Virus record (IMG/VR): IMGVR_UViG_3300037400_005412
Origin: an uncultured virus (IMG/VR IMGVR_UViG_3300037400_005412)
Lineage: Duplodnaviria > Heunggongvirae > Uroviricota > Caudoviricetes
Direction: 5' to 3' (one strand)
Length of the DNA: 64,000 nucleotides
Shown here: positions 1-64,000 of the stretch, in pieces
Layout: each line of letters begins with the position of its first letter
Numbering within the stretch: position 1 is the first letter of the stretch
Made by a program: the position numbers and the translations under genes
The notes under the pieces: model-generated
What the model was told of the DNA's origin: nothing
What the model saw: the letters and a program-made list of their open reading frames with translations, nothing else
The model's database searches: none

Positions 1-3000
1 AACTATCATATCCTAATCCACTACCTAAAATATTTAATGTAGAAATTGAAGTATTACCTTCTCCTTCAAACATACCTTGTAAATATAAGCCAGGTTCAGC
101 GACTAAATCTCCTTCAAGATTTAATTCTGGATAATGATATTCAGTAATTAAATTCTTTAATAAACGAGCTTCTGTTAATTTTAATGAAGTTAAACCAGAA
201 GGTAAGTATAAAGTATTTAACGCAACACCTTCAGCAAATTTAATTTCACTGTAATTTGAACCAGTAGCACGGAAATTTTCAAGTTTTTCACAACTTGTTA
301 AATCAAGAACAGCAGAACCTTGACTTAATTGAACATTACTTATATTCATATATTTAAGTAATGGTAAACCACCAGTAATTGAATCTTTAGAAGCACCAAA
401 ACTTGGATTATTTACATTATTATTAGCATAGTTAATTTTTTGTCCTGGATGTTCAGGATCATCCATTTGTCCATCATAACCAAATTTTAAGCTAGTTAAT
501 TTAGCAGCAGAACCTTCAATAGAAAATTCTTGCCAATATAATTTACTCATATCGCCTAAATCACTCATATGGTTAACACCATAAATATAAAGCAATTGTT
601 CTGGATAATTTTGGCTAGTACGTACACCACTTTCAATAGCAGAAACTTCAAATTTTAATGGATGAATGCCATCATATTTCTATGAAGGATATGCCTCATT
701 ATCGTCTCCAAGAGTAACATAAGAAGAATGAGTTGGAGTTAATGTTAACCAATATTCAGCATCAAATAAATGACGTTTTGAACCATCAGCTAAATAATAA
801 CTAGTATCTGGATCATTAATATTTTCAACCCATTTATCAGAAGTCTTTGAAGCATTATTAGCGGCAACACGCCCTCTAATACGGTTAAATCCACCTCTTT
901 GATAGTTACCTTGATTTAACCAGCTATCAATGTACTCAATACGATTTGTTAAGAATTGACGTCTAGCTAAAGATCTATTGCCTTGAAGCATATAGAAATA
1001 AGTACCATCATCAACAGCAAAGTTACCTTGATCATCGCTAGATAAATGACCAATTAATCCATTTTCTAATGCTTGCTAATTGCTGCCATTAGTAATAGTA
1101 ATATATTTATAATATTCATCTAAATTTTGAGCAACGATTGGGCGCTTACCTCTCATTACAATTTGTCCGCAAATATTTGGATCGGTATTATACCAACCTT
1201 CAATAAAATCAACAGACTATAATGGAGGATTTTGTAAAGCAGGCCAAACTACTCCGCTAGTGACACCTTTTAAGTGTTTGTACTTAGAAATAATAGCAGA
1301 ACTCTTAAAATATCTATAGAAGTTATTCCAAAGAACGCTATCAGAAGTTGAATAGTTACCGTCTTCAGTAGCATCAACGTTATATTCAAATGAAGGAATA
1401 CCAGTATTGTTAACACCTAATTGAGTATCAATATCATAGAAAATAGGATACCAAATGTATTCGCCACCCTATTCTTGTGGACCCCAAGAAGCCATCATAC
1501 AGTTTTTACCACGAGAGTCATAGCATTCAAATACTTCAGTCATAATAAAGTAAGTTGCCATATACTCAAGGTCAAAATGCTTCTCTAATTCATTAATAAA
1601 CTTATCGCCACGATATTCTTTTGTATCATACTTATATTCTTTGCCTTTGTAAGTAACAGTTATTCCTACCCAATAATTAGTTGGATTAGCAGTAAATTCT
1701 TCTTCTGTTAAATTATCTATTTTAACAGTTGCTTCCCCATTCTATTGAGTACCATCATAAGTATAATAAATTTCATTAGGATCAAATGTATCAGTAGCTT
1801 TACATTGTCTTACAAGTCTATCAACTTTCTTAGTAGCTAATTCTTCATCAATATAATTATTTAATTGATAATAAATTATACTATCATTAAATTCAGGATC
1901 ATTAGCACAGGAAACGTACTCATTATTAATTTTAACATAAAAATTATTTCTATTAGTAGTATTAAATACATGTTCTTCATCAGCAACATGAGCGTCAACG
2001 TAAAAAGAAATATTATTGCTATCAGTTTTTATTTCATAATAAGTTATATTAGGATCCCAACTTAATCCAGTATCCTTTATATATTCATTATTTTGAGAAA
2101 TATAAAAAGTATCAGGTTGCCATAGCTATTTTCCAACTACAATAGGAGTATACTCACCTTGACTAATTACATAATCAGTGCATGTGCTCCAAACCCATTG
2201 ACAAGCTTTTTCCCAATTCTTATATTTATCCCACAAAAATTCAGCACGAGCGTCGAAATTCTTTGATTTATCTTTATCATCAAACAATAAATCTACATTA
2301 TTCTTTTCCATATAAGCCTATGCATCTTCACTACTATATTTATCTGATTCTTTTATTGGATCCATAATATAATCCAAAATATCTGCATCAGCATTATAGC
2401 GATATTCAAATGAATCTGCCACTAATGGAGCAGACCCAACAGAATTTACTTTGTAAGTTTTTTGACCATTTTTAATTTCAAAAGCCTTAAATGTTAAATC
2501 TTTGCGCTTATCTGGATCACGGAAAGAACAATATGTTCTATTATTATTTTCCATTTCCCAACATTCTGCAATCTTAGAAATCTTTTTATTCTTTAAGAAT
2601 TTCTATAAAGGAGAAAATCCAGCGGTTTTATCAGGCTTAAATCCATAAGCTTCATCAGAACCTTTATCAAGAAGCATATTATACATACCAATATATTGAT
2701 AGTATACAGAACCATCTTGTAATAATTTTTTATGGAATGTTAATACTCTAAAGCCACCAACAGAAGTTCTATAAGATTCTGTATTAAGAATATCCTTTTC
2801 AGAATATCCAGGAACTTTTAATAACCAATGCCCGGCATACTCTCCAGAAGTCGCATATTTATTAGCAGGATCATCAGGTCTTTGAGATGCCCATAATTCG
2901 GCAGGAGTCTTATTAAAATCTTCTTCGCTATTAATAACAAGTTCTCCATCAATGCCATCGGCTGCTTTCTATTTTCCTTTATGATTTACATAATAATAGG

Positions 3001-6000
3001 TTGCTTTACTATCATAAGTAGTAGCAATCTAAATTTCTGTTTTAGCTGGATCTTCAAATACAAAAGCACCAACATTATTATAATCATCAAGAGGATGTTT
3101 AGAATATCCATTTTTAACTAAATTAGCAAAACCCATATTATAAGTTCCAGAAGATTCCATATAGTCAATCTTCATAGTAAATTTAGTTGTTCCTGCAACA
3201 TAGTTATTCATATACCAATAATCTTGACGAGTCTTTTCTTTTCCAAATTCTACATAAGTAGGATTCTTAATATAATATTTATTACGAAAATAAGTTACTG
3301 TACTGCCTAAACCTTCAACAATATTTTTTCCTTCAGCATCTTCATAATAAGTCTAATTAGCATCAAAATTACCAGAACTTAAAATATAAGGATCTTGTGT
3401 TAAACCAATTTGATCTGCTTCATAATCAGCAGCAAATGGACCACGATTTAAGAAAATATGGACTCTACTCTTTCCATCACTATCATAATCAGTTTTAGTT
3501 TTTAATTTATAATTACGACGTGGATAAAATTCAGAAGAAGTTCCTTGTACAGCCATATTAACTCCAGCAGTTGCTTTCCAAGAAGGGCAATGGTATTTAT
3601 AATAAGTTTTTACAGCTTCAGCTTTCTTCTCTTGGCTGTCTCCATCTTTCCAAAGGCCATCTTCTTTTGCTAATGTCTCTAATTCACCAGAAGTATAAGC
3701 TAATTCCAATGGAACATTAACAAATTCTACTCCAATGTTACGTTTTACTGCTTTTGAATAAGATAACTTCTACTAAGTTTTTGGATATGTTTGTGTAGTA
3801 TCAAAAACTATATAAGGCATTAAAGGAGCATTTGGATGACTCATATTATAATTAAGCATTTCATTATAATCAAAATAATATTCATTAATAACATCATTAG
3901 ATTTTGCTAATTTATTTTGGTCATAAATATCTACATTTTCGAAGTCAGCAGCATAATTCATAACGATATCATTTACATTAAGAGCAGTATTATAGACACG
4001 AATTTTATATAAATCAATGTCGCAAGCGTCACTATTAAATTCAATAGAATCTGCTTCAATAGAAAAAGCTCCAGCTGTATTTCTAATAACACTAGTTAAT
4101 GAACCATTAATATATATCATAATAATTTTTTGAGCATTTGTCTATCCATGCTAATAGACAATAGATACAGAAACAATTTCATCTTCAACATAAGAAGCAC
4201 TAACAGTATCTCGTCCATTAGAGAAGAACATATCTTGTGGGCCTAAGCACATACCTTTTACTTCAGCAGTATTACCAGTATAATAACCACAAAATACATT
4301 GCTCAAATCAATTTGTTTCTAAATACGATTAAAAGTTAAATCATCATATTCGAGTAATTTAGGAGTTGAACTTCCTTCTTCAACAATAGTAAAAGGAGTC
4401 TCTAATGTTGGGTTAATTTCTTTTAAATACCATGCTAAGAAAGAATCATAGTTAGTATATTTAGTTAAATATGTATGATTTTCTTCATCATAGAATCTAC
4501 TAAATAATTCATCATCATTATTATAACGAGTAATGTTATGAATTAAATTAGAATAATTCTAAATATTTCTAATTTTAAACTATAATTCAATAGTATGAGT
4601 AATTTCTGTATCAGTTCCATTCTCTGCGGCAAAACGCATTTTTCCAATAGGAATTGATAATCTAGCGCCATTACTAATTCTTAAACAAGTTTTATTATCT
4701 GTGCCACGAATCCAACCATTATTATACCAGTTAAAATTTGACAATTTGGCAGCAATTGATTTAGTATCAGATTGTTTATATATTAATGTTTGACGTTTAA
4801 TTTCAGATTCATTATTTGAACGACCACTACCAACGGTATTTAACATATAAATTAAATCGCCAGTCTTTTGAATACCAAAATCCATACGATTAGGGTCTTG
4901 AGATATAGTAATCTCAATATCTCTAGATACCTCGTTATCTCCTTCTCCGCAGGTAATGCTATAACGATTTAATACATTAATTTCTGCATCAGCTATTTCA
5001 AAATAAGAAAATTTAGTATTATCAGTAATAATTTGAGGAGAATTATCTAATTCTTTATTATCTTTTTTGAAATGGACCGTAGCAGAGGCTGGACTATTAG
5101 GATCGAAAACTCTAAAAGGAATTTGAATGATATCATAATTAAAATAATTAGATTGATACTCTCCTAACCAAATTATTGGTTTAAGATTTCCGCTTTCTCT
5201 AATAGCAATTTCAAAATGTAAAGGTGCTACTTCAATGCCCTTTTTCCCATTTACAGATTGGAAAAGTCTAATCCAAACTTTATGACTTCCATGAGATAAA
5301 TTAACTTTATTCCCACCAACTGTTAGAACATTAACAGTGCGGTTTTCTGAATCATTTTCTTTTAAATTTTCTACATAAATAGGCGTATCAGGATCATCAA
5401 AATAGTATTCTACAATTTTATTCATACTACCAACAGCATTACAACGTAAAGTTACAGCATTGGCATCAAAAGTATTCAAATTAGAAAAATTAGAATCAGG
5501 AGTTAATTCTAATTTAGAAGTTGTAAAAATAATATTACGTGAAATACTTCCATCCGCGTTCTACTAACTTGCTGTTAAGGTTAAGCGAGAAGAAGAAGAA
5601 AGTCTAGCAATTTCTCCAAATTCAAATTCACTACGAACTCCGCTTTGGAACTATTCACTACCAGTTTTATAAGTAGTATAATTAATACCATCTTCTGTAT
5701 ATGCTAAAGTATATGTAATAGTAATTATAGAATCAATTTCATTTCCTTTAGCATTTTTCGCTGAAGTAGCTGTAAAATATACTTTAGCAGATTGTCCATT
5801 AATTAAATTGACAGTAGCTAAAGGCTCTACAATTAAATCAATATCTTCAGCTAAAGTTGCGACTCCTCCTCCATTTCCTGCAATTGTCAAACGAGTAGCT
5901 ATTACAGAAGAAGTTAAAGGAGAAGGATTTATTACTCTATAAAAACTTCCTTCTGAGATATTAATAATAATATCATCTTTAACAGGATAAGAATCACCTT

Positions 6001-6268
6001 CGATATCATCTATTGCAAAAGTAATTTCAGTCTCTAATTTTTCATCATCAGTTAAAGACTTATTGGCATAATATATCCCAGAATTCCCAGCTCCGCCAGT
6101 TGTACCTCCTACTGCGGCACGGGCTATTTGATTTCCATCTGAATCAATATAGTCTAAATATATTCTACCAGTATCTGTTGCGAAATAGAGATATCCATCA
6201 TTGAAACCTAGTGCATTAATTTTATCTTCTGTTCCACGCACAGGCACAAATCTTTTATTATTACCCAT
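1..6268 (-). CDS. Giant tail-associated protein with LamG/ConA-like, CotH-kinase-like and leucine-rich-repeat regions (TAG=Gln; 3' end runs off window)
   Basis: ORF fragments ending at 5651, 4580, 3773, 3353, 3029, 2318, 2126 and 680 share one frame and end in TAG. Motifs: IYINGSL...IDLYKIRVYNTALN (LamG-like); QGTSSEFYPRRNYKLK, FTMKIDYMESSG, YIGMYNMLLDKGS, YDSRGKNCMMASWG, WYPIFYDIDTQLGVNNTG (CotH-like); LDLTSCEKLENFRATGS, LNTLYLPSGLTSLKL (LRR-like). RBS AGAAAGGAG upstream. Confidence 0.8.
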
Positions 6269-6311
6269 AAATAGAGTATCTCCTTTCTATCTAAAAATTA
6301 TTTTTAATTCA

Positions 6312-6347
6312 TAAAAAAAATTGGGAGAGGATTTCCTCTCCCAAATT
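6312..6347 (-). terminator. Intrinsic terminator
   Basis: TTGGGAGAGG/CCTCTCCCAA stem followed by a T-run on the minus strand. Confidence 0.75.
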
Positions 6348-6395
6348 CCTCATCATAATTGAAAAATTACAATGATATTTTATTTAAATTTGTCC

Positions 6396-8102
6396 TTAGA
6401 ATTTATCCCATTCTAAATCAATATTAATTCTATTAGAAGTAGTACTATCTTGGCTAATCTTTAAGCTCGTAGAATGCAAATTAAAAATTGATCCTGTTGT
6501 GTCAGTCTCATTACTATCTCTTAATTTAATAGATAAATTTACGCCATTACTACCATCATTATCAGTTGTATTAGCTGCTGCATTTATTACATCATAAGTT
6601 ACTGGAGTAAATTCATCAGTAGTAACGGATGTTATGTGACCATCATTATCAGTCTCTAATGCTTTAATAGCAGTAAAACTAGTTGTCCAGTGTGATTTAT
6701 GATTATCGTCTAGTGTTATCGTACTAGTTGAAATTGGAGCATGGGTAATAGTCGTTATTAAAGTATTATTATTATTCTAATCAATCGCAGAACCTAGAGT
6801 AATATTATTACCAGCTTTTAATTGCAATTTACTAATAATTGTTTGATTCTAATTTTTGATTGCAATACTATTATTAGTCGTATCAAGGACTGCGCTGTAA
6901 GTATATTCAGCAGCACTATCATTACCAGAAGGTATATAGGTCCAAGTTAAATCATTCCCAATAACACCATTAGTTTCTGTGCCTTTGGCAATAAACATAT
7001 CGCCAATACGAGTACCTTTATCTAATTCTACCTTAGTAGCTGTTTCAAAAGTTGCTCCAGTGAAATCAGCACTAGTTAAATTATTTGAAATAATAATATA
7101 TGTATCGCCATTCTTAACATTAGTTGTTGGTAATCCATTTGTATTTGTTGCACCGCTTGAGCTATTACCAACGGTGCCCTTATAGGTCATACCATCTAAG
7201 CCTTTTAATAAATTATCAATTTGTGTTTTACTGTATAAAGGGCTAGTTGAAGCTAAACCGGTACTATTTAAAAGAGCATAAGAACCATCATTTAAAACAA
7301 TACCAATATTATTAAGAGTTGCTGATTTGCTATTACCACCAGAATCAGTCACACCAATAGTTACTGTACCATCGCTAGCACTAGCCTCAACTTTAGCAGT
7401 TCCAGCTAAATTTGTATCAATAGATTTAAGTTTTATTTTTTTTCCAGATTGATCTAAATCTAAAGTTAAAGTATTTAAATCTCCAGACTCTAAAATTAAA
7501 GTAGAATTATGTGCTGCTACTCCATCAGAGTCAGTTAAAGTAACAGTAGCAGTTTTTTTATCATTACTTACAGTTGGAGCACTTAAAGAATAACTATCTC
7601 CAGTAATTTTAATATTTCCATTAGCGTCAACGCTAACATGAGCAGTTCCTTCTCCAGTAAAATGTACGCTATCTGATTTTTCAGTATCGTTACTATCAGT
7701 AGAAGTAACAGTCATTGTTACATCATTGGTAGTAGAACTACTTGCACTTACGTCAATACTTTTGGTTGTAGTATTTGTATCTGGATTAATCTATACCCAT
7801 CCACCATTTTTATTTTTATCAACACCAGTATAAACTGCTAAAACATTATCATCTGTGATATAATAAAAATCATTAATATGAGCATCTTTATTTGTCCAAT
7901 TATTAGCCATAGTTGTTAATTCAGTTAAGGAGCCAATAATTTGAACAGTTTGATTTAATAATTTTCTTTCAACAGTATTTGAACCACTAACAGGTTGACC
8001 AACATATAAACGATTTGTATCTGTAGTTAAATAAAATACGCCATCTTCAACAACAGCTGGCAAATTGGCCTAAAGACCTCTTTTAAATTTTATATTAGCC
8101 AT
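6396..8102 (-). CDS. Tail fibre/spike-like structural protein (TAG=Gln)
   Basis: Starts MANIKFKRGL(TAG)ANLPAVVEDGVFYLTTDTNRLYVG, joins fragments 7791-8063 and 6849-7715 in frame, ends IDLEWDKF-TAA. Thr/Ser/Gly-rich. Confidence 0.75.
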
Positions 8103-8124
8103 AATTCATTTATTCCTTTCTTTA

Positions 8125-9084
8125 TTAAGATGTAATTTCTTGCCAAATTAATCTCGAATATATATCTTCAAAAGTATCAGAGATACTAGCAGTAGAATAA
8201 TCTAAATTATTATAATTATTAAGTTGTGATAAATTTCCTACTGTATTATTAAATGTTACTTTTGTAACATATGTATCCATAAAATTACTATTAGCATTTT
8301 CTAAGGCAGTAAGTCTTGGATTTATAGTATTTATAGCATTATTAAAATCTACATTAGTGACATAATTATCTAAATTAATACCATAAGTTCCAATTTTCTC
8401 AAGATTTCCATTAATAAACATATATTCGTCATACATGCTTGAAGTATCTTCAGAACCATTAGGATATAAATATATAGTATTAGTTTCAGTAGCTTCGGCT
8501 AAATCTGAAATAACAGTATAAGTTAAATGATTACTTCCTGAAATTGCATTAGCAATTTTATTATCAATGTTTTGAAAATCAAGTTTTAATTGTGAAACTT
8601 CAGTTTCTAAATTACCAACTGAAGTTGTTAAATCTGGAGGTAGAGATACCCATTTTAAATTATTGTTTTCCTTAACTGGCACCATTCCAGTTGAAGCAGC
8701 ATTAAATCCTTTTAATTCTAATTGCCCATTTACATTATTGAAATTAAATTCATTTTCATCAATAGATACAAAATTACCATTTGCTTCAATAATAGTTTGA
8801 GCAACATCAACCGCAGAGACTGGTATCCATTTTCCCTCTGAATTGGCTACTAAGAAGTCTCCCGCATTAACAGAAGTAATTAAAGTATCGGTTAAATCTG
8901 CTAAACTAATATCAGAGCTAGAACCAACATTACTACTAATTAAACGAGTACCTAAATATAATTTACCTTTGGTCTAATCTTCATTATCATAGATGAAATA
9001 TAATGTATTATCATCTTTTTTAACTAAATTCTAATAAGAAGTCATAGATCCACGCTAAAATTTTACATAATTAGGACTTGCCAT
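8125..9084 (-). CDS. Tail fibre-associated protein (TAG=Gln)
   Basis: ATG at 9084 with RBS; MASPNYVKF(TAG)RGS...NTLYFIYD...GKLYLGTRLI in frame with 8125-8685; N-terminus resembles the neighbouring fibre gene. Confidence 0.7.
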
Positions 9085-9151
9085 AGTTATCTCCTTTCCT
9101 TTAAAATTTTTCTTTCAATATTTTTATTTTTTTATTTTAAAAAATTATTTT

Positions 9152-10975
9152 TTATTGACCAGCTTCTTTTGGATCTATCATTGTTATATTGCGCGCTTCT
9201 CCAAATAAAAGTGTTTTATCTATTGTATTTTCTAATTTTATTGTATTATAAATATATTCAATAGATCTCACTGTTTCATAATAATTATCTTCTGGAACTG
9301 TTTCTATTGATAATTGGTTATCACTATATTCAGGATCGCTCCATAACATTCGAGGCTTATGATATATATACCCAAAAGCTTTTGGATCACTTAATATCCA
9401 ATCAGATTGAAGACCAATAGCATTATTATCATTTTGGTCAGCAGTATATACTGGAATTATATAACCTGTTTGATAATCATATGGTTTTAATTGATTAATT
9501 TGCTCATTAGTTAAAATTTTATTATCTTTATTAACAATACAATTAATTCCATCTCCAGTATTTAGATAATTTTGAGCAATTTCTTCAGTAGTATATCCTA
9601 ATAATCTCCATCCTTGCCCATGAGATAAAAATCTTAATTCAGAAATATAAGATTTTAATTCATCAATAGCCCAAGCCATTGAAATATTATCTTCTGGTGT
9701 TAGATTATTATATGGCATTATGCCATCATGATTAAATAAAAAATTATTAGTATAAGGTCGCTCATAGTTTTTATCTTTAGTACCTCTACCATATAAAATA
9801 TCATATAAATCAGAAATAGTATTTCCTATAATAGGTAATTGAATCGAAATCTATTTAGAATTATTTTTTTCAGAAAAGGATAAACTTTTATCGTTTTTAA
9901 TTTTCTAAGTTTTTATATAATATATTTTTGCTGTATCAAAATTATCAGACTAATCGAATATTAATGTATAATTAGGATTTAAAATATTTTTTTCAATAAT
10001 ACTAGGGGACTGCCCTTCTCCATTATAGATATAATATATATTATCCTCAAAATTACTATCTTCATTAAGAGTTATTTTATAATATTTATCTCTAACTGTT
10101 TGCTAATAATAAATTTGATTTTCATCAAACTATTCTGCTTTTTGTAATTTTGCATATTCAGGATTTTCGATAAATTCTTCAATAATATTTGGAATATCTT
10201 CATCATTTTTCAATAAATAATAATACTAATTTTTAATATATGTATTTGGAGTAAGAATAATTTTAGTATAAATATGGTCTGGATATGTTTTTTCCCCTAC
10301 ATGATATTCAATAATATCAATAAGATTTTTACGTCCTTCTGTTTCATCTCTATGAGTATACTTCGGATCAAAACCTTCCTAATTCAAATAAGGATATTGA
10401 ATAATATTTGTATCAGTTATATTACCAGACTCTATATTTATATTTTCCAAATCGACATCTTTTTGATTATTTAAATCAATGCCCCACATCTCTGGGACAT
10501 GGTAATTATAGATAATATCAGAGCTTTCATATGCATCCATATGAGGAGCGTTTTCTCCAGGAGCATCTGGAGTAATTGTTAAAGATGGAGGAGTGGCCTT
10601 TAAATGCCCAACAAGAATATACTTTTCTTTATTATCAGAATAAATTTTCATCCAAATAGTAAGATGATAGTTTTCATGATAATTTTCTAAATCCTGAGCG
10701 CAATTATCTTTAAATATATTATTTTCAGTATATGATGTAATATTTTTGTCATCTACTAAAAAATCATACTAGTTATAAAATTTTGAGTCTTCTATATTAT
10801 ATCCATAATGTATTAGAATATATCTATTAATAAAAACGCCATCTCCTTGGATGGCATTATTTTCATCTTTATCCTACGTTAAAGCTTTTTCCATGGCTGT
10901 TCTACTAGGATAGATTCTATCGAAAATTAAAGAAATTCTCTAATCATTTTTTATATTTCCATAAAAAGATCCCAT
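9152..10975 (-). CDS. Hypothetical tail/baseplate protein (TAG=Gln)
   Basis: MGSFYGNIKND start with GGAGG RBS; fragments 10379-10651 and 9152-9718 share its frame. Confidence 0.7.
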
Positions 10976-10978
10976 ATC

Positions 10979-11362
10979 TTATTCCTCCTAATATACTATA
11001 TCTATAATTAAATATCCATCAGGAGACTTATTAATTAATTCTAAAGACTTCTACTCAAATTTAATATCAACAATTTTAACTGAACTATTAGTTAAATCTA
11101 ATTCATAAATACCACTTGCTCCTACGATAACTGGATCTAAATTTGAATTTATATAAACCTTAACTCCAGGTAAAGTCTAAATTCCTAGCTAAATTATTGG
11201 TTTAGCGGAATCAAAAGCTTCTCCTGACATTAAATCATTACTGTTTAAATTTTCAGGCTAATTTTGGTCCATCTAATGATACACTAATGATTCTTGGTCT
11301 GAAGAATTAAAATTTAAATTTGCATCTCCAAAAAATCTAAACTATTTTACTTTTTTTATCAT
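10979..11362 (-). CDS. Small baseplate-region protein (TAG=Gln)
   Basis: MIKKVK(TAG)FRFFG...LGI(TAG)TLPGVKVYIN...IVGASGIYELDL...TAA; invisible under the standard code. Confidence 0.7.
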
Positions 11363-11387
11363 TATTCTCCTTTGCCTCCTTTAATTA

Positions 11388-13610
11388 TTAAAATAATCTA
11401 GTTGGAGCCTTTGTAGCCATAATCTACATTGTTCCATTATAATTTAAAGTAATAACAGTCTTATTTACAATATATTCTCCATTAATTTTTGTTTTTTCAT
11501 CATAAACGCTAATTCTTGTGTTTGGCTCTAGATGATAAATTGGAATTGTATTAATTTGAATGGATTCTGTACAATAAGAATGCTAATATAATAGATTATC
11601 TAATTCATCTTGAGTACTTTTCTATTTACGAGTAGCATCAAAATATTCTTCTAAACTTTCTGGTAAAATTATATATGTATATCCATCTTTTAATAAATTG
11701 TTATTTTTTAATTCTCTATATTCATTAAAAGTAGTATAAATTAATGTCGGGATTTCTCCATAGTATATGGCTCTTATTTTATCATTATTAACTACCTTAG
11801 GCCGATTTCCAATAGCTTTAACAGAATACTTATTTAATTCGCTAGTTTTTCCATCAATAAAATCAAACCAAAAAACTAATGAACTAGGATTATTTATTAC
11901 ATCTCTATTCCAGTATCTTCTTTTCTCAAAATCAGATAATGTTTCATTATCTCCTTTTTCTAAAAAAAATTTGCTATTATCTTTACTCTATGGATTGTAG
12001 ATTGTCCTCCAAAAACCTAACATATCTTCATAATAAGATTCATACCCTGTCTTTCCAAAAGGATAAGATGGATTATTTTTATGCAAAACTACTTCATAAT
12101 CATCATCATGATTATGATTATAATAATCTTGCGCCATTTGATAAATTAATTCTCTCCAATCCCATTTATCACTATTATATTCTATTCCATCAAATGAAAT
12201 ATATTTATCTGGTTTTTCATCAATGGCGCAACGTAAGTGAATAGCGTTTTCTTTACTATTTAATTTGGCTTTTCTTTTTCCCCATATCGCAAAATCATTT
12301 TTTACATTTGCTAAATTAGGACTATTATTAAAAGTTGTTAATATTTGATTACCTATAAAACTATAAGAAAACTATGATATTAACTTATCTGATTCTACAT
12401 AAGTAGTACTTTCTAATTCATTATTACTTTTATTTAATTCAAATGTTTCTAATAAATTATTCCAATGCGTATTTATGTAAGTAATCTTTTTCTAAAAGAT
12501 AAATCTTCCTTCAACATCATAAAAATATTCATATTCATTATCAAATACATCGCATATAGCATCTAATGCCTAGGTTACTGTTTGTCCAGCATTGATAATA
12601 AGTTCTCCGCCTTCAGAAGGATAGGTCCAATCTGTTGTTCTATATCCAACAATAGAACCATATGAACATTTTACTATAGTATAATACGTCATATCTAAAA
12701 TATTATCTGTATTTTTTATTAATTTTGCCGTAGTAGAAATATAATCACTTGCTAATGTGTCTAACTCATATTCTGTTAATTCAGATAATTTTATTGGATT
12801 GTTATATCTGTCATAACGAATGATGTCTCCATCAAATAAAACATTTTCAAAAAGTCCAGTTTTTACATTTTTAAATAAATAAATATCATTTTCTCCATTA
12901 TAATCTAACATAATTAATCCATTGTCATCTAAATCATTAACAATAATATTATGCATTGGTTCATTTCCGTATTTATGAATTAATTCAGTAATAATTTGTT
13001 TAATTGTCAAAGGAGTTTCAGTTCTATTAGTAATATTCATTTCTTCATCGTACTCTAATATCTCTTCAGTGCCAACGTCAATTGTATGCATAAATACTCC
13101 ACTAATATCACCATTTAATAAAGACATTTTATCTTTTCCAGAGATATAAATATTATCTGTGCCGTTGGTATTAATAATATATTTAAAACTAGTGATTAAA
13201 AATATCCCTTGTTTAAACCATATAATATCAGGATAATCTTTATACGTTAATGCAGGCTCTGAATTAATTAAAATCTAACCAGTTGTAGGATCAACAGAAA
13301 TATCAGCATAGGCAGAGTATTTTTCTCGCATATCTTTTGTTAATTTTAAACCTATTAATAATTTAAATTTAGTTGCAAAACTCCAATAATATTCATTAAT
13401 ATTTAATCTATTCGCTACTAATGATAATGAGCAAGTCCTGCGAACTCTAGAGGACCCATCTATACTAAGGGTCCCCTAGGTCACTGTTCCAGTAATTTCT
13501 TCAACTGGTAATTCATCAGAAGTTAAACTAATAATTTTGGCATATATCTCTCTTTGATTATTTTTATCTAATTCATTTAAAAGTTGTTTATTTAATAAAG
13601 GATTTTTCAT
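11388..13610 (-). CDS. Baseplate hub / tail-tip-like protein (TAG=Gln)
   Basis: MKNPLLNKQ...ITGTVT(TAG)GTLSIDGSSRVRRTCSLSL; in frame with 12570-13127; ends KAPTRLF-TAA; ATGA overlap with upstream gene. Confidence 0.7.
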
Positions 13611-16600
13611 AGATACATACCTCTTTCTCGTTCTTCAGTATATTTTTGATCTAAAAGATTTAAAAAATTCCACCAAGCTCGTTTAACTTCCATTTTAATA
13701 TCTTCTATATTACTATTTTTATTATTATAAAAATCCATAACCTAAGAATTATTAAATGAATTGAAAATAGCTGATTCTTCTTCATAAATTTTTAAATATT
13801 TATTATATTTATTGGTATAATTGTCAATTTGTTGTTCATATAATTCTATTAGTAAAAGTGCCTATTTTAAAATAATTTTCTTTAACTCTAATTCATTAAT
13901 ACCTAATAAATCTAAATAATCTTTATATAAGCCTGACTAAATTATCTCTTCATTAGTTAAAGGATCAATACCAATATTGCTTAAAGCTGTAATAGATGTT
14001 AATTTATTTTCATTTATATAATCTTGAGATAATTCATTTACATTCTAAATATATTTTAAAGATTGAGCTAATTCTAACTATTTATTATAATAGTTTTTAT
14101 TAATATCAAATTCAGAATCAGAACTTGTAACAAAACCTTCTTTATATAAATGATTAAAATCTGTAAACTTTCTTGTCTTAATAATTTTATTATTATTTAA
14201 AATATTTATATATCCAATATCTTTATCTATTTTAATAAGAGAATCATTTTCTTTTTTAAATACTTTATCACAAGAAATGTAATAATTAATTGGTATATAA
14301 TATTTTTTATTTAACTATTCTGATGAAGTATTTTTAATATATCCATATAAATATAACTAATTAGATGAAAAATTATTATTTGGAATTTCAATATAATTAT
14401 AATTTTTTTCATAATATTGTACATTAGAAGTATTAGTGAGTAAATTAGTATAATCACTTTTAATATAATCTACAATATAATATTTATTTGGTATATAAGT
14501 ATTCTCTGTTAAATTTATTTCTTTAAATTCAACAGTTTTAATATAATAATTATTACCATCTGTAAAATAGACCTAATCATCATTTTTTTTCTAATACCTT
14601 TTTCTATTATTTTCAAACTATTCCATATTTTCATAAACCAATATTAAATCATAAGTTAATATATAATATTTTTCTTTTTCATAATCATCTTCATTAATAT
14701 CAACTGGTTTAAAAATATCTTCTTTTTTATAATAAATAGTATCTTCTTCATAAGATTTTGATATAATATAAGTTTCTCCATCTTCTATGTAATAATTAGA
14801 AAAATTATTTTCATTTACTCTATTCTAATTCTATAATTCTTTATAAGTAACTGTTGTTTTATCTGTATCAGAAGTACTTGGCCAGTAGCTAAACCCATCT
14901 AACCAATATCCCCAATCAGACAAATCTTTATCAGAATTTACTTTTTCATAATATTTTAGAGTAGGATCATATTCTGTAGCTTGAGAATATTTAGTAGTTT
15001 TTATATAATATTTATCAGGCAGATACTTTATTTTGACAATTGGATCAATTTCTTCTTCAATAATGATATTTTCTTCTTCTTCATCATTATTAACTTCTTC
15101 TTCCTCATCTTCAATTTTTTCAACTATATTAGGAACTTCAATATAATAGTCATCTTTGATATAATATTGTTTTGTAGTATCAAAATCATTACTTACTGAA
15201 TTTATAAATGTCTATTTATAAAAATGATTTTTTACAAAATTAAAAACAGCTTCAGTAGGAATTCCTTTTATATAAGGCTCATAAATATCATTTATTTTTT
15301 CATAATATTTATTAGATGAATTATATTCTTCTGCTACTGCTAATGTATAATTTCTCTAGTAAATTTCATTAATATCCAATACATCTTTATTAATAATCTC
15401 TTGATAATATTCCTATCGTATGAAATATGTTTCATTGTTATCATATTCATTTCCAGCAGGATAATACCCTAAATAATAACAATTATTTTTTTCATTATCA
15501 AATGCTGAATCATCTATTCTTTCAAATTTTTGCTATTTTATATAATAGTTACTCCATATATTTTCATCTTCAATATCATTAATTGTTTCTGGAATTTTTA
15601 AAAAATCTTTTACATAATATGAGCTAGGCTTCTCTTTTTCTATATCAATATTATCTACTTTTTGATACGCTTCTTCTCCATTATAAATATAAAACCAGTC
15701 TCTAGAAGAAGGATAAAAACCTAATATTATATTCTCATTATTACGGCCCAGGGCAGATGCAGCTTTATAAATTTTATTTTGATAAATATTTAATGCAGTA
15801 TCATTTATAGTACGATCTTTTAATCTATCTCTTGACAGTTTTAACTAATTAGGAGAGTATTCTTTGTCTTCAACTAAATAATTATCATATATATATTTAG
15901 CAAAAGAAGTTTTTTCTCCATATGATGAAATATAAGTATTTAAAAAACTTATTGCATTATTAATCACTTTTGAACTTACTTCTAAAACACTAATTTGTTG
16001 TTCATTTGAAAGACTGCTATAATACTCTAAATTACTTCCAAAATTTTGAATAGATGGATCTAATTCTTCTGATAAAGGATAAAAAATAAAAGTATTATAA
16101 TATTTATTATTAGGGACAGAATTGCCAAATGTAAGTAAAGATCGTCTATACCAAAAAGTTTCTCTATTTTTTAAATTTTCAATTTGTGATATCTGATAAT
16201 CTGTATAATTATTTAAAGATAATTTAATATCACTATTATCTAAAGGAAATTCTATTTTATTTTCATTATACTATACTAAATTTTCTTCATTTAGTGCTAT
16301 ATTAAATATTTTATATGTAATATCATTTAGCTAAAACTAAATCTATTCTTTATTTTTAGATAACTCCCATAGAAAATCTATATCATCATATAAATTTAAA
16401 ATAGCAGCCAATGAATCAATATCAGTATAATTCTATGCCTATTCAATTAATTGAAGCTATTGCTCATATAATAAATTAAATTTTTGTTTTAAATCTAAAA
16501 AATAATCCCTAATTCCTACGTCATAATTTTCAGTCAAAACTTGATTTTTAGCAATTACTTCATAATTTTTATTATAATTATTAATAGCTGTTATTAAAGA

Positions 16601-19600
16601 TGTTTCATATAATTTAAATTTATCAATATCAATATTATCATATACTATAGTCCCAAATAATGAACTAGAATCCGTAAAGATATATGATAAAACATTTTTA
16701 ATTGCGCAATATAAAGCATAATTATATAATACAAGTTCACCACGAGTTATCTTTATTTGTTCCTCTAAATAATTTTGTAAGTCTTCTTTAGCATTAGTTG
16801 CATCTATTTTATTTTTTTCATAAGTCTAAATCTTAGATAAATTTTCTTCTATCAAATTCTATAAATTTACCATAGATTTAACCTAACGATCAATTATATT
16901 TATTTTTTCATCATAATTATTTTGAATAGTACCTATATTGCCTTCAAGATAAGCTTTAATCTCAGAATGAGTCTAAAAATGTAATAATTTAAACAACTCT
17001 GAAAGCGCCCAATTATAGTACACCAAATCATTATAAGTATTTAATTCTTGATTTAAATTATTTAAAGCAATTAAATATTCTGCTTGCTCTTGAGAAATTT
17101 TATCCATTAAATCTTTAATTTCAGAATCTAAATTTTCAGTTTCTTTACGTAAATTAGATGCTTTTACTAAAACTCCTTCAAGTTCTTCATCAGATTCTTT
17201 TGATAATATATGTAATTCTTGTTCTTCATAAAATGATATAGGCGTATTAGCATCTGAATTATTATCAAATGGAATTTCTTTAATATTAATAAATAGATTA
17301 TTATTCATTAATAATTCTTTTTGAGCATCACTTAATAACTGCCATTTACTAATAGTAATTTCATTTTTAAATACAGGAATTTTATTAATTCCAAAAGATC
17401 CAAGTAAATTAAACTAATCCTATGGTAATAGATATAAATTATCCTATATTTTATACATATTTAAAATACTATCATTATTATATTCAATATATTTTTCAAT
17501 ATCCTCATTTTGGACATATCCAATTATAGTATTATATTTATATATCGGAATTAATGTATTTTCTTCATTATTAACTAAAGCAATTTTAGAAATATCCTCA
17601 TCATTAATAATATAATATTTGTTATTAATTAAATATATATTATTATTAAATTTATATTTTTGTAAATCATCAGTAATACTATCTATATATCCAATATTCT
17701 CATTCCAAAAGCTAAGATCAAAGTGCTCTAACTCAATAATTACAACACGAGGATCTGTTTCAATTGAAATATCTTCTATATTATATTCATCCTAATATGC
17801 AATTTTAAAATCTTTATAAGAAGTATTATGATTTTTAGAATATTCTTCAAATAAAAATTTTTTATTAATATAATAGAAAATTTCTTCACCATTAGGGCTA
17901 ACTTGATAACAAAGAGTATCAGCTATTCTATTAACATTATTATTATCAATCTTAATTATAGTATATTTTACATCTTTCTATTTATTTAATAAATAATAGA
18001 TAGGCACGCCATTATCTTGAGTATATGAATAAATATCTAAATCGTTAAAGCCAAAATTAATTTCAGAAGAATATTTATTTTTATATTCTATTAACTAATC
18101 TAGTAAATCAAAATTAATATATTCATTTAATAGTTCAACATTATATAATTTTAATAAATCTAAATTTTCTTTCTCATAACTATTATTTAATAAAGCTTGA
18201 ATAATGCTTTTACTATTCTCTCCTAAGAATTTTCCATTAGTCCCATTTAATAATTTATCATAAGCTGACATAAGAGAGTAATATTTTAACATTGAATAAT
18301 CACTTTTTCTAATAATAGCTATATTATTCATTAAAGTTGAATAAAAATTCTTTTTATCTAAATAATCCTATTTAGCTTTTCTGACTTCATTATTATAAAT
18401 TTCTGTATAATAATCCAGAACTTTAATTTGGAAAGTCAAATCAGCAATAACACCATTTCCAATAATAATTGAATTTACATCTTTTAAATTAGAAAAACTT
18501 TTCTCTCGTACATTAGATAAATCATATATTGTATCGTATACTTTAGTATAATATAAATTCTTGTTCTCTTGATTAATCCCTACACTAAGAAAATAATTTA
18601 CACCATCTTTTTTATAAAAATTAGAATTATATTTTTTTGAATTTACTAAATTTTTTTTACCTAAATTATCTATAAATATAAAATTATCAGAATCTATTCT
18701 TATTAAAGTATAGATTGGAAGTTCTTCTTCTTTATAGAGATATTTTATATTAGTATTACTATCAATATAAAAATAATCATAGCTATTATCTTCCGAATTA
18801 TTTTCTTGGAACTAATTTGAGTAATAAGGTTCTTCTATCTTAATTTGTTGCCAATAATAATTTACCTTAACTGTTGGATCATAGCTTTCTTGATAAAGCC
18901 AAGTTTTATAATAAGGGTCATAATAACTAGATGTTTTAAGACCATGAGTCGTAGTAGCAATAGGAATCCAAGTTTTGCTATCTAAATTAAATTCAAATAC
19001 CTAAAATATACAAAATGGATCTATCATTTCAAATTCCTATAATTCATCTATTTTATAAGGATGACTAAATGGCGTAGTAGCAACATACACTATTTGATTC
19101 ATATCTATATTTTCTCCTACAACTTTTCCATTAGTCATATTAAAAGGAACTATATTTTCATTTTCATCTTTTTTTATAATATATACAGGAACAATATTTC
19201 TTGCAGTAAATTTAGCTTGTTCAATATTAATTAAACTAATTTTATCAGCGCGACCATCATAAATTGTAGCTTTAATTCTATCTAGAACTTCTCCTGGCTC
19301 AAAACTTTTTAGTATAGTAATTATTTCTTTATTTTTTATACCAACCATTTGATCCCCATATGAAAAATTATCAGGATTAGCTAAAATATCAATAACTCTA
19401 TAATCCTATAATCTTTCATAAGTTTCTTTAAGAAATGCAGTAGCTATGCCGTTATTGCCTTCAACATATGTCTATTCAGCCACCTATTTTAATCTAGGAT
19501 CATAACCAATAAACTATTGACCTGGTATCGTCATTAATTTCTAATCAATAATTGAATCAAAAGCTGTAATTCTAACTCCTTGATAATAACAATGAATTAC

Positions 19601-21940
19601 ACCAGAAATATTTCTACTATTAGTCTATTCAATTTCAGAATGAGGATGTATTTTTAATTTTGTGACAATACGATCTAAATTATTATAAGTATAACTACCA
19701 GTAATACCAATCATAACTGGTTCCCATGTGCCGCTATCATAAAACAATAAATATACAATATCTCCTGGCATCATATCCTAAATAGTAAATGTGTTTAAAC
19801 CAACATCAAATTTTATTTCAATATCTCCAGAATTATTTCTTAAATTAGGATCAGTTAAATTATAGGTTTTCCACAAACCAGTATAATTAGATGGCTATAA
19901 TGGATTAATAAAACCATATTTTATTAAATTTTCATAATTACATTCTGCTATTTCATAAGCCTAACTAGTAAAGTTATGTAATAATCTTCCTAACTCATTA
20001 ATTGGAGATAATGAATTTTGCATTAATCTAACAATATAATTACCTTCATAAGGAGATTTAAATAATTTTGGATTGCCATCATTTAACCAATCTAAAACTG
20101 CTAATTTAAATTCTCTCTCTAATAAAATATTTTCATCTGTAAAATCATGAAAATTACGAGTGGCGCCTTCTGGAATATTCCTCTATAAAATTAATTCTCC
20201 TTTGGCATTATATTTATCTTCATCTATTGTAGAAGTTGAATGACGATGAGCCAATCCATAGTCTCTTTTAATAAACATTTGGTTTTCATCAAGCTCTTGT
20301 GAAATTAAACCGCCAATAGGAAATTGTTTATAATTTGTAGCTCCATTACGAGTAATAAACGGAAAACGCCCACCAATAGTATCAGTTTTCTATTCTAATA
20401 AAGTTGCTTTAAAACTATCAATTTTTGGATTATATCTAATCTTTAAAAGTTTTTCTCCATCATATAAATACATATCTTCAAAATTCGCATAAAAGATATC
20501 TGAATAAATACGAGATGAAGTTAATCCCCATATATTATATTGTTGTAAAGAATATTTATATTTCCTGCCATGCTCTATTGTAACATCTTTTATTATATGC
20601 TATGATGGCTATTGCTCATCTAATCTAAAACGCTCTAAAACAAACCAAGTAGTATAATTATCAATATCACTAGCTCTTGATAAGACATAACTTCCATAAT
20701 ATTGACTTTCAACTGGTGCATTAAATAATAAATAATTGCGCTTGCCATTACCTTCAATATAATGTTCGCTTTCATTGATTGCAATTCCATTATCTTCAAT
20801 ATATTTATAAGATAAATTTTTTATTATATTACGACCATATCCAACTAACTGTACTAATTCATTTTCTGTTTCAAAATCAGCTAGTTCTATATCGCTTAAA
20901 TCCCAATAATACTAAAAACTATTATTTTTTTTATTTATTTTTTTAAATATACTATGATTTTTTAAAAATGTAATTTTCTCAGTATAATCTAATAGATGAT
21001 AGATCACATTGATAATAGTATTTCCTCGTTTATCAATTAAATATCTTCCATTTTCATCTTTTTCATCTATTAGTTTATCTTCATCAATTATATAATAATA
21101 ACTTTTATTTAAATCATTATATCCTTTGAATTTAATAGTTATATATCCGTTATCTTCATCTGTAACAGGAATAATCTTCATGGGCTTGTTTGGAGGAACT
21201 AAGTTCGTATTAGTAATTTTATATAATGGAGTGGATAACTATAAATTATTTATAGTTATTACTTTATACTAAATTGAATAAGTTACATCTTCTGAAACAA
21301 AATCATTGATAAATACTTTATCAGCAGAAAAATTGTACTCAGTATCATATGAACTTTGATGAAGCTATTCTCCAGTTGTATAATAAATTTCATCATTTTC
21401 ATCATAAACAATAAATTCGTATGAATAAACTTTTTCACTCTAATCACGGCAAGTGCTCTAATCATATATTCCCATAAATTCATTATTGAAAAAATTAACA
21501 CTAGATGAATTTAATCCATTAATATATATATTGGGTTTTGAAGTACATTTTATAATTCCAACAGTAGAAAAATAGCCAACATCATTTCCAATAACTGTTA
21601 AATCAGAATTAGATGTAGCAGAACCACAATAAGCTATCTAAACTTTATAAAACTATCCTTCATTTAAGCTTTCAGCTTCTGTTTTCGATAAACTAAAAGT
21701 CACAGTGTTGTTAGCTAAATTAAAATTTTCTGAATAGATAGGAGGAAATAAATAAGAATTAGATGAAGCAGTTCTTAAACGTAAAACAAATGCTTTTACT
21801 TCAGCAACACCGACTGCAGCATTCATTATAAAAGGGACAGTAATATTTGCTCCTAAAATAACTGAATTTGTAGGATCATAATTCAAATAAAATGCGGGTA
21901 GAGACCCCTCAATTTGAGGAGGATATAATTTAGTTGCCAT
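13607..21940 (-). CDS. Very large tail/baseplate protein, ~2777 codons (TAG=Gln)
   Basis: MATKLYPPQIEG start; fragments ending 21653, 20912, 19037, 18095, 16973 share one frame with the TGA at 13607. Not every codon was checked by hand. Confidence 0.7.
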
Positions 21941-21996
21941 TATTTATTTTCTCCTTTCTTATTAACATTTTTCATTTTTCAAACTCCTTTTTCACA

Positions 21997-23460
21997 TCAA
22001 CTGTTTTGGACAACAGGAATATTTATTTTAATTTGATTATTATTAATTTCAATAAGTACATTATCATCTTTATCTAAAATTGAAAAATTATCTCTTAAAT
22101 GGAATCTACTATTTTTTGCTAAATATATATCATTTAAAATAATATTAGCTAAATTTAAACCTTCTTTATCAATATTTGCGCCACCATTTAAATAGATTAA
22201 ACCATTATCATCAATTCTAAAAAAACTTGTCAATAAATCTAATAATTCTGTTTCACTGAAATAAGTATCTCTCACAAAATCTAATCTATTACTGACATAT
22301 TTATTATCAAAGATATCTTTAATAACTACTACAAAACTATATCGTAATCTAGTTTGTCCATCTTCAAATACAATATTGCGATAAATTTCTCCTTCTGAAA
22401 AAGATTCAAAAGATGTTATATTCGACTATGGGCCTCGTGTTTTTACTATAGGATTATATGTTTCCCAAAAAATTTTATAATTCTCATCAACTAAAGTTTC
22501 AGTTAAAATATTTAAATTTAATTTATTATTAATAGCTTCTACGAATCTTATATAAATGGGCTTAATGTAATAATCATTATCATATTTAAAACCTGCATTT
22601 GTATAGATAAAACTTCTTTTTAATGTTTTATCAAATTCAGAACTATCATACCCTAAAAAGACCGATAAATTATTAAAATAAATTCGTAATTTATTTACAG
22701 CACGACCATCTTTTCTTATAAAATTTCCGTCATGAAATATATTAACTGTAATACTTTTAATAATAAAATTTTCTATATTAAACACTTTCTCTTGATTACA
22801 ATATCCTAATGTATTATAATAATTAGGACTAATCATATCAGACATTGATAATATAAATTCTCTTTCTTCTAAAATTGAATCACTTTTATTTATTGGTAAA
22901 TATGTTGTAGTCTAATCAAAACCTTTAACAATTAATTTTACCCCATATTCTCCTGAAACCATATCTGAATTTATTCCAACTTTAATACCAATTTTTAAAC
23001 CTAATCTAGTATACCCCGCGGCATAATTTTCTCCATAAAAATTGGTATAAGTATAGATATCAGTATTTTCTTTTTTTTGATTTCCATTTGTTTCTAAATA
23101 AAATTCTCTATTCTATAATGTTGAAGAAGATAAATTACTATTTTTAGTAAAAGTTAAAAAAGGCAATTTTTTTACTACAGTATTTTCTTCTTCATATTTT
23201 TTATTAATAATAAATTTATCCTATGTATAATCTCCTAAGGGGACTGAAACATAAACGAGATCTCCTACTTTATAGGTAGGCCCAAGACTAAAAGCAGTAA
23301 AATTTGATGCTTGATAATTAACAATATATTTTTTATTAAATGATTCATCAGCATTAACTATTTCACATTCTATCGTTTTGTCATATGGGAGACTCGCTAA
23401 ACGCGCTTTTACGATTGTATCAATCGACTAAAATAAATTTTCGGTAAACTCTTCACCCAT
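21997..23460 (-). CDS. Tail protein downstream of tape measure (TAG=Gln)
   Basis: MGEEFTENLF(TAG)SIDTIV...YKVGDLVYVSVP(TAG)GDY; in frame with 22426-22845 and 21997-22275. Confidence 0.7.
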
Positions 23461-23535
23461 AGGCTATCTCTCCTTTTTCTCATTTCTATAAAAATTTAAA
23501 AAATCTATATTATATATTATTTATTACTGGCCTTA

Positions 23536-23585
23536 AATAAAAAAATGGTTATTGATTTCAAAAATCAATAACCATTTTTATTTAT
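23536..23585 (-). terminator. Intrinsic terminator after tape measure gene
   Basis: AAAAATGGTTATTGATTT / AAATCAATAACCATTTTT inverted repeat. Confidence 0.7.
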
Positions 23586-26500
23586 CTACGATTTACATAT
23601 TGAGAAGCCATATTCACCAAATTATTCATAGCATCTTCAATTTCGTGGTGATCAGTAACATTAGGAAATTCTGCATGAATGCTAACTTCCTATTGAAGAA
23701 TTTCTTTTTCTGAATCAACATTAGTAGGAGCCAACACTCCTAAGCCATTCGCCATCCAATTAGTAAGATTATCTAACTGTCTTACAATTTCTATAGCATC
23801 AAGGAAATTCTCAGTGTCATGTGCATTAAGTACTAGTTCTTTCTAATGCAACCAAGCGAGACGTCCATTACGACGAACAGACCCATTAGGCCATTCACCA
23901 GTATACATTCCAGTATCGGCAAACTACCAATGGCCAGTATAACCGCCAGTATCATATCCATAATAAGAATCTCCACCACTACCTGGTAAATCTGTATGAA
24001 CATGAGATCCATCTGGAAAATACATAGTGCCACCAGACCAAAAAGAAGGTGTATAATCTAGTCCACCACTGCTGCCTCCATCACTACTAGAACGAACTTC
24101 TTCTTTTTTAACTTCAAGAAAAGCTTTTAATAATTCTAAAATTAATTCAGCTTTATCTCTATCATTAACCCAGTCTAAAGTTAATAATCCAACTCCATCA
24201 CTGTTTTCAAGAATATTTCCTTCTTCATCAATTAATTTATTTAAATTACTAAAATAATTCTTTAATTCAAGCAATCTCTTATCTCCATCTTCTCCAATAT
24301 CTTCTTCTGTTATTCCTAAAATTTTATCTAATAATGAACCTTTAATATCTAATTTAAGAATTCTTCGTTCTTCCAGAAGGTCTTGGAAAGCTGTATAATA
24401 TGCTTCTAGATCTTTTGCTGTAGTAAAAGTAAACTAATCAGCTTCTGAATGAATTAATGAATTAACTAATTTATATCTCTAAGCATTGAGCCAATCTAGA
24501 GTTTCTTGAGACCCTACTTCTAAAAATTCTTGAGTCCATTTTCCATCATCATCTAGATATTTTAACCATAAACTTCCATTTGTCATTAATAAGGAATAGA
24601 TATCGTTTAATTGCTCAAATTTAGTAATAGTAGCATCTAAAGTAATTGTATTCTATCTAATATACTCTCCACTTAATTCTATCAGTTTATTCATACTAGT
24701 AGTAATCTATTCATAATTTTGCACAACGTTATATATTTTATTTGCCTGAATATCCAAGACGTTATTTAAACGATCAAAAGAAGTAGTGGCTCTATCAACT
24801 ATTTTTGTCATTTCATCTACATTTTCTAAACTTAATGAATTAATATTATTAATAGCAGTTCCAATAGTGCCAGATACATTTGAGATATCTTTACCCGCGG
24901 TTGCCCATACTTCAGCATTTCTAGTCTAAAAAATACTGTAAGCATTACCTGCTTTTTCGCCTAATTCTAACACATTATTTATTGACTATTCAGCTAAAGC
25001 ATCTATATTATCTGTACCCAATAAAGAAGCTAATAAAGTATTATCAAAAGATGTTGTTAAATCTTTCATAATCTCAACAGCATTTCCAGAAACATTATCT
25101 AATAAGTAATTATTATTATCTAAAGCATTTTTCATTTGACCCTAAATAAATTTAATCTATTCATTTGCTACATTAGTGATTTCGTCTACTCGTTTCCTGA
25201 ATTCTTCTTCATTAGCAAAATCAGTAGGATTTAAAGCAGCAATTTGAGCTTCGGCATTAGACCAAACCTATAATAACTAATCCTAAAGACTATCAATATA
25301 ATTTTGATTAGTCTATTCCATTGCTAAAATAGCATCTTCATATTGTTGCTCTGCTTCATCAATGTCATCTTCATTAGTGGTATATACATATCCCCAATTA
25401 CCATTATTGTCTCTAGCAAGACGTACTAAACTTTTAGCGTTTTTAGCATCTTCAAGAGCCTAACGGGCCAATTCCAAATCATATTTCTTTTGCATAACAT
25501 CTAAATCATATGAGCTTAACTTAACTCCATCCTCTTGGGCATCGTTAATTTCACTTAATAATTTTTTCAATTCTTTTTTACTATTGATATTATCAGTATC
25601 TAAAATTGACTATCTAATGTTTCGTGCCATCTAACTTAATCCATGGGCTTGCTCATATTCAGTCATATACAAGTCTCTTAAAGTTCTTTGTCTTTCTAAA
25701 GCACTAGATAACGCATCTAAAGTGCCATATATTGGACTAAAGCTTTCCTCAAAACCAGCAGCAGCATCTTTTACAGCCTGCTAAAAAGCAGTAGTTAATC
25801 CCTAGAGAGCATCTTCCCATGATTTCATATAAGCATCTTCTGCTTCTTCAGTTTCCTTATTAATTTTATCTAAATTAGCTCTATATTCATCAACGATATT
25901 CTATAACCAATATCTCTATTCATCATCCCCAACAAAAGCCTCTAATTCAGCCTATGCCTCTAAATATCTAGCCTAGGCTAATTCCTACATATGACTAATA
26001 TTATCAAATTGGTCTTTAGCAGAAGCTAATTTATTAATAGAATTATCTATAACACTACTATTTAATGAAAGAATTAAATCATGACTTAATTTAGTAGTAG
26101 AACGTCCAGTTAAATCAATAATATTCTACCAATCACTATAAAGGTTTTTATAATGATCAAATTTATTAAATACAGTATCCATATCTTTAGCGTATGACTT
26201 TACAGAATTGCCAAGATAATCAATTTGAGTTAATACCATATTTTTTAAATTAGAGATTGAAGATAGATATGTACTAGATAATTGATTCAACATCTAAATC
26301 TAATTAGCAGTAAAATTAGTAAAATCAAAATTTTCACTTAAATCAGTAGCCCACGCCCAAAAAGTAGTTGGGTCTTGTTTAAACTATTCAAAACGCGCAT
26401 CAGTAAGTCTCTAGCGATTTGTTTCATTAATTTTATCTAAGATTTGAGAAGCATCCTAATAAGAATTTATATCTAATACCCACTATGAAGTAGTTTCATC

Positions 26501-29500
26501 AAAATGAATTAATTTCTTATCAACATCCTAAATTTCCTATCCTAATTTTGGGAAATCTGTAATTAATTCATCAAAAATACTTTGAATAGATTCACTTACT
26601 TCAGTAATATTAATAAACTCACCTGTAAATTTATCAATATCTGCATGTAAAGAATTACTATTTAAAATGCTAGATAGAACTTTTAATCTATCTAAAGCTT
26701 CATCTGGATTATTAATTAAATACAAATAATCAGGAACAATTTCACTGCCATTTTCGCTAGCTTTGTCTTTACTTGTAGATGAATTTGTATTATCTGCCTC
26801 TTCAGCTAATGCTTCTTTTTCTTCTTCACTTAAATCAGCCAATTTTTCTAATCTTTCTTTACTATTTATATACTATAAGAAATCATCCTAATCTGGTAAA
26901 TACTAAGAATAATTAGCATAATATTTTTCATATAATCTAGCTACTAAAGATCTATATTCATCCATCGTATGAGTAATAATTTTTTCTTCAGGAGTGGCTT
27001 CTTCACCTTCTCTATCCCAAATAAATTTAAAGTCATTGTCAGTTTCTTCCCCAACAATAGCCTATGATTCACCAGTTTCTAAATTCTCTTTAAAAGTCTC
27101 AGCAAAAGACTAAGTTTCTTCATCCCAGAATTTTTGATGTAATTCTTCGACAGCCTATATATCCTATTCTAATTGACTTAAATCCATTGTAGGTACTAAT
27201 TTTAAATCATCACTACCAAAGAACTATTCACCGTTTAAATTTAAATTTAACATATCTTTTAATTCTTGCTCATAATCTTCAAGAATTTTAATATTAATAT
27301 CTTGTTCTTCTCCAATTAAACTAACAGCTTCTGCGGCCATATAAGCATCATCTTTAACTTTAGCCAAAGCATAATCTAATAACGTAAGTGCATTATTTTT
27401 AATAGCTACTTTATATTCAACTTCAACCTAAATAGCCTATAATCTTGTATCAAATAACTATTGCTGCATTTGCTCTAAAACTGTTAATTGCTATTGGTAA
27501 AGATTAAGAGTTTGAGTATAGAATTGAATATCTTTTAATTGTTCTTCTAATTTTGTTTGATAATCGCCTTCTTGAGCTTTATCTGTTACAGAAGTAATTT
27601 CATTAATATCGTCATTATTTTGTCCAGCTGCATTGAAATAATTACCAAAACCACCATAATTGCCAAATCCCATTATCGAACCAGACAATCCAAACGAACC
27701 AGACTTAGCAACGGGCATTGCTGCTCCGTAAATACCAGTACCTGGACTACCAGCAGCACCTACACTATATAATCCATGGACATAACTATAACCACCAGCA
27801 GTCATATTATACGCATCAAGCATAGCTTCGACGATCTAACGATAATTGGTAAGTACTCCTTTTTCATCAAACGCCGCGCTATCAAAAGCTAAAGGCATAT
27901 TTGGATATAAGTCATTCCAATCATTAACAAATTCTTTGACTGTATCTGCTACCTACTCTTTGTCAGTCTTAAGATAATTATTAATTTCTGATAAATATGC
28001 ACGCTACGCCGTCACCTATTGTTCTTGAACTGCAATTGTTTTTTCAATATTATCAATGCGAGATCTGCCCCAAGCTCTATCAGCTAATGTGGCAAAACGC
28101 TATAGTTCATTAGCTAAATCTTCAAGCTATTGAAGTATAGTATAATAACGTTCAAGTATATCGCGGTATTTAATCCAGTTCGCATCGAAACGGTGATTTT
28201 CTGCGGTTAATTCAGCTTCTGCAGTACCACCGCCTCCACCAGAGCTGCGGCCTCCACCACTAAAATCTCCACCGCTAGATGAAGATCCTAATTGAGTACC
28301 ATAACTATTATTACCCACATCAAAAGCGCTAGCATATCCAGGGATAAAATTATTAATACCAGAAGAGAAACCATTAATCATTTCTCTAATTTTTTTACTC
28401 CCTAAAATAGATGCAGTTTGCGCGGCAGTATATATTTTATCATTAGGTTCAACCCAAGCATATTCACGGCCATGCTTACCTAATAAATCCATATCCCCAT
28501 TTGGTTTTACATGAAGCTCTGGGCCAAGTTCGCCAGTTACAGCAATTGTTCCAGCCCCAGCCGCAAACTATGGAATTAAATTATTATTTTGACCAGAAGC
28601 TATTGGTACAATAGGAACTTCTTCTAAAGATTTTCCATCGTCTTCATCATAAGTAACTTCATAGTAATTCCCATCACTGCCTTGAAAATGGTCCCCAACT
28701 TCATATTCATCTCTGTGCTCATTAAAGTATTCCGAAATTCTATCCTTTATATCATTGTTATTTGAAGTATCAGAAGAGCTTGAAGAACCGGAACCTACTC
28801 CACTAAAATCACTTCCTCCTCCATTACCTCCATTAGAACCAGTAACAATTTCAGTTGTAGTTTGCGGCTCCCCTAAGTCAATTGAATTATTTGCTTCATC
28901 CGTAAGACTCCCATTTTCACCATTAGTTTCTTGAGAGGACTCTCCGGTTAAAGCACTGGCTTCTCCATTATCAATTGATTCCTATAAAATATCTCCTTGT
29001 TCAACCTATGTCTCTACGCCTTCAGCAATATCATGAACGTCTTTGGCTAATTTTTCAGTTTCTTTATCTTCATCATTTAATCCAGGTTGTTGCTATTCTT
29101 TTTCTTGTTGTAGTTCTTGTTCTCTCTCTCTCAATTCTTCAAGAGTATATGTTTCACCAGTTTTATCATCATGATATAAGAATGTATCTCCGGATGGATT
29201 CCATTGATTATGAAGCTCATTTATTTCTTCTTGAGTTAGAGCCTCTAAAGCCTATTCATGAGTTGTAGGCTACCCCTTGGATTCTGCTTGCTCAGGATTT
29301 TCAGGTTGAGTTTGTTCATGGGTCTAATTTGGTGACTACCCTGAAGTCTAATTCTATTCCTATTTATTTTGCTCATAATTACTTGTTTGAGCTTCTTTTT
29401 CCTATTGAAATAACTTTTCTCTATACTCATTAAACTCTTTTACAGCATCTTCAGCCGTATATGTTTTTCCATTAATTTTTCCAGCCAATTCTGCCGCTTT

Positions 29501-32500
29501 ATTTTCTAGTGCCTGATCAGTAAAAGCTTCTTCTCCAAATCTGTCCTAATCAATCATTTCATTATAGTAAGATTCTCCGCTCTTTCGTTCTCCCGTATCT
29601 TCATTATATGTAGATACATTATGCTAACGACCATAAGCATCAGTATATGTTTTTACTACATCTGTCCCACTATCGATCAAAGCTTTTATAGCTTTATCAG
29701 CATCTCCAGGAGTATATCCCTAATTTTCTGTTAAGAAAGTTTTTAATTCATCAAAATCATAGTATTTAGTACTATTGTCTAGACGATAATAACCACCACC
29801 TCCGGCTCCAGAATTCGCTTGATAATATTCCCTACTATAAGAAGAAACTACTGAATCAATTACATCTTTTACTACTTGTTGGTATCCAGCGTCATTCTGT
29901 GTCTCAGGAACTAATGTATCATAACTCTAATCAGCAAGGTGTTTTCCCATCTATGTTAAATTACTAAAACCTTCAGTGGCTTTTCCTATAATAACAGTCT
30001 TTTGGCTACTTAATGCTTGTGTAAAAGCATTTTTTAACCCATCTTCTGTTGTAAAATTAATAACTCCATCTTTTGTAATTCCATTTTGTTTTTCTTCATC
30101 AGTTAACTCTCTGAAAATTCCCTAAGCAGTATCATAAACTAAATTCTATAATATGCCAGAATCAAAAGCTCCAGATAAAGCATCAATTACATTACCATAA
30201 GCAAATCCTTCTTTATTAAATTCTTTTAAAGTAGTAGTTAATTGCTATGCGGCATTACCTACATCTAAAACATATCCAAAATCAGTAGAACCTAAATAAC
30301 CAACTATCTATTTAGAAAAAGTTTCAATTTGCTTATCATCATAAGTATATCCGTCTTTCCTTAAATTTTCAAATGCTTGCTAAAGATATCCATATAATCC
30401 AATACTAGTTACTTCATTTGTTAAACCATTAGTAGCAGCATAATCTGTATAGGCTTGTCCAAAATTAGAATTAAAACTAATATTTCCTGTTTTTGGATCA
30501 AAAACAATACCTTGATTGGCCATCTAATCTCCAAACATCTAGCCAAAATAGGCAAAAGCAGTTTCAATTCCTCCTCCGCCTTTGCCAAAATATTTTCCAG
30601 TTCCAGCGGTTGTAGACAGAAGATCATAAACAGGTCGCATCTATTCTTTTAATGTTTTATTAATGTCTTTTGTAACTGTACTGCCTGGAGAGCTAGACTC
30701 CATAATATTTCTAAATTGAGCAAACTATTCATCTGTTAAGAAACTTTGCATAGCATTAAAGAATGGAGTATCATGCCCCATATTTTCTTTAGTAGCTACA
30801 GCCCAAGACTTTCCAATATTTTGCCAATAATCATCAATCTCTCCATAAGAAGTTCCAAGATTTTGTTCTGCTAAAGTATCTAAACCAGCCTACTAAAAAT
30901 CAGAAACTCCTCCACCAATTTCTACTCCTTTAACAAAGCCATCAGTTAAATCTGCTGTTGTTATTTGCCCAGCGGCTAACATTTCACCAATATCAATAAC
31001 ACTTTGATAATGCTTAATTCCGTCTTCCGAAGAATCAAGATAAGATGCTAAAGTAGAATTTTTCTTAGCCATTTTTGCGATATCGCCAGTAGTAATATTA
31101 GTGTTATCTGCTAAAGCAGAAGCAATTGTATTCTATACCTAAGCAAAATCACTAGTGTCAAATGCAGTTCTAGCATAACCTCCATTATTAGCGATATCTT
31201 CTCTAATAGCCTATTCTAATTTTTGTAAAGCTGGAGTTAACTTCTCGTCTCCTAAAGATAATAATTTTTCTTGCTATTTTAATGAAGCTAATCCAGTAAT
31301 ACTATTTTCAAGGTTCAATTTATTTAAAGCATCAAAAAACTGCTAATTCCAATTACGAGGTGTTTTTGAATCATTATCATTATTTGAAGTTAAAGCATCA
31401 AAAACATATTTTCCAGTAACTTCACCAAATGTATTACCCATAGTGCTTGTATAAGCATTTAATAATTGTAACTAATTATTTGAAGCATTGCTTGTCTATA
31501 ATAGATCAGCAAAATTTTGACTATCTATTAAAGTATTTTGAGTAACTGTTTTTGCTAAATCGTCAACAGACTTAGCATATTCTTTCAAAGCCGTTGAAGT
31601 TAATAATTGATAACCTTGACTTTTATCAATCTAAACCTTATTGTTATTGTCTAAACTATTATAAAAGTTTTCGGCTCTTGCATTTATAAAGTCTTGTTCC
31701 GTAGCAGTTGGATTATTTTTTTTATATTCATCAAAGGCAGCTTTAAATTCTTGAGATCTGCTTCCTCCTATACCAAATAAACCACTTTGTTTTTTGCCGA
31801 AAGTGTCTTCAATGATGTCTCTTATTCCTTGTTTTTGTTCATCGGTTAATTCATCCCAACTAGCAATCGAATGCTAAGTTCTGCTAATGTTTTTAACTCC
31901 TTCTTCAATTAAACCATTAAAATCATCACGACTTAAATTTCCAGCATTAGCAAAACGAGATAATGTTGAATCAGAGATACCGCCTAAAAGATCTGTTTGC
32001 TCATCTATCTATGCCTATAATCCTTCTTTGTAAATCTAAGATCTAATAGCAACAGCAATGTCCATATCAGACATCTAAGAATTAGGACTCTCTCCACCAA
32101 ATAATTCTCTATACTAGTCCTCTAACCAATCTCTTTTTAAAGTATTCCCATCTTTATCAAATACTTGGCCAGTAGAAGTCCAATGTATGCCCAATAATTG
32201 ACCATTAGTATCACGAGATTGTAAAATATCTTGCCAAGAAGATAAATTTTCTTGGCCCTATTCACCAAATGTTAAACTTCTAGCTATTAATCGTTCTCTA
32301 TCAGAAACTTCTCCTTGGCTACTTAAATAAGTATTAATAGTAGCCTAATAGTCTGCTAAATTTCTATTCTACAAATTCTAAATTTGAGATTGTAATTGAC
32401 TTACTTTTGCTCGGCCTTCCTCACTTGTAATAGCAGCAATTTCTTCTTCAGTCAATAATTCACCATTACTAACTTTTTCAAAATATCCATCTGAAGCTCC

Positions 32501-35500
32501 AATTGAACTTAAAATTGTTGTAGTTAATTCAGATGATAATTTATTAATATCATTTATATTACTTAACTAACTTTTTGCACTATTAGTAACAGCGGCATCT
32601 ACTGCAGCTGTTTTAGCTCTTTCTTCTACTCTTTCATAAATAGCTTGTAGCTAAGTGCTTGAAAAAGTTGTTACTCCAGATTCATTAACGTTATAATCTA
32701 TTCCGGCTTGAAGCCCATAAGTTTCAATAATACTTCGAGCCTATTGATTAGCATCTAATAGCTAACTGGTATAAGCAGCCGTACCTTGCTGTAATGAAGA
32801 TAATTTATTTACACTAGCCTACTAACTTTTAATAACAGATTCAAAAGCATCTAATTTTTGTTTTTCTTCTTTTGCAGAAGCTTGACTTTGAATACTTAGT
32901 TCATTAGCTCTAGTTATCTTATTTTCTAATGACTATGCTGTAGTATTCTTAATTCCTTCATATATTGTAGCTGCTGTCGCGGCTAATGCGGCAACCGTTA
33001 CTCCTACACCAGCTCCAGTGAGCCCCTCAGCAGCCCCTAATCCAGTCCATCCAATTTTATTAAAACCACTACCAAGAGCTTTACTAATAGGTCCTGCGGT
33101 ATTATTAAATCCAGTAATAATGTTTTTATTACTAAATACATTAGAAAGTTGCCCAACAGCAAAAGCACTAGAACCTAAAGTAGTAACAAGCCCTCCCATT
33201 GTTGCTGTGCCATCTTTTACACTTTTTGCAAAATTATCAATACTACTTACAGCTGCTACGGTAGACTAAGCTGCCATTCCTAAGCCTATAGCAAATTGCC
33301 CAACTGACTGAGTGGCATAAGCTATAGTATCATTCAGATCTTGTTTATCTGTGGCATAATATGTAGAAGTAATTCCATTTTCTGTGTGCTTAAACCCCAA
33401 CAAGCCTTCAGCATTTCTTGCCTAATTAGGTCCAGAACGTAACCAAGATCCAATAGCAGAAGGCTAATTGCCTCCCATTGTAGGAATTAATTTTCCAGCA
33501 GCATCAACACGCTCACGAGTTTTCTCTCCAATTGTTGCTGCCTAATATTTATTCTATTCCATCTATTTAGCCTATGTTCCAAAACTTTTTACAGCCTCTC
33601 TAGCTTCAAGCTTAGTTTTTCCTTTATCACTTAGAGCATCTCTTCGAACATTACTCTTATCTTGTTGTTTTTGGTATTCTTTCCAAGCTTTTCCTTTTGC
33701 GCCGCCTTTAAAATCTTCCGATGTAAATGATAGTCTATCTTTTAAAATATCATCTATAGCTTTATCAAATATCTCATTGGCATTAAAAGATACCTTCCTT
33801 AATGCTCCAATCTATTCATCAGTTAATTCTCCTTCTGATGCTAAAATTTGTTGAATAGTTTGTCCATTATAGATAGTTCCACTAAAAGCTTTTTGCAATG
33901 CATCTTTTTGTGCTCCATTAGTTATATTATCAATATAACGCTATATATCTTTTGCTGTATCTTTCGCCAGTTGCTACTGTCTAGATCCACCTGTAGTCGA
34001 GATCTAATCATTAAGCTATTTTCCTAATTTATTAAAAGTACTTTCAAAAGTCTTATAAAAATCCCCAACTAATCCAGCTTCACTAGCAGATTTTTCAATA
34101 CTTTTTTGTATTGTTTCTCCAACTGAAAAATCAGTCTTTGAAATTCCATTAACAATCTATCTAAAATTTACAGCAGATTCATGGTAAGACTATGCTGAGT
34201 CTCTTAAATTATTTAAAGTTGAAGAAGCTTCAATTGCCTATGTCTAAGCTAATAAAAGCTAAGATTCAACTAATTCTCGTTGTGCCTAAGACGTAAAATT
34301 AGCATCTCCAAACTTTTGCCAGCTTTGTTTAAGACTATCTAAAATACTTCCATTAGCCTTATCAAATATATTATCTCTAGTGCTAATATCTTGACCAATT
34401 TCAAATAATGTGTCTATTTTAGACTAATTAGCAATTGCTCGTCCACTTGCGGTACTCATTCCGATATTATGAATTGCATTATCAATTCCATTAGCAATCT
34501 AATCCTAAAACATATAAGTAGCTAAAGCTCCTAGACTTGATACACTTCCAGAAGTTCCTAGAGTTTTTCCTACATTACCAATAGTATCTAAAACACTTGC
34601 TGTAAAATTATTTAACCCTTTAAAAAAGTCACTACTAATTAAAGTATCATAAATACCTTGAGCAGAGGTCTAAACTCTCTATTGAGCTGCCTGCCAAGAG
34701 TCAGCATAAATATCTGCCTATCTCTATAATGTACCATCAGAAGTCTAAGCTGTAATTAAATTTTCCTAAAAAGTCTCCCAATTCTCCATTAAAGACACTA
34801 AAGTAGTATAATTACGTACTCCGCCAACTGTCTAGGCTAAAGCAACCTATTGGGCCTAAGTTAAAGTTTGCCATCTTTGTCCCAACCCATCTAATATAGT
34901 GTCCATACTTTTTAATTTCCCATTAGCATCTAAAACACTAACGCCAACTTTCATTAAAGCTTCAGAATATTTATTTAAAGTTACACCATCTTCTAATGTT
35001 TTCCCAAGGTTTAATGATTCTAATCTAGAAAATAATGTTTTTAAACTAGTACCAACACTATCAGCAGACTATCTTGTCTGTGCTGTAACTGTAGCCATAG
35101 CGGTAGCCGCATAATCATAACTTAATCCGACAGTTTTTGAAATTGAAGCAAATTTTTCTAAACCTTTAGCAATTTCTCCAGAGCTAGAAGCAGTTGTTGC
35201 TCCTAATTTTGCCATTACATCTGCATATCTTTCAAGATTATCTACTCCATTGGAAAAATTGTTCCAAATTGATGTCATTTGTTGAGATACTTTAGTTGCG
35301 CTCTATCCACTCACTTGCGCCATTTTTAAAGTAGTTGCAGTACGTTCTGCCACTTCTTTATCTGATAAGCCCTATTGATAGTAAATTAAAGCAGCATTAG
35401 TATATTCTAAAGTTGAAGCATTTAAACTTTTAGCGGCTTCATTTGCTTGTCTAGCAAAATCCTACATGTATTCTGCACTATGTCCAGTAACTATCTAAAT

Positions 35501-36031
35501 ACTATTTAAAGATTTATCTAAATTCTAAGCATAATTAAAAGCTTTTGAAATTTCTCTTGTTATTCCATTAATCGCACCAGAGGCTACACTCCACCTAAAG
35601 GAATTCTATAAAAAAGTACCCATTTCTGATAACATCCCACTTGTCCTTTTTAAGGGCACTTCCGCCGAAGCAATTTGAGATGCCAATGAATCAAAAGCAC
35701 GCTGACCATCTGGACCTAAAGATGTTAAAGTATTTTTTATTTCTCCTATAGTTATACCACTTTGTTTTAATTCTGAATTAAATTTACCTAAATCAAAAGC
35801 ACCTGTCATCAAATCTTCAGATTTCTATAAGGCATTATTTAATTTTAAAGTAGTATTAGTCATTTTAACTAAATCATCTGCAGCTCCAATTTTAAATTGA
35901 GCTGTTTTTGATAAATTTAAAATTTGTGCCTACAAGTCTTTAGTCTAAGAAGTTATTTCTTTAAAATTATTTCTAATATTAATATCTGCAAAAAAACGAC
36001 TTGGCTAATTTAAATTTTTCCCACTAGGCAT
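23582..36031 (-). CDS. Tail tape measure protein, ~4149 aa (TAG=Gln)
   Basis: ATG 36031 and TAA 23582 are in frame with fragments at 35606, 35069, 32933, 28127, 27491, 26537, 23924. N-terminal TMP core (YADVMAKLGATTASSSGEIAKGLEKFAS), VTGELGPEL motif, C-terminal FDTGMYTGEW...LAWLH(TAG)KELVLNA; located after tail tube and chaperone. Confidence 0.85.
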
Positions 36032-36055
36032 TTATAATTACTCCTTTCACTCTTA

Positions 36056-36103
36056 AATAAAAAAAGAGATTAAGAAATAATTAATTATTTCCTAATCTCT
36101 TTT
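36056..36103 (-). terminator. Terminator-like hairpin before tape measure gene
   Basis: AAAGAGATTAAGAAATAA / TTATTTCCTAATCTCTTT imperfect inverted repeat with T-run on minus strand. Confidence 0.6.
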
Positions 36104-36159
36104 GTATTATTATTAAAATTATTTCTTACTATAAATATATAAAAAATATTTTAATATAA

Positions 36160-36684
36160 TTAACCTAATTTGGTTACTACATCTTTTAACAAACCCATAT
36201 TTTCAGGATCTGATAAAGAATTTTCTATTTTAGTTACTTGTTCATTAATATCTTGATAATTATTTCTAGTCTACTCAATCATTCCAGCAAAAGAATTTTT
36301 ATAATTATAAATTTCATGAATAGTATCTATGATTCCTTTATCAATAAAATTTAATTCAGCTTGGGGAATTAATTCTTTAACTTTATTGTAAAAGCCACTG
36401 CTTACAAATAAATCATACATTTTTACCGTATCTTCTGCTTGCTTATCAGTTAAATTAATATTTGTATATCCCAATATTAACTATAATGTTTTAAAAATTT
36501 CAATTTTACAAGGATTAATAAAAACATTATCGTCCATAGAAAAACTTACAATTTTAGATATTAATTCCATTTTTTCTTTAACCGATAAATATTGCTTAAT
36601 TTCAATTTTTTGCTGTTCCCATTCTAATATTTGAACAGAAGTATTTTTAACTAAATTTAATTTGGTAAAAGCTATTTTACTCAT
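36160..36684 (-). CDS. Putative tail assembly chaperone (TAG=Gln)
   Basis: 36481-36684 and 36271-36474 join through TAG, ending VVTKLG-TAA; lies immediately upstream of tape measure. Confidence 0.65.
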
Positions 36685-36719
36685 TATTATAATCTCCTCT
36701 TACTCTTATACTTGTTTTA

Positions 36720-36748
36720 AGTATATCATATTTTTTTTTAATTGTCAA
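36720..36748 (-). promoter_or_regulatory. Sigma-A-type promoter
   Basis: TTGACA-17nt-TATACT with TG extended -10, upstream of the gene starting at 36684. Confidence 0.7.
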
Positions 36749-36758
36749 TTTTTTTATA

Positions 36759-38150
36759 TTACCAAGAAGTATCTTCTTCTATGCTCTCAGCTTCCTCATT
36801 ATTCATTTCAGTACTTTCATCTATCCAAGCATTATATATATCTATTTTCATATCCTCACATTCTTCAGAATTTAAAAAATCCATAAATAATGGATTGCCA
36901 CCAAAAGCTTCATTAAATATCTTATCAATTTCTTGACGAGCATAATTTTCATTCTATTTTTCTAAGCTATTTAATGAATAATTAAATTTATCTTTAAAGA
37001 AATTATCCATAGCATTTCTCTAATCATTATTAGATATTGCATTTGAAAATTCTTTAAAAAGACCATCTTTATTAGATAAAAATTTTAAACTATTCTATAA
37101 ACTAGAAATACTAGTACCATTCCAAGGCATATTGCCATTAGCATATTTCATCTATAAAGCAAAATTATAATCTTGTCCATTTATTTTTGTTGCTATATTT
37201 ACATCTCCAGTAGCAAAACCTAATGTATTTTCAGCATTATTAATTTTATAATTTAACTATTGAGAAAGATTATTTAAATCTAATCCCGGTTCAAATAAAT
37301 ATTCTAATTTTCTAGCAGCCCAAGCATATTTAGAAGTATTTTTCATTTCTGCTAATTCAGCTTCTGTTTTATTCAATGCCTATGTACTATATATTTTTGT
37401 TCCTCTTAAAGTATTCCAAGTATTTTTAAAACTTACCCCAATACTACCATTATTATATGGCAATATATTATAAATAACATCATTGCGTTCATTACTTAAT
37501 GCTTCTAATCTACCTTTTAAAGTAGAATAAGTTGTATTTCCAGTACGTAATAAATAAGCTTCATCGGTAAACTATAACTAAGATAATTTATATCCACCTT
37601 TATCAGTATAAGTATATTTTAATTCAAATAAATCTCTATTATTTCTTTCTAATTCAGAATATGCCGTCCTAGACATAATAGTCAATGATGAAGGTGTTCC
37701 AATACCATAAAGCATACGATCTCCTCTAAATTTTTCCATTATACTATTAACTTCTTCTGAAGCATTTATAATCCCATTATACATTCTGTTATAATTATAT
37801 ATATAAGAATTTATATCATTTTTAAAATTCTAATCTTTTATAGAATTATTAGCAAATAATTCTCTAGCTAAATTATGCTAACTTTCAACATTATTCTATG
37901 ATAATATTTTTAATAAATCTTCAAATATGTCACTGTCCATTAAAACTGAGCCCATAATTCTATTATAAGAACTTTCTAAATCAATCTAGATTTTTTCTAA
38001 TTCTTTAGAATAATTTTTTAATCTATTTTGAGTTTCAGGTTTTAATATTTCATTAATCTTTTCTTTAGCATCCTATTTTGCAAGTGAATTATAAATACTA
38101 AAAGATAATTCTCTAGTTGCCTAACTACGTCCCCAATATCCTTTCGCCAT
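36759..38150 (-). CDS. Hypothetical protein, 463 aa (TAG=Gln)
   Basis: MAKGYWGRS(TAG) start with AGGTG RBS, in frame with 37578-37784, ends DTSW-TAA. Confidence 0.65.
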
Positions 38151-38166
38151 AAAAATTTCACCTACT

Positions 38167-38209
38167 TAAAAAACAAAAAGGAGAAAACCTTTTTGAGGTT
38201 TTCTCCTTT
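38167..38209 (-). terminator. Intrinsic terminator after tail tube gene
   Basis: AAGGAGAAAACCT / AGGTTTTCTCCTT stem with T-run. Confidence 0.75.
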
Positions 38210-38218
38210 AACATTTTA

Positions 38219-39664
38219 TCAGAACCATTCAAGACCATCATGTGCAGGCTCGTGGCTTGTACTATGACGGTGGAGGTCCTCTTTCTCAACATCTTCAATA
38301 ACTTGAATAGCAGCAAATACTTTATGGCTATGGTCAAAACGAGTATAATCAGGGAATGCGTCCATAGTAAAGCTGAATGTACTAGGATCTCCAGTATTAG
38401 CCATAGTAAATGTAAAGTTGGATTGAATCTTGCAGTTAGGAATTACGAACTCAGCAGGCATATCTTGTCCCTCTTGAGTACGGAAGAGTGTCTCAGCCTC
38501 AAGATAATAGTTGCCGCCAAACTTATCAGCAGTAATTTCAATTTGAGTAGCGCCAGCAGTCTTTTCTACATAGTAATCGACAAGGACGCTATCAAAACGT
38601 GGAATAACATTGGTAGTCCCATCTCTTACAATTTGGACAAATGGGAATTCACGAACGTCATAACTACTATTACCTTCAACGCCGCCTTCTGCAGGTAGAG
38701 TAGACTCACCAGGTTTATAAGCATGTTCTTGACCATCATCAGCACCAAGGTCGGCATAAGAATTAGCAAGATTATAGTTAGTGTGGTCAGCTACAGTGAT
38801 CCAATATTTAGAAATATTACCTTTTTCATCTCTTTCAATAGTCTTACCATCAGTGTTAGAACTAGCATCAAAGTCACCATGAACAGGGATATAAGGCTCA
38901 GTGATAATTTCGCCATCTTTCATAAACATCACATAAGCAAAATCTTCACCTTTATTATTTGGTAAATAAGGATCATTAGTTAAAGGAATACGAATTTTAC
39001 CGCCTAACATGCTTTGATATGGATTCTCAGTACCGCCATTTCCAGCTAAGTCTAAATCAGCAATATCAATAATTTCAGTAATATGTTGATAAACTGACTT
39101 ATCTTTAGCATCAATTAATCCAGCACCAGTTAAAATGCTTAAACCTTCTGGAGAGATAAGAGCATCTTCCATCTGGAAAGTAACGGTGCGTTCACCTTCC
39201 CAAGCGACAAGACGAGGGTTACCACGACCGCCTTGAGCGTAAACCGTGCTAGACTGACCTTCTAAGCTAGAAGTTTTTAATGTATCAAAATACATTACAG
39301 GTTCATTTTTATAAAATATTTTTTTGCCAACTTTTTGTGCAGCTTTTGCTTTAAGTACAACATTACAAATTTCTCTTCACAATAATATTGTGGACTATCT
39401 CTTACTAATAATCAAGTTATTAGCATACCTTTTTCAAATTGCGTATCAATAGCAATTTTACAAAACTGATTAAAGTTTTTAGTCTCTACAGCGCTCTATA
39501 TAAAATAGAATGCCACGGGATTCTCTTTTCAGCATTCCCCGTTAGCAAGATGCCCTAACCAATTTTCTACCAATTTACTGTTAGAAAACTGGAAACTGCA
39601 ACTCTCACCCCTGTGATAAGCAGGATAAGGTATGTTAGTGCGAGAGATTCACACCAAAACGCAT
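38219..39664 (-). CDS. Major tail (tube) protein, spliced: exon 1 39664-39651, exon 2 39377-38219
   Basis: Splicing gives MRFGV-REICNVVLKAKA...YFDTLKTSSLEG; strong AAGGAGG RBS precedes the 14-nt exon 1; no TAG codons; position before chaperone and tape measure. Confidence 0.8.
39378..39650 (-). mobile_element. Group I intron without ORF (273 nt) in tail tube gene
   Basis: 5' exon ends in U, intron ends in G; core elements GCTAACGGGGAA...AATCCCGTGGCA, GTAGAGACTA and AAGAGATAGTCC; terminal CACAATATTATTGTG hairpin; removal restores the frame. Confidence 0.85.
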
Positions 39665-39679
39665 AATATATTTTCCTCC

Positions 39680-40462
39680 TTAAATTTTAAATTTATTACG
39701 CTTTCTTAATAAGAATAATTCTGGATTATTCTTATACATATATGCTCCTAGGCGTAGTGTATCTTTTTTTCCAAAGCGTATTGTATAGGAGGAAGGGTCA
39801 TAACTTCCACCCTCAATTCCAGCTTTTTCTTTTAAAATAATTAATAACTAATTTAAAAATTTTTTACTACCACTGGTAAAAGCACTATTTACTCTACCAC
39901 ATTTTAATTCAGTGATACAGCCATCTCCATCAAAATATCCCCTTATAAAATCCGGTAAATATTCTTCTGGGATGTTGGGGAATTCAATAATCATACTTTT
40001 ATTTTCACACCCGCCTAAAGCCATCAAATCTTTATATATAACTACACAACTAAAATTTAAACGCGCCGCCTAGCGATCAACGTAATCATATAAAGGTCCT
40101 TCATACTGTAATTCTTCGGCAATGCGTTTTAAAATATATTTATCTTTATTGTGTAATGTTATATCAAACATCTTACCTCCATAAATACAACCATCTGCCC
40201 ACCATAAACCAAGCACATAAGCCATATTGCTTGACCAAGTTTTAAAATAATCCTAATTTATTCTATATTTTCTAGAGTTCTAAGACTATATCTTACTTTT
40301 TTCTTCTGGAGATAATTTTTTAATAATAAATTTATTATGATAACAATAACTATAAATAGTTTTTTTAGTATATTGTTTATCAAAATATTCATACCATTCT
40401 GGCAAGGTTCGATTCGCGCTCTCGGCACGAAGAATATCCTTATGTTCCTGTAATATTGGCAT
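39680..40462 (-). CDS. Free-standing LAGLIDADG homing endonuclease (TAG=Gln)
   Basis: Two motifs, MAYVLGLWWADGCI and DFIRGYFDGDGCI; ends LLRKRNKFKI-TAA; several in-frame TAG. Confidence 0.85.
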
Positions 40463-40480
40463 ATTACTATTCCTTTCTAA

Positions 40481-41203
40481 TTAATGAATATTTTTCATCC
40501 AATTTTCTAGATGTTCTTCAGGTTTACCACCGGCTAATCTCTATCGTAAATCAATATCCCAATTAACCCATAGCATAAACCTTTCAACTAAATCATATAA
40601 CTAGAACATCGTTAATTTCTGAAGTTCTATTATAGATATATGTAAACCAATAGTTAACATTGATAAATACTAAGTAAAAACACTTATATTATTCTAATTT
40701 TTTAATTCCGCAACTTTTTTCCTTCCTGCCATAATTTTGTCGGCAATCTGTTTTGCTTTTTCATTTGCGGGATTAAAAGTTTGCTAATCCATTGGCCCAT
40801 TACTAGTACAAAATATTAATCTTAATACTTCCTAAAGTTTTTCAAAATTTGTTTCATCAATTACAATTGAATTATCTTCCTTTTGTAATAAAAAACTTTT
40901 AGGAGTAAATAATACATTATACTCTGGAAATAATAACGAGCAAAGAGCTTTTACCGCATCTTTTTTTTCTTTTGCTGCTTTCTCTGCCATTATCATCATA
41001 AATATTTGAAAATTAGTTGTAGTCGCTAAAAGATTTTTGTCCTCTATAAACATAGATTTATGTAAACATAAAGTCTACGCCCCAGAAAAAAATATATCTT
41101 CACCAATTAAAGCAATTTCTTCCATTCTCGGCTAATGTATTACAAGCTAGCATTCTGGAACTGGTAAATCAGTCCCACACATTAATCCTAACCGTAAATC
41201 CAT
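40481..41203 (-). CDS. Morphogenesis-region hypothetical protein (TAG=Gln)
   Basis: MDLRLGLMCGTDLPVPEC(TAG)LVIH(TAG)P... to NWMKNIH-TAA, in frame with 40832-41053. Confidence 0.7.
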
Positions 41204-41205
41204 TA

Positions 41206-41796
41206 TTATTTCTTTATGTTATCCTAATATTTTTTAAAATCTTCAACAAAACGCTTCTCATCTTTTGGATTAGGCTATTTAAATTTATCCTCCCCACCAT
41301 GATAAGCGATATACTTTAAACAAACAGCAGCGTATTCATCAGTAAGAACTTGTTCTTGCGCGCTTAAAAATTCTAATAAACCTATACCAGTTAATTTTTT
41401 ATCATTAAACATATAGTCTAACTCTGCCGCAATTTTAAAAGGTCTTAAAGCAAAATCTCTTAACTGCCAATTATCCAAATGACAAATAATATCAAATTCT
41501 ATTATATTATCCCTAAATTCAGGATTATTACTTAATAAAAAATTATTAAAACTTATGAGTAAATAATTATATTTTTCATTATCTACTTTTATTTTTGGAA
41601 CAATCTTTATATTATGTTCTAGTAACTCTAACTATTGGTCATCTGTTAAATTAGGTCTATCTAAAGCATCAGAAGTTGTGTAATACAATAACCTTTGAAT
41701 TCTAGGATTTTTATAAATTTTATCTACAATAATTCCCATATCTTTTTCTACAGAAAGAAAAGAAGATTGTGGTTTTTCATAATTTGTAATTCTCAT
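41206..41796 (-). CDS. Putative tail terminator/neck protein (TAG=Gln)
   Basis: MRITNYEKPQSSFLSVEKD...; in frame with 41275-41478; function from gene order. Confidence 0.6.
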
Positions 41797-41814
41797 ATTA
41801 ATTAAATAATCTCC

Positions 41815-42930
41815 TTAAAAAAGTGATTCTACTACAATTGACTTCTTATAATTACCAATGCTTAATTCAAATTCTCCACTATATGGAGAAACCCACTTTA
41901 CTTTTACACAAGCATTTCCTTTTTCATCCTCATATGGCTCTAATACTACTGGATACTTTTTATCTACAACCCAAGGCTTCTTACTAGGAATACCAAGAGT
42001 ATAAGAGTATTCTTTCTTTGGCTTTATAAAAGTATCTCCTACAATAAATAAAACAGCATGCGATGTATCAGGATTTGGATCTTGCGGGATAGGTTCTAAA
42101 ACACCTACTAAGCCATTCTCAATATCATCTTTATCTTTATCAGCATAATATTCAACGGCTCTAACTTCTAATATACCTGGAATACTAATCGAATCAGTTG
42201 CTTCAACTCTCCAGCATATCTTTGAGTCAGGTTCAAAATTATCTTTTAAATAAAAAGTAGAATATCTCTAAAAACGTTTCATTGTTTCTTCATTTTTAGG
42301 CATTAATATATCTAAAGAATAATTAGGCTGATTAATAGCAGTATTATGTTTTTGAATATCATCTATTCTAGTCTCAACGGGTCCACGGACAGCAACAAAT
42401 GTACTACATTTATCACCATTATCATCAATCCAATTAATATAATATGAACAACGTCTTATATTCCCTTTAAAATAAGCCGTTTCATCTAAATTCTATAAAT
42501 ATATTAACCAATAACTATTTGTACGTTCCCATTCAAAAATATCACCGCATTCAAAGCCATGCTCAAAGCCAACTGATAAGATTTTTTCATCATAATCAAC
42601 TTTCAATTTATTTGGATTTATCAGCGCTCGCACAGTTGAGGATTGTAGAGTCCCGTCTCCAGAATTTTTTCGGCTTTGGATTTTTTTTATTCGAACTGCT
42701 TGGTATGAATATAAAGTAGCTTTATCAAAGGCTTTCCTTTTATCACGAATCATACGTTCTTGCTAAGGAAAACCACCTCTTGCTATTAATGCTTGTGACA
42801 TATGATTAGCAGCATCTACCGTATCTTTATAATAAGTAGGAGGAATTTCTAAATTTCCCATCCTACGATTCATTAAATCAATAACATTATTACTCCCGAT
42901 ATGGGAGGGAATAATCTTATAAGATGGCAT
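41815..42930 (-). CDS. Putative head closure/neck protein (TAG=Gln)
   Basis: MPSYKIIP... through GDIFEWERTNSYWLIYL(TAG)NLDETAYFKGNIRRC to VVESLF-TAA; function from gene order. Confidence 0.6.
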
Positions 42931-43213
42931 TTATTAAATTAATACACTCAAAAATAGTTTTACGATAAATGCTAAATTCAATATCTTCAACTACACGTAA
43001 TCCTTCTAATTTAGAAAGAAGCTATAAAAAATGCGAGTCATGGAGAAAAATTTCATCCTTGCCCGCAATATCTATAATAACAGTATTTAATTGTTTATTC
43101 CAGTCTTCTCCATTCTCCCACATTGGAATCATTTTCCAGAGTTGATTGGTTAAACGTAATATTTCTTGCTTCATCTCTTCATTAGAAAAAACTAAATTAT
43201 ATTTATTATTCAT
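42917..43213 (-). CDS. Hypothetical neck-region protein (TAG=Gln)
   Basis: 43022-43213 extends through TAG (LLSKLEGL...YRKTIFECINL) to TAA at 42917. Confidence 0.65.
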
Positions 43214-43797
43214 TAATAATAAACTCCATGCCCAACAGCATCAGACCAGTTAGACATATATATCTTATCTTCGTGGTTTATTTTTCTACGCTTATATAAT
43301 CTCTACATGTGGTGAGACTATCTTCGGCATTCAGTTAATAAACCCATTAATTTCTATAAATGGTTTGCTTGTGAGGTCATTTTAAAATCTGACCCACTAT
43401 ATTTCATACGTGTATTTTCAATTGAAGTTACTTGGCGCTAAAGCCATCCATTCATCATTAATATAGCAAGAATATTTATTTCTTCTGAATTTAGATCTCC
43501 AGCAAAAAAAGATTTCTCAACTACTACTAATGGGGCCTATTCAAAATCATTATCTTCAATAGTATCATCCCATAATAATCCTATAATGAATTCATCTTCA
43601 GTGACCTAATCTTCTGGTTTAATTTCCTAATTAATAGAATAATCATAGAGATTACATCTAGGAAATTCAAAACCAGGAATAGCATCAATTAAGAGATTTC
43701 TAAGATCTTTAATAGTATCTTCTGGAGTTAATTCAACATACATATCATCAGTAATTTTTCCAAGAAAGCGATTGTAGATATCAGTAAAATGTGTCAT
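43213..43797 (-). CDS. Putative head-tail adaptor (TAG=Gln)
   Basis: MTHFTDIYNRFLGKITDDMY...DFKMTSQANHL; GGAGG RBS; function from gene order. Confidence 0.65.
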
Positions 43798-43829
43798 TTT
43801 ACACGAGTCGCCTCCTCGTTTATAAACTA

Positions 43830-44375
43830 TTATTTCTTTTCAATGACCTTATAGTTAGTATTTGTTCTTCTACCGTTAGTAGGTGTTTCAATAGAAGCTT
43901 TTAACTTTTCTTCTTCTTTCTTATCTGGTTCCATACCAGAATTTTCAATAGCTTTATCAACACTAAAACCAGTTTTTGCTTCAAGAGCTTTGCGTTTCTC
44001 ATAATCTGTCAAAGGCAAAGAAACAGCATATTGCTTAACTAACTCAATTACGCCAATAGGAGCAAAATCAAGACAATCAAGAAAAGCTTCTAAGCTACCT
44101 GTCTTTAATAATTCAATAATCTATTGTTCAGACATATTATATTCAGGCTCAGTCTTTATACCTAAAGATTGTAAAACACCTTCACTTTGAATCTGTAAAA
44201 AATTCGCCATAAGTTCACGACCACCAGATGTATAACTTAAATGCATTAATTCTTCATATGAAATACGTTTAGTCTCACCTGGGGCAAAACGTCTATTTAT
44301 ATTATCTTCTGGAATATTATATAAAACAACCCCAGCACTACGATTTTTAACATTATAATAATAAGTTTGCGCCAT
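43830..44375 (-). CDS. Hypothetical protein downstream of capsid gene (one TAG)
   Basis: 44121-44375 and 43830-44018 join through one TAG: SEQ(TAG)IIELLKTGSLEAFLDCLDFAP. Confidence 0.75.
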
Positions 44376-44401
44376 TTTAAAATCTCCTTTATCTCATAAC
44401 A

Positions 44402-44440
44402 TAAAATAGGGGAGTGGGAGATATTCTCCCTCTCCCCTAA
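44402..44440 (-). terminator. Intrinsic terminator after capsid gene
   Basis: TAGGGGAGTGGGAGA / TCTCCCTCTCCCCTA stem followed by TTTT. Confidence 0.75.
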
Positions 44441-44470
44441 GTTTAAATATATATTAAATTAAATTACCAA

Positions 44471-45661
44471 TTAAGGATTGGTATTTCCACTTTGATTGCC
44501 ACTATTTCCACCAGATGGAGCAGGATCAGTAGCAGGAGTGCCATCCTCATTAAGGGCTCCATCAAGACGTCCATCATAAGTAATAACATTACCAGTGATA
44601 CTATCAAAATGCCAGGTATCCATCTAACCCATAAGAGAAGTATCAACGTAGCAGCAAATATCATTTGTTAACATAGCAACTACGCCAACCTTACGGTATA
44701 CATGAATTTCAGATGACCAATCGCCACGATTATCAAGATCCTTAACAAGAGTATTGCCTTCAAAAGCAATCTTTACAGGCTTACTATTAGCACCAGATGG
44801 GATAATCCAACAATAGCCTGGATCAATAACCTTACGTTCATGAGTTTCATCTTCAAAACCTTGATCAAGAATAGTAACAGTACGTCCTTTATAGTCAACA
44901 AGACGACCATTCTTCCAAAGTTGGTCTTTCATATTTTCAGTATAACGCCATGCTTCCTTAGGAATCATATTTACAGCAAACTCATAAGTACAGTAAATAG
45001 CAGGATTACCATAAGCACTAGCAATATTTAAAAGACGATCAAACTCAGCTTCATTAAATCCATTAGAAGCCACACGGTTTGCTGGAGGAAGTTGATTGAT
45101 AGAAGCCTTAAGAGCATGAGCAACTTCTTTAGCAATGAGTTCTTCCATACCCTCATAAATAATTTGAGTAACTTGTGCAAAATCAACACGACCATCAAGG
45201 AACTCCTCTAAACCAATTTGAGCAGCTCCGCCAATAGCGCTTGTACGAACTTCAAAACTCTCTTCTGCCTTACCAAGTTTAAAAACTTCATAAACACCAG
45301 CAAGACCAACACGAGTTACGAATTGCTTTGCACGACTATTAGAAAGATTAAGCTTACGAGTAAATCTTGGCTTATCGCCTTGAGCAAAACTTCTAACTTC
45401 AGCAAATTGCATATAAGTTTCAGTTACTTTCTTAGGAAGAACTTCATCAAGAGTTTCTTCGATAAGACTAAAGATCATATTTTTATTATTACGATAATCT
45501 GCATTACTCTTGCAGAGACTATTGAGCTCTTCACGGAGGGCTTCATTAATAGCTTCGCCACTAAGGTTTTGTCCATTGTAACTATAAGAAACAGGAGCAG
45601 AGGAATTATTAGCCTTTGTAGCGGCCTTCATTAATTGAAGTAATTCTTTATATTCTAACAT
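44471..45661 (-). CDS. Major capsid protein (single TAG at 44624-44626; 396 aa if read through)
   Basis: 345-aa ORF after scaffold and decoration genes with biased, highly-expressed codon usage; readthrough adds MDTWHFDSITG...NTNP and ends just before the terminator. Confidence 0.8.
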
Positions 45662-45682
45662 CTTTCTTCTTCTCCTTTCTTA

Positions 45683-46489
45683 TTATTGAATACGCATAAT
45701 CTTTACGCCGGGTTGATGATCAGGCATTGTATAAACTTTAACAACTTGCCATACCATACCAGTAGCAGGCTTGGTAGTTTTCTTCTCAAGGATACCTTTT
45801 GCGCCAGGAACTAAAAAGTCCTTAAGAGCAACAGACTCATCCTTAATCATATTAGTGGTAATAATGTCACCAACATTAGTCTTAATAAGACGTGGAACCA
45901 TTGTAGTGCCTTCTGGCATCATAGCTTCTTTATAAAGAGATTCAATATGGAATGGATCCTCATTATAATGGATATCATACATGTCAGGAGCAGCAGTTAC
46001 ATCATCTACAGGGAATGACTTTGCATTATCTCCTTCACCAAAAGTAACTTTACCATTAGAAAAAGTAATAGAACCATCTTTAGCATCGACACCATTACCA
46101 TTGTAGTAACGAGACTGCTTATCCCAAACAGTATCAGGATTACCATTTACATCAGAACCAAATGGACTATAAACACGAGCTTGATAATTATCCTTAATCA
46201 TAGCAAACTCTGCATCTACTTGTCCATCACGATAAAGTTTAATTTCATTCCAAACGAGCATCCACTCGCCAGGACCGTCAAAATCAACAACACCATCAGC
46301 ATAATTATATTTTGCGAATTGACCATTTTCTAAGACATTAATATCAGCCTTAGCAGGGAGTTGAGCATAAACTTCTTTAGTTGCTTGTGCGGAAAGATGA
46401 TTTGGCTCAACCTGGCCATAGCCATAGCCGTTCTTTACAATAAAACCAGCTTGACTTGTAATATTCTTTTTTAAGAAATCACTAAGCAT
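45683..46489 (-). CDS. Putative capsid decoration/auxiliary head protein
   Basis: Intact 268-aa ORF (GYGQVEPNHLSAQ...) between scaffold and capsid genes; no TAG. Confidence 0.65.
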   Translation of the reverse strand: MLSDFLKKNITSQAGFIVKNGYGYGQVEPNHLSAQATKEVYAQLPAKADINVLENGQFAKYNYADGVVDFDGPGEWMLVWNEIKLYRDGQVDAEFAMIKDNYQARVYSPFGSDVNGNPDTVWDKQSRYYNGNGVDAKDGSITFSNGKVTFGEGDNAKSFPVDDVTAAPDMYDIHYNEDPFHIESLYKEAMMPEGTTMVPRLIKTNVGDIITTNMIKDESVALKDFLVPGAKGILEKKTTKPATGMVWQVVKVYTMPDHQPGVKIMRIQ

Positions 46490-46508
46490 TTTCTAATATC
46501 CTCCTCAA

Positions 46509-48128
46509 TTAAAGATTCTTTTCTTCTTGGATTTCAAATGCGCGCTTCATCCAGGCAGGAGCATCTGCAAATTTGTCTTCAACACTTTCGATATTGAAGG
46601 TAGTAACTTGCGCTTCTTCTTTCTCTTCAGCTAAATTAAAATTAACTTTATTACGCACGCAAAATACAGAAAGTTCTTTTTCTATATCATCATAAGAATA
46701 CTTGTCAATATTATCCTTGTATTCTTTCTTTACATCATCAGAAAGCATAAAGAAAGTTTCAGAAAGTAACTTTTCTTTCTTCTCTCTGTCAATGTCATTT
46801 TTAAAACTAACAAGGGTATCTCTTTCAGCTGTAATAGCTTCAAGTGATTTTTGTAATTCTTGCATCTAATTTTCTAATGTAGAATATTTAACTAATAATT
46901 CTTGATATTCAACAATATCATCTAAATTATATTCTACAGGATTTGATTCACCATTATTGCTTGCTGGCTCTACGACAGCAGGAGCAGGATCTTCAACCAC
47001 AGCAGTTACCTCAACGGCAGGGGCAGGCTCTTCAACAGCGGCAGGAGTCTCTTCAACAACTGGAGCTGGTTCCTCTACCACAGGCTGCTCTACTACGGCA
47101 TTATCTTCTGGCTTCTCTACTTTGCTTTCCATAAACTTTGCCTCATATGCTTTTACATCATCAAAAGCAAATTGAGCTGGGGAACCAGCAGGCTTAAAAT
47201 CTAAGGAAACTTTTACAAGAGAATCTGCTGGCTTAAAGCCATCAGTTTCAGTAAGAGAGAAATCTAAGCGATAATAAGTGAGGTCTTTACGATCTTGAAG
47301 AATGGCGAACTTTTGGGTTCCTTCTTCATAGATACCTTCAATCATATAAGTTAAATCGCCAGAACCGGCTGGACGATGTTCCCACATATAGTCATAAATG
47401 GCATCCCAAAGACGGCCACCAATTTCAACAGCATAAGTATTAAACACTGGTGTTCCTCCTTCATTACTTAAAATTTCTTGCATTTTTTCCATTAAGGAAT
47501 ATAGCTTAACTTTAAAATCATCTTCAAAAGAAAACTATACTTTTGTAATAGATGCCCCCTCAAAACAAGGTTCAACTTCTTCTCCTAAAATACAAAGTTT
47601 AGACATTATTGCTTCATTAATAATAAAAAACTAAGGCTTTCCATTATTATCTTTTGTCCAATAGGCATCAATTAATTTATCATCAAGTTCCATAGACTAA
47701 TTATTTCCTTCATCTATGATTCTCTATGATTCTGGATACTAGCCTGTCCAAATATAACCTTCAGTCATCATATATTCATGAGGAACCCCATCATCTTCAA
47801 ACCACTAAAACCATACTTTAGCATCTGTTGGTACAAAGCCATATGGGCGAGTTGTATCTTTAATTTTAAATTGACCATTTGAAATATCAATTGTTCTATT
47901 ATGTTCCTCAAAATCGCCTGTATTTTCATTATAAAAACCAACAATAGGACAACCTGGAATACTTGGAGCAATCTTTTTTGCTGTCTCTTTTGTAATAATA
48001 CTTCTATTACGATTAGGAGTATCTCCTACATAGCAAATTTTTATCTAACATTTTGAAATAAGAGGATTAACAGGATTCATTTCAACTATCTCTATTGGCA
48101 TATCCTCCATATTGATACTCATATGCAT
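46509..48128 (-). CDS. Prohead protease / scaffold fusion (TAG=Gln)
   Basis: MHMSINMED...ISKC(TAG)IKICYVG..NRNRSIITKE...LCILGEEVEPCFEGASI, then acidic PAVEE repeats and coiled coil; joins 46866-47492 and 46509-46865. Confidence 0.75.
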
Positions 48129-48146
48129 CTCTTACTAATCCTCCTT

Positions 48147-49814
48147 TCAAGATTGAGATTCTAAATTTTTAATTGTTTTTTCTGATTTTTCACTATCAGG
48201 TTTTTCTGGTCTACCACCAGTACTTTCTGATGTATTCTAAGAATTTGAATTCTTTCTTTGACTTCTTGTGTCCAAAATAGTTTGTCCATTCATTGTTGAA
48301 CTTAACAATGGAGGAATCATAATGCTTGGTAAATCAAGAATTTCATTTTCAAAGTAAGCAAGATTAAGAACAGAACTTTGTGAATGTCCAAGAGCAATCA
48401 TTGGCAAAAACTTTGATTGACCATTGGCGGTTAATTCACGATATGTTTTAGCTAGATCTTTATAGTTATACTATGTAGTTTCTAGCATTACAAATCTAAA
48501 ATTAAATTTCTTACTCTAATTCTTTTTCTCTATTATTTTATCAAAAAATATTGAAAATTGCAAGAGTAAATTGCGCACAGTTGACTCATCATCTAAAATT
48601 GATTTTTCTAATGCTAATTGTCCATCGGCATTAAAAATATTGCGCGATAAGCCTAAAGCATTATAAACACTACGTTCTACTTTCTCTAAATCATCCTAAG
48701 ATGTTGTAGTATTTTTATCACTAATATCAATTGCTTCAACATCAGCAAATGTTGTAATAACATCAACACCAATGGCACGACTTAACATAGCGACAATAGT
48801 ATTATGAATATCCCTTGCTTCATCTACATCAAAAATTAAATCGCCATTTTTATCCATAGGCAATTTCTAAACTAATATTTTTAATAATTTCTACATTTGC
48901 TTTTTGCGGTCTAATTCTTGCGCCGCATCTAAATCTAATATAGCAGGTAGTGCGTTAAAAAATACTGGAATATCGCTACCATTTAAATTAAATTTAATTG
49001 TACTACCAGGATTAAGTAAATACCATCCAGTTCTACGTTTTATATATCCAGGTCCATATGTTGCAAAATTATCTTCTGAAATTAATTTTCCTTGTTTATA
49101 TAAAGCATATCCTTTAGCAAATTCTTCTGGAAATAGTTTTAATACTTTTAACCTATAGTTTAAATCACTAAATTGTTCATCAAAAAAAGCCATATTAAAT
49201 TCTATAGCAGGACTTCCTCCAACTGAATATATTGAACGACAATACTCATATGGAAGTTCTTGTAATTGAGCGCCTTTTGAACTGTCTATAATATATCCAT
49301 AATAAGCACCATACTTAATTACTTTTAAAGCAATATCTCCGCACATTTTTTTAATATATGTGCCATCAAGATAAGTAAGTAATTTAGTATATTCCTCAAT
49401 AACTTTTTCTGATTTAGCTGATTCTTTCACATTCTCTGGATATATATACCAATCATATCTATAAAGATAAGCAAAATAATTACAGACGGATTGATATATA
49501 CCACTTGCAGCATAAAAGAAATCTGAAATCAATTTTATTCTTTTATAGTCTCTTTTAACTATGGCATCCATGATTTCTTTTTTGTTACAGTAAGGAACAC
49601 GAGGTAATTTTAACGTTCCCAAATCAAGAATTGCATCTTCTAGCTATTTTACTCCAACTTTGATCTTCCCATATTCAGTGACCATTTGCTCTGGTATTTC
49701 ATCTGGTTTAGCATACCCAAAATCAAACAAATCAAAGCCTTTAGCGTGAATAGCCTATTGTCTTTGCTCTGTTGGATGTATTGGACTTTCAGACTATTTT
49801 TTTTGTTCATCCAA
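48147..49814 (-). CDS. Portal protein (TAG=Gln)
   Basis: TTG start with AGGAGG RBS, in frame with 48891-49622; C-terminal GGRPEKPDSEKSEKTIKNLES; between terminase and protease. Confidence 0.8.
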
Positions 49815-49827
49815 AGTTATGTCCTCC

Positions 49828-50184
49828 TTAATAACCAGCTTTTTTCATTATATAGTCATAACTAATTAAATTTTCTTCAGTATATGGTATTTCTATTAGT
49901 TTAAAACCCTATAATGCACAGAAACGTCTTTTCTTATTATCATTATATTGCTATTGATAAAATCCTTTTTTTCCACCAAATTTAGAACTTGGTTCATAAT
50001 GTTGTCTTCCCTAATATTCAATAATGAAATCAATTTTACCATCATCATCAAATACTACAAAATCAAATCGGAGAGGTCTACCATTTGAGCTGCGCAAATC
50101 AGGAAAGATATATTCTTCTTCGTAATTTAATCCCGCTTCTTCCAAGATTTCTTCTATTGCTATTTCTCCTCTTGAGCTTCTCAT
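49828..50184 (-). CDS. PD-(D/E)XK / Vsr-like small endonuclease (TAG=Gln)
   Basis: SRGEIAIEEIL...LRFDFVV...IIEY(TAG)GRQHY...NDNKKRRFC..LIEIPY. Confidence 0.8.
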
Positions 50185-50198
50185 TTTTTCACCTTCCT

Positions 50199-53100
50199 TT
50201 AAGACATAAACATCATATCAGAGACTTTAAATTTTTTCTTTTTCTTTTTATTATCTTCTTCAAATTTTATATATAATAATCCATATTCAGCAGCAGAAAA
50301 TTTATCTTTTTTAATTGACTTATTAGCTTGTTTTAAAATAATATTAATACCTTCATTTTCTTCTCTAAGATTTGACATTTCTTCCTTTAATATGGAAGTT
50401 AAAGTAAAAGGTTTTAAATATTCTGCCCTTTTTTCAGGACTCATTTTTTGCCCTGCTTTAGTTCCCAATAATTTTGCTTTAGCAACTCTTTCATCAATTA
50501 ATAATTTAATTTTACCAGCATTAAGCATTGTCTGAAAATTAGCATGGGCTTCTGTATTTACAGGGGCATTTGCTTTCATCAAATACATAGCATCTTCTTC
50601 TGTATCTGGTGTTCTATATTTTTTATATTCTTCTACAGCATCATCTTGTGTACCGCCATGAACTCCAAAATCAGGAAAATCATCTCCAGTAACTGGATCA
50701 TGCTAAGACTTTACCATATAATCAACTAATCCTATGCCTACAATATGTTCCATATAATTCGCTACATTATACGCGTTCTCTTATGAACTGCTCTATGTCG
50801 CCATAGATGTTCAGACTATATCTTCACCCATCTCTCCATGGGGCTTTCCACTTCGAGCATCAATCGCTTATGCCCTACTCCTAAATAGGATAGTCGTTGA
50901 ACTTTTAATTAAAATCAATACTTTCAGTTAAATATTTCCAATTTTGTTTTCTTTTTATAGCGCCAACAGTATCTTCGCAAATATTAAATTTATTAGCAAT
51001 TTGTTTTTGAGTATATTGTTTAGATAATAACATTTGAATAATTTCTAAAACATTTTCTTCGGTCAAATGAGTAGCATTATTATAACTACCTTTTTGATTT
51101 TTAAGTCCAATCTTATAAGCATGTTTATTATTTTCACTACTTGTACACCATTCTAAATTTGATAAATTATTATTTAACTTATTCCCATCTATATGATTTA
51201 CTTGTAAATTTTCCATATTTTTAACTGGATTAAAATTTTCCAAAATTAATCTATGAACAGAATAACGATGTCTTTTTCCATCATCTGACATCATCTAGAC
51301 TTTTGCGTAACCATCTTTGTCTAACTACCAACTTAATATTTTATTACTTCTTGCGCTATAAATAGAACCGTCTTCTCTAGCATAATAATCATAAATCAAA
51401 TTATATTTACAATGTGTAATTTTAACTGTATTCATATTTAGCCTCCTATAAAAGCTTTAAAATTTTAATTACTTAGCTGCTGATTGTCTTCTACTTTAGA
51501 AGATTTCCCAGCAATTCAAAAAGTTTTAAATGAGCTAGTATTATTAACCCATTGGCGTCTATTACAATACGTCTTGCTTTATATTTATAATATAGTCTTT
51601 TTAATTTAATAGCCTAATCTTCAAAATGAGCATCACTCATTGTATAAATATTTACTAATGATTTAATAGCTGGACCAACGCTCTATGGAGTAACTTTCCA
51701 TACGCAAATAACGCTATCACATCCTTTTCTACCTACATCAACAGAAAGAATATAATAACTTTTTAAAGATGCTCTACCAGAATGTTCATACTCTGGCTAA
51801 TTAATAACTCTATGTTTATCAAAAGTCTCTCCATCAAAGAAAGCATTTTCAGTTGTTCCAGACCATTTACTTTCATACTCACGATCAAAAGATGCTTCAT
51901 TATATGTACCATCTCGCTATAAATCCTATAAAAATGTTCTATCTAACAATTTCATTAAAACAGGGACGCGCCAAGTGCCTCCCATAATAAAAGCCTTTTC
52001 AGGTTCTGTGACCATCCAGACTAAAAGCTATATCAATTTGTCATATGCAAAGGTGCCTTTCCAACCTGCTGTTGTGACGTATATCTAGCTTTTATTCAAT
52101 GTTTCTTCTGGATGTGACTAGCCATCCATTGCTAATCTAGAAACATTCATTGTAGGAATGATAACTTCTGAAAGAATTTGACCATCAACGCCAACACATT
52201 CTTCTATTAGCCCGCCATGGCGACGTTTACCACGAGATTTTTCTGTCGCCGCTATATTATCAAAATAAGAACCATTTTTAAACATAAAAATACAATAGTC
52301 TTTACTAATTCTAGTTTTCCCAGGTCGTCTATCTAATTCTTTATTTAAGGCTGGAACAAGGACGCATAATTCATCAACTTTTTCTTTAATAATGCCAGCT
52401 GATTGCTCTTTACCTCCAGATGTAACGAATAACTTTGCTCGTGGATATAAAATGCATCTTATCATTAAAACAAGAACTGATAAGAATGATTTAGAATATG
52501 CCAATTATCTTCTATATAAGACGCTACTCTTATATACGTTCTCTTATGAACTGCTCTATATTTCTATAGAAGTTGAGACTATATCTTCATCCTTAATAAA
52601 TATAAGGAGTCTACCTTTTCCACTATCAAACACTTATAGTGTACTCTCTTATGAGATAGTCGTTGAACTTTTTTTATTATTAAAAGTTTTTCTTTCCTAT
52701 TTTCCTAAAGAAGTTGTTATATCCTAAGTAAGATATTTCCAAGTTTCTTTACGTCGAATTCTAGCTACAAAAGTTTTAGCATTTGTATTTGTTATTTCAG
52801 CAATTTCTTTATCAGTATATAAATTTGTTTTTAATAATTCAATGACTTTTAAAGCATCCTATTCGGTATAATGATGTAAATTGCTTTTGTTCCCTTCGAT
52901 ATTTTTAGCAGAAGCTAAATTATTTTTCCAAGCATGAATGATATTTTCTTTTGCTGTTACCCATTCAAGATTATTTAAATTATTATTTTGTTTATTTCCA
53001 TCTTTATGATTAACCTATAAATTATCCATATTTGGAACTGGATTAAATGCCATCATTTTAATTCTATGAAATGGTAGATATGTTGTTCCTCCACCTACTT

Positions 53101-53620
53101 TCATTAATGACACCATAATATATCCATCTTTAGCCTATATTTTACTTAAAATATTTCCAGTATTTTTATTGATTATTTCATCCTAGTCTGTAATTACATA
53201 ACAAGACTTTACAGAAGGATAAAGCTCACAAATTTGCTTTTCCATAATTATATCTCCTTTTAATAATAAAACTTAGCTGCTGATTGCCCTCGCCTTGACG
53301 TTAGGGGGTTCCAGCAATTAAATAGATTCTTTAATAATGTTACCATTATTACCCGCCCATATTTAACGGGGAAATACCATATATACATATTTATAACGCA
53401 TAGCCACGCGCAAAAAAACTCGCTAATAAAAGAAAAATTTTAATCCATCATCTGGTATTTTTCCATCCATTCCAGTCTGTAAAAAATCTATAAACATATC
53501 TGGATATTCTCGCCAATAACTGACATATTGTCTAATAACTGGTTTTAATGGTTCTATACGCTCTTCTGAAATTCCAATTTTCTTTTTAGAAGTTAAATCT
53601 AATAAATCTTTTAGTGCCAT
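50199..53620 (-). CDS. terL: Terminase large subunit, spliced: exons 53620-53366, 52501-51547, 50740-50199 (TAG=Gln)
   Basis: Spliced product FFY(TAG)RVFLR...VFPR/AYSKSF (Walker A region), RGKRRHGGLIEE (Walker B), YVTTAG, LSVDVGRKG, IVIDANG/LGIGLVD, KKDKFSAAEYG. Confidence 0.9.
50741..51546 (-). mobile_element. Group I intron 2 of terL (806 nt) with HNH ORF
   Basis: P1 AAUGGGU:GCUCAUU with U-G at the splice site; AAUUGCUGGGAA, AAUCAGCAGC, GUUCAACGACUA, GAAGAUAUAGUCUG; terminal G; removal restores the frame. Confidence 0.9.
50905..51435 (-). CDS. Intron-encoded HNH homing endonuclease (TAG=Gln)
   Basis: MNTVKIT...DKDGYAKV(TAG)M...VHRLILENF...LQVNHIDGNKLNNNLSNLEWCTSSENNKHA plus C-terminal HTH-like segment; GGAGG RBS. 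Confidence 0.9.
52502..53365 (-). mobile_element. Group I intron 1 of terL (864 nt) with HNH ORF
   Basis: P1 CCCGU:GCGGG; P10 AAUAUG:CAUAUU; same core elements as intron 2; terminal G. Confidence 0.9.
52649..53245 (-). CDS. Intron-encoded HNH homing endonuclease (TAG=Gln)
   Basis: MEKQICELY...FHRIKMMAF...NL(TAG)VNHKDGNKQNNNLNNLEWVTAKENIIHA; absent from the ORF track because of TAGs. Confidence 0.9.
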
Positions 53621-54858
53621 TAGATTTCCACCTCATCATTCTCTAATAAAGATTCAAGATATTCTTCGTCATCAGTTGTTTCTTCATCTACCATATTTGA
53701 TAACTAAGCAAAATCTTCATCATTAAGAAAAGCCTTTTCATCTTCATCAAATAGCTCAGATTCAAATGCATCATCATCACCAGCAGCATCAGCATCTTGC
53801 ATTGCTTCTTTTTCTTTATCGGCTTGAATTTGTCTGACTGCATTTTCAATAAGATTACCAAGATTCATTTCTTCTGTAACTAAAGTTCTAGTATATTTCT
53901 AGAAATCTTGAATAGTTCTATCAACTTTATCTTGAGGTCCATCTACATAGTAACGAGGGAAAAATCCATCTCTTTCGCACATAGCAATTAATTCTGATAC
54001 AGAATCAACTACATTGCCCGATTCTGTTTTATTTTGGGCCGCAGTAAATCTACCTGATTTCATAAGCATATCATACATTTTAATCATTTTCTATGCGCCA
54101 TCAACATCGCCCATATCTAATAACTAATCACTTTTTAACGAAGTTTTACAAATCTTCTTTAAAGTATCTATATGACCTGCTGTTTGAATATCATATGATT
54201 CCATCATATCGTTATAAAGTTTTTCTAATTGAACCCATTCTTCTGGTTTATACATTTTGCCCCATTTCATACGGAGCATTAATTTATCCTCATCAGTCAA
54301 TTCATCTGTGATAACACTATCATCAAAACCATTTACTTCATCAAAATAATCTGGTCCATTGTTATAAGTATAATCTGATTGAGGCGGTGGAGGAGGCGGC
54401 TGCAATTCTCCTTCTGGAATAGTGAATGTCGCTTTTTCAATTGCTTCTGTAATTTGCTGAGCATCATAGCCTTGACGCTTCATAGCCTATTCTATTTTAT
54501 TATTTGCTAATTCCTATAAAAACTCTGTATCTTTCCAGCGATATTCTTTCCATTGTTTTAATTTCATTTTAGAAAAATATCTTCCAATAATTGTAGTTCC
54601 AGTTACCTTGCTCTTGTCTTTACCATATGAAGCCAATAACTTATTCCATTCTTCTGGAATATATGGGACATCAACTTCTTGTAAAATCCAAAGATAAGTA
54701 TCTGGATTCCAATTATCAACATGCATTGTTATACATTTTTTACATTGATGAAGATATTTCTATGGATATTTTTCTATATTGTTTGATTGATAAAACTAAT
54801 CAACATTCATAGTTTTATTACATTTCTCACAATACATTTGTTCATTACTTTTCGGCAT
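53620..54858 (-). CDS. Zn-finger protein upstream of terL, candidate terminase small subunit (TAG=Gln)
   Basis: MPKSNEQMYCEKC...QCKKC; joins 54514-54726, 54124-54483, 53899-54087; TAA overlaps terL ATG. Confidence 0.7.
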
Positions 54859-54975
54859 CTCTATACCTCCTTTTATATTTTTTATAAAAGGCTTAATTCA
54901 GCTTTTTTAATTTGCCCAAAAAGTAAACTCCTTTATCTCATACGTGAAAAATTTACCAATTTTATAATAGATTAA

Positions 54976-56061
54976 TCACTTTTGCCCAAGCGCATTTTCC
55001 GCTAAAAGCACATTCTTTTTAGATTTCGCATTACGGCATTCTTTGCATATACTATAAAAGCCATCTTTAGAAGTTTTATTTTTAGAAAAATATTTGTTAT
55101 GTGCTAACTTAATTTGCCCACAACGACTACATTTTTTAAAAACGCCAGGTTCTTCTATTGTAAAATGCCAAGTCAGCCATTCATCTTCAGCAGTATCCGC
55201 AATTAATTTTGGTATTTTATTTCGCCATAATGAAGAAATATATTCCATACTATGTTTAATTCCAAATTCAGTTTGAAGAGCAATTTGAATATCAGTATTA
55301 GGCATTCCATCAATTTTATATTCAACAATTCTTTTATATAAAGGATATTTTTTTAAAGCTTTATCGCATAAATTTTCAAAATCATAAATCATATACCAAG
55401 TGTCATTTTCAAAATTTTCAGAACTATCTTGCTTCAATTTAGAATAATTACATAATATTGCTTCACAAATACTTGGATTTAAAAAAGTAAAACCAGAATA
55501 AGATATTTCACCATTTTTATCTATTGATATTTTGCCATCTAAAGAAACTTTTTGTTTACTATGAATTAATTTGATTGGGACAATAGGTTTACGATAAGCA
55601 TTTTTAATAATATATTGGTCTTTTCGTAATTCTATTAAAGTTCGTTTAATTATATATGCTTCTCGACCAGTCGCAGTTTTTAATTTATCTTCCCAAATTT
55701 TAATGGCTTCTTTTAATTGCTATAAAGGTTGAATTTCTTGAATATCGTTTTTAGTGATTGTTATTTTAGGTTGAAAAATTATATCTTTGTTTTCTGTTAT
55801 TAAATTATATATACCATCTTCACCATTTTCAAATTGAGAGACAAGACCTTCAAAGGAAACTTCTCGTTTATCAACTGTCGCCATTCGATTATCAGTTAGA
55901 ATTTTGCGTTGTTTCTTTTCTTGTTTCTCCATACATAGAACTAGATAATCAGCTAAGATTTCTAAATATCGTTCGCCAGGATCGGGATTATCTTCCAAAA
56001 TCTATTGAACTAATTTATTTCTATCTTCTGGATTTTCAAGAGTATAGTCTAATTTTATCAA
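54976..56061 (-). CDS. Putative transcription factor with HTH (sigma region-4-like) and C-terminal Zn ribbon (TAG=Gln)
   Basis: TTG start with GGAGG RBS; joins 55720-55998 and 54976-55437; IVEYKIDGMPNTDIQIAL...YISSLWRNKI and CSRC...CKEC. Confidence 0.6.
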
Positions 56062-56088
56062 ACTATTACCTCCATTCATTCTATATTT

Positions 56089-56149
56089 ATTCTACCAAAA
56101 AAAATTTTAAATGTCAAATCTTGACAATATAAAAAAAATTTGGTAAAAT
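56089..56149. promoter_or_regulatory. Back-to-back divergent sigma-A promoters
   Basis: Minus TTGACA(56117-56112)-17-TAGAAT; plus TTGACA(56121-56126)-17-TAAAAT; both with TG extension. Confidence 0.8.
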
Positions 56150-56184
56150 ATATTTAGAAAATTTATTAAGGAGATTATAAAAAT

Positions 56185-56439
56185 ATGCAACTTATTAATG
56201 AAAATACAAGTAGAAAAATTGATAGTTTAGGGCGTATTAGTATTCCAAAAGGTATGCGCGATAGGATGGGGATGCCGCAGGACACTGAATTAAATTTTTA
56301 TACTTTGATTACTGATAAAGGAGAATAGATGATTTGTTTGGCGCCGACCACTTTTAGAAGAGATAGATTTTATGTAGCGGCTGAAGTGCTTGATGAACTT
56401 GGATTAGATTTGCCAAAGGAGTTAAGAGCAAAGTTATAA
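56185..56439 (+). CDS. AbrB/MazE/SpoVT-family DNA-binding protein (one TAG)
   Basis: SRKIDSLGRISIPKGMRDRMGM motif; AAGGAG RBS; TAG at codon 48. Confidence 0.8.
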
Positions 56440-56444
56440 TAATT

Positions 56445-56792
56445 ATGATTTATACTAGTTATTTCGGTAATAAAAGTAATTTTCCAGAGGATGCCTATGT
56501 AATTGGCATTACTAGATTTGCTCCTATTGGAATATAGGAAAATTGGGATGTGCTTGCGCCTAGTTCTGAATTATTAATGTAGTTTAAAAATAAAGAAATT
56601 GATGAATTTATATTTAAAGTAAAATTTTTAGAGTAGTTAAAATAGGTTGACAAGAATTATATCATTGAATTGCTAAAGCTGGCTGAAAGCCATTGGGATA
56701 ATGTAATTCTATGTTGCTATGAAAAGAAAGGCGATTTTTGTCATCGACATATTGTAGCCGAATGGTTAGATATTGGAATAGAAGAACTATAA
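56445..56792 (+). CDS. DUF488-like protein (TAG=Gln)
   Basis: MIYTSYF...LAPSSELL...ILCCYEKKGDFCHRHIVAEWL; four in-frame TAG. Confidence 0.8.
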
Positions 56793-57049
56793 TGGTTCTT
56801 CTATTTTTTTGTAATTGGAAATATCGTAATTAGAAATTGAAAATTCATTTCGGAATTTTTTAGGTCATACTATATATATATTATAATAAATAAAAAAAAT
56901 AATCCGAAAACATACGCCCCTTGCCCGCGGTTCGCGCGCACAAAAAAATTTTTTTTCTTTGTGGGGGGGGGGGGGGGGGCACAGGTGCCGGCGATAAATA
57001 TATAAAAAAACCAGACTTAAAGTATAAAAAAATAAAATTATTTTTCTAG

Positions 57050-57162
57050 CTCAGAAAATACCTACTAAGTCTATAGTCCGTGATTTCAAAAGTGCGCTAA
57101 ACGTTTGTTCTTTCTACCCGATAAAAATATACCTCGAAAAATATCTACTAAGTCTGTAGTCC
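57050..57162 (+). repeat. Imperfect 30-bp direct repeat pair
   Basis: CTCAGAAAATACCTACTAAGTCTATAGTCC at ~57050 and CTCGAAAAATATCTACTAAGTCTGTAGTCC at ~57133. Confidence 0.8.
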
Positions 57163-57261
57163 AATTTAAAAAACTTCCATCAATCAAATCATTATGTTAC
57201 CCCGTCAAATAATCCTTCTTTATGCTTCAGCGCATCCTTTTCCATCGGCCTCAGCCGAACT

Positions 57262-57620
57262 TCACTTTAATACACTAAAGCGCAAAAGTGCGACGAAAAT
57301 GTGTTCGCTGCTTTCGCGCGCGCAACGTCCCGAAACCCTGTTCGCTTCTTTGGGGAGGGGAGGGTAGGCCCACACTTTAGCACGTTAAAGCGTTATAGTA
57401 AGCGAGCACCTTTGTTAAAATTTTAACAAACTTTAGCGCATTAAAGCATTAAAGTGTTCCAAATGCGTGTTTGGCGCACTTTAACACGTTAAAGCGTTAC
57501 AGTAAGCGAACACCTTTGTTAAAAATTTAACAAACTTTAACACACTAAATCATTAAGGTGGACGAGCTCCTTTGTTAAAAATTTAACAAACTTTAGCGCA
57601 CTAAACCATCAAAGAGTTTG
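57262..57620. repeat. Cluster of alternating palindromic repeats
   Basis: CTTTA-N6-TAAAG-like units (about six) and TTTGTTAAAA(A/T)TTTAACAAA at 57411, 57515, 57571; ~104-bp tandem duplication 57373/57477. Confidence 0.85.
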
Positions 57621-57851
57621 TCAAACTTGTGTTTGCTTCTTTTGGTTACAAAATAATGACAAAAAATTTTTTAAAAAAACACTTGACAAACCAGGAGTCA
57701 AGTGTTATAATAGAAGTGGCACCTATTAAAAGGTAACAAAATAATGACAAAAAATTTCTAAAAAAAGTAGTTGACAAATAGCGCGTCCGGTGCTATAATA
57801 CAATCAGAAAGAGGGAAGGAAAACCCAACAAACCGGAAAGGAATTAGAAAA

Positions 57852-58007
57852 ATGAAGAATTGGAAAGTCTGGATGCTGGTTGCTGAAAATGGTGAAGTCC
57901 TCGCCCGCGGGCGCAAGCGTGATGTGATGCGGATCGCTTCTACTCGGTATGTTTATCAGCACATCTTTTCTGACAGCCTTTACCAGACTAGCGAGCCCCT
58001 CAACTGA
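57852..58007 (+). CDS. Small early protein, 51 aa
   Basis: MKNWKVWMLVAENG...; own promoter, GAAAGGA RBS and terminator 57994-58019. Confidence 0.75.
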   Translation: MKNWKVWMLVAENGEVLARGRKRDVMRIASTRYVYQHIFSDSLYQTSEPLN

Positions 58008-58065
58008 GGGGCTTTTTTCATCCCCGCAGGTAAGCGAGCACCTTTGTTAAAAATTTAACAAACAT

Positions 58066-58112
58066 GGGCGACCTTTCCCTCCACTCCCGGGTGGACAACC
58101 TCCTGTTGTGGT
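58066..58112 (-). ncRNA. Candidate small RNA, GGA-loop hairpin family (divergent copy)
   Basis: Minus promoter TTGACA(58144-58139)-17-TATAGT, then ACCACAAC-AGGAG-GTTGT-CCACCCGGGAGTGGAGGGAAAG; no ORF. Confidence 0.45.
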
Positions 58113-58268
58113 TATACTATACCATACAGCCCGCTTTTTGTCAAGCAAAAAAATACACAAATTAGATAAAGCCTTTTTGTATAACATTACCTATTGACAT
58201 TTCTCTTGTCCGGTGTTACAATACAATCAGAAAGAGAGAAGAACCCCTAATGTAAAGGAGAAAATAAA

Positions 58269-58469
58269 ATGAACCACATCATTTACACTGACCGATATTT
58301 TGAAAAAAATCTACAGCGTGTAGAAGTTACCTGCCGGAGCAAAGTCTACAAAACATACTATGCGCACAATCCCAGCGGTTTGAAACAGTACGCCCGCGTC
58401 TGGAATAATAGACTCGGCAAGATGATAGACATACGCCTTGACACTGATCTTGTGAAAGTTATTGATTGA
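58269..58469 (+). CDS. Small early protein, 66 aa
   Basis: ORF with promoter 58194 and AAAGGAG RBS. Confidence 0.75.
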   Translation: MNHIIYTDRYFEKNLQRVEVTCRSKVYKTYYAHNPSGLKQYARVWNNRLGKMIDIRLDTDLVKVID

Positions 58470-58617
58470 ATAGCGCGAACCAGCTAAAACCGGACGGCAT
58501 AAACCAGAAAAAACATCCGGGCTTAGCGCGAAAACCGTAGCTTTTTGATAAAAAAGAATTGACAAACAATCGGACGTGTGGTATAATACTCTTAGAAAGA
58601 GACAGGAGGGCAACCCC

Positions 58618-58779
58618 ATGAAATACTACAATGATGCCGATTTCTGCAGGCCCAGCACTGCAGGCGCGAAACTCTTAAAGGTGGAGCGCAACAAGCTCAA
58701 CCCATTGCCAGGCTTGACATTCGTATCAATCGGCTACTGGAAACTCGCAAGCGGCGAAGTGATTGGCATTGTATTCTAA
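58618..58779 (+). CDS. Small early protein, 53 aa
   Basis: MKYYNDADFCRP...; promoter 58559, AGGAGG RBS. Confidence 0.7.
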   Translation: MKYYNDADFCRPSTAGAKLLKVERNKLNPLPGLTFVSIGYWKLASGEVIGIVF

Positions 58780-59053
58780 AAGCTGACAGCCTTTTCTAAT
58801 ACGCAATTCACCGCGCTTCCCGCGAAGGGCCCGAAGCGCAGGTTACAATATAGTGACAATTTTTTACGACAAATTACAGCTTTTTCAACCAGATTGCCGC
58901 ATCCCGAAAGTGTAACAGATTAATGACAGAACAGTACCAAAAGAAAAACATAATTTTTTTTGAAAAAATGCTTGACATTTACCCGGGCTTGTGGTATTAT
59001 AATACCAGAAAGAGGGAAGGAAAACCCAATAAACCAGAAAGGAAAGAAAGACA

Positions 59054-59167
59054 ATGATGCAGTATGGTTACTATGAAGCACACGAGGCAGAGTGGGAAGC
59101 TTGGAACGAGTACGTTGAATGGTTGAACTTTGAGGCCGACATGGCAACGAATCCCTACGATGAATAA
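59054..59167 (+). CDS. Acidic 37-aa peptide (paralog of 61891-61998)
   Basis: MMQYGYYEAHEAEWEAWNEYVEWLNFEADMATNPYDE; promoter 58972, RBS, hairpin over stop. Confidence 0.75.
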   Translation: MMQYGYYEAHEAEWEAWNEYVEWLNFEADMATNPYDE

Positions 59168-59257
59168 TCGTAGGGATTCCAAAAAAAACTATTGACAAAC
59201 CGGACAGAGTATGCTATAATAAATCCAGAAGTTAAGAAAGAAAGGAAGTAAAAAAAA

Positions 59258-59443
59258 ATGAAAGACTTTAACATTAAAATCACTATTATTTCTGCGCTTA
59301 TTATTCTCAGCCTTTTGACTCTTGGAATTATCGCTTGCCTCACTTGCGATGCGCCGACTTGGGAAAAGGTCGCTGGAATAATTCTCCCGGTTGTCCCTGT
59401 TGGCCTTGAAAGCTTTCTGTTTTATACATACATCTGGGATTAA
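59258..59443 (+). CDS. Small membrane protein, two predicted TM helices
   Basis: ITIISALIILSLLTLGIIACL and VAGIILPVVPVGLESFLFY; promoter 59192, terminator follows. Confidence 0.75.
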   Translation: MKDFNIKITIISALIILSLLTLGIIACLTCDAPTWEKVAGIILPVVPVGLESFLFYTYIWD

Positions 59444-59515
59444 GGACTTAAAAAAGTCCTTTTTCTTTTTTTATTTTAGGGCTTGACAAATCGCCCGGGC
59501 AATGCTATAATGTAA

Positions 59516-59561
59516 TCACAGGTTGAGGGAAACCGCACTCGGGCAGGAGAGGGGAGAGACT
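59516..59561 (+). ncRNA. Candidate small RNA, GGA-loop hairpin family
   Basis: Promoter 59483, then ATCACA-GGTT-GAGGGA-AACC-GCACTCGGGCAGGAGAGGGGAGAGAC; no ORF. Confidence 0.55.
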
Positions 59562-59672
59562 ATCCAAAAGGTAACAAAAGAAAAACAAAAAATTTCTAAA
59601 AATAACTCTTGACATTCGTCCGGACTTGTGGTATTATAATACCAGAAAGAGAAAAGAAAGGAAGTAAAAAAA

Positions 59673-60008
59673 ATGAAAAAGACAATAAAGTATGTGGTAG
59701 TAAGACTTACTGTTCCCGAGGATGTCAAGAATTATCATGGCTATTACATTCATACTTATGCTTATAAATCTGGAAATCATGATTCTGTCGTTGAGTATTG
59801 CCACAAGGTAAAAAGCCAAAAGGGTTATAAAAATGGCACAAGCTATAAATGGTATGTAATGACTGAACATCAGGCACTTGAAGAATCTATCAGGCTTCAC
59901 AAATGGCAGGAAGAAAAATTAAACAAGGATTTAGAAAGGCGCTTTCCCATTCGTTATTGTGAACAAACCGCAAGAGAAGAACTTGCCGAAATGATGAGTG
60001 CAAGATAA
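59673..60008 (+). CDS. Early protein, 111 aa
   Basis: ORF with promoter 59609, RBS, and bidirectional terminator 60008-60037. Confidence 0.75.
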   Translation: MKKTIKYVVVRLTVPEDVKNYHGYYIHTYAYKSGNHDSVVEYCHKVKSQKGYKNGTSYKWYVMTEHQALEESIRLHKWQEEKLNKDLERRFPIRYCEQTAREELAEMMSAR

Positions 60009-60075
60009 AAAAGGTTGAGCAATCAACCTTTTTTTTAATGCAAAGAACCGAACACTCTCGCAGGCGGTCCGAAAA

Positions 60076-60104
60076 ATTATACCATACCAGTAGCAAAAAG
60101 TCAA
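60076..60104 (-). promoter_or_regulatory. Antisense sigma-A promoter with no ORF
   Basis: TTGACT-17-TATAAT with TG extension, ~40 nt from the bidirectional terminator. Confidence 0.6.
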
Positions 60105-60223
60105 GAAGAAATTTCGCACAAAATAGCATAAAACTGAACGTCCCGATTTGTGCACTTTGACTATTGACACCGGGCTATTTATTTGCTATAATGAAGCCAC
60201 AAAAGGAAAAGGAGATAAAGAAA

Positions 60224-60532
60224 ATGATCAACATTAGAAGCATCCTAAAACTGGCTGAAAATGACGGCCTGACTCTTAAAGCTGGTAAGCCCATCACTTA
60301 CAAGAGTGGTTGGCAGGTTGCCACCGAGGGCGTAGAGTGCCACACCGCAAGAGAAGCGATCAATGCGGTTAAGGCTTACAGCGGGAACTGTGGCGTGTGG
60401 TTTGCTGGCGGTATCTACTACATTGACAAAAGCCACCGCGTGAACACTAAACGCGAAGCACTGGAAATTGGCAAGACACACAATCAGATTTCTGTGTTGG
60501 GCTGGCGTAAAATGGCTTTAGCGTATTGCTAA
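60224..60532 (+). CDS. Early protein, 102 aa
   Basis: MINIRSILKL...GVWFAGGIYYIDKS...EALEIGKTHNQISVLGW; promoter 60164, AAGGAG RBS. Confidence 0.8.
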   Translation: MINIRSILKLAENDGLTLKAGKPITYKSGWQVATEGVECHTAREAINAVKAYSGNCGVWFAGGIYYIDKSHRVNTKREALEIGKTHNQISVLGWRKMALAYC

Positions 60533-60635
60533 AGCCATTAAAATTTTTTTTGAAAAATTGAAAAAAATGCTTGACATTTTGCCCGGCTTGATATAATATA
60601 CAATCAGAAAGAGAAAAGAAAAGGAGATAATTAAA

Positions 60636-60827
60636 ATGTACATGATTCTTACTGCTGATACCGAAGAGACCATTGCTTCCACCAGATTTGAGGATGTAGC
60701 TAAAGTAATTGCTGATTCACTGCCTATCAAATGCGTTGTTCGGTATGCTGACATGGGCACTACAGTCTATTACAAAGCACCCGGTGCTAACTTCTTCTCT
60801 GCTAACGAAAAGCAGGAAGTGGCCTAA
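60636..60827 (+). CDS. Small early protein, 63 aa
   Basis: Promoter 60571, AAGGAG RBS, terminator with long T-run. Confidence 0.75.
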   Translation: MYMILTADTEETIASTRFEDVAKVIADSLPIKCVVRYADMGTTVYYKAPGANFFSANEKQEVA

Positions 60828-61123
60828 AAAGCCACTTCTTTTTTTTTTTTTTTTTTTTTTGGTATTGACATTTGCGTGCGCATGTGCTATAATAGAATTG
60901 GTGCGTTTCTTTCGTCCAGGGGCTGTGGCGCAGGTTACAATATAGTGACAAATTTTTGCGAGATGTTACAAGAAATTACCCGGACTTGCGGCGTCCTAAA
61001 ACTGGTTACAAAATAATTACAAATCAGTGACAAAAAGTTTTTTTAATTTTTTTGAAAAAATGCTTGACAAATGCGCCCGGCTGTGGTATATTATAATCAC
61101 AAAAGGAAAGGAGATAAAAAGAA

Positions 61124-61345
61124 ATGAAAAAGATGTTTACTTATGACGTGGGTGGTTGGTTGTTCTGGGATACCGAGGCTTTCGGGAATGGCTGGAAAGC
61201 CGCAAAGGAAAAGGCCACCGCTCTCCACAGCGCGATCTATCGCACGGTCTATAATGGAGAGACTGAGCGCCGAGAGGTTTACTTTAAGGCTGGATGTTTC
61301 AATGATGTTAAGTATGCCACCCCTGACAGCGTGATGATTTTCTAA
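61124..61345 (+). CDS. Small early protein, 73 aa
   Basis: Promoter 61064, AAGGAG RBS, hairpin over stop. Confidence 0.75.
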   Translation: MKKMFTYDVGGWLFWDTEAFGNGWKAAKEKATALHSAIYRTVYNGETERREVYFKAGCFNDVKYATPDSVMIF

Positions 61346-61446
61346 GGGATTAAAAAAATCCCTTAGAAAATTTAAAAAATGCTTGACAAACCGGTCAACT
61401 TGTGATATTATAATACCAGAAAGAGAAAGAAAGGAAGTAAAAAAAA

Positions 61447-61635
61447 ATGACTTACACAATTAGCAAGAATTTCAATGGAACTTACTCCATCCACCTTGGC
61501 GCCGACCTCTTTTACTCTTGGATTGATGAAGCGCCCACCTATGAAAAGGCAATAGAACTTGCGAGAACATACGCCGGAGAAAACGGCACAGTCCTCTATA
61601 AAGAAGACCTTTTCAAATCCGCCATTGAAATCTAA
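61447..61635 (+). CDS. Small early protein, 62 aa
   Basis: Promoter 61383, RBS, GCAA-loop terminator. Confidence 0.75.
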   Translation: MTYTISKNFNGTYSIHLGADLFYSWIDEAPTYEKAIELARTYAGENGTVLYKEDLFKSAIEI

Positions 61636-61705
61636 AAAGAGAGCCGCAAGGCTCTTTTTTTATAAAAAGTGCTTGACAAAACGCCCGGGCTATGATACAA
61701 TACAA

Positions 61706-61750
61706 TCACAGGCGGAGGGACGCCCCACGCGGGAAGTCGAGGGGAGAGAC
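61706..61750 (+). ncRNA. Candidate small RNA, GGA-loop hairpin family
   Basis: Promoter 61673, then ATCACA-GGCG-GAGGGA-CGCC-CCACGCGGGAAGTCGAGGGGAGAGAC; no ORF with a start codon. Confidence 0.55.
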
Positions 61751-61890
61751 TGACTTAATAGTTACAAAATGGTAACAAAAAAGTTTTTTCAAAAAAATCA
61801 AAAAAAAGCTTGACAAAATGCCCGGGCTGTGCTATACTACAATCAGAAAGAGGGAAGGAAAACCCCAATAAACCAGAAAGGATGAATAAA

Positions 61891-61998
61891 ATGGAGTTTT
61901 ACAGTATGGAGCAGTTCGAGATCATGGGCGACCTGATGGAAGAATATCAGGAGTGGCTGGACTTTGAAGAGGACATGAAGTCCAATCCTTGGGGCTAA
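61891..61998 (+). CDS. Acidic 35-aa peptide (paralog of 59054-59167)
   Basis: MEFYSMEQFEIMGDLMEEYQEWLDFEEDMKSNPWG; promoter 61810, same leader as paralog. Confidence 0.75.
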   Translation: MEFYSMEQFEIMGDLMEEYQEWLDFEEDMKSNPWG

Positions 61999-62092
61999 AA
62001 AAGCCCCAAGGAAATTAAAAAAGTGCTTGACAAGTAAAACAAAGTATGATATAATAAAGGCATAAAAGGAAAAGAAAAGGAGAATTAAAAAA

Positions 62093-62377
62093 ATGAGTTA
62101 CTTTATGGGAAATGGCCGCGCCGATACTTGCCGCCACAGCGATGAAGCCTACAAGGGCAAGGCGGTTGAAATGATGATTGACGTGCTGGAAGCCCGTGAT
62201 GGTTTTGAACTTCGCAAGGCAAGCGACAGCACCGGCTCGGCGGCAAAGTTCCGCATTTTCTGGGATGGCGAGTGCATCAGCACCGTCTACAATGAAAAGG
62301 AAGCGCGGGCGCTGTTCAATGACTTTGCCCCAGCCCCCAAGCGCAAGGCTGGACGCCCCAAGAAGAATGCCGCATAA
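62093..62377 (+). CDS. Early protein, 94 aa, with C-terminal AT-hook-like motif
   Basis: Ends PKRKAGRPKKNAA; promoter 62027, AAGGAG RBS, terminator. Confidence 0.75.
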   Translation: MSYFMGNGRADTCRHSDEAYKGKAVEMMIDVLEARDGFELRKASDSTGSAAKFRIFWDGECISTVYNEKEARALFNDFAPAPKRKAGRPKKNAA

Positions 62378-62635
62378 GTTCCAAAAGAGAAAGAGTTAAA
62401 AAACTCTTTCTCTTTTCTTTTGTGGGACGTGCGCCGCCCGGGTAAGCGAATCCTTTTAGCTGGAGTTAGCGCCGACTTACCCGACAGGCCCCGAGCTTTA
62501 ACACAGTAAAGTGGTGAAGAATTTTGAGGCGATTTGCTTGTTAAAAACTTAACGATATTTTTTCCGAAAAAGGGCTTGACAAATGCCTCCGGGTGTGGTA
62601 TAGTATAATCACAAAAGGAAAGGAGATAAAGAAAA

Positions 62636-62794
62636 ATGAAACGTGAACAGTATTACAAGAACAAGAGAACAGGCGAGCACACCGAAAGCCATAAACAAGC
62701 CATGGAATGGTATCGGGCAAAGGATGAGATCGAAGTCTGGTATTATTCCGAAGTGTGCGGCGAATGGCTGTGCGGGGTTGAGTGGGTTTGGTAA
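62636..62794 (+). CDS. Small early protein, 52 aa, Trp-rich
   Basis: MKREQYYKNKRTGE...GEWLCGVEWVW; promoter 62576, AAGGAG RBS, terminator over stop. Confidence 0.75.
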   Translation: MKREQYYKNKRTGEHTESHKQAMEWYRAKDEIEVWYYSEVCGEWLCGVEWVW

Positions 62795-62857
62795 AAATCC
62801 ACTCAACTTTTTTTGAAAAAGGGCTTGACAAATCGCCCGGGCTGTGATACTATACAA

Positions 62858-62903
62858 TCACAGGCGGAGGGACGCCCCACGCGGGGAGCCGAGGGGGGAG
62901 AGC
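62858..62903 (+). ncRNA. Candidate small RNA, GGA-loop hairpin family
   Basis: Promoter 62825, then ATCACA-GGCG-GAGGGA-CGCC-CCACGCGGGGAGCCGAGGGGGGAGAG. Confidence 0.55.
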
Positions 62904-63011
62904 GCGCTAAAAGTTACAAAAGAATGACAAAAAATTTTTTTGAAAAGTGCTTGACAAGTCCGGACATGTATGCTATAATGTAGTCACAAAAGAGAAAAGG
63001 AGATAAAAAAA

Positions 63012-63188
63012 ATGACTTACGAAGAAATGTACGATCTGCTGGCCGATGTTCTCGGAATTGATGAAAATGCCCTTGATCTGGCTTTTGCCATTGGCGGATG
63101 TAACGAAGAAACCGCCGAAAGAATTTTGTTCTACTACACTGGCTGGCATTCCTTTGAGGGCTGGCTGGGCGAACAGGAAGAGGACTGA
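63012..63188 (+). CDS. Acidic early protein, 58 aa
   Basis: MTYEEMYDLLADVLGIDENALDLAF...GEQEED; promoter 62951, RBS, terminator. Confidence 0.75.
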   Translation: MTYEEMYDLLADVLGIDENALDLAFAIGGCNEETAERILFYYTGWHSFEGWLGEQEED

Positions 63189-63290
63189 AAGAGTCCTCTT
63201 TTGCCCGGGCAAAAGTTACAAAAGAAAGACATTGACAAATAAAATAAAGTATGGTATTATAATACCAGAAAGAACAAAGGAGATAAAAAA

Positions 63291-63482
63291 ATGAAAAACT
63301 ATAATAACATGAGCTGTGCTGAACTGCGGCGGCAACTGAACCAGATCGACAATGACCTGCGGAACTTCCCCACTATGAGCCAAATTGAAAAAAACCGCCT
63401 GACCTATGAGCGGATGAAAGTCAACGGCATTCTGCGCCACAAGATCACAGAAATCCTTGATGAATGTGATGAAAAGGCTTGA
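63291..63482 (+). CDS. Small helical early protein, 63 aa
   Basis: Promoter 63232, AAGGAG RBS; stop overlaps the next -35 box. Confidence 0.75.
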   Translation: MKNYNNMSCAELRRQLNQIDNDLRNFPTMSQIEKNRLTYERMKVNGILRHKITEILDECDEKA

Positions 63483-63539
63483 CAAATAAAACAAAGTATG
63501 CTATAATAAAGGTACAAAAAAGAAAAGGAGAATAAAAAA

Positions 63540-63677
63540 ATGAAAAAGTTTGAAACCAAAATCACTCGTGATAATGCCGATGTAAAGTGCATTGTTGAAG
63601 CCATTGATAAAGAACATGCAGCCCGCCGCTTCTTTGAGATTCTTGGAGAGCATGGCCTGAAAATCAAGGAACTGTAA
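63540..63677 (+). CDS. Small early protein, 45 aa
   Basis: MKKFETKITRDNADVKCIVEAIDKEHAARRFFEILGEHGLKIKEL; promoter 63479, terminator over stop. Confidence 0.75.
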   Translation: MKKFETKITRDNADVKCIVEAIDKEHAARRFFEILGEHGLKIKEL

Positions 63678-63824
63678 AAAGTTCCTTGATTTTTTTATGC
63701 CAAAAATACTTTAAAAATTTTAAGTAAAAACCGCAAAAAATCTCTTGACAAATCGCCCGGTTTATGGTATTATAATACCAGAAAGAGGGAAGGAAAACCC
63801 CACAAACCAGAAAGGAAAAGAAAA

Positions 63825-64000
63825 ATGTTTTATTGTTATGTTGGTGGTTATGATTGTTCTGCTGAGGTTATCCGCGAAGAAGGTTGGAAGTGTGAAGCGG
63901 TTTTCGCAACTTTGCAAGAAGCATTTGATTATTGTGAAGAACATGCTTGCTATGATGATACTGGTTGGATAGAACATAATGGAGATATTCGCCAATTCTT
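63825..64000 (+). CDS. Acidic early protein (runs off window)
   Basis: MFYCYVGGYDCSAEVIREEGW...; promoter 63745 and shared leader. Confidence 0.7.
   Translation, partial: MFYCYVGGYDCSAEVIREEGWKCEAVFATLQEAFDYCEEHACYDDTGWIEHNGDIRQF

Follow-up and report, generated by a model that had tools for sequence, protein, structure and literature searches.

Probable use of TAG as a glutamine codon in the late genes of a large uncultured siphovirus-type phage

Phage recoding of TAG to glutamine has already been described, and the locus reported here leaves the known recoding mechanism unchanged. The closest known cases are the phages of the phAss-1 group, listed by NCBI as the "Caudoviricetes code 15 clade". 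As described by Babkin et al. (2023; PMC10607447), these human-gut phages form the proposed genus Phassvirus (phAss-1, ctckW2 and ct6IQ4), share more than 80% nucleotide identity with one another, carry a very long tape measure and are kin to Enterococcus phage EF1; in the text consulted, two to three tRNA-Sup(CTA) genes and no dedicated synthetase are reported, and a Clostridia-type host is guessed. The large recoded clades described by Borges et al. (bioRxiv 10.1101/2021.08.26.457843) may also be among the closest cases. In the part of that preprint drawn on here, recoding in the gut clades Agate, Sapphire and Jade falls mainly in structural genes, early genes being translatable with the standard code; suppressor tRNAs are present, genomes measure 150-210 kb, and codes 11, 15 and 4 are mixed within single clades. 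In crAss-like phages, metaproteomics has confirmed code 15 (Peters et al. 2022, PMC9523058).

The DNA analysed here, referred to as the window, is a 64-kb stretch of the uncultured virus IMGVR_UViG_3300037400_005412. At a probability of about 0.9, the window holds the late block of a large siphovirus-type phage together with the start of its early region, and TAG serves as a full sense codon, read as glutamine by a phage tRNA.

Placement among related phages

Relatives were fetched and a tree was built with the portal protein. Among the 67 portal sequences examined, the window fell inside a 43-member clade whose members all use TAG, and phAss-1 branched outside both this clade and its sister group. 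The best named matches included phAss-1 (39% portal identity) and EF1 (30%); a possible affinity to the wider phAss-1/EF1 group of Babkin et al. is read from these matches. An earlier note on this DNA had pointed to Lak and some crAss-like gut phages as known cases of code 15. The shared assignment of TAG to glutamine held, but the phAss-1 group proved to be the nearer kin. Like crAss-like phages, this is a gut phage with TAG read as glutamine in late genes; crAss-like phages, however, form an unrelated order with Bacteroidota hosts.

The window and the phAss-1 group are alike in being large and siphovirus-type and in using TAG for glutamine in the genes for terminase, portal, tape measure and fibres. 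They differ in the length of the tape measure (4149 aa in the window versus 3149-3209 aa) and in genome size (182-240 kb in the complete relatives of the window versus 133-138 kb) (PMC10607447), and the intron-like inserts with homing endonuclease genes found in the window are unlike the phAss-1 group. Membership of the window in Phassvirus was rejected on the portal identity, the position of phAss-1 in the tree and the lack of a close Megablast match: a search with positions 40000-60000 returned no phage record beyond an 87-base stretch. Homologous portals (25-30% identity) within the same general structural module were found in Enterococcus phages EF1 and VRE9, Brevibacillus phage Sundance, Bacillus phage Tsamsa and SPbeta-like phages. 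These are large siphoviruses of Bacillota, and EF1 is described by Babkin et al. as free of recoding (PMC10607447).

The 76 related loci comprised 56 using TAG, 19 using the standard code and one using TGA, a mixture that is also reported for the clades of Borges et al.; the likeness to Agate, Sapphire and Jade is judged from size, habitat and mixed codes. Borges et al. reported RF2 in two TAG-recoded Agate phages, whereas none was found in four relatives of the window. The sigma-like gene and the avoidance of TAG in the capsid gene seen here found no mention in the consulted portion of that preprint. Phage relatives infect Enterococcus, Bacillus, Lactococcus and Staphylococcus, and six related contigs lay in genome bins titled Clostridia, Clostridiales, Bacillota or Bacilli, although a phage contig may end up in such a bin by chance. 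The host most probably belongs to Bacillota, which is a guess. The window adds a large, diverse TAG-recoded clade of big Bacillota-type siphoviruses, distinct from Phassvirus.

Reading frames and the meaning of TAG

Under table 11 the window contained 14 open reading frames (ORFs) of at least 150 aa, compared with 32 when TAG was read through, and ORFs of 4149, 2777 and more than 2089 aa then appeared on the minus strand. Stop-to-stop frames of at least 100 codons covered 44.7% of the window under code 11; opening TAG raised this to 94.0%, opening TGA to 53.2% and opening TAA to 88.5%. The high TAA-open value came only from short frames, since at a threshold of at least 200 codons coverage was 16.7% (code 11), 82.3% (TAG open), 18.9% (TGA open) and 31.4% (TAA open). 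The 27 minus-strand ORFs (17,610 codons) contained 347 TAG, 425 CAA and 34 CAG codons and not a single in-frame TAA or TGA. TAG therefore made up 43% of the glutamine codons of the late block, and CAG was almost displaced. Twenty-six of these genes closed within the window, on TAA in 21 cases and TGA in 5, and the 27th ran off its end; the absence of late genes terminated by TAG is partly a consequence of how frames were drawn, although homolog alignments do extend to the TAA and TGA ends. These counts bear out the earlier description of gene fragments that share a frame, break at TAG and truly end in TAA or TGA. The right-hand limit proposed for recoding was also about right: the last TAG-bearing ORF ends at 56792, and the small plus-strand ORFs further right are TAG-free.

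Homologs that use the standard code were aligned to the window, and 117 of the 347 TAG sites faced a residue in at least one of them. In seven representative standard-code loci, glutamine accounted for 95 of the 251 residues opposite TAG (65 sites), compared with a background of 3.9% and with 32.9% opposite the CAA and CAG codons of the window itself. Log-likelihoods for the identity of TAG were -598.6 for Gln, -740.0 for Arg, -747.4 for Lys and -761.6 for Glu, placing Gln more than 140 units ahead of every other amino acid. For the tail genes, compared with four standard-code records, 34 of 120 residues at 57 TAG sites were Gln (Gln -314.9 versus Lys -326.7). Counted by site, Gln was the commonest residue at 33 of 93 TAG sites, as against 49 of 144 true Gln sites. 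Across all 76 loci, the codons most often opposite TAG (n=2,615) were CAA (772), TAG (453), GAA (176), CAG (171) and AAA (153), so that TAG, CAA and CAG together made up 1,396. In the nearest relative, the 31 codon pairs involving TAG consisted of 21 TAG/TAG pairs and 10 in which TAG faced CAA or CAG. Of the four distal genes (2-10975), three had a homolog, found solely in the recoded genome G001; in that comparison, Gln plus TAG accounted for 21 of 91 residues, and Gln led Lys by less than 2 log units. The earlier note had placed TAG at glutamine positions and had named homologs devoid of such enrichment as the counterevidence to look for; these alignments instead found Gln enriched at TAG as it is at CAA and CAG. 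All four motifs it had cited were located on the minus strand (Table 1). Collectively, these comparisons support the view that TAG behaves as a glutamine codon in each test run.

The possibility that TAG encodes a different amino acid (glutamate or leucine, for example) draws on two observations: Glu tRNAs are among the nearest neighbours of the suppressor tRNAs of two relatives (G001 and G003; 64% identity), and Glu and Lys are the next commonest residues opposite TAG. Against standard-code homologs, however, Gln led Glu by 163 log-likelihood units and Leu was not among the six best, and on these alignments Glu, Lys, Arg and Leu were all rejected by likelihood. Glu was faced at 205 of 382 Glu sites of the window but at only 11 of 93 TAG sites, which is the profile of true Gln sites, and none of the 10 replacements in the nearest relative was GAA or GAG. 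Such an alternative meaning is therefore extremely improbable. It is also true that every large gene is broken under the standard code, as would be expected if TAG marked damage (a decaying prophage, misassembly or sequencing error) in genes that are not expressed. The chance of this is close to nil: the late genes hold 347 TAG but no in-frame TAA or TGA, the same TAG-only pattern occurs in homologous stretches of 56 related loci, relatives keep TAG positions or exchange them only with glutamine codons, and protein conservation extends to the TAA and TGA ends.

Source and possible timing of TAG decoding

As the earlier note had stated, the window contains neither a suppressor tRNA nor a release factor: ARAGORN and Rfam found no tRNA gene in the 64 kb, and a Pfam search of 36 ORF products found no release-factor domain in any of them. 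By contrast, all three relatives rated 100% complete carry tRNA(CUA) genes (1, 1 and 2 genes), which were confirmed by the Rfam tRNA model (38-57 bits). Relative to the portal gene they are 93, 53 and 60 kb upstream, and the late genes run on the other strand. The window reaches only 14 kb upstream of its portal, short of this distance, and the tRNA(CUA) of this phage would accordingly be expected outside it; an exact 60-mer from the end of the window had no match in two collections. The nearest non-suppressor neighbours of the relatives' suppressor tRNAs were Gln, Leu, Gly and Asn tRNAs (66-71% identity), and by sequence these suppressors are not clearly of glutamine type. No RF-1 or tRNA-synt_1c (GlnRS/GluRS) domain was present in any of the four relatives searched.

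The tRNA-free window would also suit a host in which TAG already means glutamine or release factor 1 is missing, with no phage decoder at all. The absence of TAG-terminated genes in the window fits such a host, as does relative G002 (rated 78% complete), whose 25 tRNAs include neither tRNA(CUA) nor tRNA-Gln. We nevertheless consider this very unlikely, given tRNA(CUA) in three of three complete relatives and given early genes that avoid TAG entirely, an avoidance that a host with TAG as glutamine would not require. Furthermore, 20 of 95 ORFs in standard-code sister phages end in TAG, which indicates that TAG is a stop codon in the hosts of this phage group. We know of no bacterium that reads TAG as Gln.

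Under the favoured reading, decoding by a phage tRNA, the host would use the standard code, and early genes, transcribed from about 20 host-type promoters and free of TAG, would be readable at once. A phage tRNA with a CUA anticodon, encoded outside the window on the early-gene strand, would then be made and charged by host enzymes. Only afterwards would the TAG-laden sigma-like factor, terminase, portal, tape measure, fibres and homing endonucleases be fully translated. This order of events is inferred. With 146 TAG codons in a single tape measure gene, decoding must be close to complete; by arithmetic, a 10% yield of that protein needs about 98.4% read-through per codon.

Gene content and distribution of TAG

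The features of the window are collected in Table 1.

Table 1. Features of the window, from right to left, with TAG counts
Feature	Coordinates	Strand	Remarks
Early region	57683-63773	+	20 TTGACA-17-TATAAT-like promoter sites; TAG-free; 37-42% GC
DUF488-N3a protein	56445-56792	+	divergent; 4 TAG
AbrB/MazE-like protein	56185-56439	+	divergent; 1 TAG
Sigma-factor-like protein	54976-56079	-	heads minus-strand block; phrog_5767 "sigma factor", E 3.3e-49; 2 TAG
412-aa protein	53620-54858	-	phrog_3314 (unknown function); 8 TAG
Terminase large subunit	50202-53620	-	three coding pieces: 53620-53366, 52501-51545, 50741-50202
FFY-TAG-R motif	53420-53434	-	terminase
Terminase insert 1	53365-52502	-	HNH gene 52649-53245, 6 TAG
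L-TAG-VNHKDG motif	52997-53020	-	HNH
Terminase insert 2	51544-50742	-	HNH gene 50905-51435, 2 TAG
LQVNHIDG motif	51184-51207	-	HNH paralog; Gln is CAA
Nuclease-like 118-aa ORF	49828-50184	-	3 TAG; DUF2726 24.1 bits, just below 24.7 cut-off
IEY-TAG-GRQHY motif	49996-50022	-	within the 118-aa ORF
Portal protein, 555 aa	48147-49814	-	phrog_2739, E 5.6e-83; 9 TAG
Head gene	46509-48128	-	phrog_3313; 8 TAG
Head gene	45683-46489	-	phrog_35301; no TAG
Major capsid protein, HK97 fold	44471-45661	-	phrog_4088; 1 TAG vs 12 CAA
Five head-completion or connector genes	40481-44375	-	Gln opposite TAG in standard-code relatives
Head-completion/connector gene	43830-44375	-	1 TAG
Head-completion/connector gene	43213-43797	-	7 TAG
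Head-completion/connector gene	41815-42930	-	3 TAG
Head-completion/connector gene	41206-41796	-	3 TAG
Head-completion/connector gene	40481-41203	-	9 TAG
LAGLIDADG homing endonuclease gene	39680-40462	-	PF14528, phrog_4645; 5 TAG
Virion structural protein	38219-39295	-	phrog_2729, E 1.6e-48; probably major tail protein (tail tube); 0 TAG vs 12 CAA/CAG; 39% GC
Two small genes after tail-tube region	36160-38150	-	frames with TAG open
Small gene	36759-38150	-	14 TAG vs 4 CAA
Small gene	36160-36684	-	2 TAG
Tape measure protein, 4149 aa	23582-36031	-	PF10145 PhageMin_Tail, E 5.6e-29; 146 TAG, 136 CAA, 13 CAG
Seven distal tail or fibre genes	2-23460	-	frames only with TAG open
Distal tail/fibre gene	21997-23460	-	5 TAG
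Distal tail/fibre gene	13607-21940	-	2777 aa; 59 TAG
Distal tail/fibre gene	11388-13610	-	9 TAG
Distal tail/fibre gene	9152-10975	-	10 TAG
Distal tail/fibre gene	8125-9084	-	3 TAG
Distal tail/fibre gene	6396-8102	-	4 TAG
Distal tail/fibre gene	2-6268	-	>2089 aa; 21 TAG

At the corresponding locus, standard-code relatives carried uninterrupted tape measure frames of 2472-2700 aa, with Gln opposite TAG. The distal tail or fibre genes matched no Pfam family and only weakly matched PHROGs; homologs were found in G001, G005 and G008. An AlphaFold model of the major capsid protein (mean pLDDT 66.7) gave 324 PDB matches in Foldseek at E<=0.001, and among the matches listed all were HK97-type capsids or encapsulins. 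Under the standard code this 56-kb block would be annotated as fragments, with terminase, portal, capsid and the tape measure missed or shortened.

The terminase had been described as broken by TAG codons. This was correct, but the gene is also broken by two inserts of about 0.8 kb, each with an HNH gene matching PF13392. The coding pieces were mapped by tblastn with the uninterrupted 587-codon frame of relative L023 (84-90% identity). Rfam Intron_gpI matches, all below the gathering score, were found at 52608-52556 (34.5 bits, E 2.3e-6), 53375-53175 (28.7 bits) and 51513-51424 (22 bits), and positions 52522-52608 resembled Bacillus phages AR9 and PBS1 (84-87%). The inserts are intron-like and carry homing endonuclease genes.

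The early region held 20 of the 22 plus-strand promoter-like sites counted by regular expression and 18 copies of a repeat family, D1. Small ORFs sit behind these sites with AGGAG-type ribosome-binding sites; the 11 with a clear site contain no TAG and end in TAA (8) or TGA (3). The host's standard code thus suffices to translate the early genes. A single window sets host-type early promoters and TAG-free genes beside a TAG-dense late block, a contrast in keeping with the published proposal that recoding sets the timing of late gene expression.

The product of the sigma-like gene has a C-terminal CxxC...CxxC motif; Pfam gave no sigma domain and Foldseek returned nothing. VIA-align matched residues 222-306 to region 4 of sigma-H and SigB (Z 6.6 and 6.1), a match that does not decide the question. 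TAG recoding does run across the structural operon, as had been proposed, but not evenly, the major capsid gene and two other virion genes being nearly TAG-free. Clade-wide, the TAG share of glutamine codons was 0.02 for the capsid gene and 0.10 for the likely tail tube gene; together with phrog_35301 these genes ranged from 0.02 to 0.10, compared with 0.23-0.48 for other late genes. TAG has been purged clade-wide from these genes, whose products are required in the most copies. It is conceivable, if rather doubtful, that the code switch in this lineage acts as a graded expression filter and not as a plain on/off gate. On that reading, decoding capacity would limit the most abundant virion proteins, and late transcription could start only once the suppressor tRNA is present, given that TAG must be decoded to make the sigma-like factor encoded first in the late block. 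The lineage would then be a natural system for studying codon capture gene by gene.

The LAGLIDADG gene is missing between its flanking genes in L023 and in seven other relatives examined. A copy in standard-code loci (L057-L059) is 71.7% identical and has CAA at four of the five TAG positions. Judged from these loci, the gene is a mobile insert missing from most relatives. Homing endonuclease genes of this family cross code boundaries and acquire TAG, and within short distances the family itself switches among TAG, TGA and the standard code.

Reading frames and the meaning of TAG

An earlier note, made from the sequence alone, had claimed that TAG encodes glutamine across the structural operon, and had named as a check the comparison of coding density under code 11 and with TAG opened. 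The window has a GC content of 30.5%, and ORFs of at least 150 aa numbered 14 under the bacterial code versus 32 when TAG was read through; nearly all of the long ORFs in the latter set were minus-strand ORFs located at 2-56079. Under code 11, 44.7% of the window was covered by stop-to-stop frames of 100 codons or more; with TAG, TGA or TAA opened, the cover was 94.0%, 53.2% and 88.5%, respectively. For frames of at least 200 codons, the corresponding values were 16.7%, 82.3%, 18.9% and 31.4%. The cover obtained at the lower threshold with TAA opened consisted of many short frames, and both TGA and TAA were rejected as the reassigned stop, since opening either codon yielded no long frames.

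The 27 minus-strand ORFs, comprising 17,610 codons, contained 347 TAG, 425 CAA and 34 CAG codons and no in-frame TAA or TGA. These ORFs terminated at TAA (21) or TGA (5), with one running off the window edge. Additional TAG codons, outside the count of 347, were present in the first of the three terminase coding pieces and in a 118-aa ORF. TAG was also found in two early-strand genes (56185-56792, +), and thus the recoding is not strictly strand-bound. All four motifs quoted in the earlier note were located at real window coordinates.

Features of the late block, the early region and the intervening sequence
Feature	Coordinates	Strand	Family or remarks
Tape measure protein			4149 aa; PF10145; 146 TAG
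Portal			phrog_2739
Virion protein			phrog_2729
Giant tail or fibre proteins (several)			no known family
LAGLIDADG homing endonuclease gene	39680-40462	-	between two virion genes
Third TAG-poor late gene	45683-46489		
118-aa ORF	49828-50184		3 TAG
Terminase large subunit	50202-53620	-	phrog_2; three coding pieces
Sigma factor (PHROGs annotation)	head of late block		phrog_5767, E 3.3e-49
AbrB/MazE-like DNA-binding protein	56185-56439	+	1 TAG
'Active subclade' DUF488-N3a protein	56445-56792	+	4 TAG
CCTTTGTTAAAAATTTAACAAAC, four copies	57373-57616 and 58030-58070		palindromic
Promoter-like array	57683-63773	+	near-consensus; about 1 site per 300 bases
~139-nt unit, three copies	59483-59604, 61673-61794, 62825-62946	+	

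Window genes were translated with TAG rendered as X, and the products were compared with related DNA by tblastn alignment. Across all 76 loci first fetched, codons opposite the window TAG (n = 2,615) included CAA (772), TAG (453), GAA (176), CAG (171) and AAA (153). Seven representative standard-code loci, none of which had in-frame stops in the homologous stretches, served as an independent test set, from which the TAG-recoded locus L074 was left out. At 65 TAG sites, the 251 residues of this set comprised Gln at 95 (37.8%), Glu at 28, Lys at 26 and Arg at 16, as compared with a background Gln rate of 3.9% and a rate of 32.9% in the window's own CAA/CAG columns. When the TAG columns were compared with the substitution profile of each amino acid derived from the same alignments, the log-likelihood was highest for Gln (-598.6), followed by Arg (-740.0), Lys (-747.4) and Glu (-761.6). 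In the tail half, four standard-code records provided 120 residues at 57 sites, including Gln 34, Lys 17 and Glu 10, with log-likelihoods of -314.9 for Gln versus -326.7 for Lys. A TGA-recoded relative carried Gln at 12 of 37 TAG sites of the window.

At least one standard-code residue faced 117 of the 347 TAG sites. Of the 93 sites with two or more such residues, 33 had Gln as the most frequent one; in per-site controls, Gln was commonest at 49 of 144 true Gln sites, and Glu sites faced Glu at 205 of 382. The signal was weak in the distal genes because those at 2-6268, 6396-8102 and 8125-9084 match only one recoded relative and that at 9152-10975 matches none. L134, the nearest relative found, shares 82% of its codons with the window over 1,707 aligned positions; of the 31 codon pairs involving TAG, 21 were TAG/TAG, and in all of the other 10 the partner was CAA or CAG, with TAG on the window side in some pairs and on the L134 side in others. 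The proposed glutamine assignment was thus upheld by the enrichment of Gln in standard-code homologs and by these exclusive exchanges with glutamine codons.

Kinship, code changes and the decoder

The best named portal matches were an unannotated human-faecal fragment (52%), the human-gut phage phAss-1 of the proposed genus Phassvirus (39%) and Enterococcus phages EF1 and VRE9 (30%). NCBI files phAss-1 under 'Caudoviricetes code 15 clade'; the window is not a member of Phassvirus. IMG/VR contained 75 related loci with portal identities of 27-85%, and a closer relative, L137, is a 57-kb metagenome contig with an 84% identical portal and would be expected to extend to the tRNA genes. Six related contigs fall in genome bins titled Clostridia, Clostridiales, Bacillota or Bacilli. 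Within homologous stretches of 76 loci, 56 had in-frame TAG only (4-70 each), 19 had neither TAG nor TGA, and one, L063 (record G008, 72 kb; portal 47% identical), had TGA only. Since L063 contains 24 in-frame TGA codons and no TAG, TGA is a sense codon in this phage.

A portal tree of 67 rows was built by IQ-TREE quick search (LG+G4, SH-aLRT support), with ten loci excluded for portal matches of fewer than 430 residues. The window was placed inside a 43-row clade, all TAG-recoded (support 98), whose 13-row sister clade comprised 11 standard-code loci, one TGA-recoded locus and one TAG-recoded locus. phAss-1 lay outside both clades, and the distant outgroup mixed standard and TAG codes. At least five code changes were counted on this tree, of which at least three are forced by well-supported branches alone. 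TAG ends 20 of 95 ORFs in the standard-code sister phages.

Late genes with TAG-to-Gln recoding and phage suppressor tRNAs are described for crAss-like phages, Lak phages and six further clades (Borges et al., bioRxiv 10.1101/2021.08.26.457843) and for the phAss-1 group (Babkin et al. 2023, PMC10607447), with proteomic support in crAss-like phages (Peters et al. 2022, PMC9523058). Clades mixing codes 11, 15 and 4 are likewise described in the recoded-phage literature. The window therefore adds to a known phenomenon.

No tRNA was found in the window, in which Rfam at gathering score detected no family. Four long IMG/VR relatives had 25-38 tRNA matches each. The three rated 100% complete carried 1, 1 and 2 tRNAs with the amber-suppressor anticodon CUA, while the fourth, 78% complete, carried neither tRNA(CUA) nor tRNA-Gln. 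In the three complete relatives, tRNA(CUA) is encoded on the strand that does not carry the late genes, at distances of 93, 53 and 60 kb upstream from the portal gene. Only 14 kb of the window extend upstream of its own portal, and thus no tRNA(CUA) would be expected within the window. An exact 60-mer taken from the end of the window had no match in the viral_contigs and metagenome_contigs collections. The suppressor tRNAs were 70-76 nt long, a length that leaves no extra anticodon arm, and scored 38-57 bits with the Rfam tRNA model, and the ARAGORN label 'Pyl' derives from their anticodon alone. By nearest-neighbour typing their sequences were not clearly of glutamine type, so that the choice of amino acid relies on the alignments. 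Release-factor and GlnRS/GluRS catalytic domains were found in none of the four relatives, and Babkin et al. (2023, PMC10607447) report no dedicated aminoacyl-tRNA synthetase in phAss-1. With 146 TAG codons in the tape measure gene, a 10% yield of full-length protein requires 98.4% read-through per codon, so that, once decoding operates, TAG in effect functions as a sense codon.

Within the relatives' tRNA arrays, where Rfam detected tRNAs only and no ribozyme, ARAGORN reported a tRNA with a four-base anticodon (tgtt) at L109 11124-11195 (record G001). Matches to the Rfam tRNA model of 149-154 nt, about twice tRNA length, occurred at L109 7127-7280 and L111 3374-3522, and one such stretch directly adjoins the amber suppressor of record G003.

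Late genes, inserted endonucleases and uneven TAG use

The minus-strand block consists of phage virion and packaging genes. The capsid and tail proteins had no PDB match by sequence. The predicted capsid model (mean pLDDT 66.7) had 324 PDB matches at E<=0.001, and among the matches listed all were HK97-type capsids or encapsulins. For the sigma-like protein at the head of the block, no Pfam domain, no PDB sequence match and no credible Foldseek match was found. VIA-align matched its residues 222-306 to sigma region 4 (Z 6.1-6.6), amid many unrelated helical matches, and this is the only structural hint that the protein may be a sigma factor. The presence of TAG in the sigma-like gene of 26 of 26 recoded relatives was rejected as a signal, since at the average TAG share the 14 Gln codons of such a gene would include no TAG in only 1.5% of cases.

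TAG made up 43% of Gln codons overall, and its use differed among genes, reaching 78-82% in some. TAG accounted for none of the 12 Gln codons of the phrog_2729 virion gene, for one of 13 in the capsid gene and for none of 11 in the gene next to the latter (45683-46489; phrog_35301). Pooled, these three genes had TAG at 1 of 36 Gln codons versus 346 of 770 elsewhere (Fisher p = 3e-8). Among recoded relatives (TAG-flagged loci up to L062 with at least 60 aligned codons, not mutually independent), the TAG share was 0.02 in the capsid protein (7 TAG versus 426 CAA/CAG, 31 loci), 0.02 in phrog_35301, 0.10 in phrog_2729, and 0.23-0.48 in the portal, terminase, sigma-like gene and most other late genes. 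Neither TAG avoidance in capsid genes nor a TAG-bearing sigma-like gene heading the late block was found in the available parts of the literature searched.

The terminase gene is interrupted by inserts of 864 and 803 bases, each with one TAG-bearing HNH endonuclease gene; in the related locus L023 it is uninterrupted. Both inserts match the Rfam group I intron model below gathering score, and an 87-base stretch in this region has matches in Bacillus phages AR9 and PBS1. At the equivalent motif position, one of the window's two HNH paralogs has TAG and the other CAA.

The LAGLIDADG gene was not at the corresponding place in eight relatives examined. A 71.7% identical copy is present in standard-code phages L057-L059, whose flanking genes are only 34-55% identical, and this copy has CAA at four of the five TAG positions of the window gene. 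Judged from these sequences, the gene appears to be mobile, to have passed between phages with different genetic codes and to have gained TAG afterwards.

Early region

From 56.8 kb, GC rises to 37-42% and GC skew reverses. In a 48-nt repeat family of 18 copies, TTGACA is followed after 17 nt by TATAAT, and TG often precedes the -10 box. A regular-expression count gave 20 TTGACA-17-TATAAT sites on the plus strand at 57683-63745, two elsewhere on that strand and five on the minus strand of the whole window. Most sites of the promoter-like array precede a tiny ORF of 45-122 aa without known family. The 11 early ORFs with clear AGGAG-type ribosome-binding sites end in TAA (8) or TGA (3) and never in TAG; being TAG-free, they are readable under either code, as expected under the published recoded-phage model (Borges et al., bioRxiv 10.1101/2021.08.26.457843).

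Each ~139-nt unit contains a promoter, a GC-rich segment of ~60 nt without ORF or ribosome-binding site, and a second promoter. These units matched no Rfam family and may be small RNAs or regulatory leaders. The copies of CCTTTGTTAAAAATTTAACAAAC, flanked by the divergent AbrB-like gene on one side and the array of early promoters on the other, look like operator sites.

Follow-up and report, generated by a model that had tools for sequence, protein, structure and literature searches.

A family of small hairpin–pseudoknot RNAs predicted behind strong early promoters in stop-codon-recoded phages

Four cassettes in the DNA of an uncultured virus (IMG/VR record IMGVR_UViG_3300037400_005412), analysed here as one stretch of 64,000 nt (the window), are predicted from covariation among homologues to encode members of an uncatalogued structured-RNA family. 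Each cassette consists of a near-consensus sigma-70-type promoter followed by a G-rich element of about 48 nt, without an ORF; three lie on the plus strand and one, divergent, on the minus strand (Table 1). A preliminary description of this DNA had proposed a multi-copy, promoter-driven non-coding RNA family with a covarying GGA-loop hairpin. The family, the promoters and the hairpin are borne out by the homologues, which in addition reveal a pseudoknot that had been overlooked. The source is a gut or rumen phage with a recoded stop codon.

The four cassettes were found where they had been described, with promoters matching the consensus hexamers at 10–12 of 12 positions, and the hairpins quoted for them (GGCG/CGCC, GGTT/AACC and ACAAC-AGGAG-GTTGT) are exact. 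In copy 1 the -10 hexamer ends 6 nt ahead of the A in ACAGG, and the first A of the divergent copy lies in the same register; transcription by the host's sigma-A-type RNA polymerase is expected to begin at this A. A script scan detected no SD-preceded ORF of at least 25 codons starting within 130 nt of any of the four promoters; under the same criteria, each neighbouring promoter in the window has an SD-preceded ORF. The motif CACAGG-NN-GAGGGA-NN-CC-N-CAC-N-CGGG occurs three times in the window and was matched in none of 100 shuffles. When the window was scored with a covariance model built from homologues, the best match after the four cores reached 9.1 bits. The minus-strand core reads, in order, hairpin ACAAC-AGGAG-GTTGT, CCAC-C-CGGG, a 1-nt deletion and GGAGGGAAAGG; it retains the pair N:N' (as C:G), has lost X:Y, and runs into a TTGTTAAA..TTTAACAA palindrome and the terminator of a convergent gene. 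Between the plus-strand cores and the promoter that follows each of them in the window, no terminator-like site was found; the preliminary description had noted three copies without a clear terminator. Each plus-strand core is followed by a GTWACAAAA-N3-DDACAAA module, which has eight sites in the window, all on the plus strand, against 0.51 expected. The module also precedes the core-less promoters at 57683 and 57771, and probably belongs to the upstream region of the downstream promoter, outside the RNA fold. Further ORF-less promoters in the window, absent from the preliminary description, lie at 57683 (+), 60865 (+) and 60104 (-).

Table 1. Positions of the cassette features in the window
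Feature	Position	Strand	Remarks
Promoter, copy 1	59483..59511	+	TTGACA-17-TATAAT, TG extended -10; 12/12 consensus-hexamer match
Core RNA, copy 1	59518..59564	+	predicted +1 at A59518 (RNA start ~59518); 70.7 bits
P1, copy 1	59521-59524 : 59531-59534	+	loop GAGGGA 59525-59530
Pseudoknot pairs, copy 1	59535:59544, 59536:59543, 59538:59549, 59539:59548	+	
GTWACAAAA-N3-DDACAAA module	59571..59589	+	between core 1 and next promoter (59609)
Promoter, copy 2	61673..61701	+	11/12 hexamer match, TG
Core RNA, copy 2	61708..61754	+	predicted RNA start ~61708; P1 GGCG/CGCC; 70.8 bits
GTWACAAAA-N3-DDACAAA module	61761..61779	+	after core 2; next promoter 61810
Promoter, copy 3	62825..62853	+	10/12 hexamer match, TG
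Core RNA, copy 3	62860..62906	+	predicted RNA start ~62860; P1 GGCG/CGCC, longer G run; 53.8 bits
GTWACAAAA-N3-DDACAAA module	62913..62931	+	after core 3; next promoter 62951
Promoter, divergent copy	58116..58144	-	11/12, TG
Core RNA, divergent copy	58066..58110	-	predicted RNA start ~58109; 23.3 bits, E 1.8e-6

The first 45 nt or so of the RNA are predicted to form a 4-bp hairpin (P1), situated 3 nt from the 5' end and closed by a near-invariant GARGGA loop. Directly 3' of P1 is a very small pseudoknot, in which X:Y and a C:G pair cross another C:G pair and N:N', followed by a conserved GAGGGG(A/G) tract that is single-stranded in the predicted fold. Covariation with few exceptions or none was seen at four base pairs, two of them in the GARGGA-loop hairpin and two that cross each other and so define the pseudoknot. 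Among 101 distinct 90-nt homologues, the four column pairs with the highest mutual information (0.92–1.43) are all Watson–Crick, whereas the fifth (0.72) is non-complementary. Each of the two inner P1 pairs is paired in 80/80, N:N' in 80/80 with three pair types, and X:Y in 77/80, also with three types. Pairing holds in 99.4% of cells across 64 distinct 48-mers, the C:A of window copy 2 being one of only three unpaired cells at X:Y, and the covariation score is 0.545 versus 0.156 in shuffles, none of 500 of which reached it; slid controls scored at most 0.063. The three variable helices were found in 16 different combinations, indicating that the pairs change independently, and a C-to-U change in column 20 keeps the pairing with G27. 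By covariation the pseudoknot stems are only 2 bp each, with their other members invariant and their extent uncertain. As the search patterns fixed 19–20 positions, conservation of these positions in the large set arises by construction, and its independent check is confined to 15 IMG/VR copies, in which the loop is GARGGA throughout (15/15) under patterns leaving the loop or the region in the middle unconstrained. Every variant of the hairpin loop (GAGGGA, GAAGGA and AGGAG) keeps a GGA. Among the outcomes that the preliminary description had named beforehand as speaking against an RNA family are absence of covariation in more homologues and a match to a known Rfam family or DNA operator. The covariation was strengthened rather than erased, and the pairs stay complementary while their sequence changes, unlike an operator read by a protein.

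Pattern scans yielded about 100 distinct homologues, all on phage or metagenome contigs; of the 32 pattern matches in 185,579 prokaryote genomes, none was the element. Rfam 15 gave no match in the whole window at gathering thresholds, and at E ≤ 10 over 57900–63300 none of 16 weak matches fell on the cores, consistent with the earlier view that this is not a described family. The element is confined to a narrow lineage of ~240-kb phages of Firmicutes in which TAG is recoded to Gln. It is present in 3–7 diverged copies per genome, with seven in one complete 239,565-bp genome (G001), all within 10 kb. Among loci from relatives it was detected in 1 of 80; it is missing from all four near-complete related genomes and from phAss-1, and the relatives carry instead other ORF-less RNAs composed of a promoter, a 5' hairpin and a terminator. 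Given this distribution, the element is apparently a dispensable, fast-evolving accessory. The element could be among the 8,495 candidate structured RNAs catalogued on the basis of predictions in IMG/VR 3 (PMC10690425), a study that relied, as here, on that data source and on covariation within intergenic regions of phages. The four IMG/VR contig identifiers are absent from the supplement files searched, which comprised those other than the alignment archives, and promoters are not mentioned in the main text of that article (PMC10690425).

Analysis of 102 genomic contexts revealed a promoter with at least a 10/12 match in every one. In 100 of them the A of ACAGG lies exactly 6 nt past the -10, and in these the element starts at the predicted +1. 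The next unit downstream possesses its own full promoter in 97 contexts. Two of the five without one (L018 and L043) face convergent genes, as does the minus-strand copy in the window; these three copies thus have no gene to lead. Copies differ in their tails. In type II (17/102, about one in six), a U run, the U7 tract, comes right after the core; the 66 copies of type I, to which the three plus-strand copies of the window belong, lack a terminator and are followed by a co-oriented promoter and gene 90–120 nt downstream. The copies, each with its own promoter, are dispersed 1–3 kb apart within, rather than at the head of, a long early array of short promoter–gene–terminator units with which the element is co-oriented, and the sole minus copy points at a minus-strand late cluster with very few consensus promoters. 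Related phages carry the element upstream of different genes; between the window and G001, the MINIR.. and MTYEEMY.. genes have a core upstream in one phage and not in the other. By its placement the element is apparently an autonomous, shuffling cassette with its own predicted full-strength promoter, including an UP element. Operator-like palindromes and iteron-like repeats adjoin many copies. The 16 small early proteins of the window matched no Pfam or PHROG family, and G001 encodes no homologue of CsrA, NusG or sigma-70 region 2. A protein-coding micro-ORF was rejected: a possible start codon, TTG at +6, is confined to those members with TT in the stem (48 of 96), the length of the G run varies and shifts the frame, and the variation is Watson–Crick and not codon-like.

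The reading we favour, tentatively and at somewhat less than even chances, is an abundant early RNA whose exposed GGA-rich loops would capture a factor and keep it sequestered. Produced in large amounts right after infection, the RNA would act on its own and not for the gene behind it. Its invariant purine loops, comprising the hairpin-loop GGA, another GGA about 25 nt further on and the conserved loops of the pseudoknot, would serve as a high-affinity site that sequesters or recruits a protein. Candidates are a phage protein and, on the host side, an RNA-binding regulator (e.g., CsrA); a nuclease or a protein of defence would also be conceivable. The targets that the preliminary description had put forward for an early RNA decoy, CsrA-like proteins, ribosomes or a defence RNase or toxin, are likewise putative. 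In type II copies the U7 tract after the core would yield a discrete RNA of about 50 nt; from the other copies the transcript probably continues into the next cassette or is trimmed. The predicted hairpin-loop GGA of every variant fits CsrA-type recognition, but a CsrA model gives no function to the pseudoknot part, which is conserved to the same degree, and G001 encodes no CsrA. The lack of homologues of CsrA, NusG or sigma-70 region 2 in G001 and of family matches for the 16 small early proteins counts against the favoured reading. Like the CsrB/RsmZ-type sRNAs that act as sponges of CsrA/RsmA, the element combines a GGA in a hairpin loop with a second, single-stranded GGA about 25 nt away, here in GAGGGGA(A/G), with high expression (here predicted) and with many binding sites in total, here via gene copies. 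The several A(N)GGA motifs, some in hairpin loops, that mark such sponges are present, but number only two or three per RNA; the element further differs in its extra conserved pseudoknot, its phage origin and the usual lack of a terminator of its own. The CsrA antagonist known from Firmicutes, FliW, is a protein.

A doubtful but more far-reaching proposal is an "RNA sponge" cassette, a tiny hairpin–pseudoknot aptamer that the strongest host promoters would express in the first minutes from several diverged copies, soaking up a host factor. Its target might be a global RNA-binding regulator of the CsrA kind, a nuclease or toxin involved in defence, or perhaps a molecule of immune signalling, and sister phages would use different ORF-less RNAs in the same arms race. 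With phi29 pRNA, other ORF-less early phage RNAs and pseudo-ToxI decoys, the element shares phage origin, lack of coding capacity, strong early promoters and pseudoknot-type pairings. It is much smaller than pRNA, is neither a tandem array of 36-nt repeats nor located beside a toxin gene, and showed no similarity in the Rfam scan. Type III antitoxins are tandem repeats of about 34–45 nt beside the gene of an endoribonuclease toxin, an arrangement that pseudo-ToxI decoys mimic; this candidate was rejected, given dispersed copies with their own promoters and no toxin-like gene found beside them.

It is unlikely that the element is a cis-acting module of processive antitermination, like the HK022 put RNA or a nut site, whose nascent 5' fold would stay on its own polymerase, alone or with a phage protein, and carry it past the many terminators of the small early cassettes into long delayed-early transcripts. 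Such a role would suit an ORF-less element with conserved purine loops and several copies per genome that always sits at the very start of the transcript, co-oriented with the array. The terminator-like site directly after the type II core resembles a promoter–signal–terminator layout, and the minus copy is aimed at the promoter-poor late cluster. HK022 put and lambda nut are likewise structured, ORF-less, placed right behind early promoters in more than one copy and upstream of terminators, which also exist downstream of the element. Here, however, downstream genes retain their own consensus promoters (97/102), making read-through unnecessary for expression; the host is a Firmicute, the 3–7 copies are interspersed and do not head the array, close relatives with the same array architecture lack the element, and G001 has no NusG-family antiterminator-like protein. 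To our knowledge, put and nut have no apparent similarity to the element in sequence or fold, and its fold is presumably unlike the two put-type stem-loops, which counts against antitermination. Nut RNAs are characterised by a boxB hairpin with a 5-bp stem and a GNRA-like pentaloop, by boxA and by a cognate N-like or NusG-like protein; a nut-type RNA was rejected, as the element has a 4-bp stem with a hexaloop and no boxA-like element by eye, and G001 no NusG-family gene.

A role as a cis-acting 5' mRNA stabiliser appears quite improbable to us. The 5'-terminal hairpin and the SD-like polypurine tracts would block 5'-end-dependent decay (RNase J1/RNase Y entry), and the read-through mRNA of the next gene would outlive that from the gene's own promoter. 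Stabilisers in Firmicutes have a structure a few nucleotides from the 5' end and an SD-like polypurine tract without a start codon (PMC3997798); the references of that article include work on a polypurine 5' stabiliser (Hue et al. 1995). The element, with three unpaired nucleotides before P1 at the predicted +1 and two purine tracts, resembles the known 5' stem-loops, Stab-SD of cryIIIA and the SP82 polypurine in this respect, and ordinary mRNA leaders of the window phage also begin with AGAAAGAGGGAAGG. The last-named stabiliser reportedly stems from an early RNA of phage SP82; if this attribution is right, the early phage setting is common to both. In contrast, the invariant loop and the covarying pseudoknot exceed what a simple stabiliser needs, and the purine tracts, one of them within a 6-nt loop, match the phage's own SD (AAGGAG) poorly. 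The element is not tied to one mRNA, an mRNA body would follow only upon read-through, and copies with a U run (17/102) or facing convergent genes, some without any downstream gene, would stabilise nothing. The 66 type I copies, without a terminator, count against the favoured reading and would be compatible with a role in cis. The element may also be a long leader of the next gene, as the preliminary description had considered for three copies; in 97/102 contexts that next unit has a full promoter of its own.

Very unlikely are functions at the level of DNA or transcription, namely R-loop or origin priming from the G-rich non-template strand beside an A/T-rich stretch, a hairpin promoter of a phage polymerase, or a functionless remnant of duplicated promoter cassettes in decay. 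The G clusters directly downstream of a strong promoter and ahead of an A/T-rich region, along with the adjoining palindromes and repeats, would agree with such functions, but changes that preserve complementarity, at a constant distance from the transcription start, point to selection on a folded single strand, seven origins within 10 kb are implausible, and an essential part in replication is hard to reconcile with relatives that lack the element. Of very low probability, finally, is a small-molecule aptamer, either a riboswitch-like attenuator, in which GGC(U) before the type II U run would pair with the P1 3' strand and P1 and the pseudoknot would compete with the terminator helix, or an RNA that soaks up a metabolite or a signalling nucleotide: the compact hairpin–pseudoknot with many invariant unpaired purines and an alternative AAGCC/GGCUU helix ahead of the type II U run (RNAfold) stand against the lack of any Rfam riboswitch match even at E ≤ 10, the 85/102 copies without a U run, and the intervening promoter, which leaves no gene directly controlled.

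In summary, few non-coding RNAs of phages, and almost none from large uncultured gut or rumen phages that recode stop codons, are known to us. The element described here is shorter than 50 nt and shows unusually clean covariation that extends to a pseudoknot, together with a defined (predicted) 5' end, maximal promoters and several copies per genome; its small size, clean fold and defined 5' end make it cheap to synthesise and probe, and suited to pull-downs. Its binding partner is probably something that the phage must handle in the first minutes of infection. If the RNA is a decoy, it would reveal a host regulator or defence targeted by these phages, and the sponge proposal, if true, would add an RNA equivalent to the anti-defence sponges made of protein, in a lineage of Firmicutes phages with a recoded stop codon. 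If it is put-like, we know of no earlier example of RNA-only antitermination in a Firmicutes phage. On comparative grounds, promoter cassettes that look "empty" in early regions of this kind are putative functional units, not annotation gaps.

A scan behind four promoters of the window found no open reading frame preceded by a Shine–Dalgarno (SD) sequence. Each is followed instead by the element of the preliminary description, a G-rich core of about 48 nt. No terminator-like site separates any plus-strand core from its next promoter. The window contains three matches to the core motif, whereas 100 shuffles gave none. Searching the window with a covariance model built from homologues gave 70.8, 70.7 and 53.8 bits for the plus-strand copies and 23.3 bits (E 1.8e-6) for the minus-strand copy, the best remaining match scoring 9.1 bits.

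Comparison of 80 distinct 60-nt cores revealed that the four column pairs of highest mutual information are all Watson–Crick (0.92–1.43, versus 0.72 for the best non-complementary pair). The covariation first seen in P1, the 4-bp hairpin with a GARGGA loop near the RNA 5′ end, held with the added homologues, both inner pairs (C:G/T:A and T:A/G:C) being paired in 80 of 80. Two further pairs lie 3′ of P1: N:N′ is paired in all 80 cores (T:A 43, C:G 24, G:C 13) and X:Y in 77 (G:C 37, C:G 25, A:T 14, G:T 1), with three mismatches. Given that X:Y and N:N′ cross, the core is predicted to fold into a hairpin with a minimal pseudoknot directly behind it, to whose crossing pairs RNAalifold is blind. 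The minus-strand copy retains the GGA loop and N:N′ and has lost X:Y. In a model on 64 distinct 48-mers, P1 (5–8/15–18), a stem at 19–20/27–28 and a crossing stem at 22–23/32–33 are 99.4% paired. The covariation score was 0.545, as against 0.156 in shuffles, none of 500 of which reached 0.545, and at most 0.063 with the partners slid. The three variable helices occur in 16 combinations; thus, the changes are not a single inherited block.

Other folds were rejected. In the nested second stem proposed by RNAalifold (22–24/35–37), pair 23:36 is broken in 12 of 64 sequences and shows no double changes. In a longer helix (17–23/32–38), 19:36 is paired in only 24 of 64, versus 61 of 64 for 19:28; its remaining pairs are invariant, so covariation is silent on them. 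The tail might form a third hairpin (AAGG..CCUU), but its register is inconsistent and its energies lie between 0 and −5 kcal/mol, and a coding reading of the core fails for want of a conserved ORF. The search patterns fixed 19–20 positions, and IMG/VR scans with the loop or the middle left free served as a check. Leaving the loop free gave 35 matches, of which 13 were true members; leaving the middle free gave 23, of which 15 were true members, those 13 included. Among these 15 distinct copies the loop is GAGGGA in 13 and GAAGGA in two, and the middle is canonical in 13; one copy carries C24→G and one C20→U, the latter keeping a wobble pair with G27.

The promoter matches at 10 or more of 12 positions in each of the 102 distinct contexts, and at all 12 in 58; its spacer is of a conserved CCCGGG type, and it is accompanied by UP-like tracts rich in A and T. 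Exactly 6 nt separate the end of the −10 box from the A of ACAGG in 100 contexts, and from this register the RNA is predicted to start with ACA and to enter P1 at +4. The RNA fold is under selection at a fixed 5′ position, the cassette (core plus promoter) is autonomous, and high copy number goes with high promoter strength. A further full co-oriented promoter follows in 97 contexts, its −35 box at +90 to +298 (modes 90–93, 100–104 and 118–122). Within the stretch examined, five loci have none (L018, L043, L054, L090 and L110); the cores of L018 and L043 face convergent genes, as does the window's minus-strand copy, which is outside the 102.

The tails fall into three types, with three exceptions. 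Type I (66 of 102, the window's three included) carries a GTWACAAAA-N3-DDACAAA module, type II (17) GGC and then a run of six to eight U, and type III (16) one to eight GTTAGA-N4-TCTAAC-like palindrome units, which look operator-like. Eight sites of this module lie in the window, where 0.5 would be expected, and all eight are plus-strand. It consists of direct half-repeats about 11 bp apart, invariably just upstream of a promoter's UP-like tract. Since it is also found upstream of core-less promoters, it probably belongs to the downstream promoter, as a putative protein-binding module. Another palindrome, TTGTTAAA-NN-TTTAACAA, is present in four exact copies, each part of a longer repeat (..GTAAGCGAGCACCT..); they are located in the non-coding DNA that separates the late from the early region, and behind the minus-strand core. 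Palindromes resembling them come after the cores of L043 and L090, and their sequences look like operators or origin/terminus repeats. The cores of L054 and L110 precede long GTTARAT..ATCTAAC-type palindrome arrays (up to eight or more units, about 20-bp period), resembling iteron-like or centromere-like sequences.

Features of the window by position (strand where assigned)
Feature	Position	Strand	Remark
Late genes	1-56079	-	
Tape-measure gene	23582-36031		4149 aa; 146 in-frame TAGs
LAGLIDADG homing-endonuclease-like gene (PF14528)	39680-40462	-	within structural module
Early-type array	about 56.1 kb to 64000	+	standard code
First early gene	56185-56436	+	TAG=Q; one in-frame TAG
Run of 17 G	56963-56979		non-coding junction region
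TTGTTAAA-NN-TTTAACAA, exact copies	57412-57429, 57516-57533, 57572-57589, 58044-58061		
TTGTTAAA-NN-TTTAACAA, variant	62538-62555		
GTWACAAAA-N3-DDACAAA sites	57645-57663, 57733-57751, 59571-59589, 60934-60952, 61005-61034, 61761-61779, 62913-62931	+	
Core promoters	59483, 61673, 62825	+	
Core promoter	58144	-	
Cores	59518, 61708, 62860	+	
Divergent core	58066-58110	-	
ORF-less unit	57683-57760	+	promoter 57683; short GGCACC.. RNA
ORF-less unit	58795-58940	+	promoter-less stretch at 58800
ORF-less unit	60865-61040	+	promoter 60865
ORF-less unit	60104-60005	-	promoter 60104; ~60-nt hairpin RNA ending in bidirectional terminator, about 60005-60030
Promoters with common leader	57771, 58972, 61810, 63745		leader begins about 29 nt downstream
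Run of about 22 T	60839-60860		after terminator of gene 60636-60827

Among the other ORF-less units of the window, the unit of promoter 60865 and the promoter-less stretch have in common a hairpin rich in GC, behind which come AGGTTACAATATAGTGACAA and further GTNACA repeats. Four promoters share an mRNA leader of about 45 nt, AGAAAGAGGGAAGGAAAACCC..AAACCAGAAAGGA, which has a possible GGG/CCC hairpin with AAGGA in its loop, a second AAGGA at the SD, and, like the core RNA, GAGGGA near its 5′ end.

The window belongs to a large tailed phage, whose late genes are open only with TAG read as Gln. ORF scans yielded 23 ORFs of at least 200 aa with this code, including proteins of 4149 (a tape-measure protein, PF10145), 2777 and >2089 aa, and 14 ORFs of at least 150 aa with table 11; table 4 brought the late-gene ORFs no improvement. 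The early array, with a GC content of 40% versus about 30% in the late region, holds about 25 near-consensus TTGACA-17-TG-n-TATAAT promoters, each with a gene of 35–111 codons. A tRNA scan of the window found no tRNA genes, and no GenBank phage, near or distant, matched it at the DNA level. In GenBank, a late protein has its closest relatives in the 'code 15' phage phAss-1 (47.5% identity) and, at about 40%, in Enterococcus phages; the named hosts are all Bacillota, and those of phAss-1 are predicted in PMC10607447 to be Clostridia. Such hosts are consistent with the sigma-A-type promoters and AAGGAG ribosome-binding sites of the window.

Pattern scans found 12 copies on four IMG/VR contigs and 117 stretches from metagenome contigs. 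Eleven loci without ACAGG, complementary stem and promoter were excluded (L024, L061, L069, L077, L079, L081, L088, L092, L111, L137 and L139); the homologue set comprises 101 distinct 90-nt sequences, the window's three included. Among prokaryotes (one genome each of 185,579 species), 32 pattern matches contained no member, each lacking the same three features and being attributed to chance. No match to Rfam was found either, and the element belongs to no Rfam family, in line with the preliminary description, which had recognised none. Our literature search found no published description of it. A published catalogue lists 8,495 candidate structured RNAs predicted from IMG/VR (PMC10690425); those of its tables that were compared do not name the four IMG/VR contigs, and the element may be listed there anonymously.

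Seven copies are present in G001, a complete related phage genome of 239,565 bp, where they span 115.5–124.9 kb and all lie on the early strand. The early arrays of G001 and the window are syntenic, but the cores precede different genes in each. The early/late-junction protein has 231 relatives in IMG/VR, and the covariance model found the element in one of the best 80 loci among them, in none of four related genomes of 98–100% completeness and not in phAss-1. Relatives without the core have other ORF-less cassettes, in which the promoter is followed by a 5′ hairpin rich in GC and by an intrinsic terminator. Being near-absent among relatives, which have these cassettes instead, the element is a lineage-restricted, replaceable accessory. 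The relatives' cassettes (L183, L193, L194, L198, L203–L206, L227 and others) form a different family of about 70 nt, with a consensus promoter, a 7–9-bp GC hairpin whose loop is like TGGGTCGTG, an A-rich spacer and the terminator; TTTGTCAATAGGCAAA-like motifs often follow.

As for possible partners, none of the 16 early window proteins matched Pfam or PHROG, apart from a sub-cut-off likeness of the first early gene to the AbrB/MazE fold (PF04014, E 4.5e-5, just under the Pfam cut-off; PHROG 4681, 'antitoxin'). Its product, putatively DNA-binding, may regulate the repeats described above, or it may mimic an antitoxin. In G001, homologues of CsrA, NusG and sigma-70 region 2 are all absent.

Our leading, still tentative, reading is that the element acts as a self-sufficient early RNA whose invariant purine loops would bind a factor and so sequester or recruit it. 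The core has no fixed association with any gene, and the next gene is independent of its promoter, having its own in 97 of 102 contexts. A U run closes one copy in six, and a few copies lack a gene downstream. At the corresponding places, sister phages carry small-RNA genes that are unrelated to it. A point against this reading is that most copies lack a terminator. That the cores are cis-acting, put-like antitermination modules seems unlikely, and a role as 5′ stabilisers of the kind described in Firmicutes (PMC3997798) is slightly more doubtful. We consider a DNA-level element or remnant, and likewise an aptamer or attenuator, improbable. The preliminary description had proposed an early decoy for CsrA-like proteins, ribosomes or a defence RNase/toxin. 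CsrA as the target would be consistent with a GGA that never varies in the loop and with the distance to the second GGA, but leaves the pseudoknot and the conserved CAC/CGGG residues unexplained.
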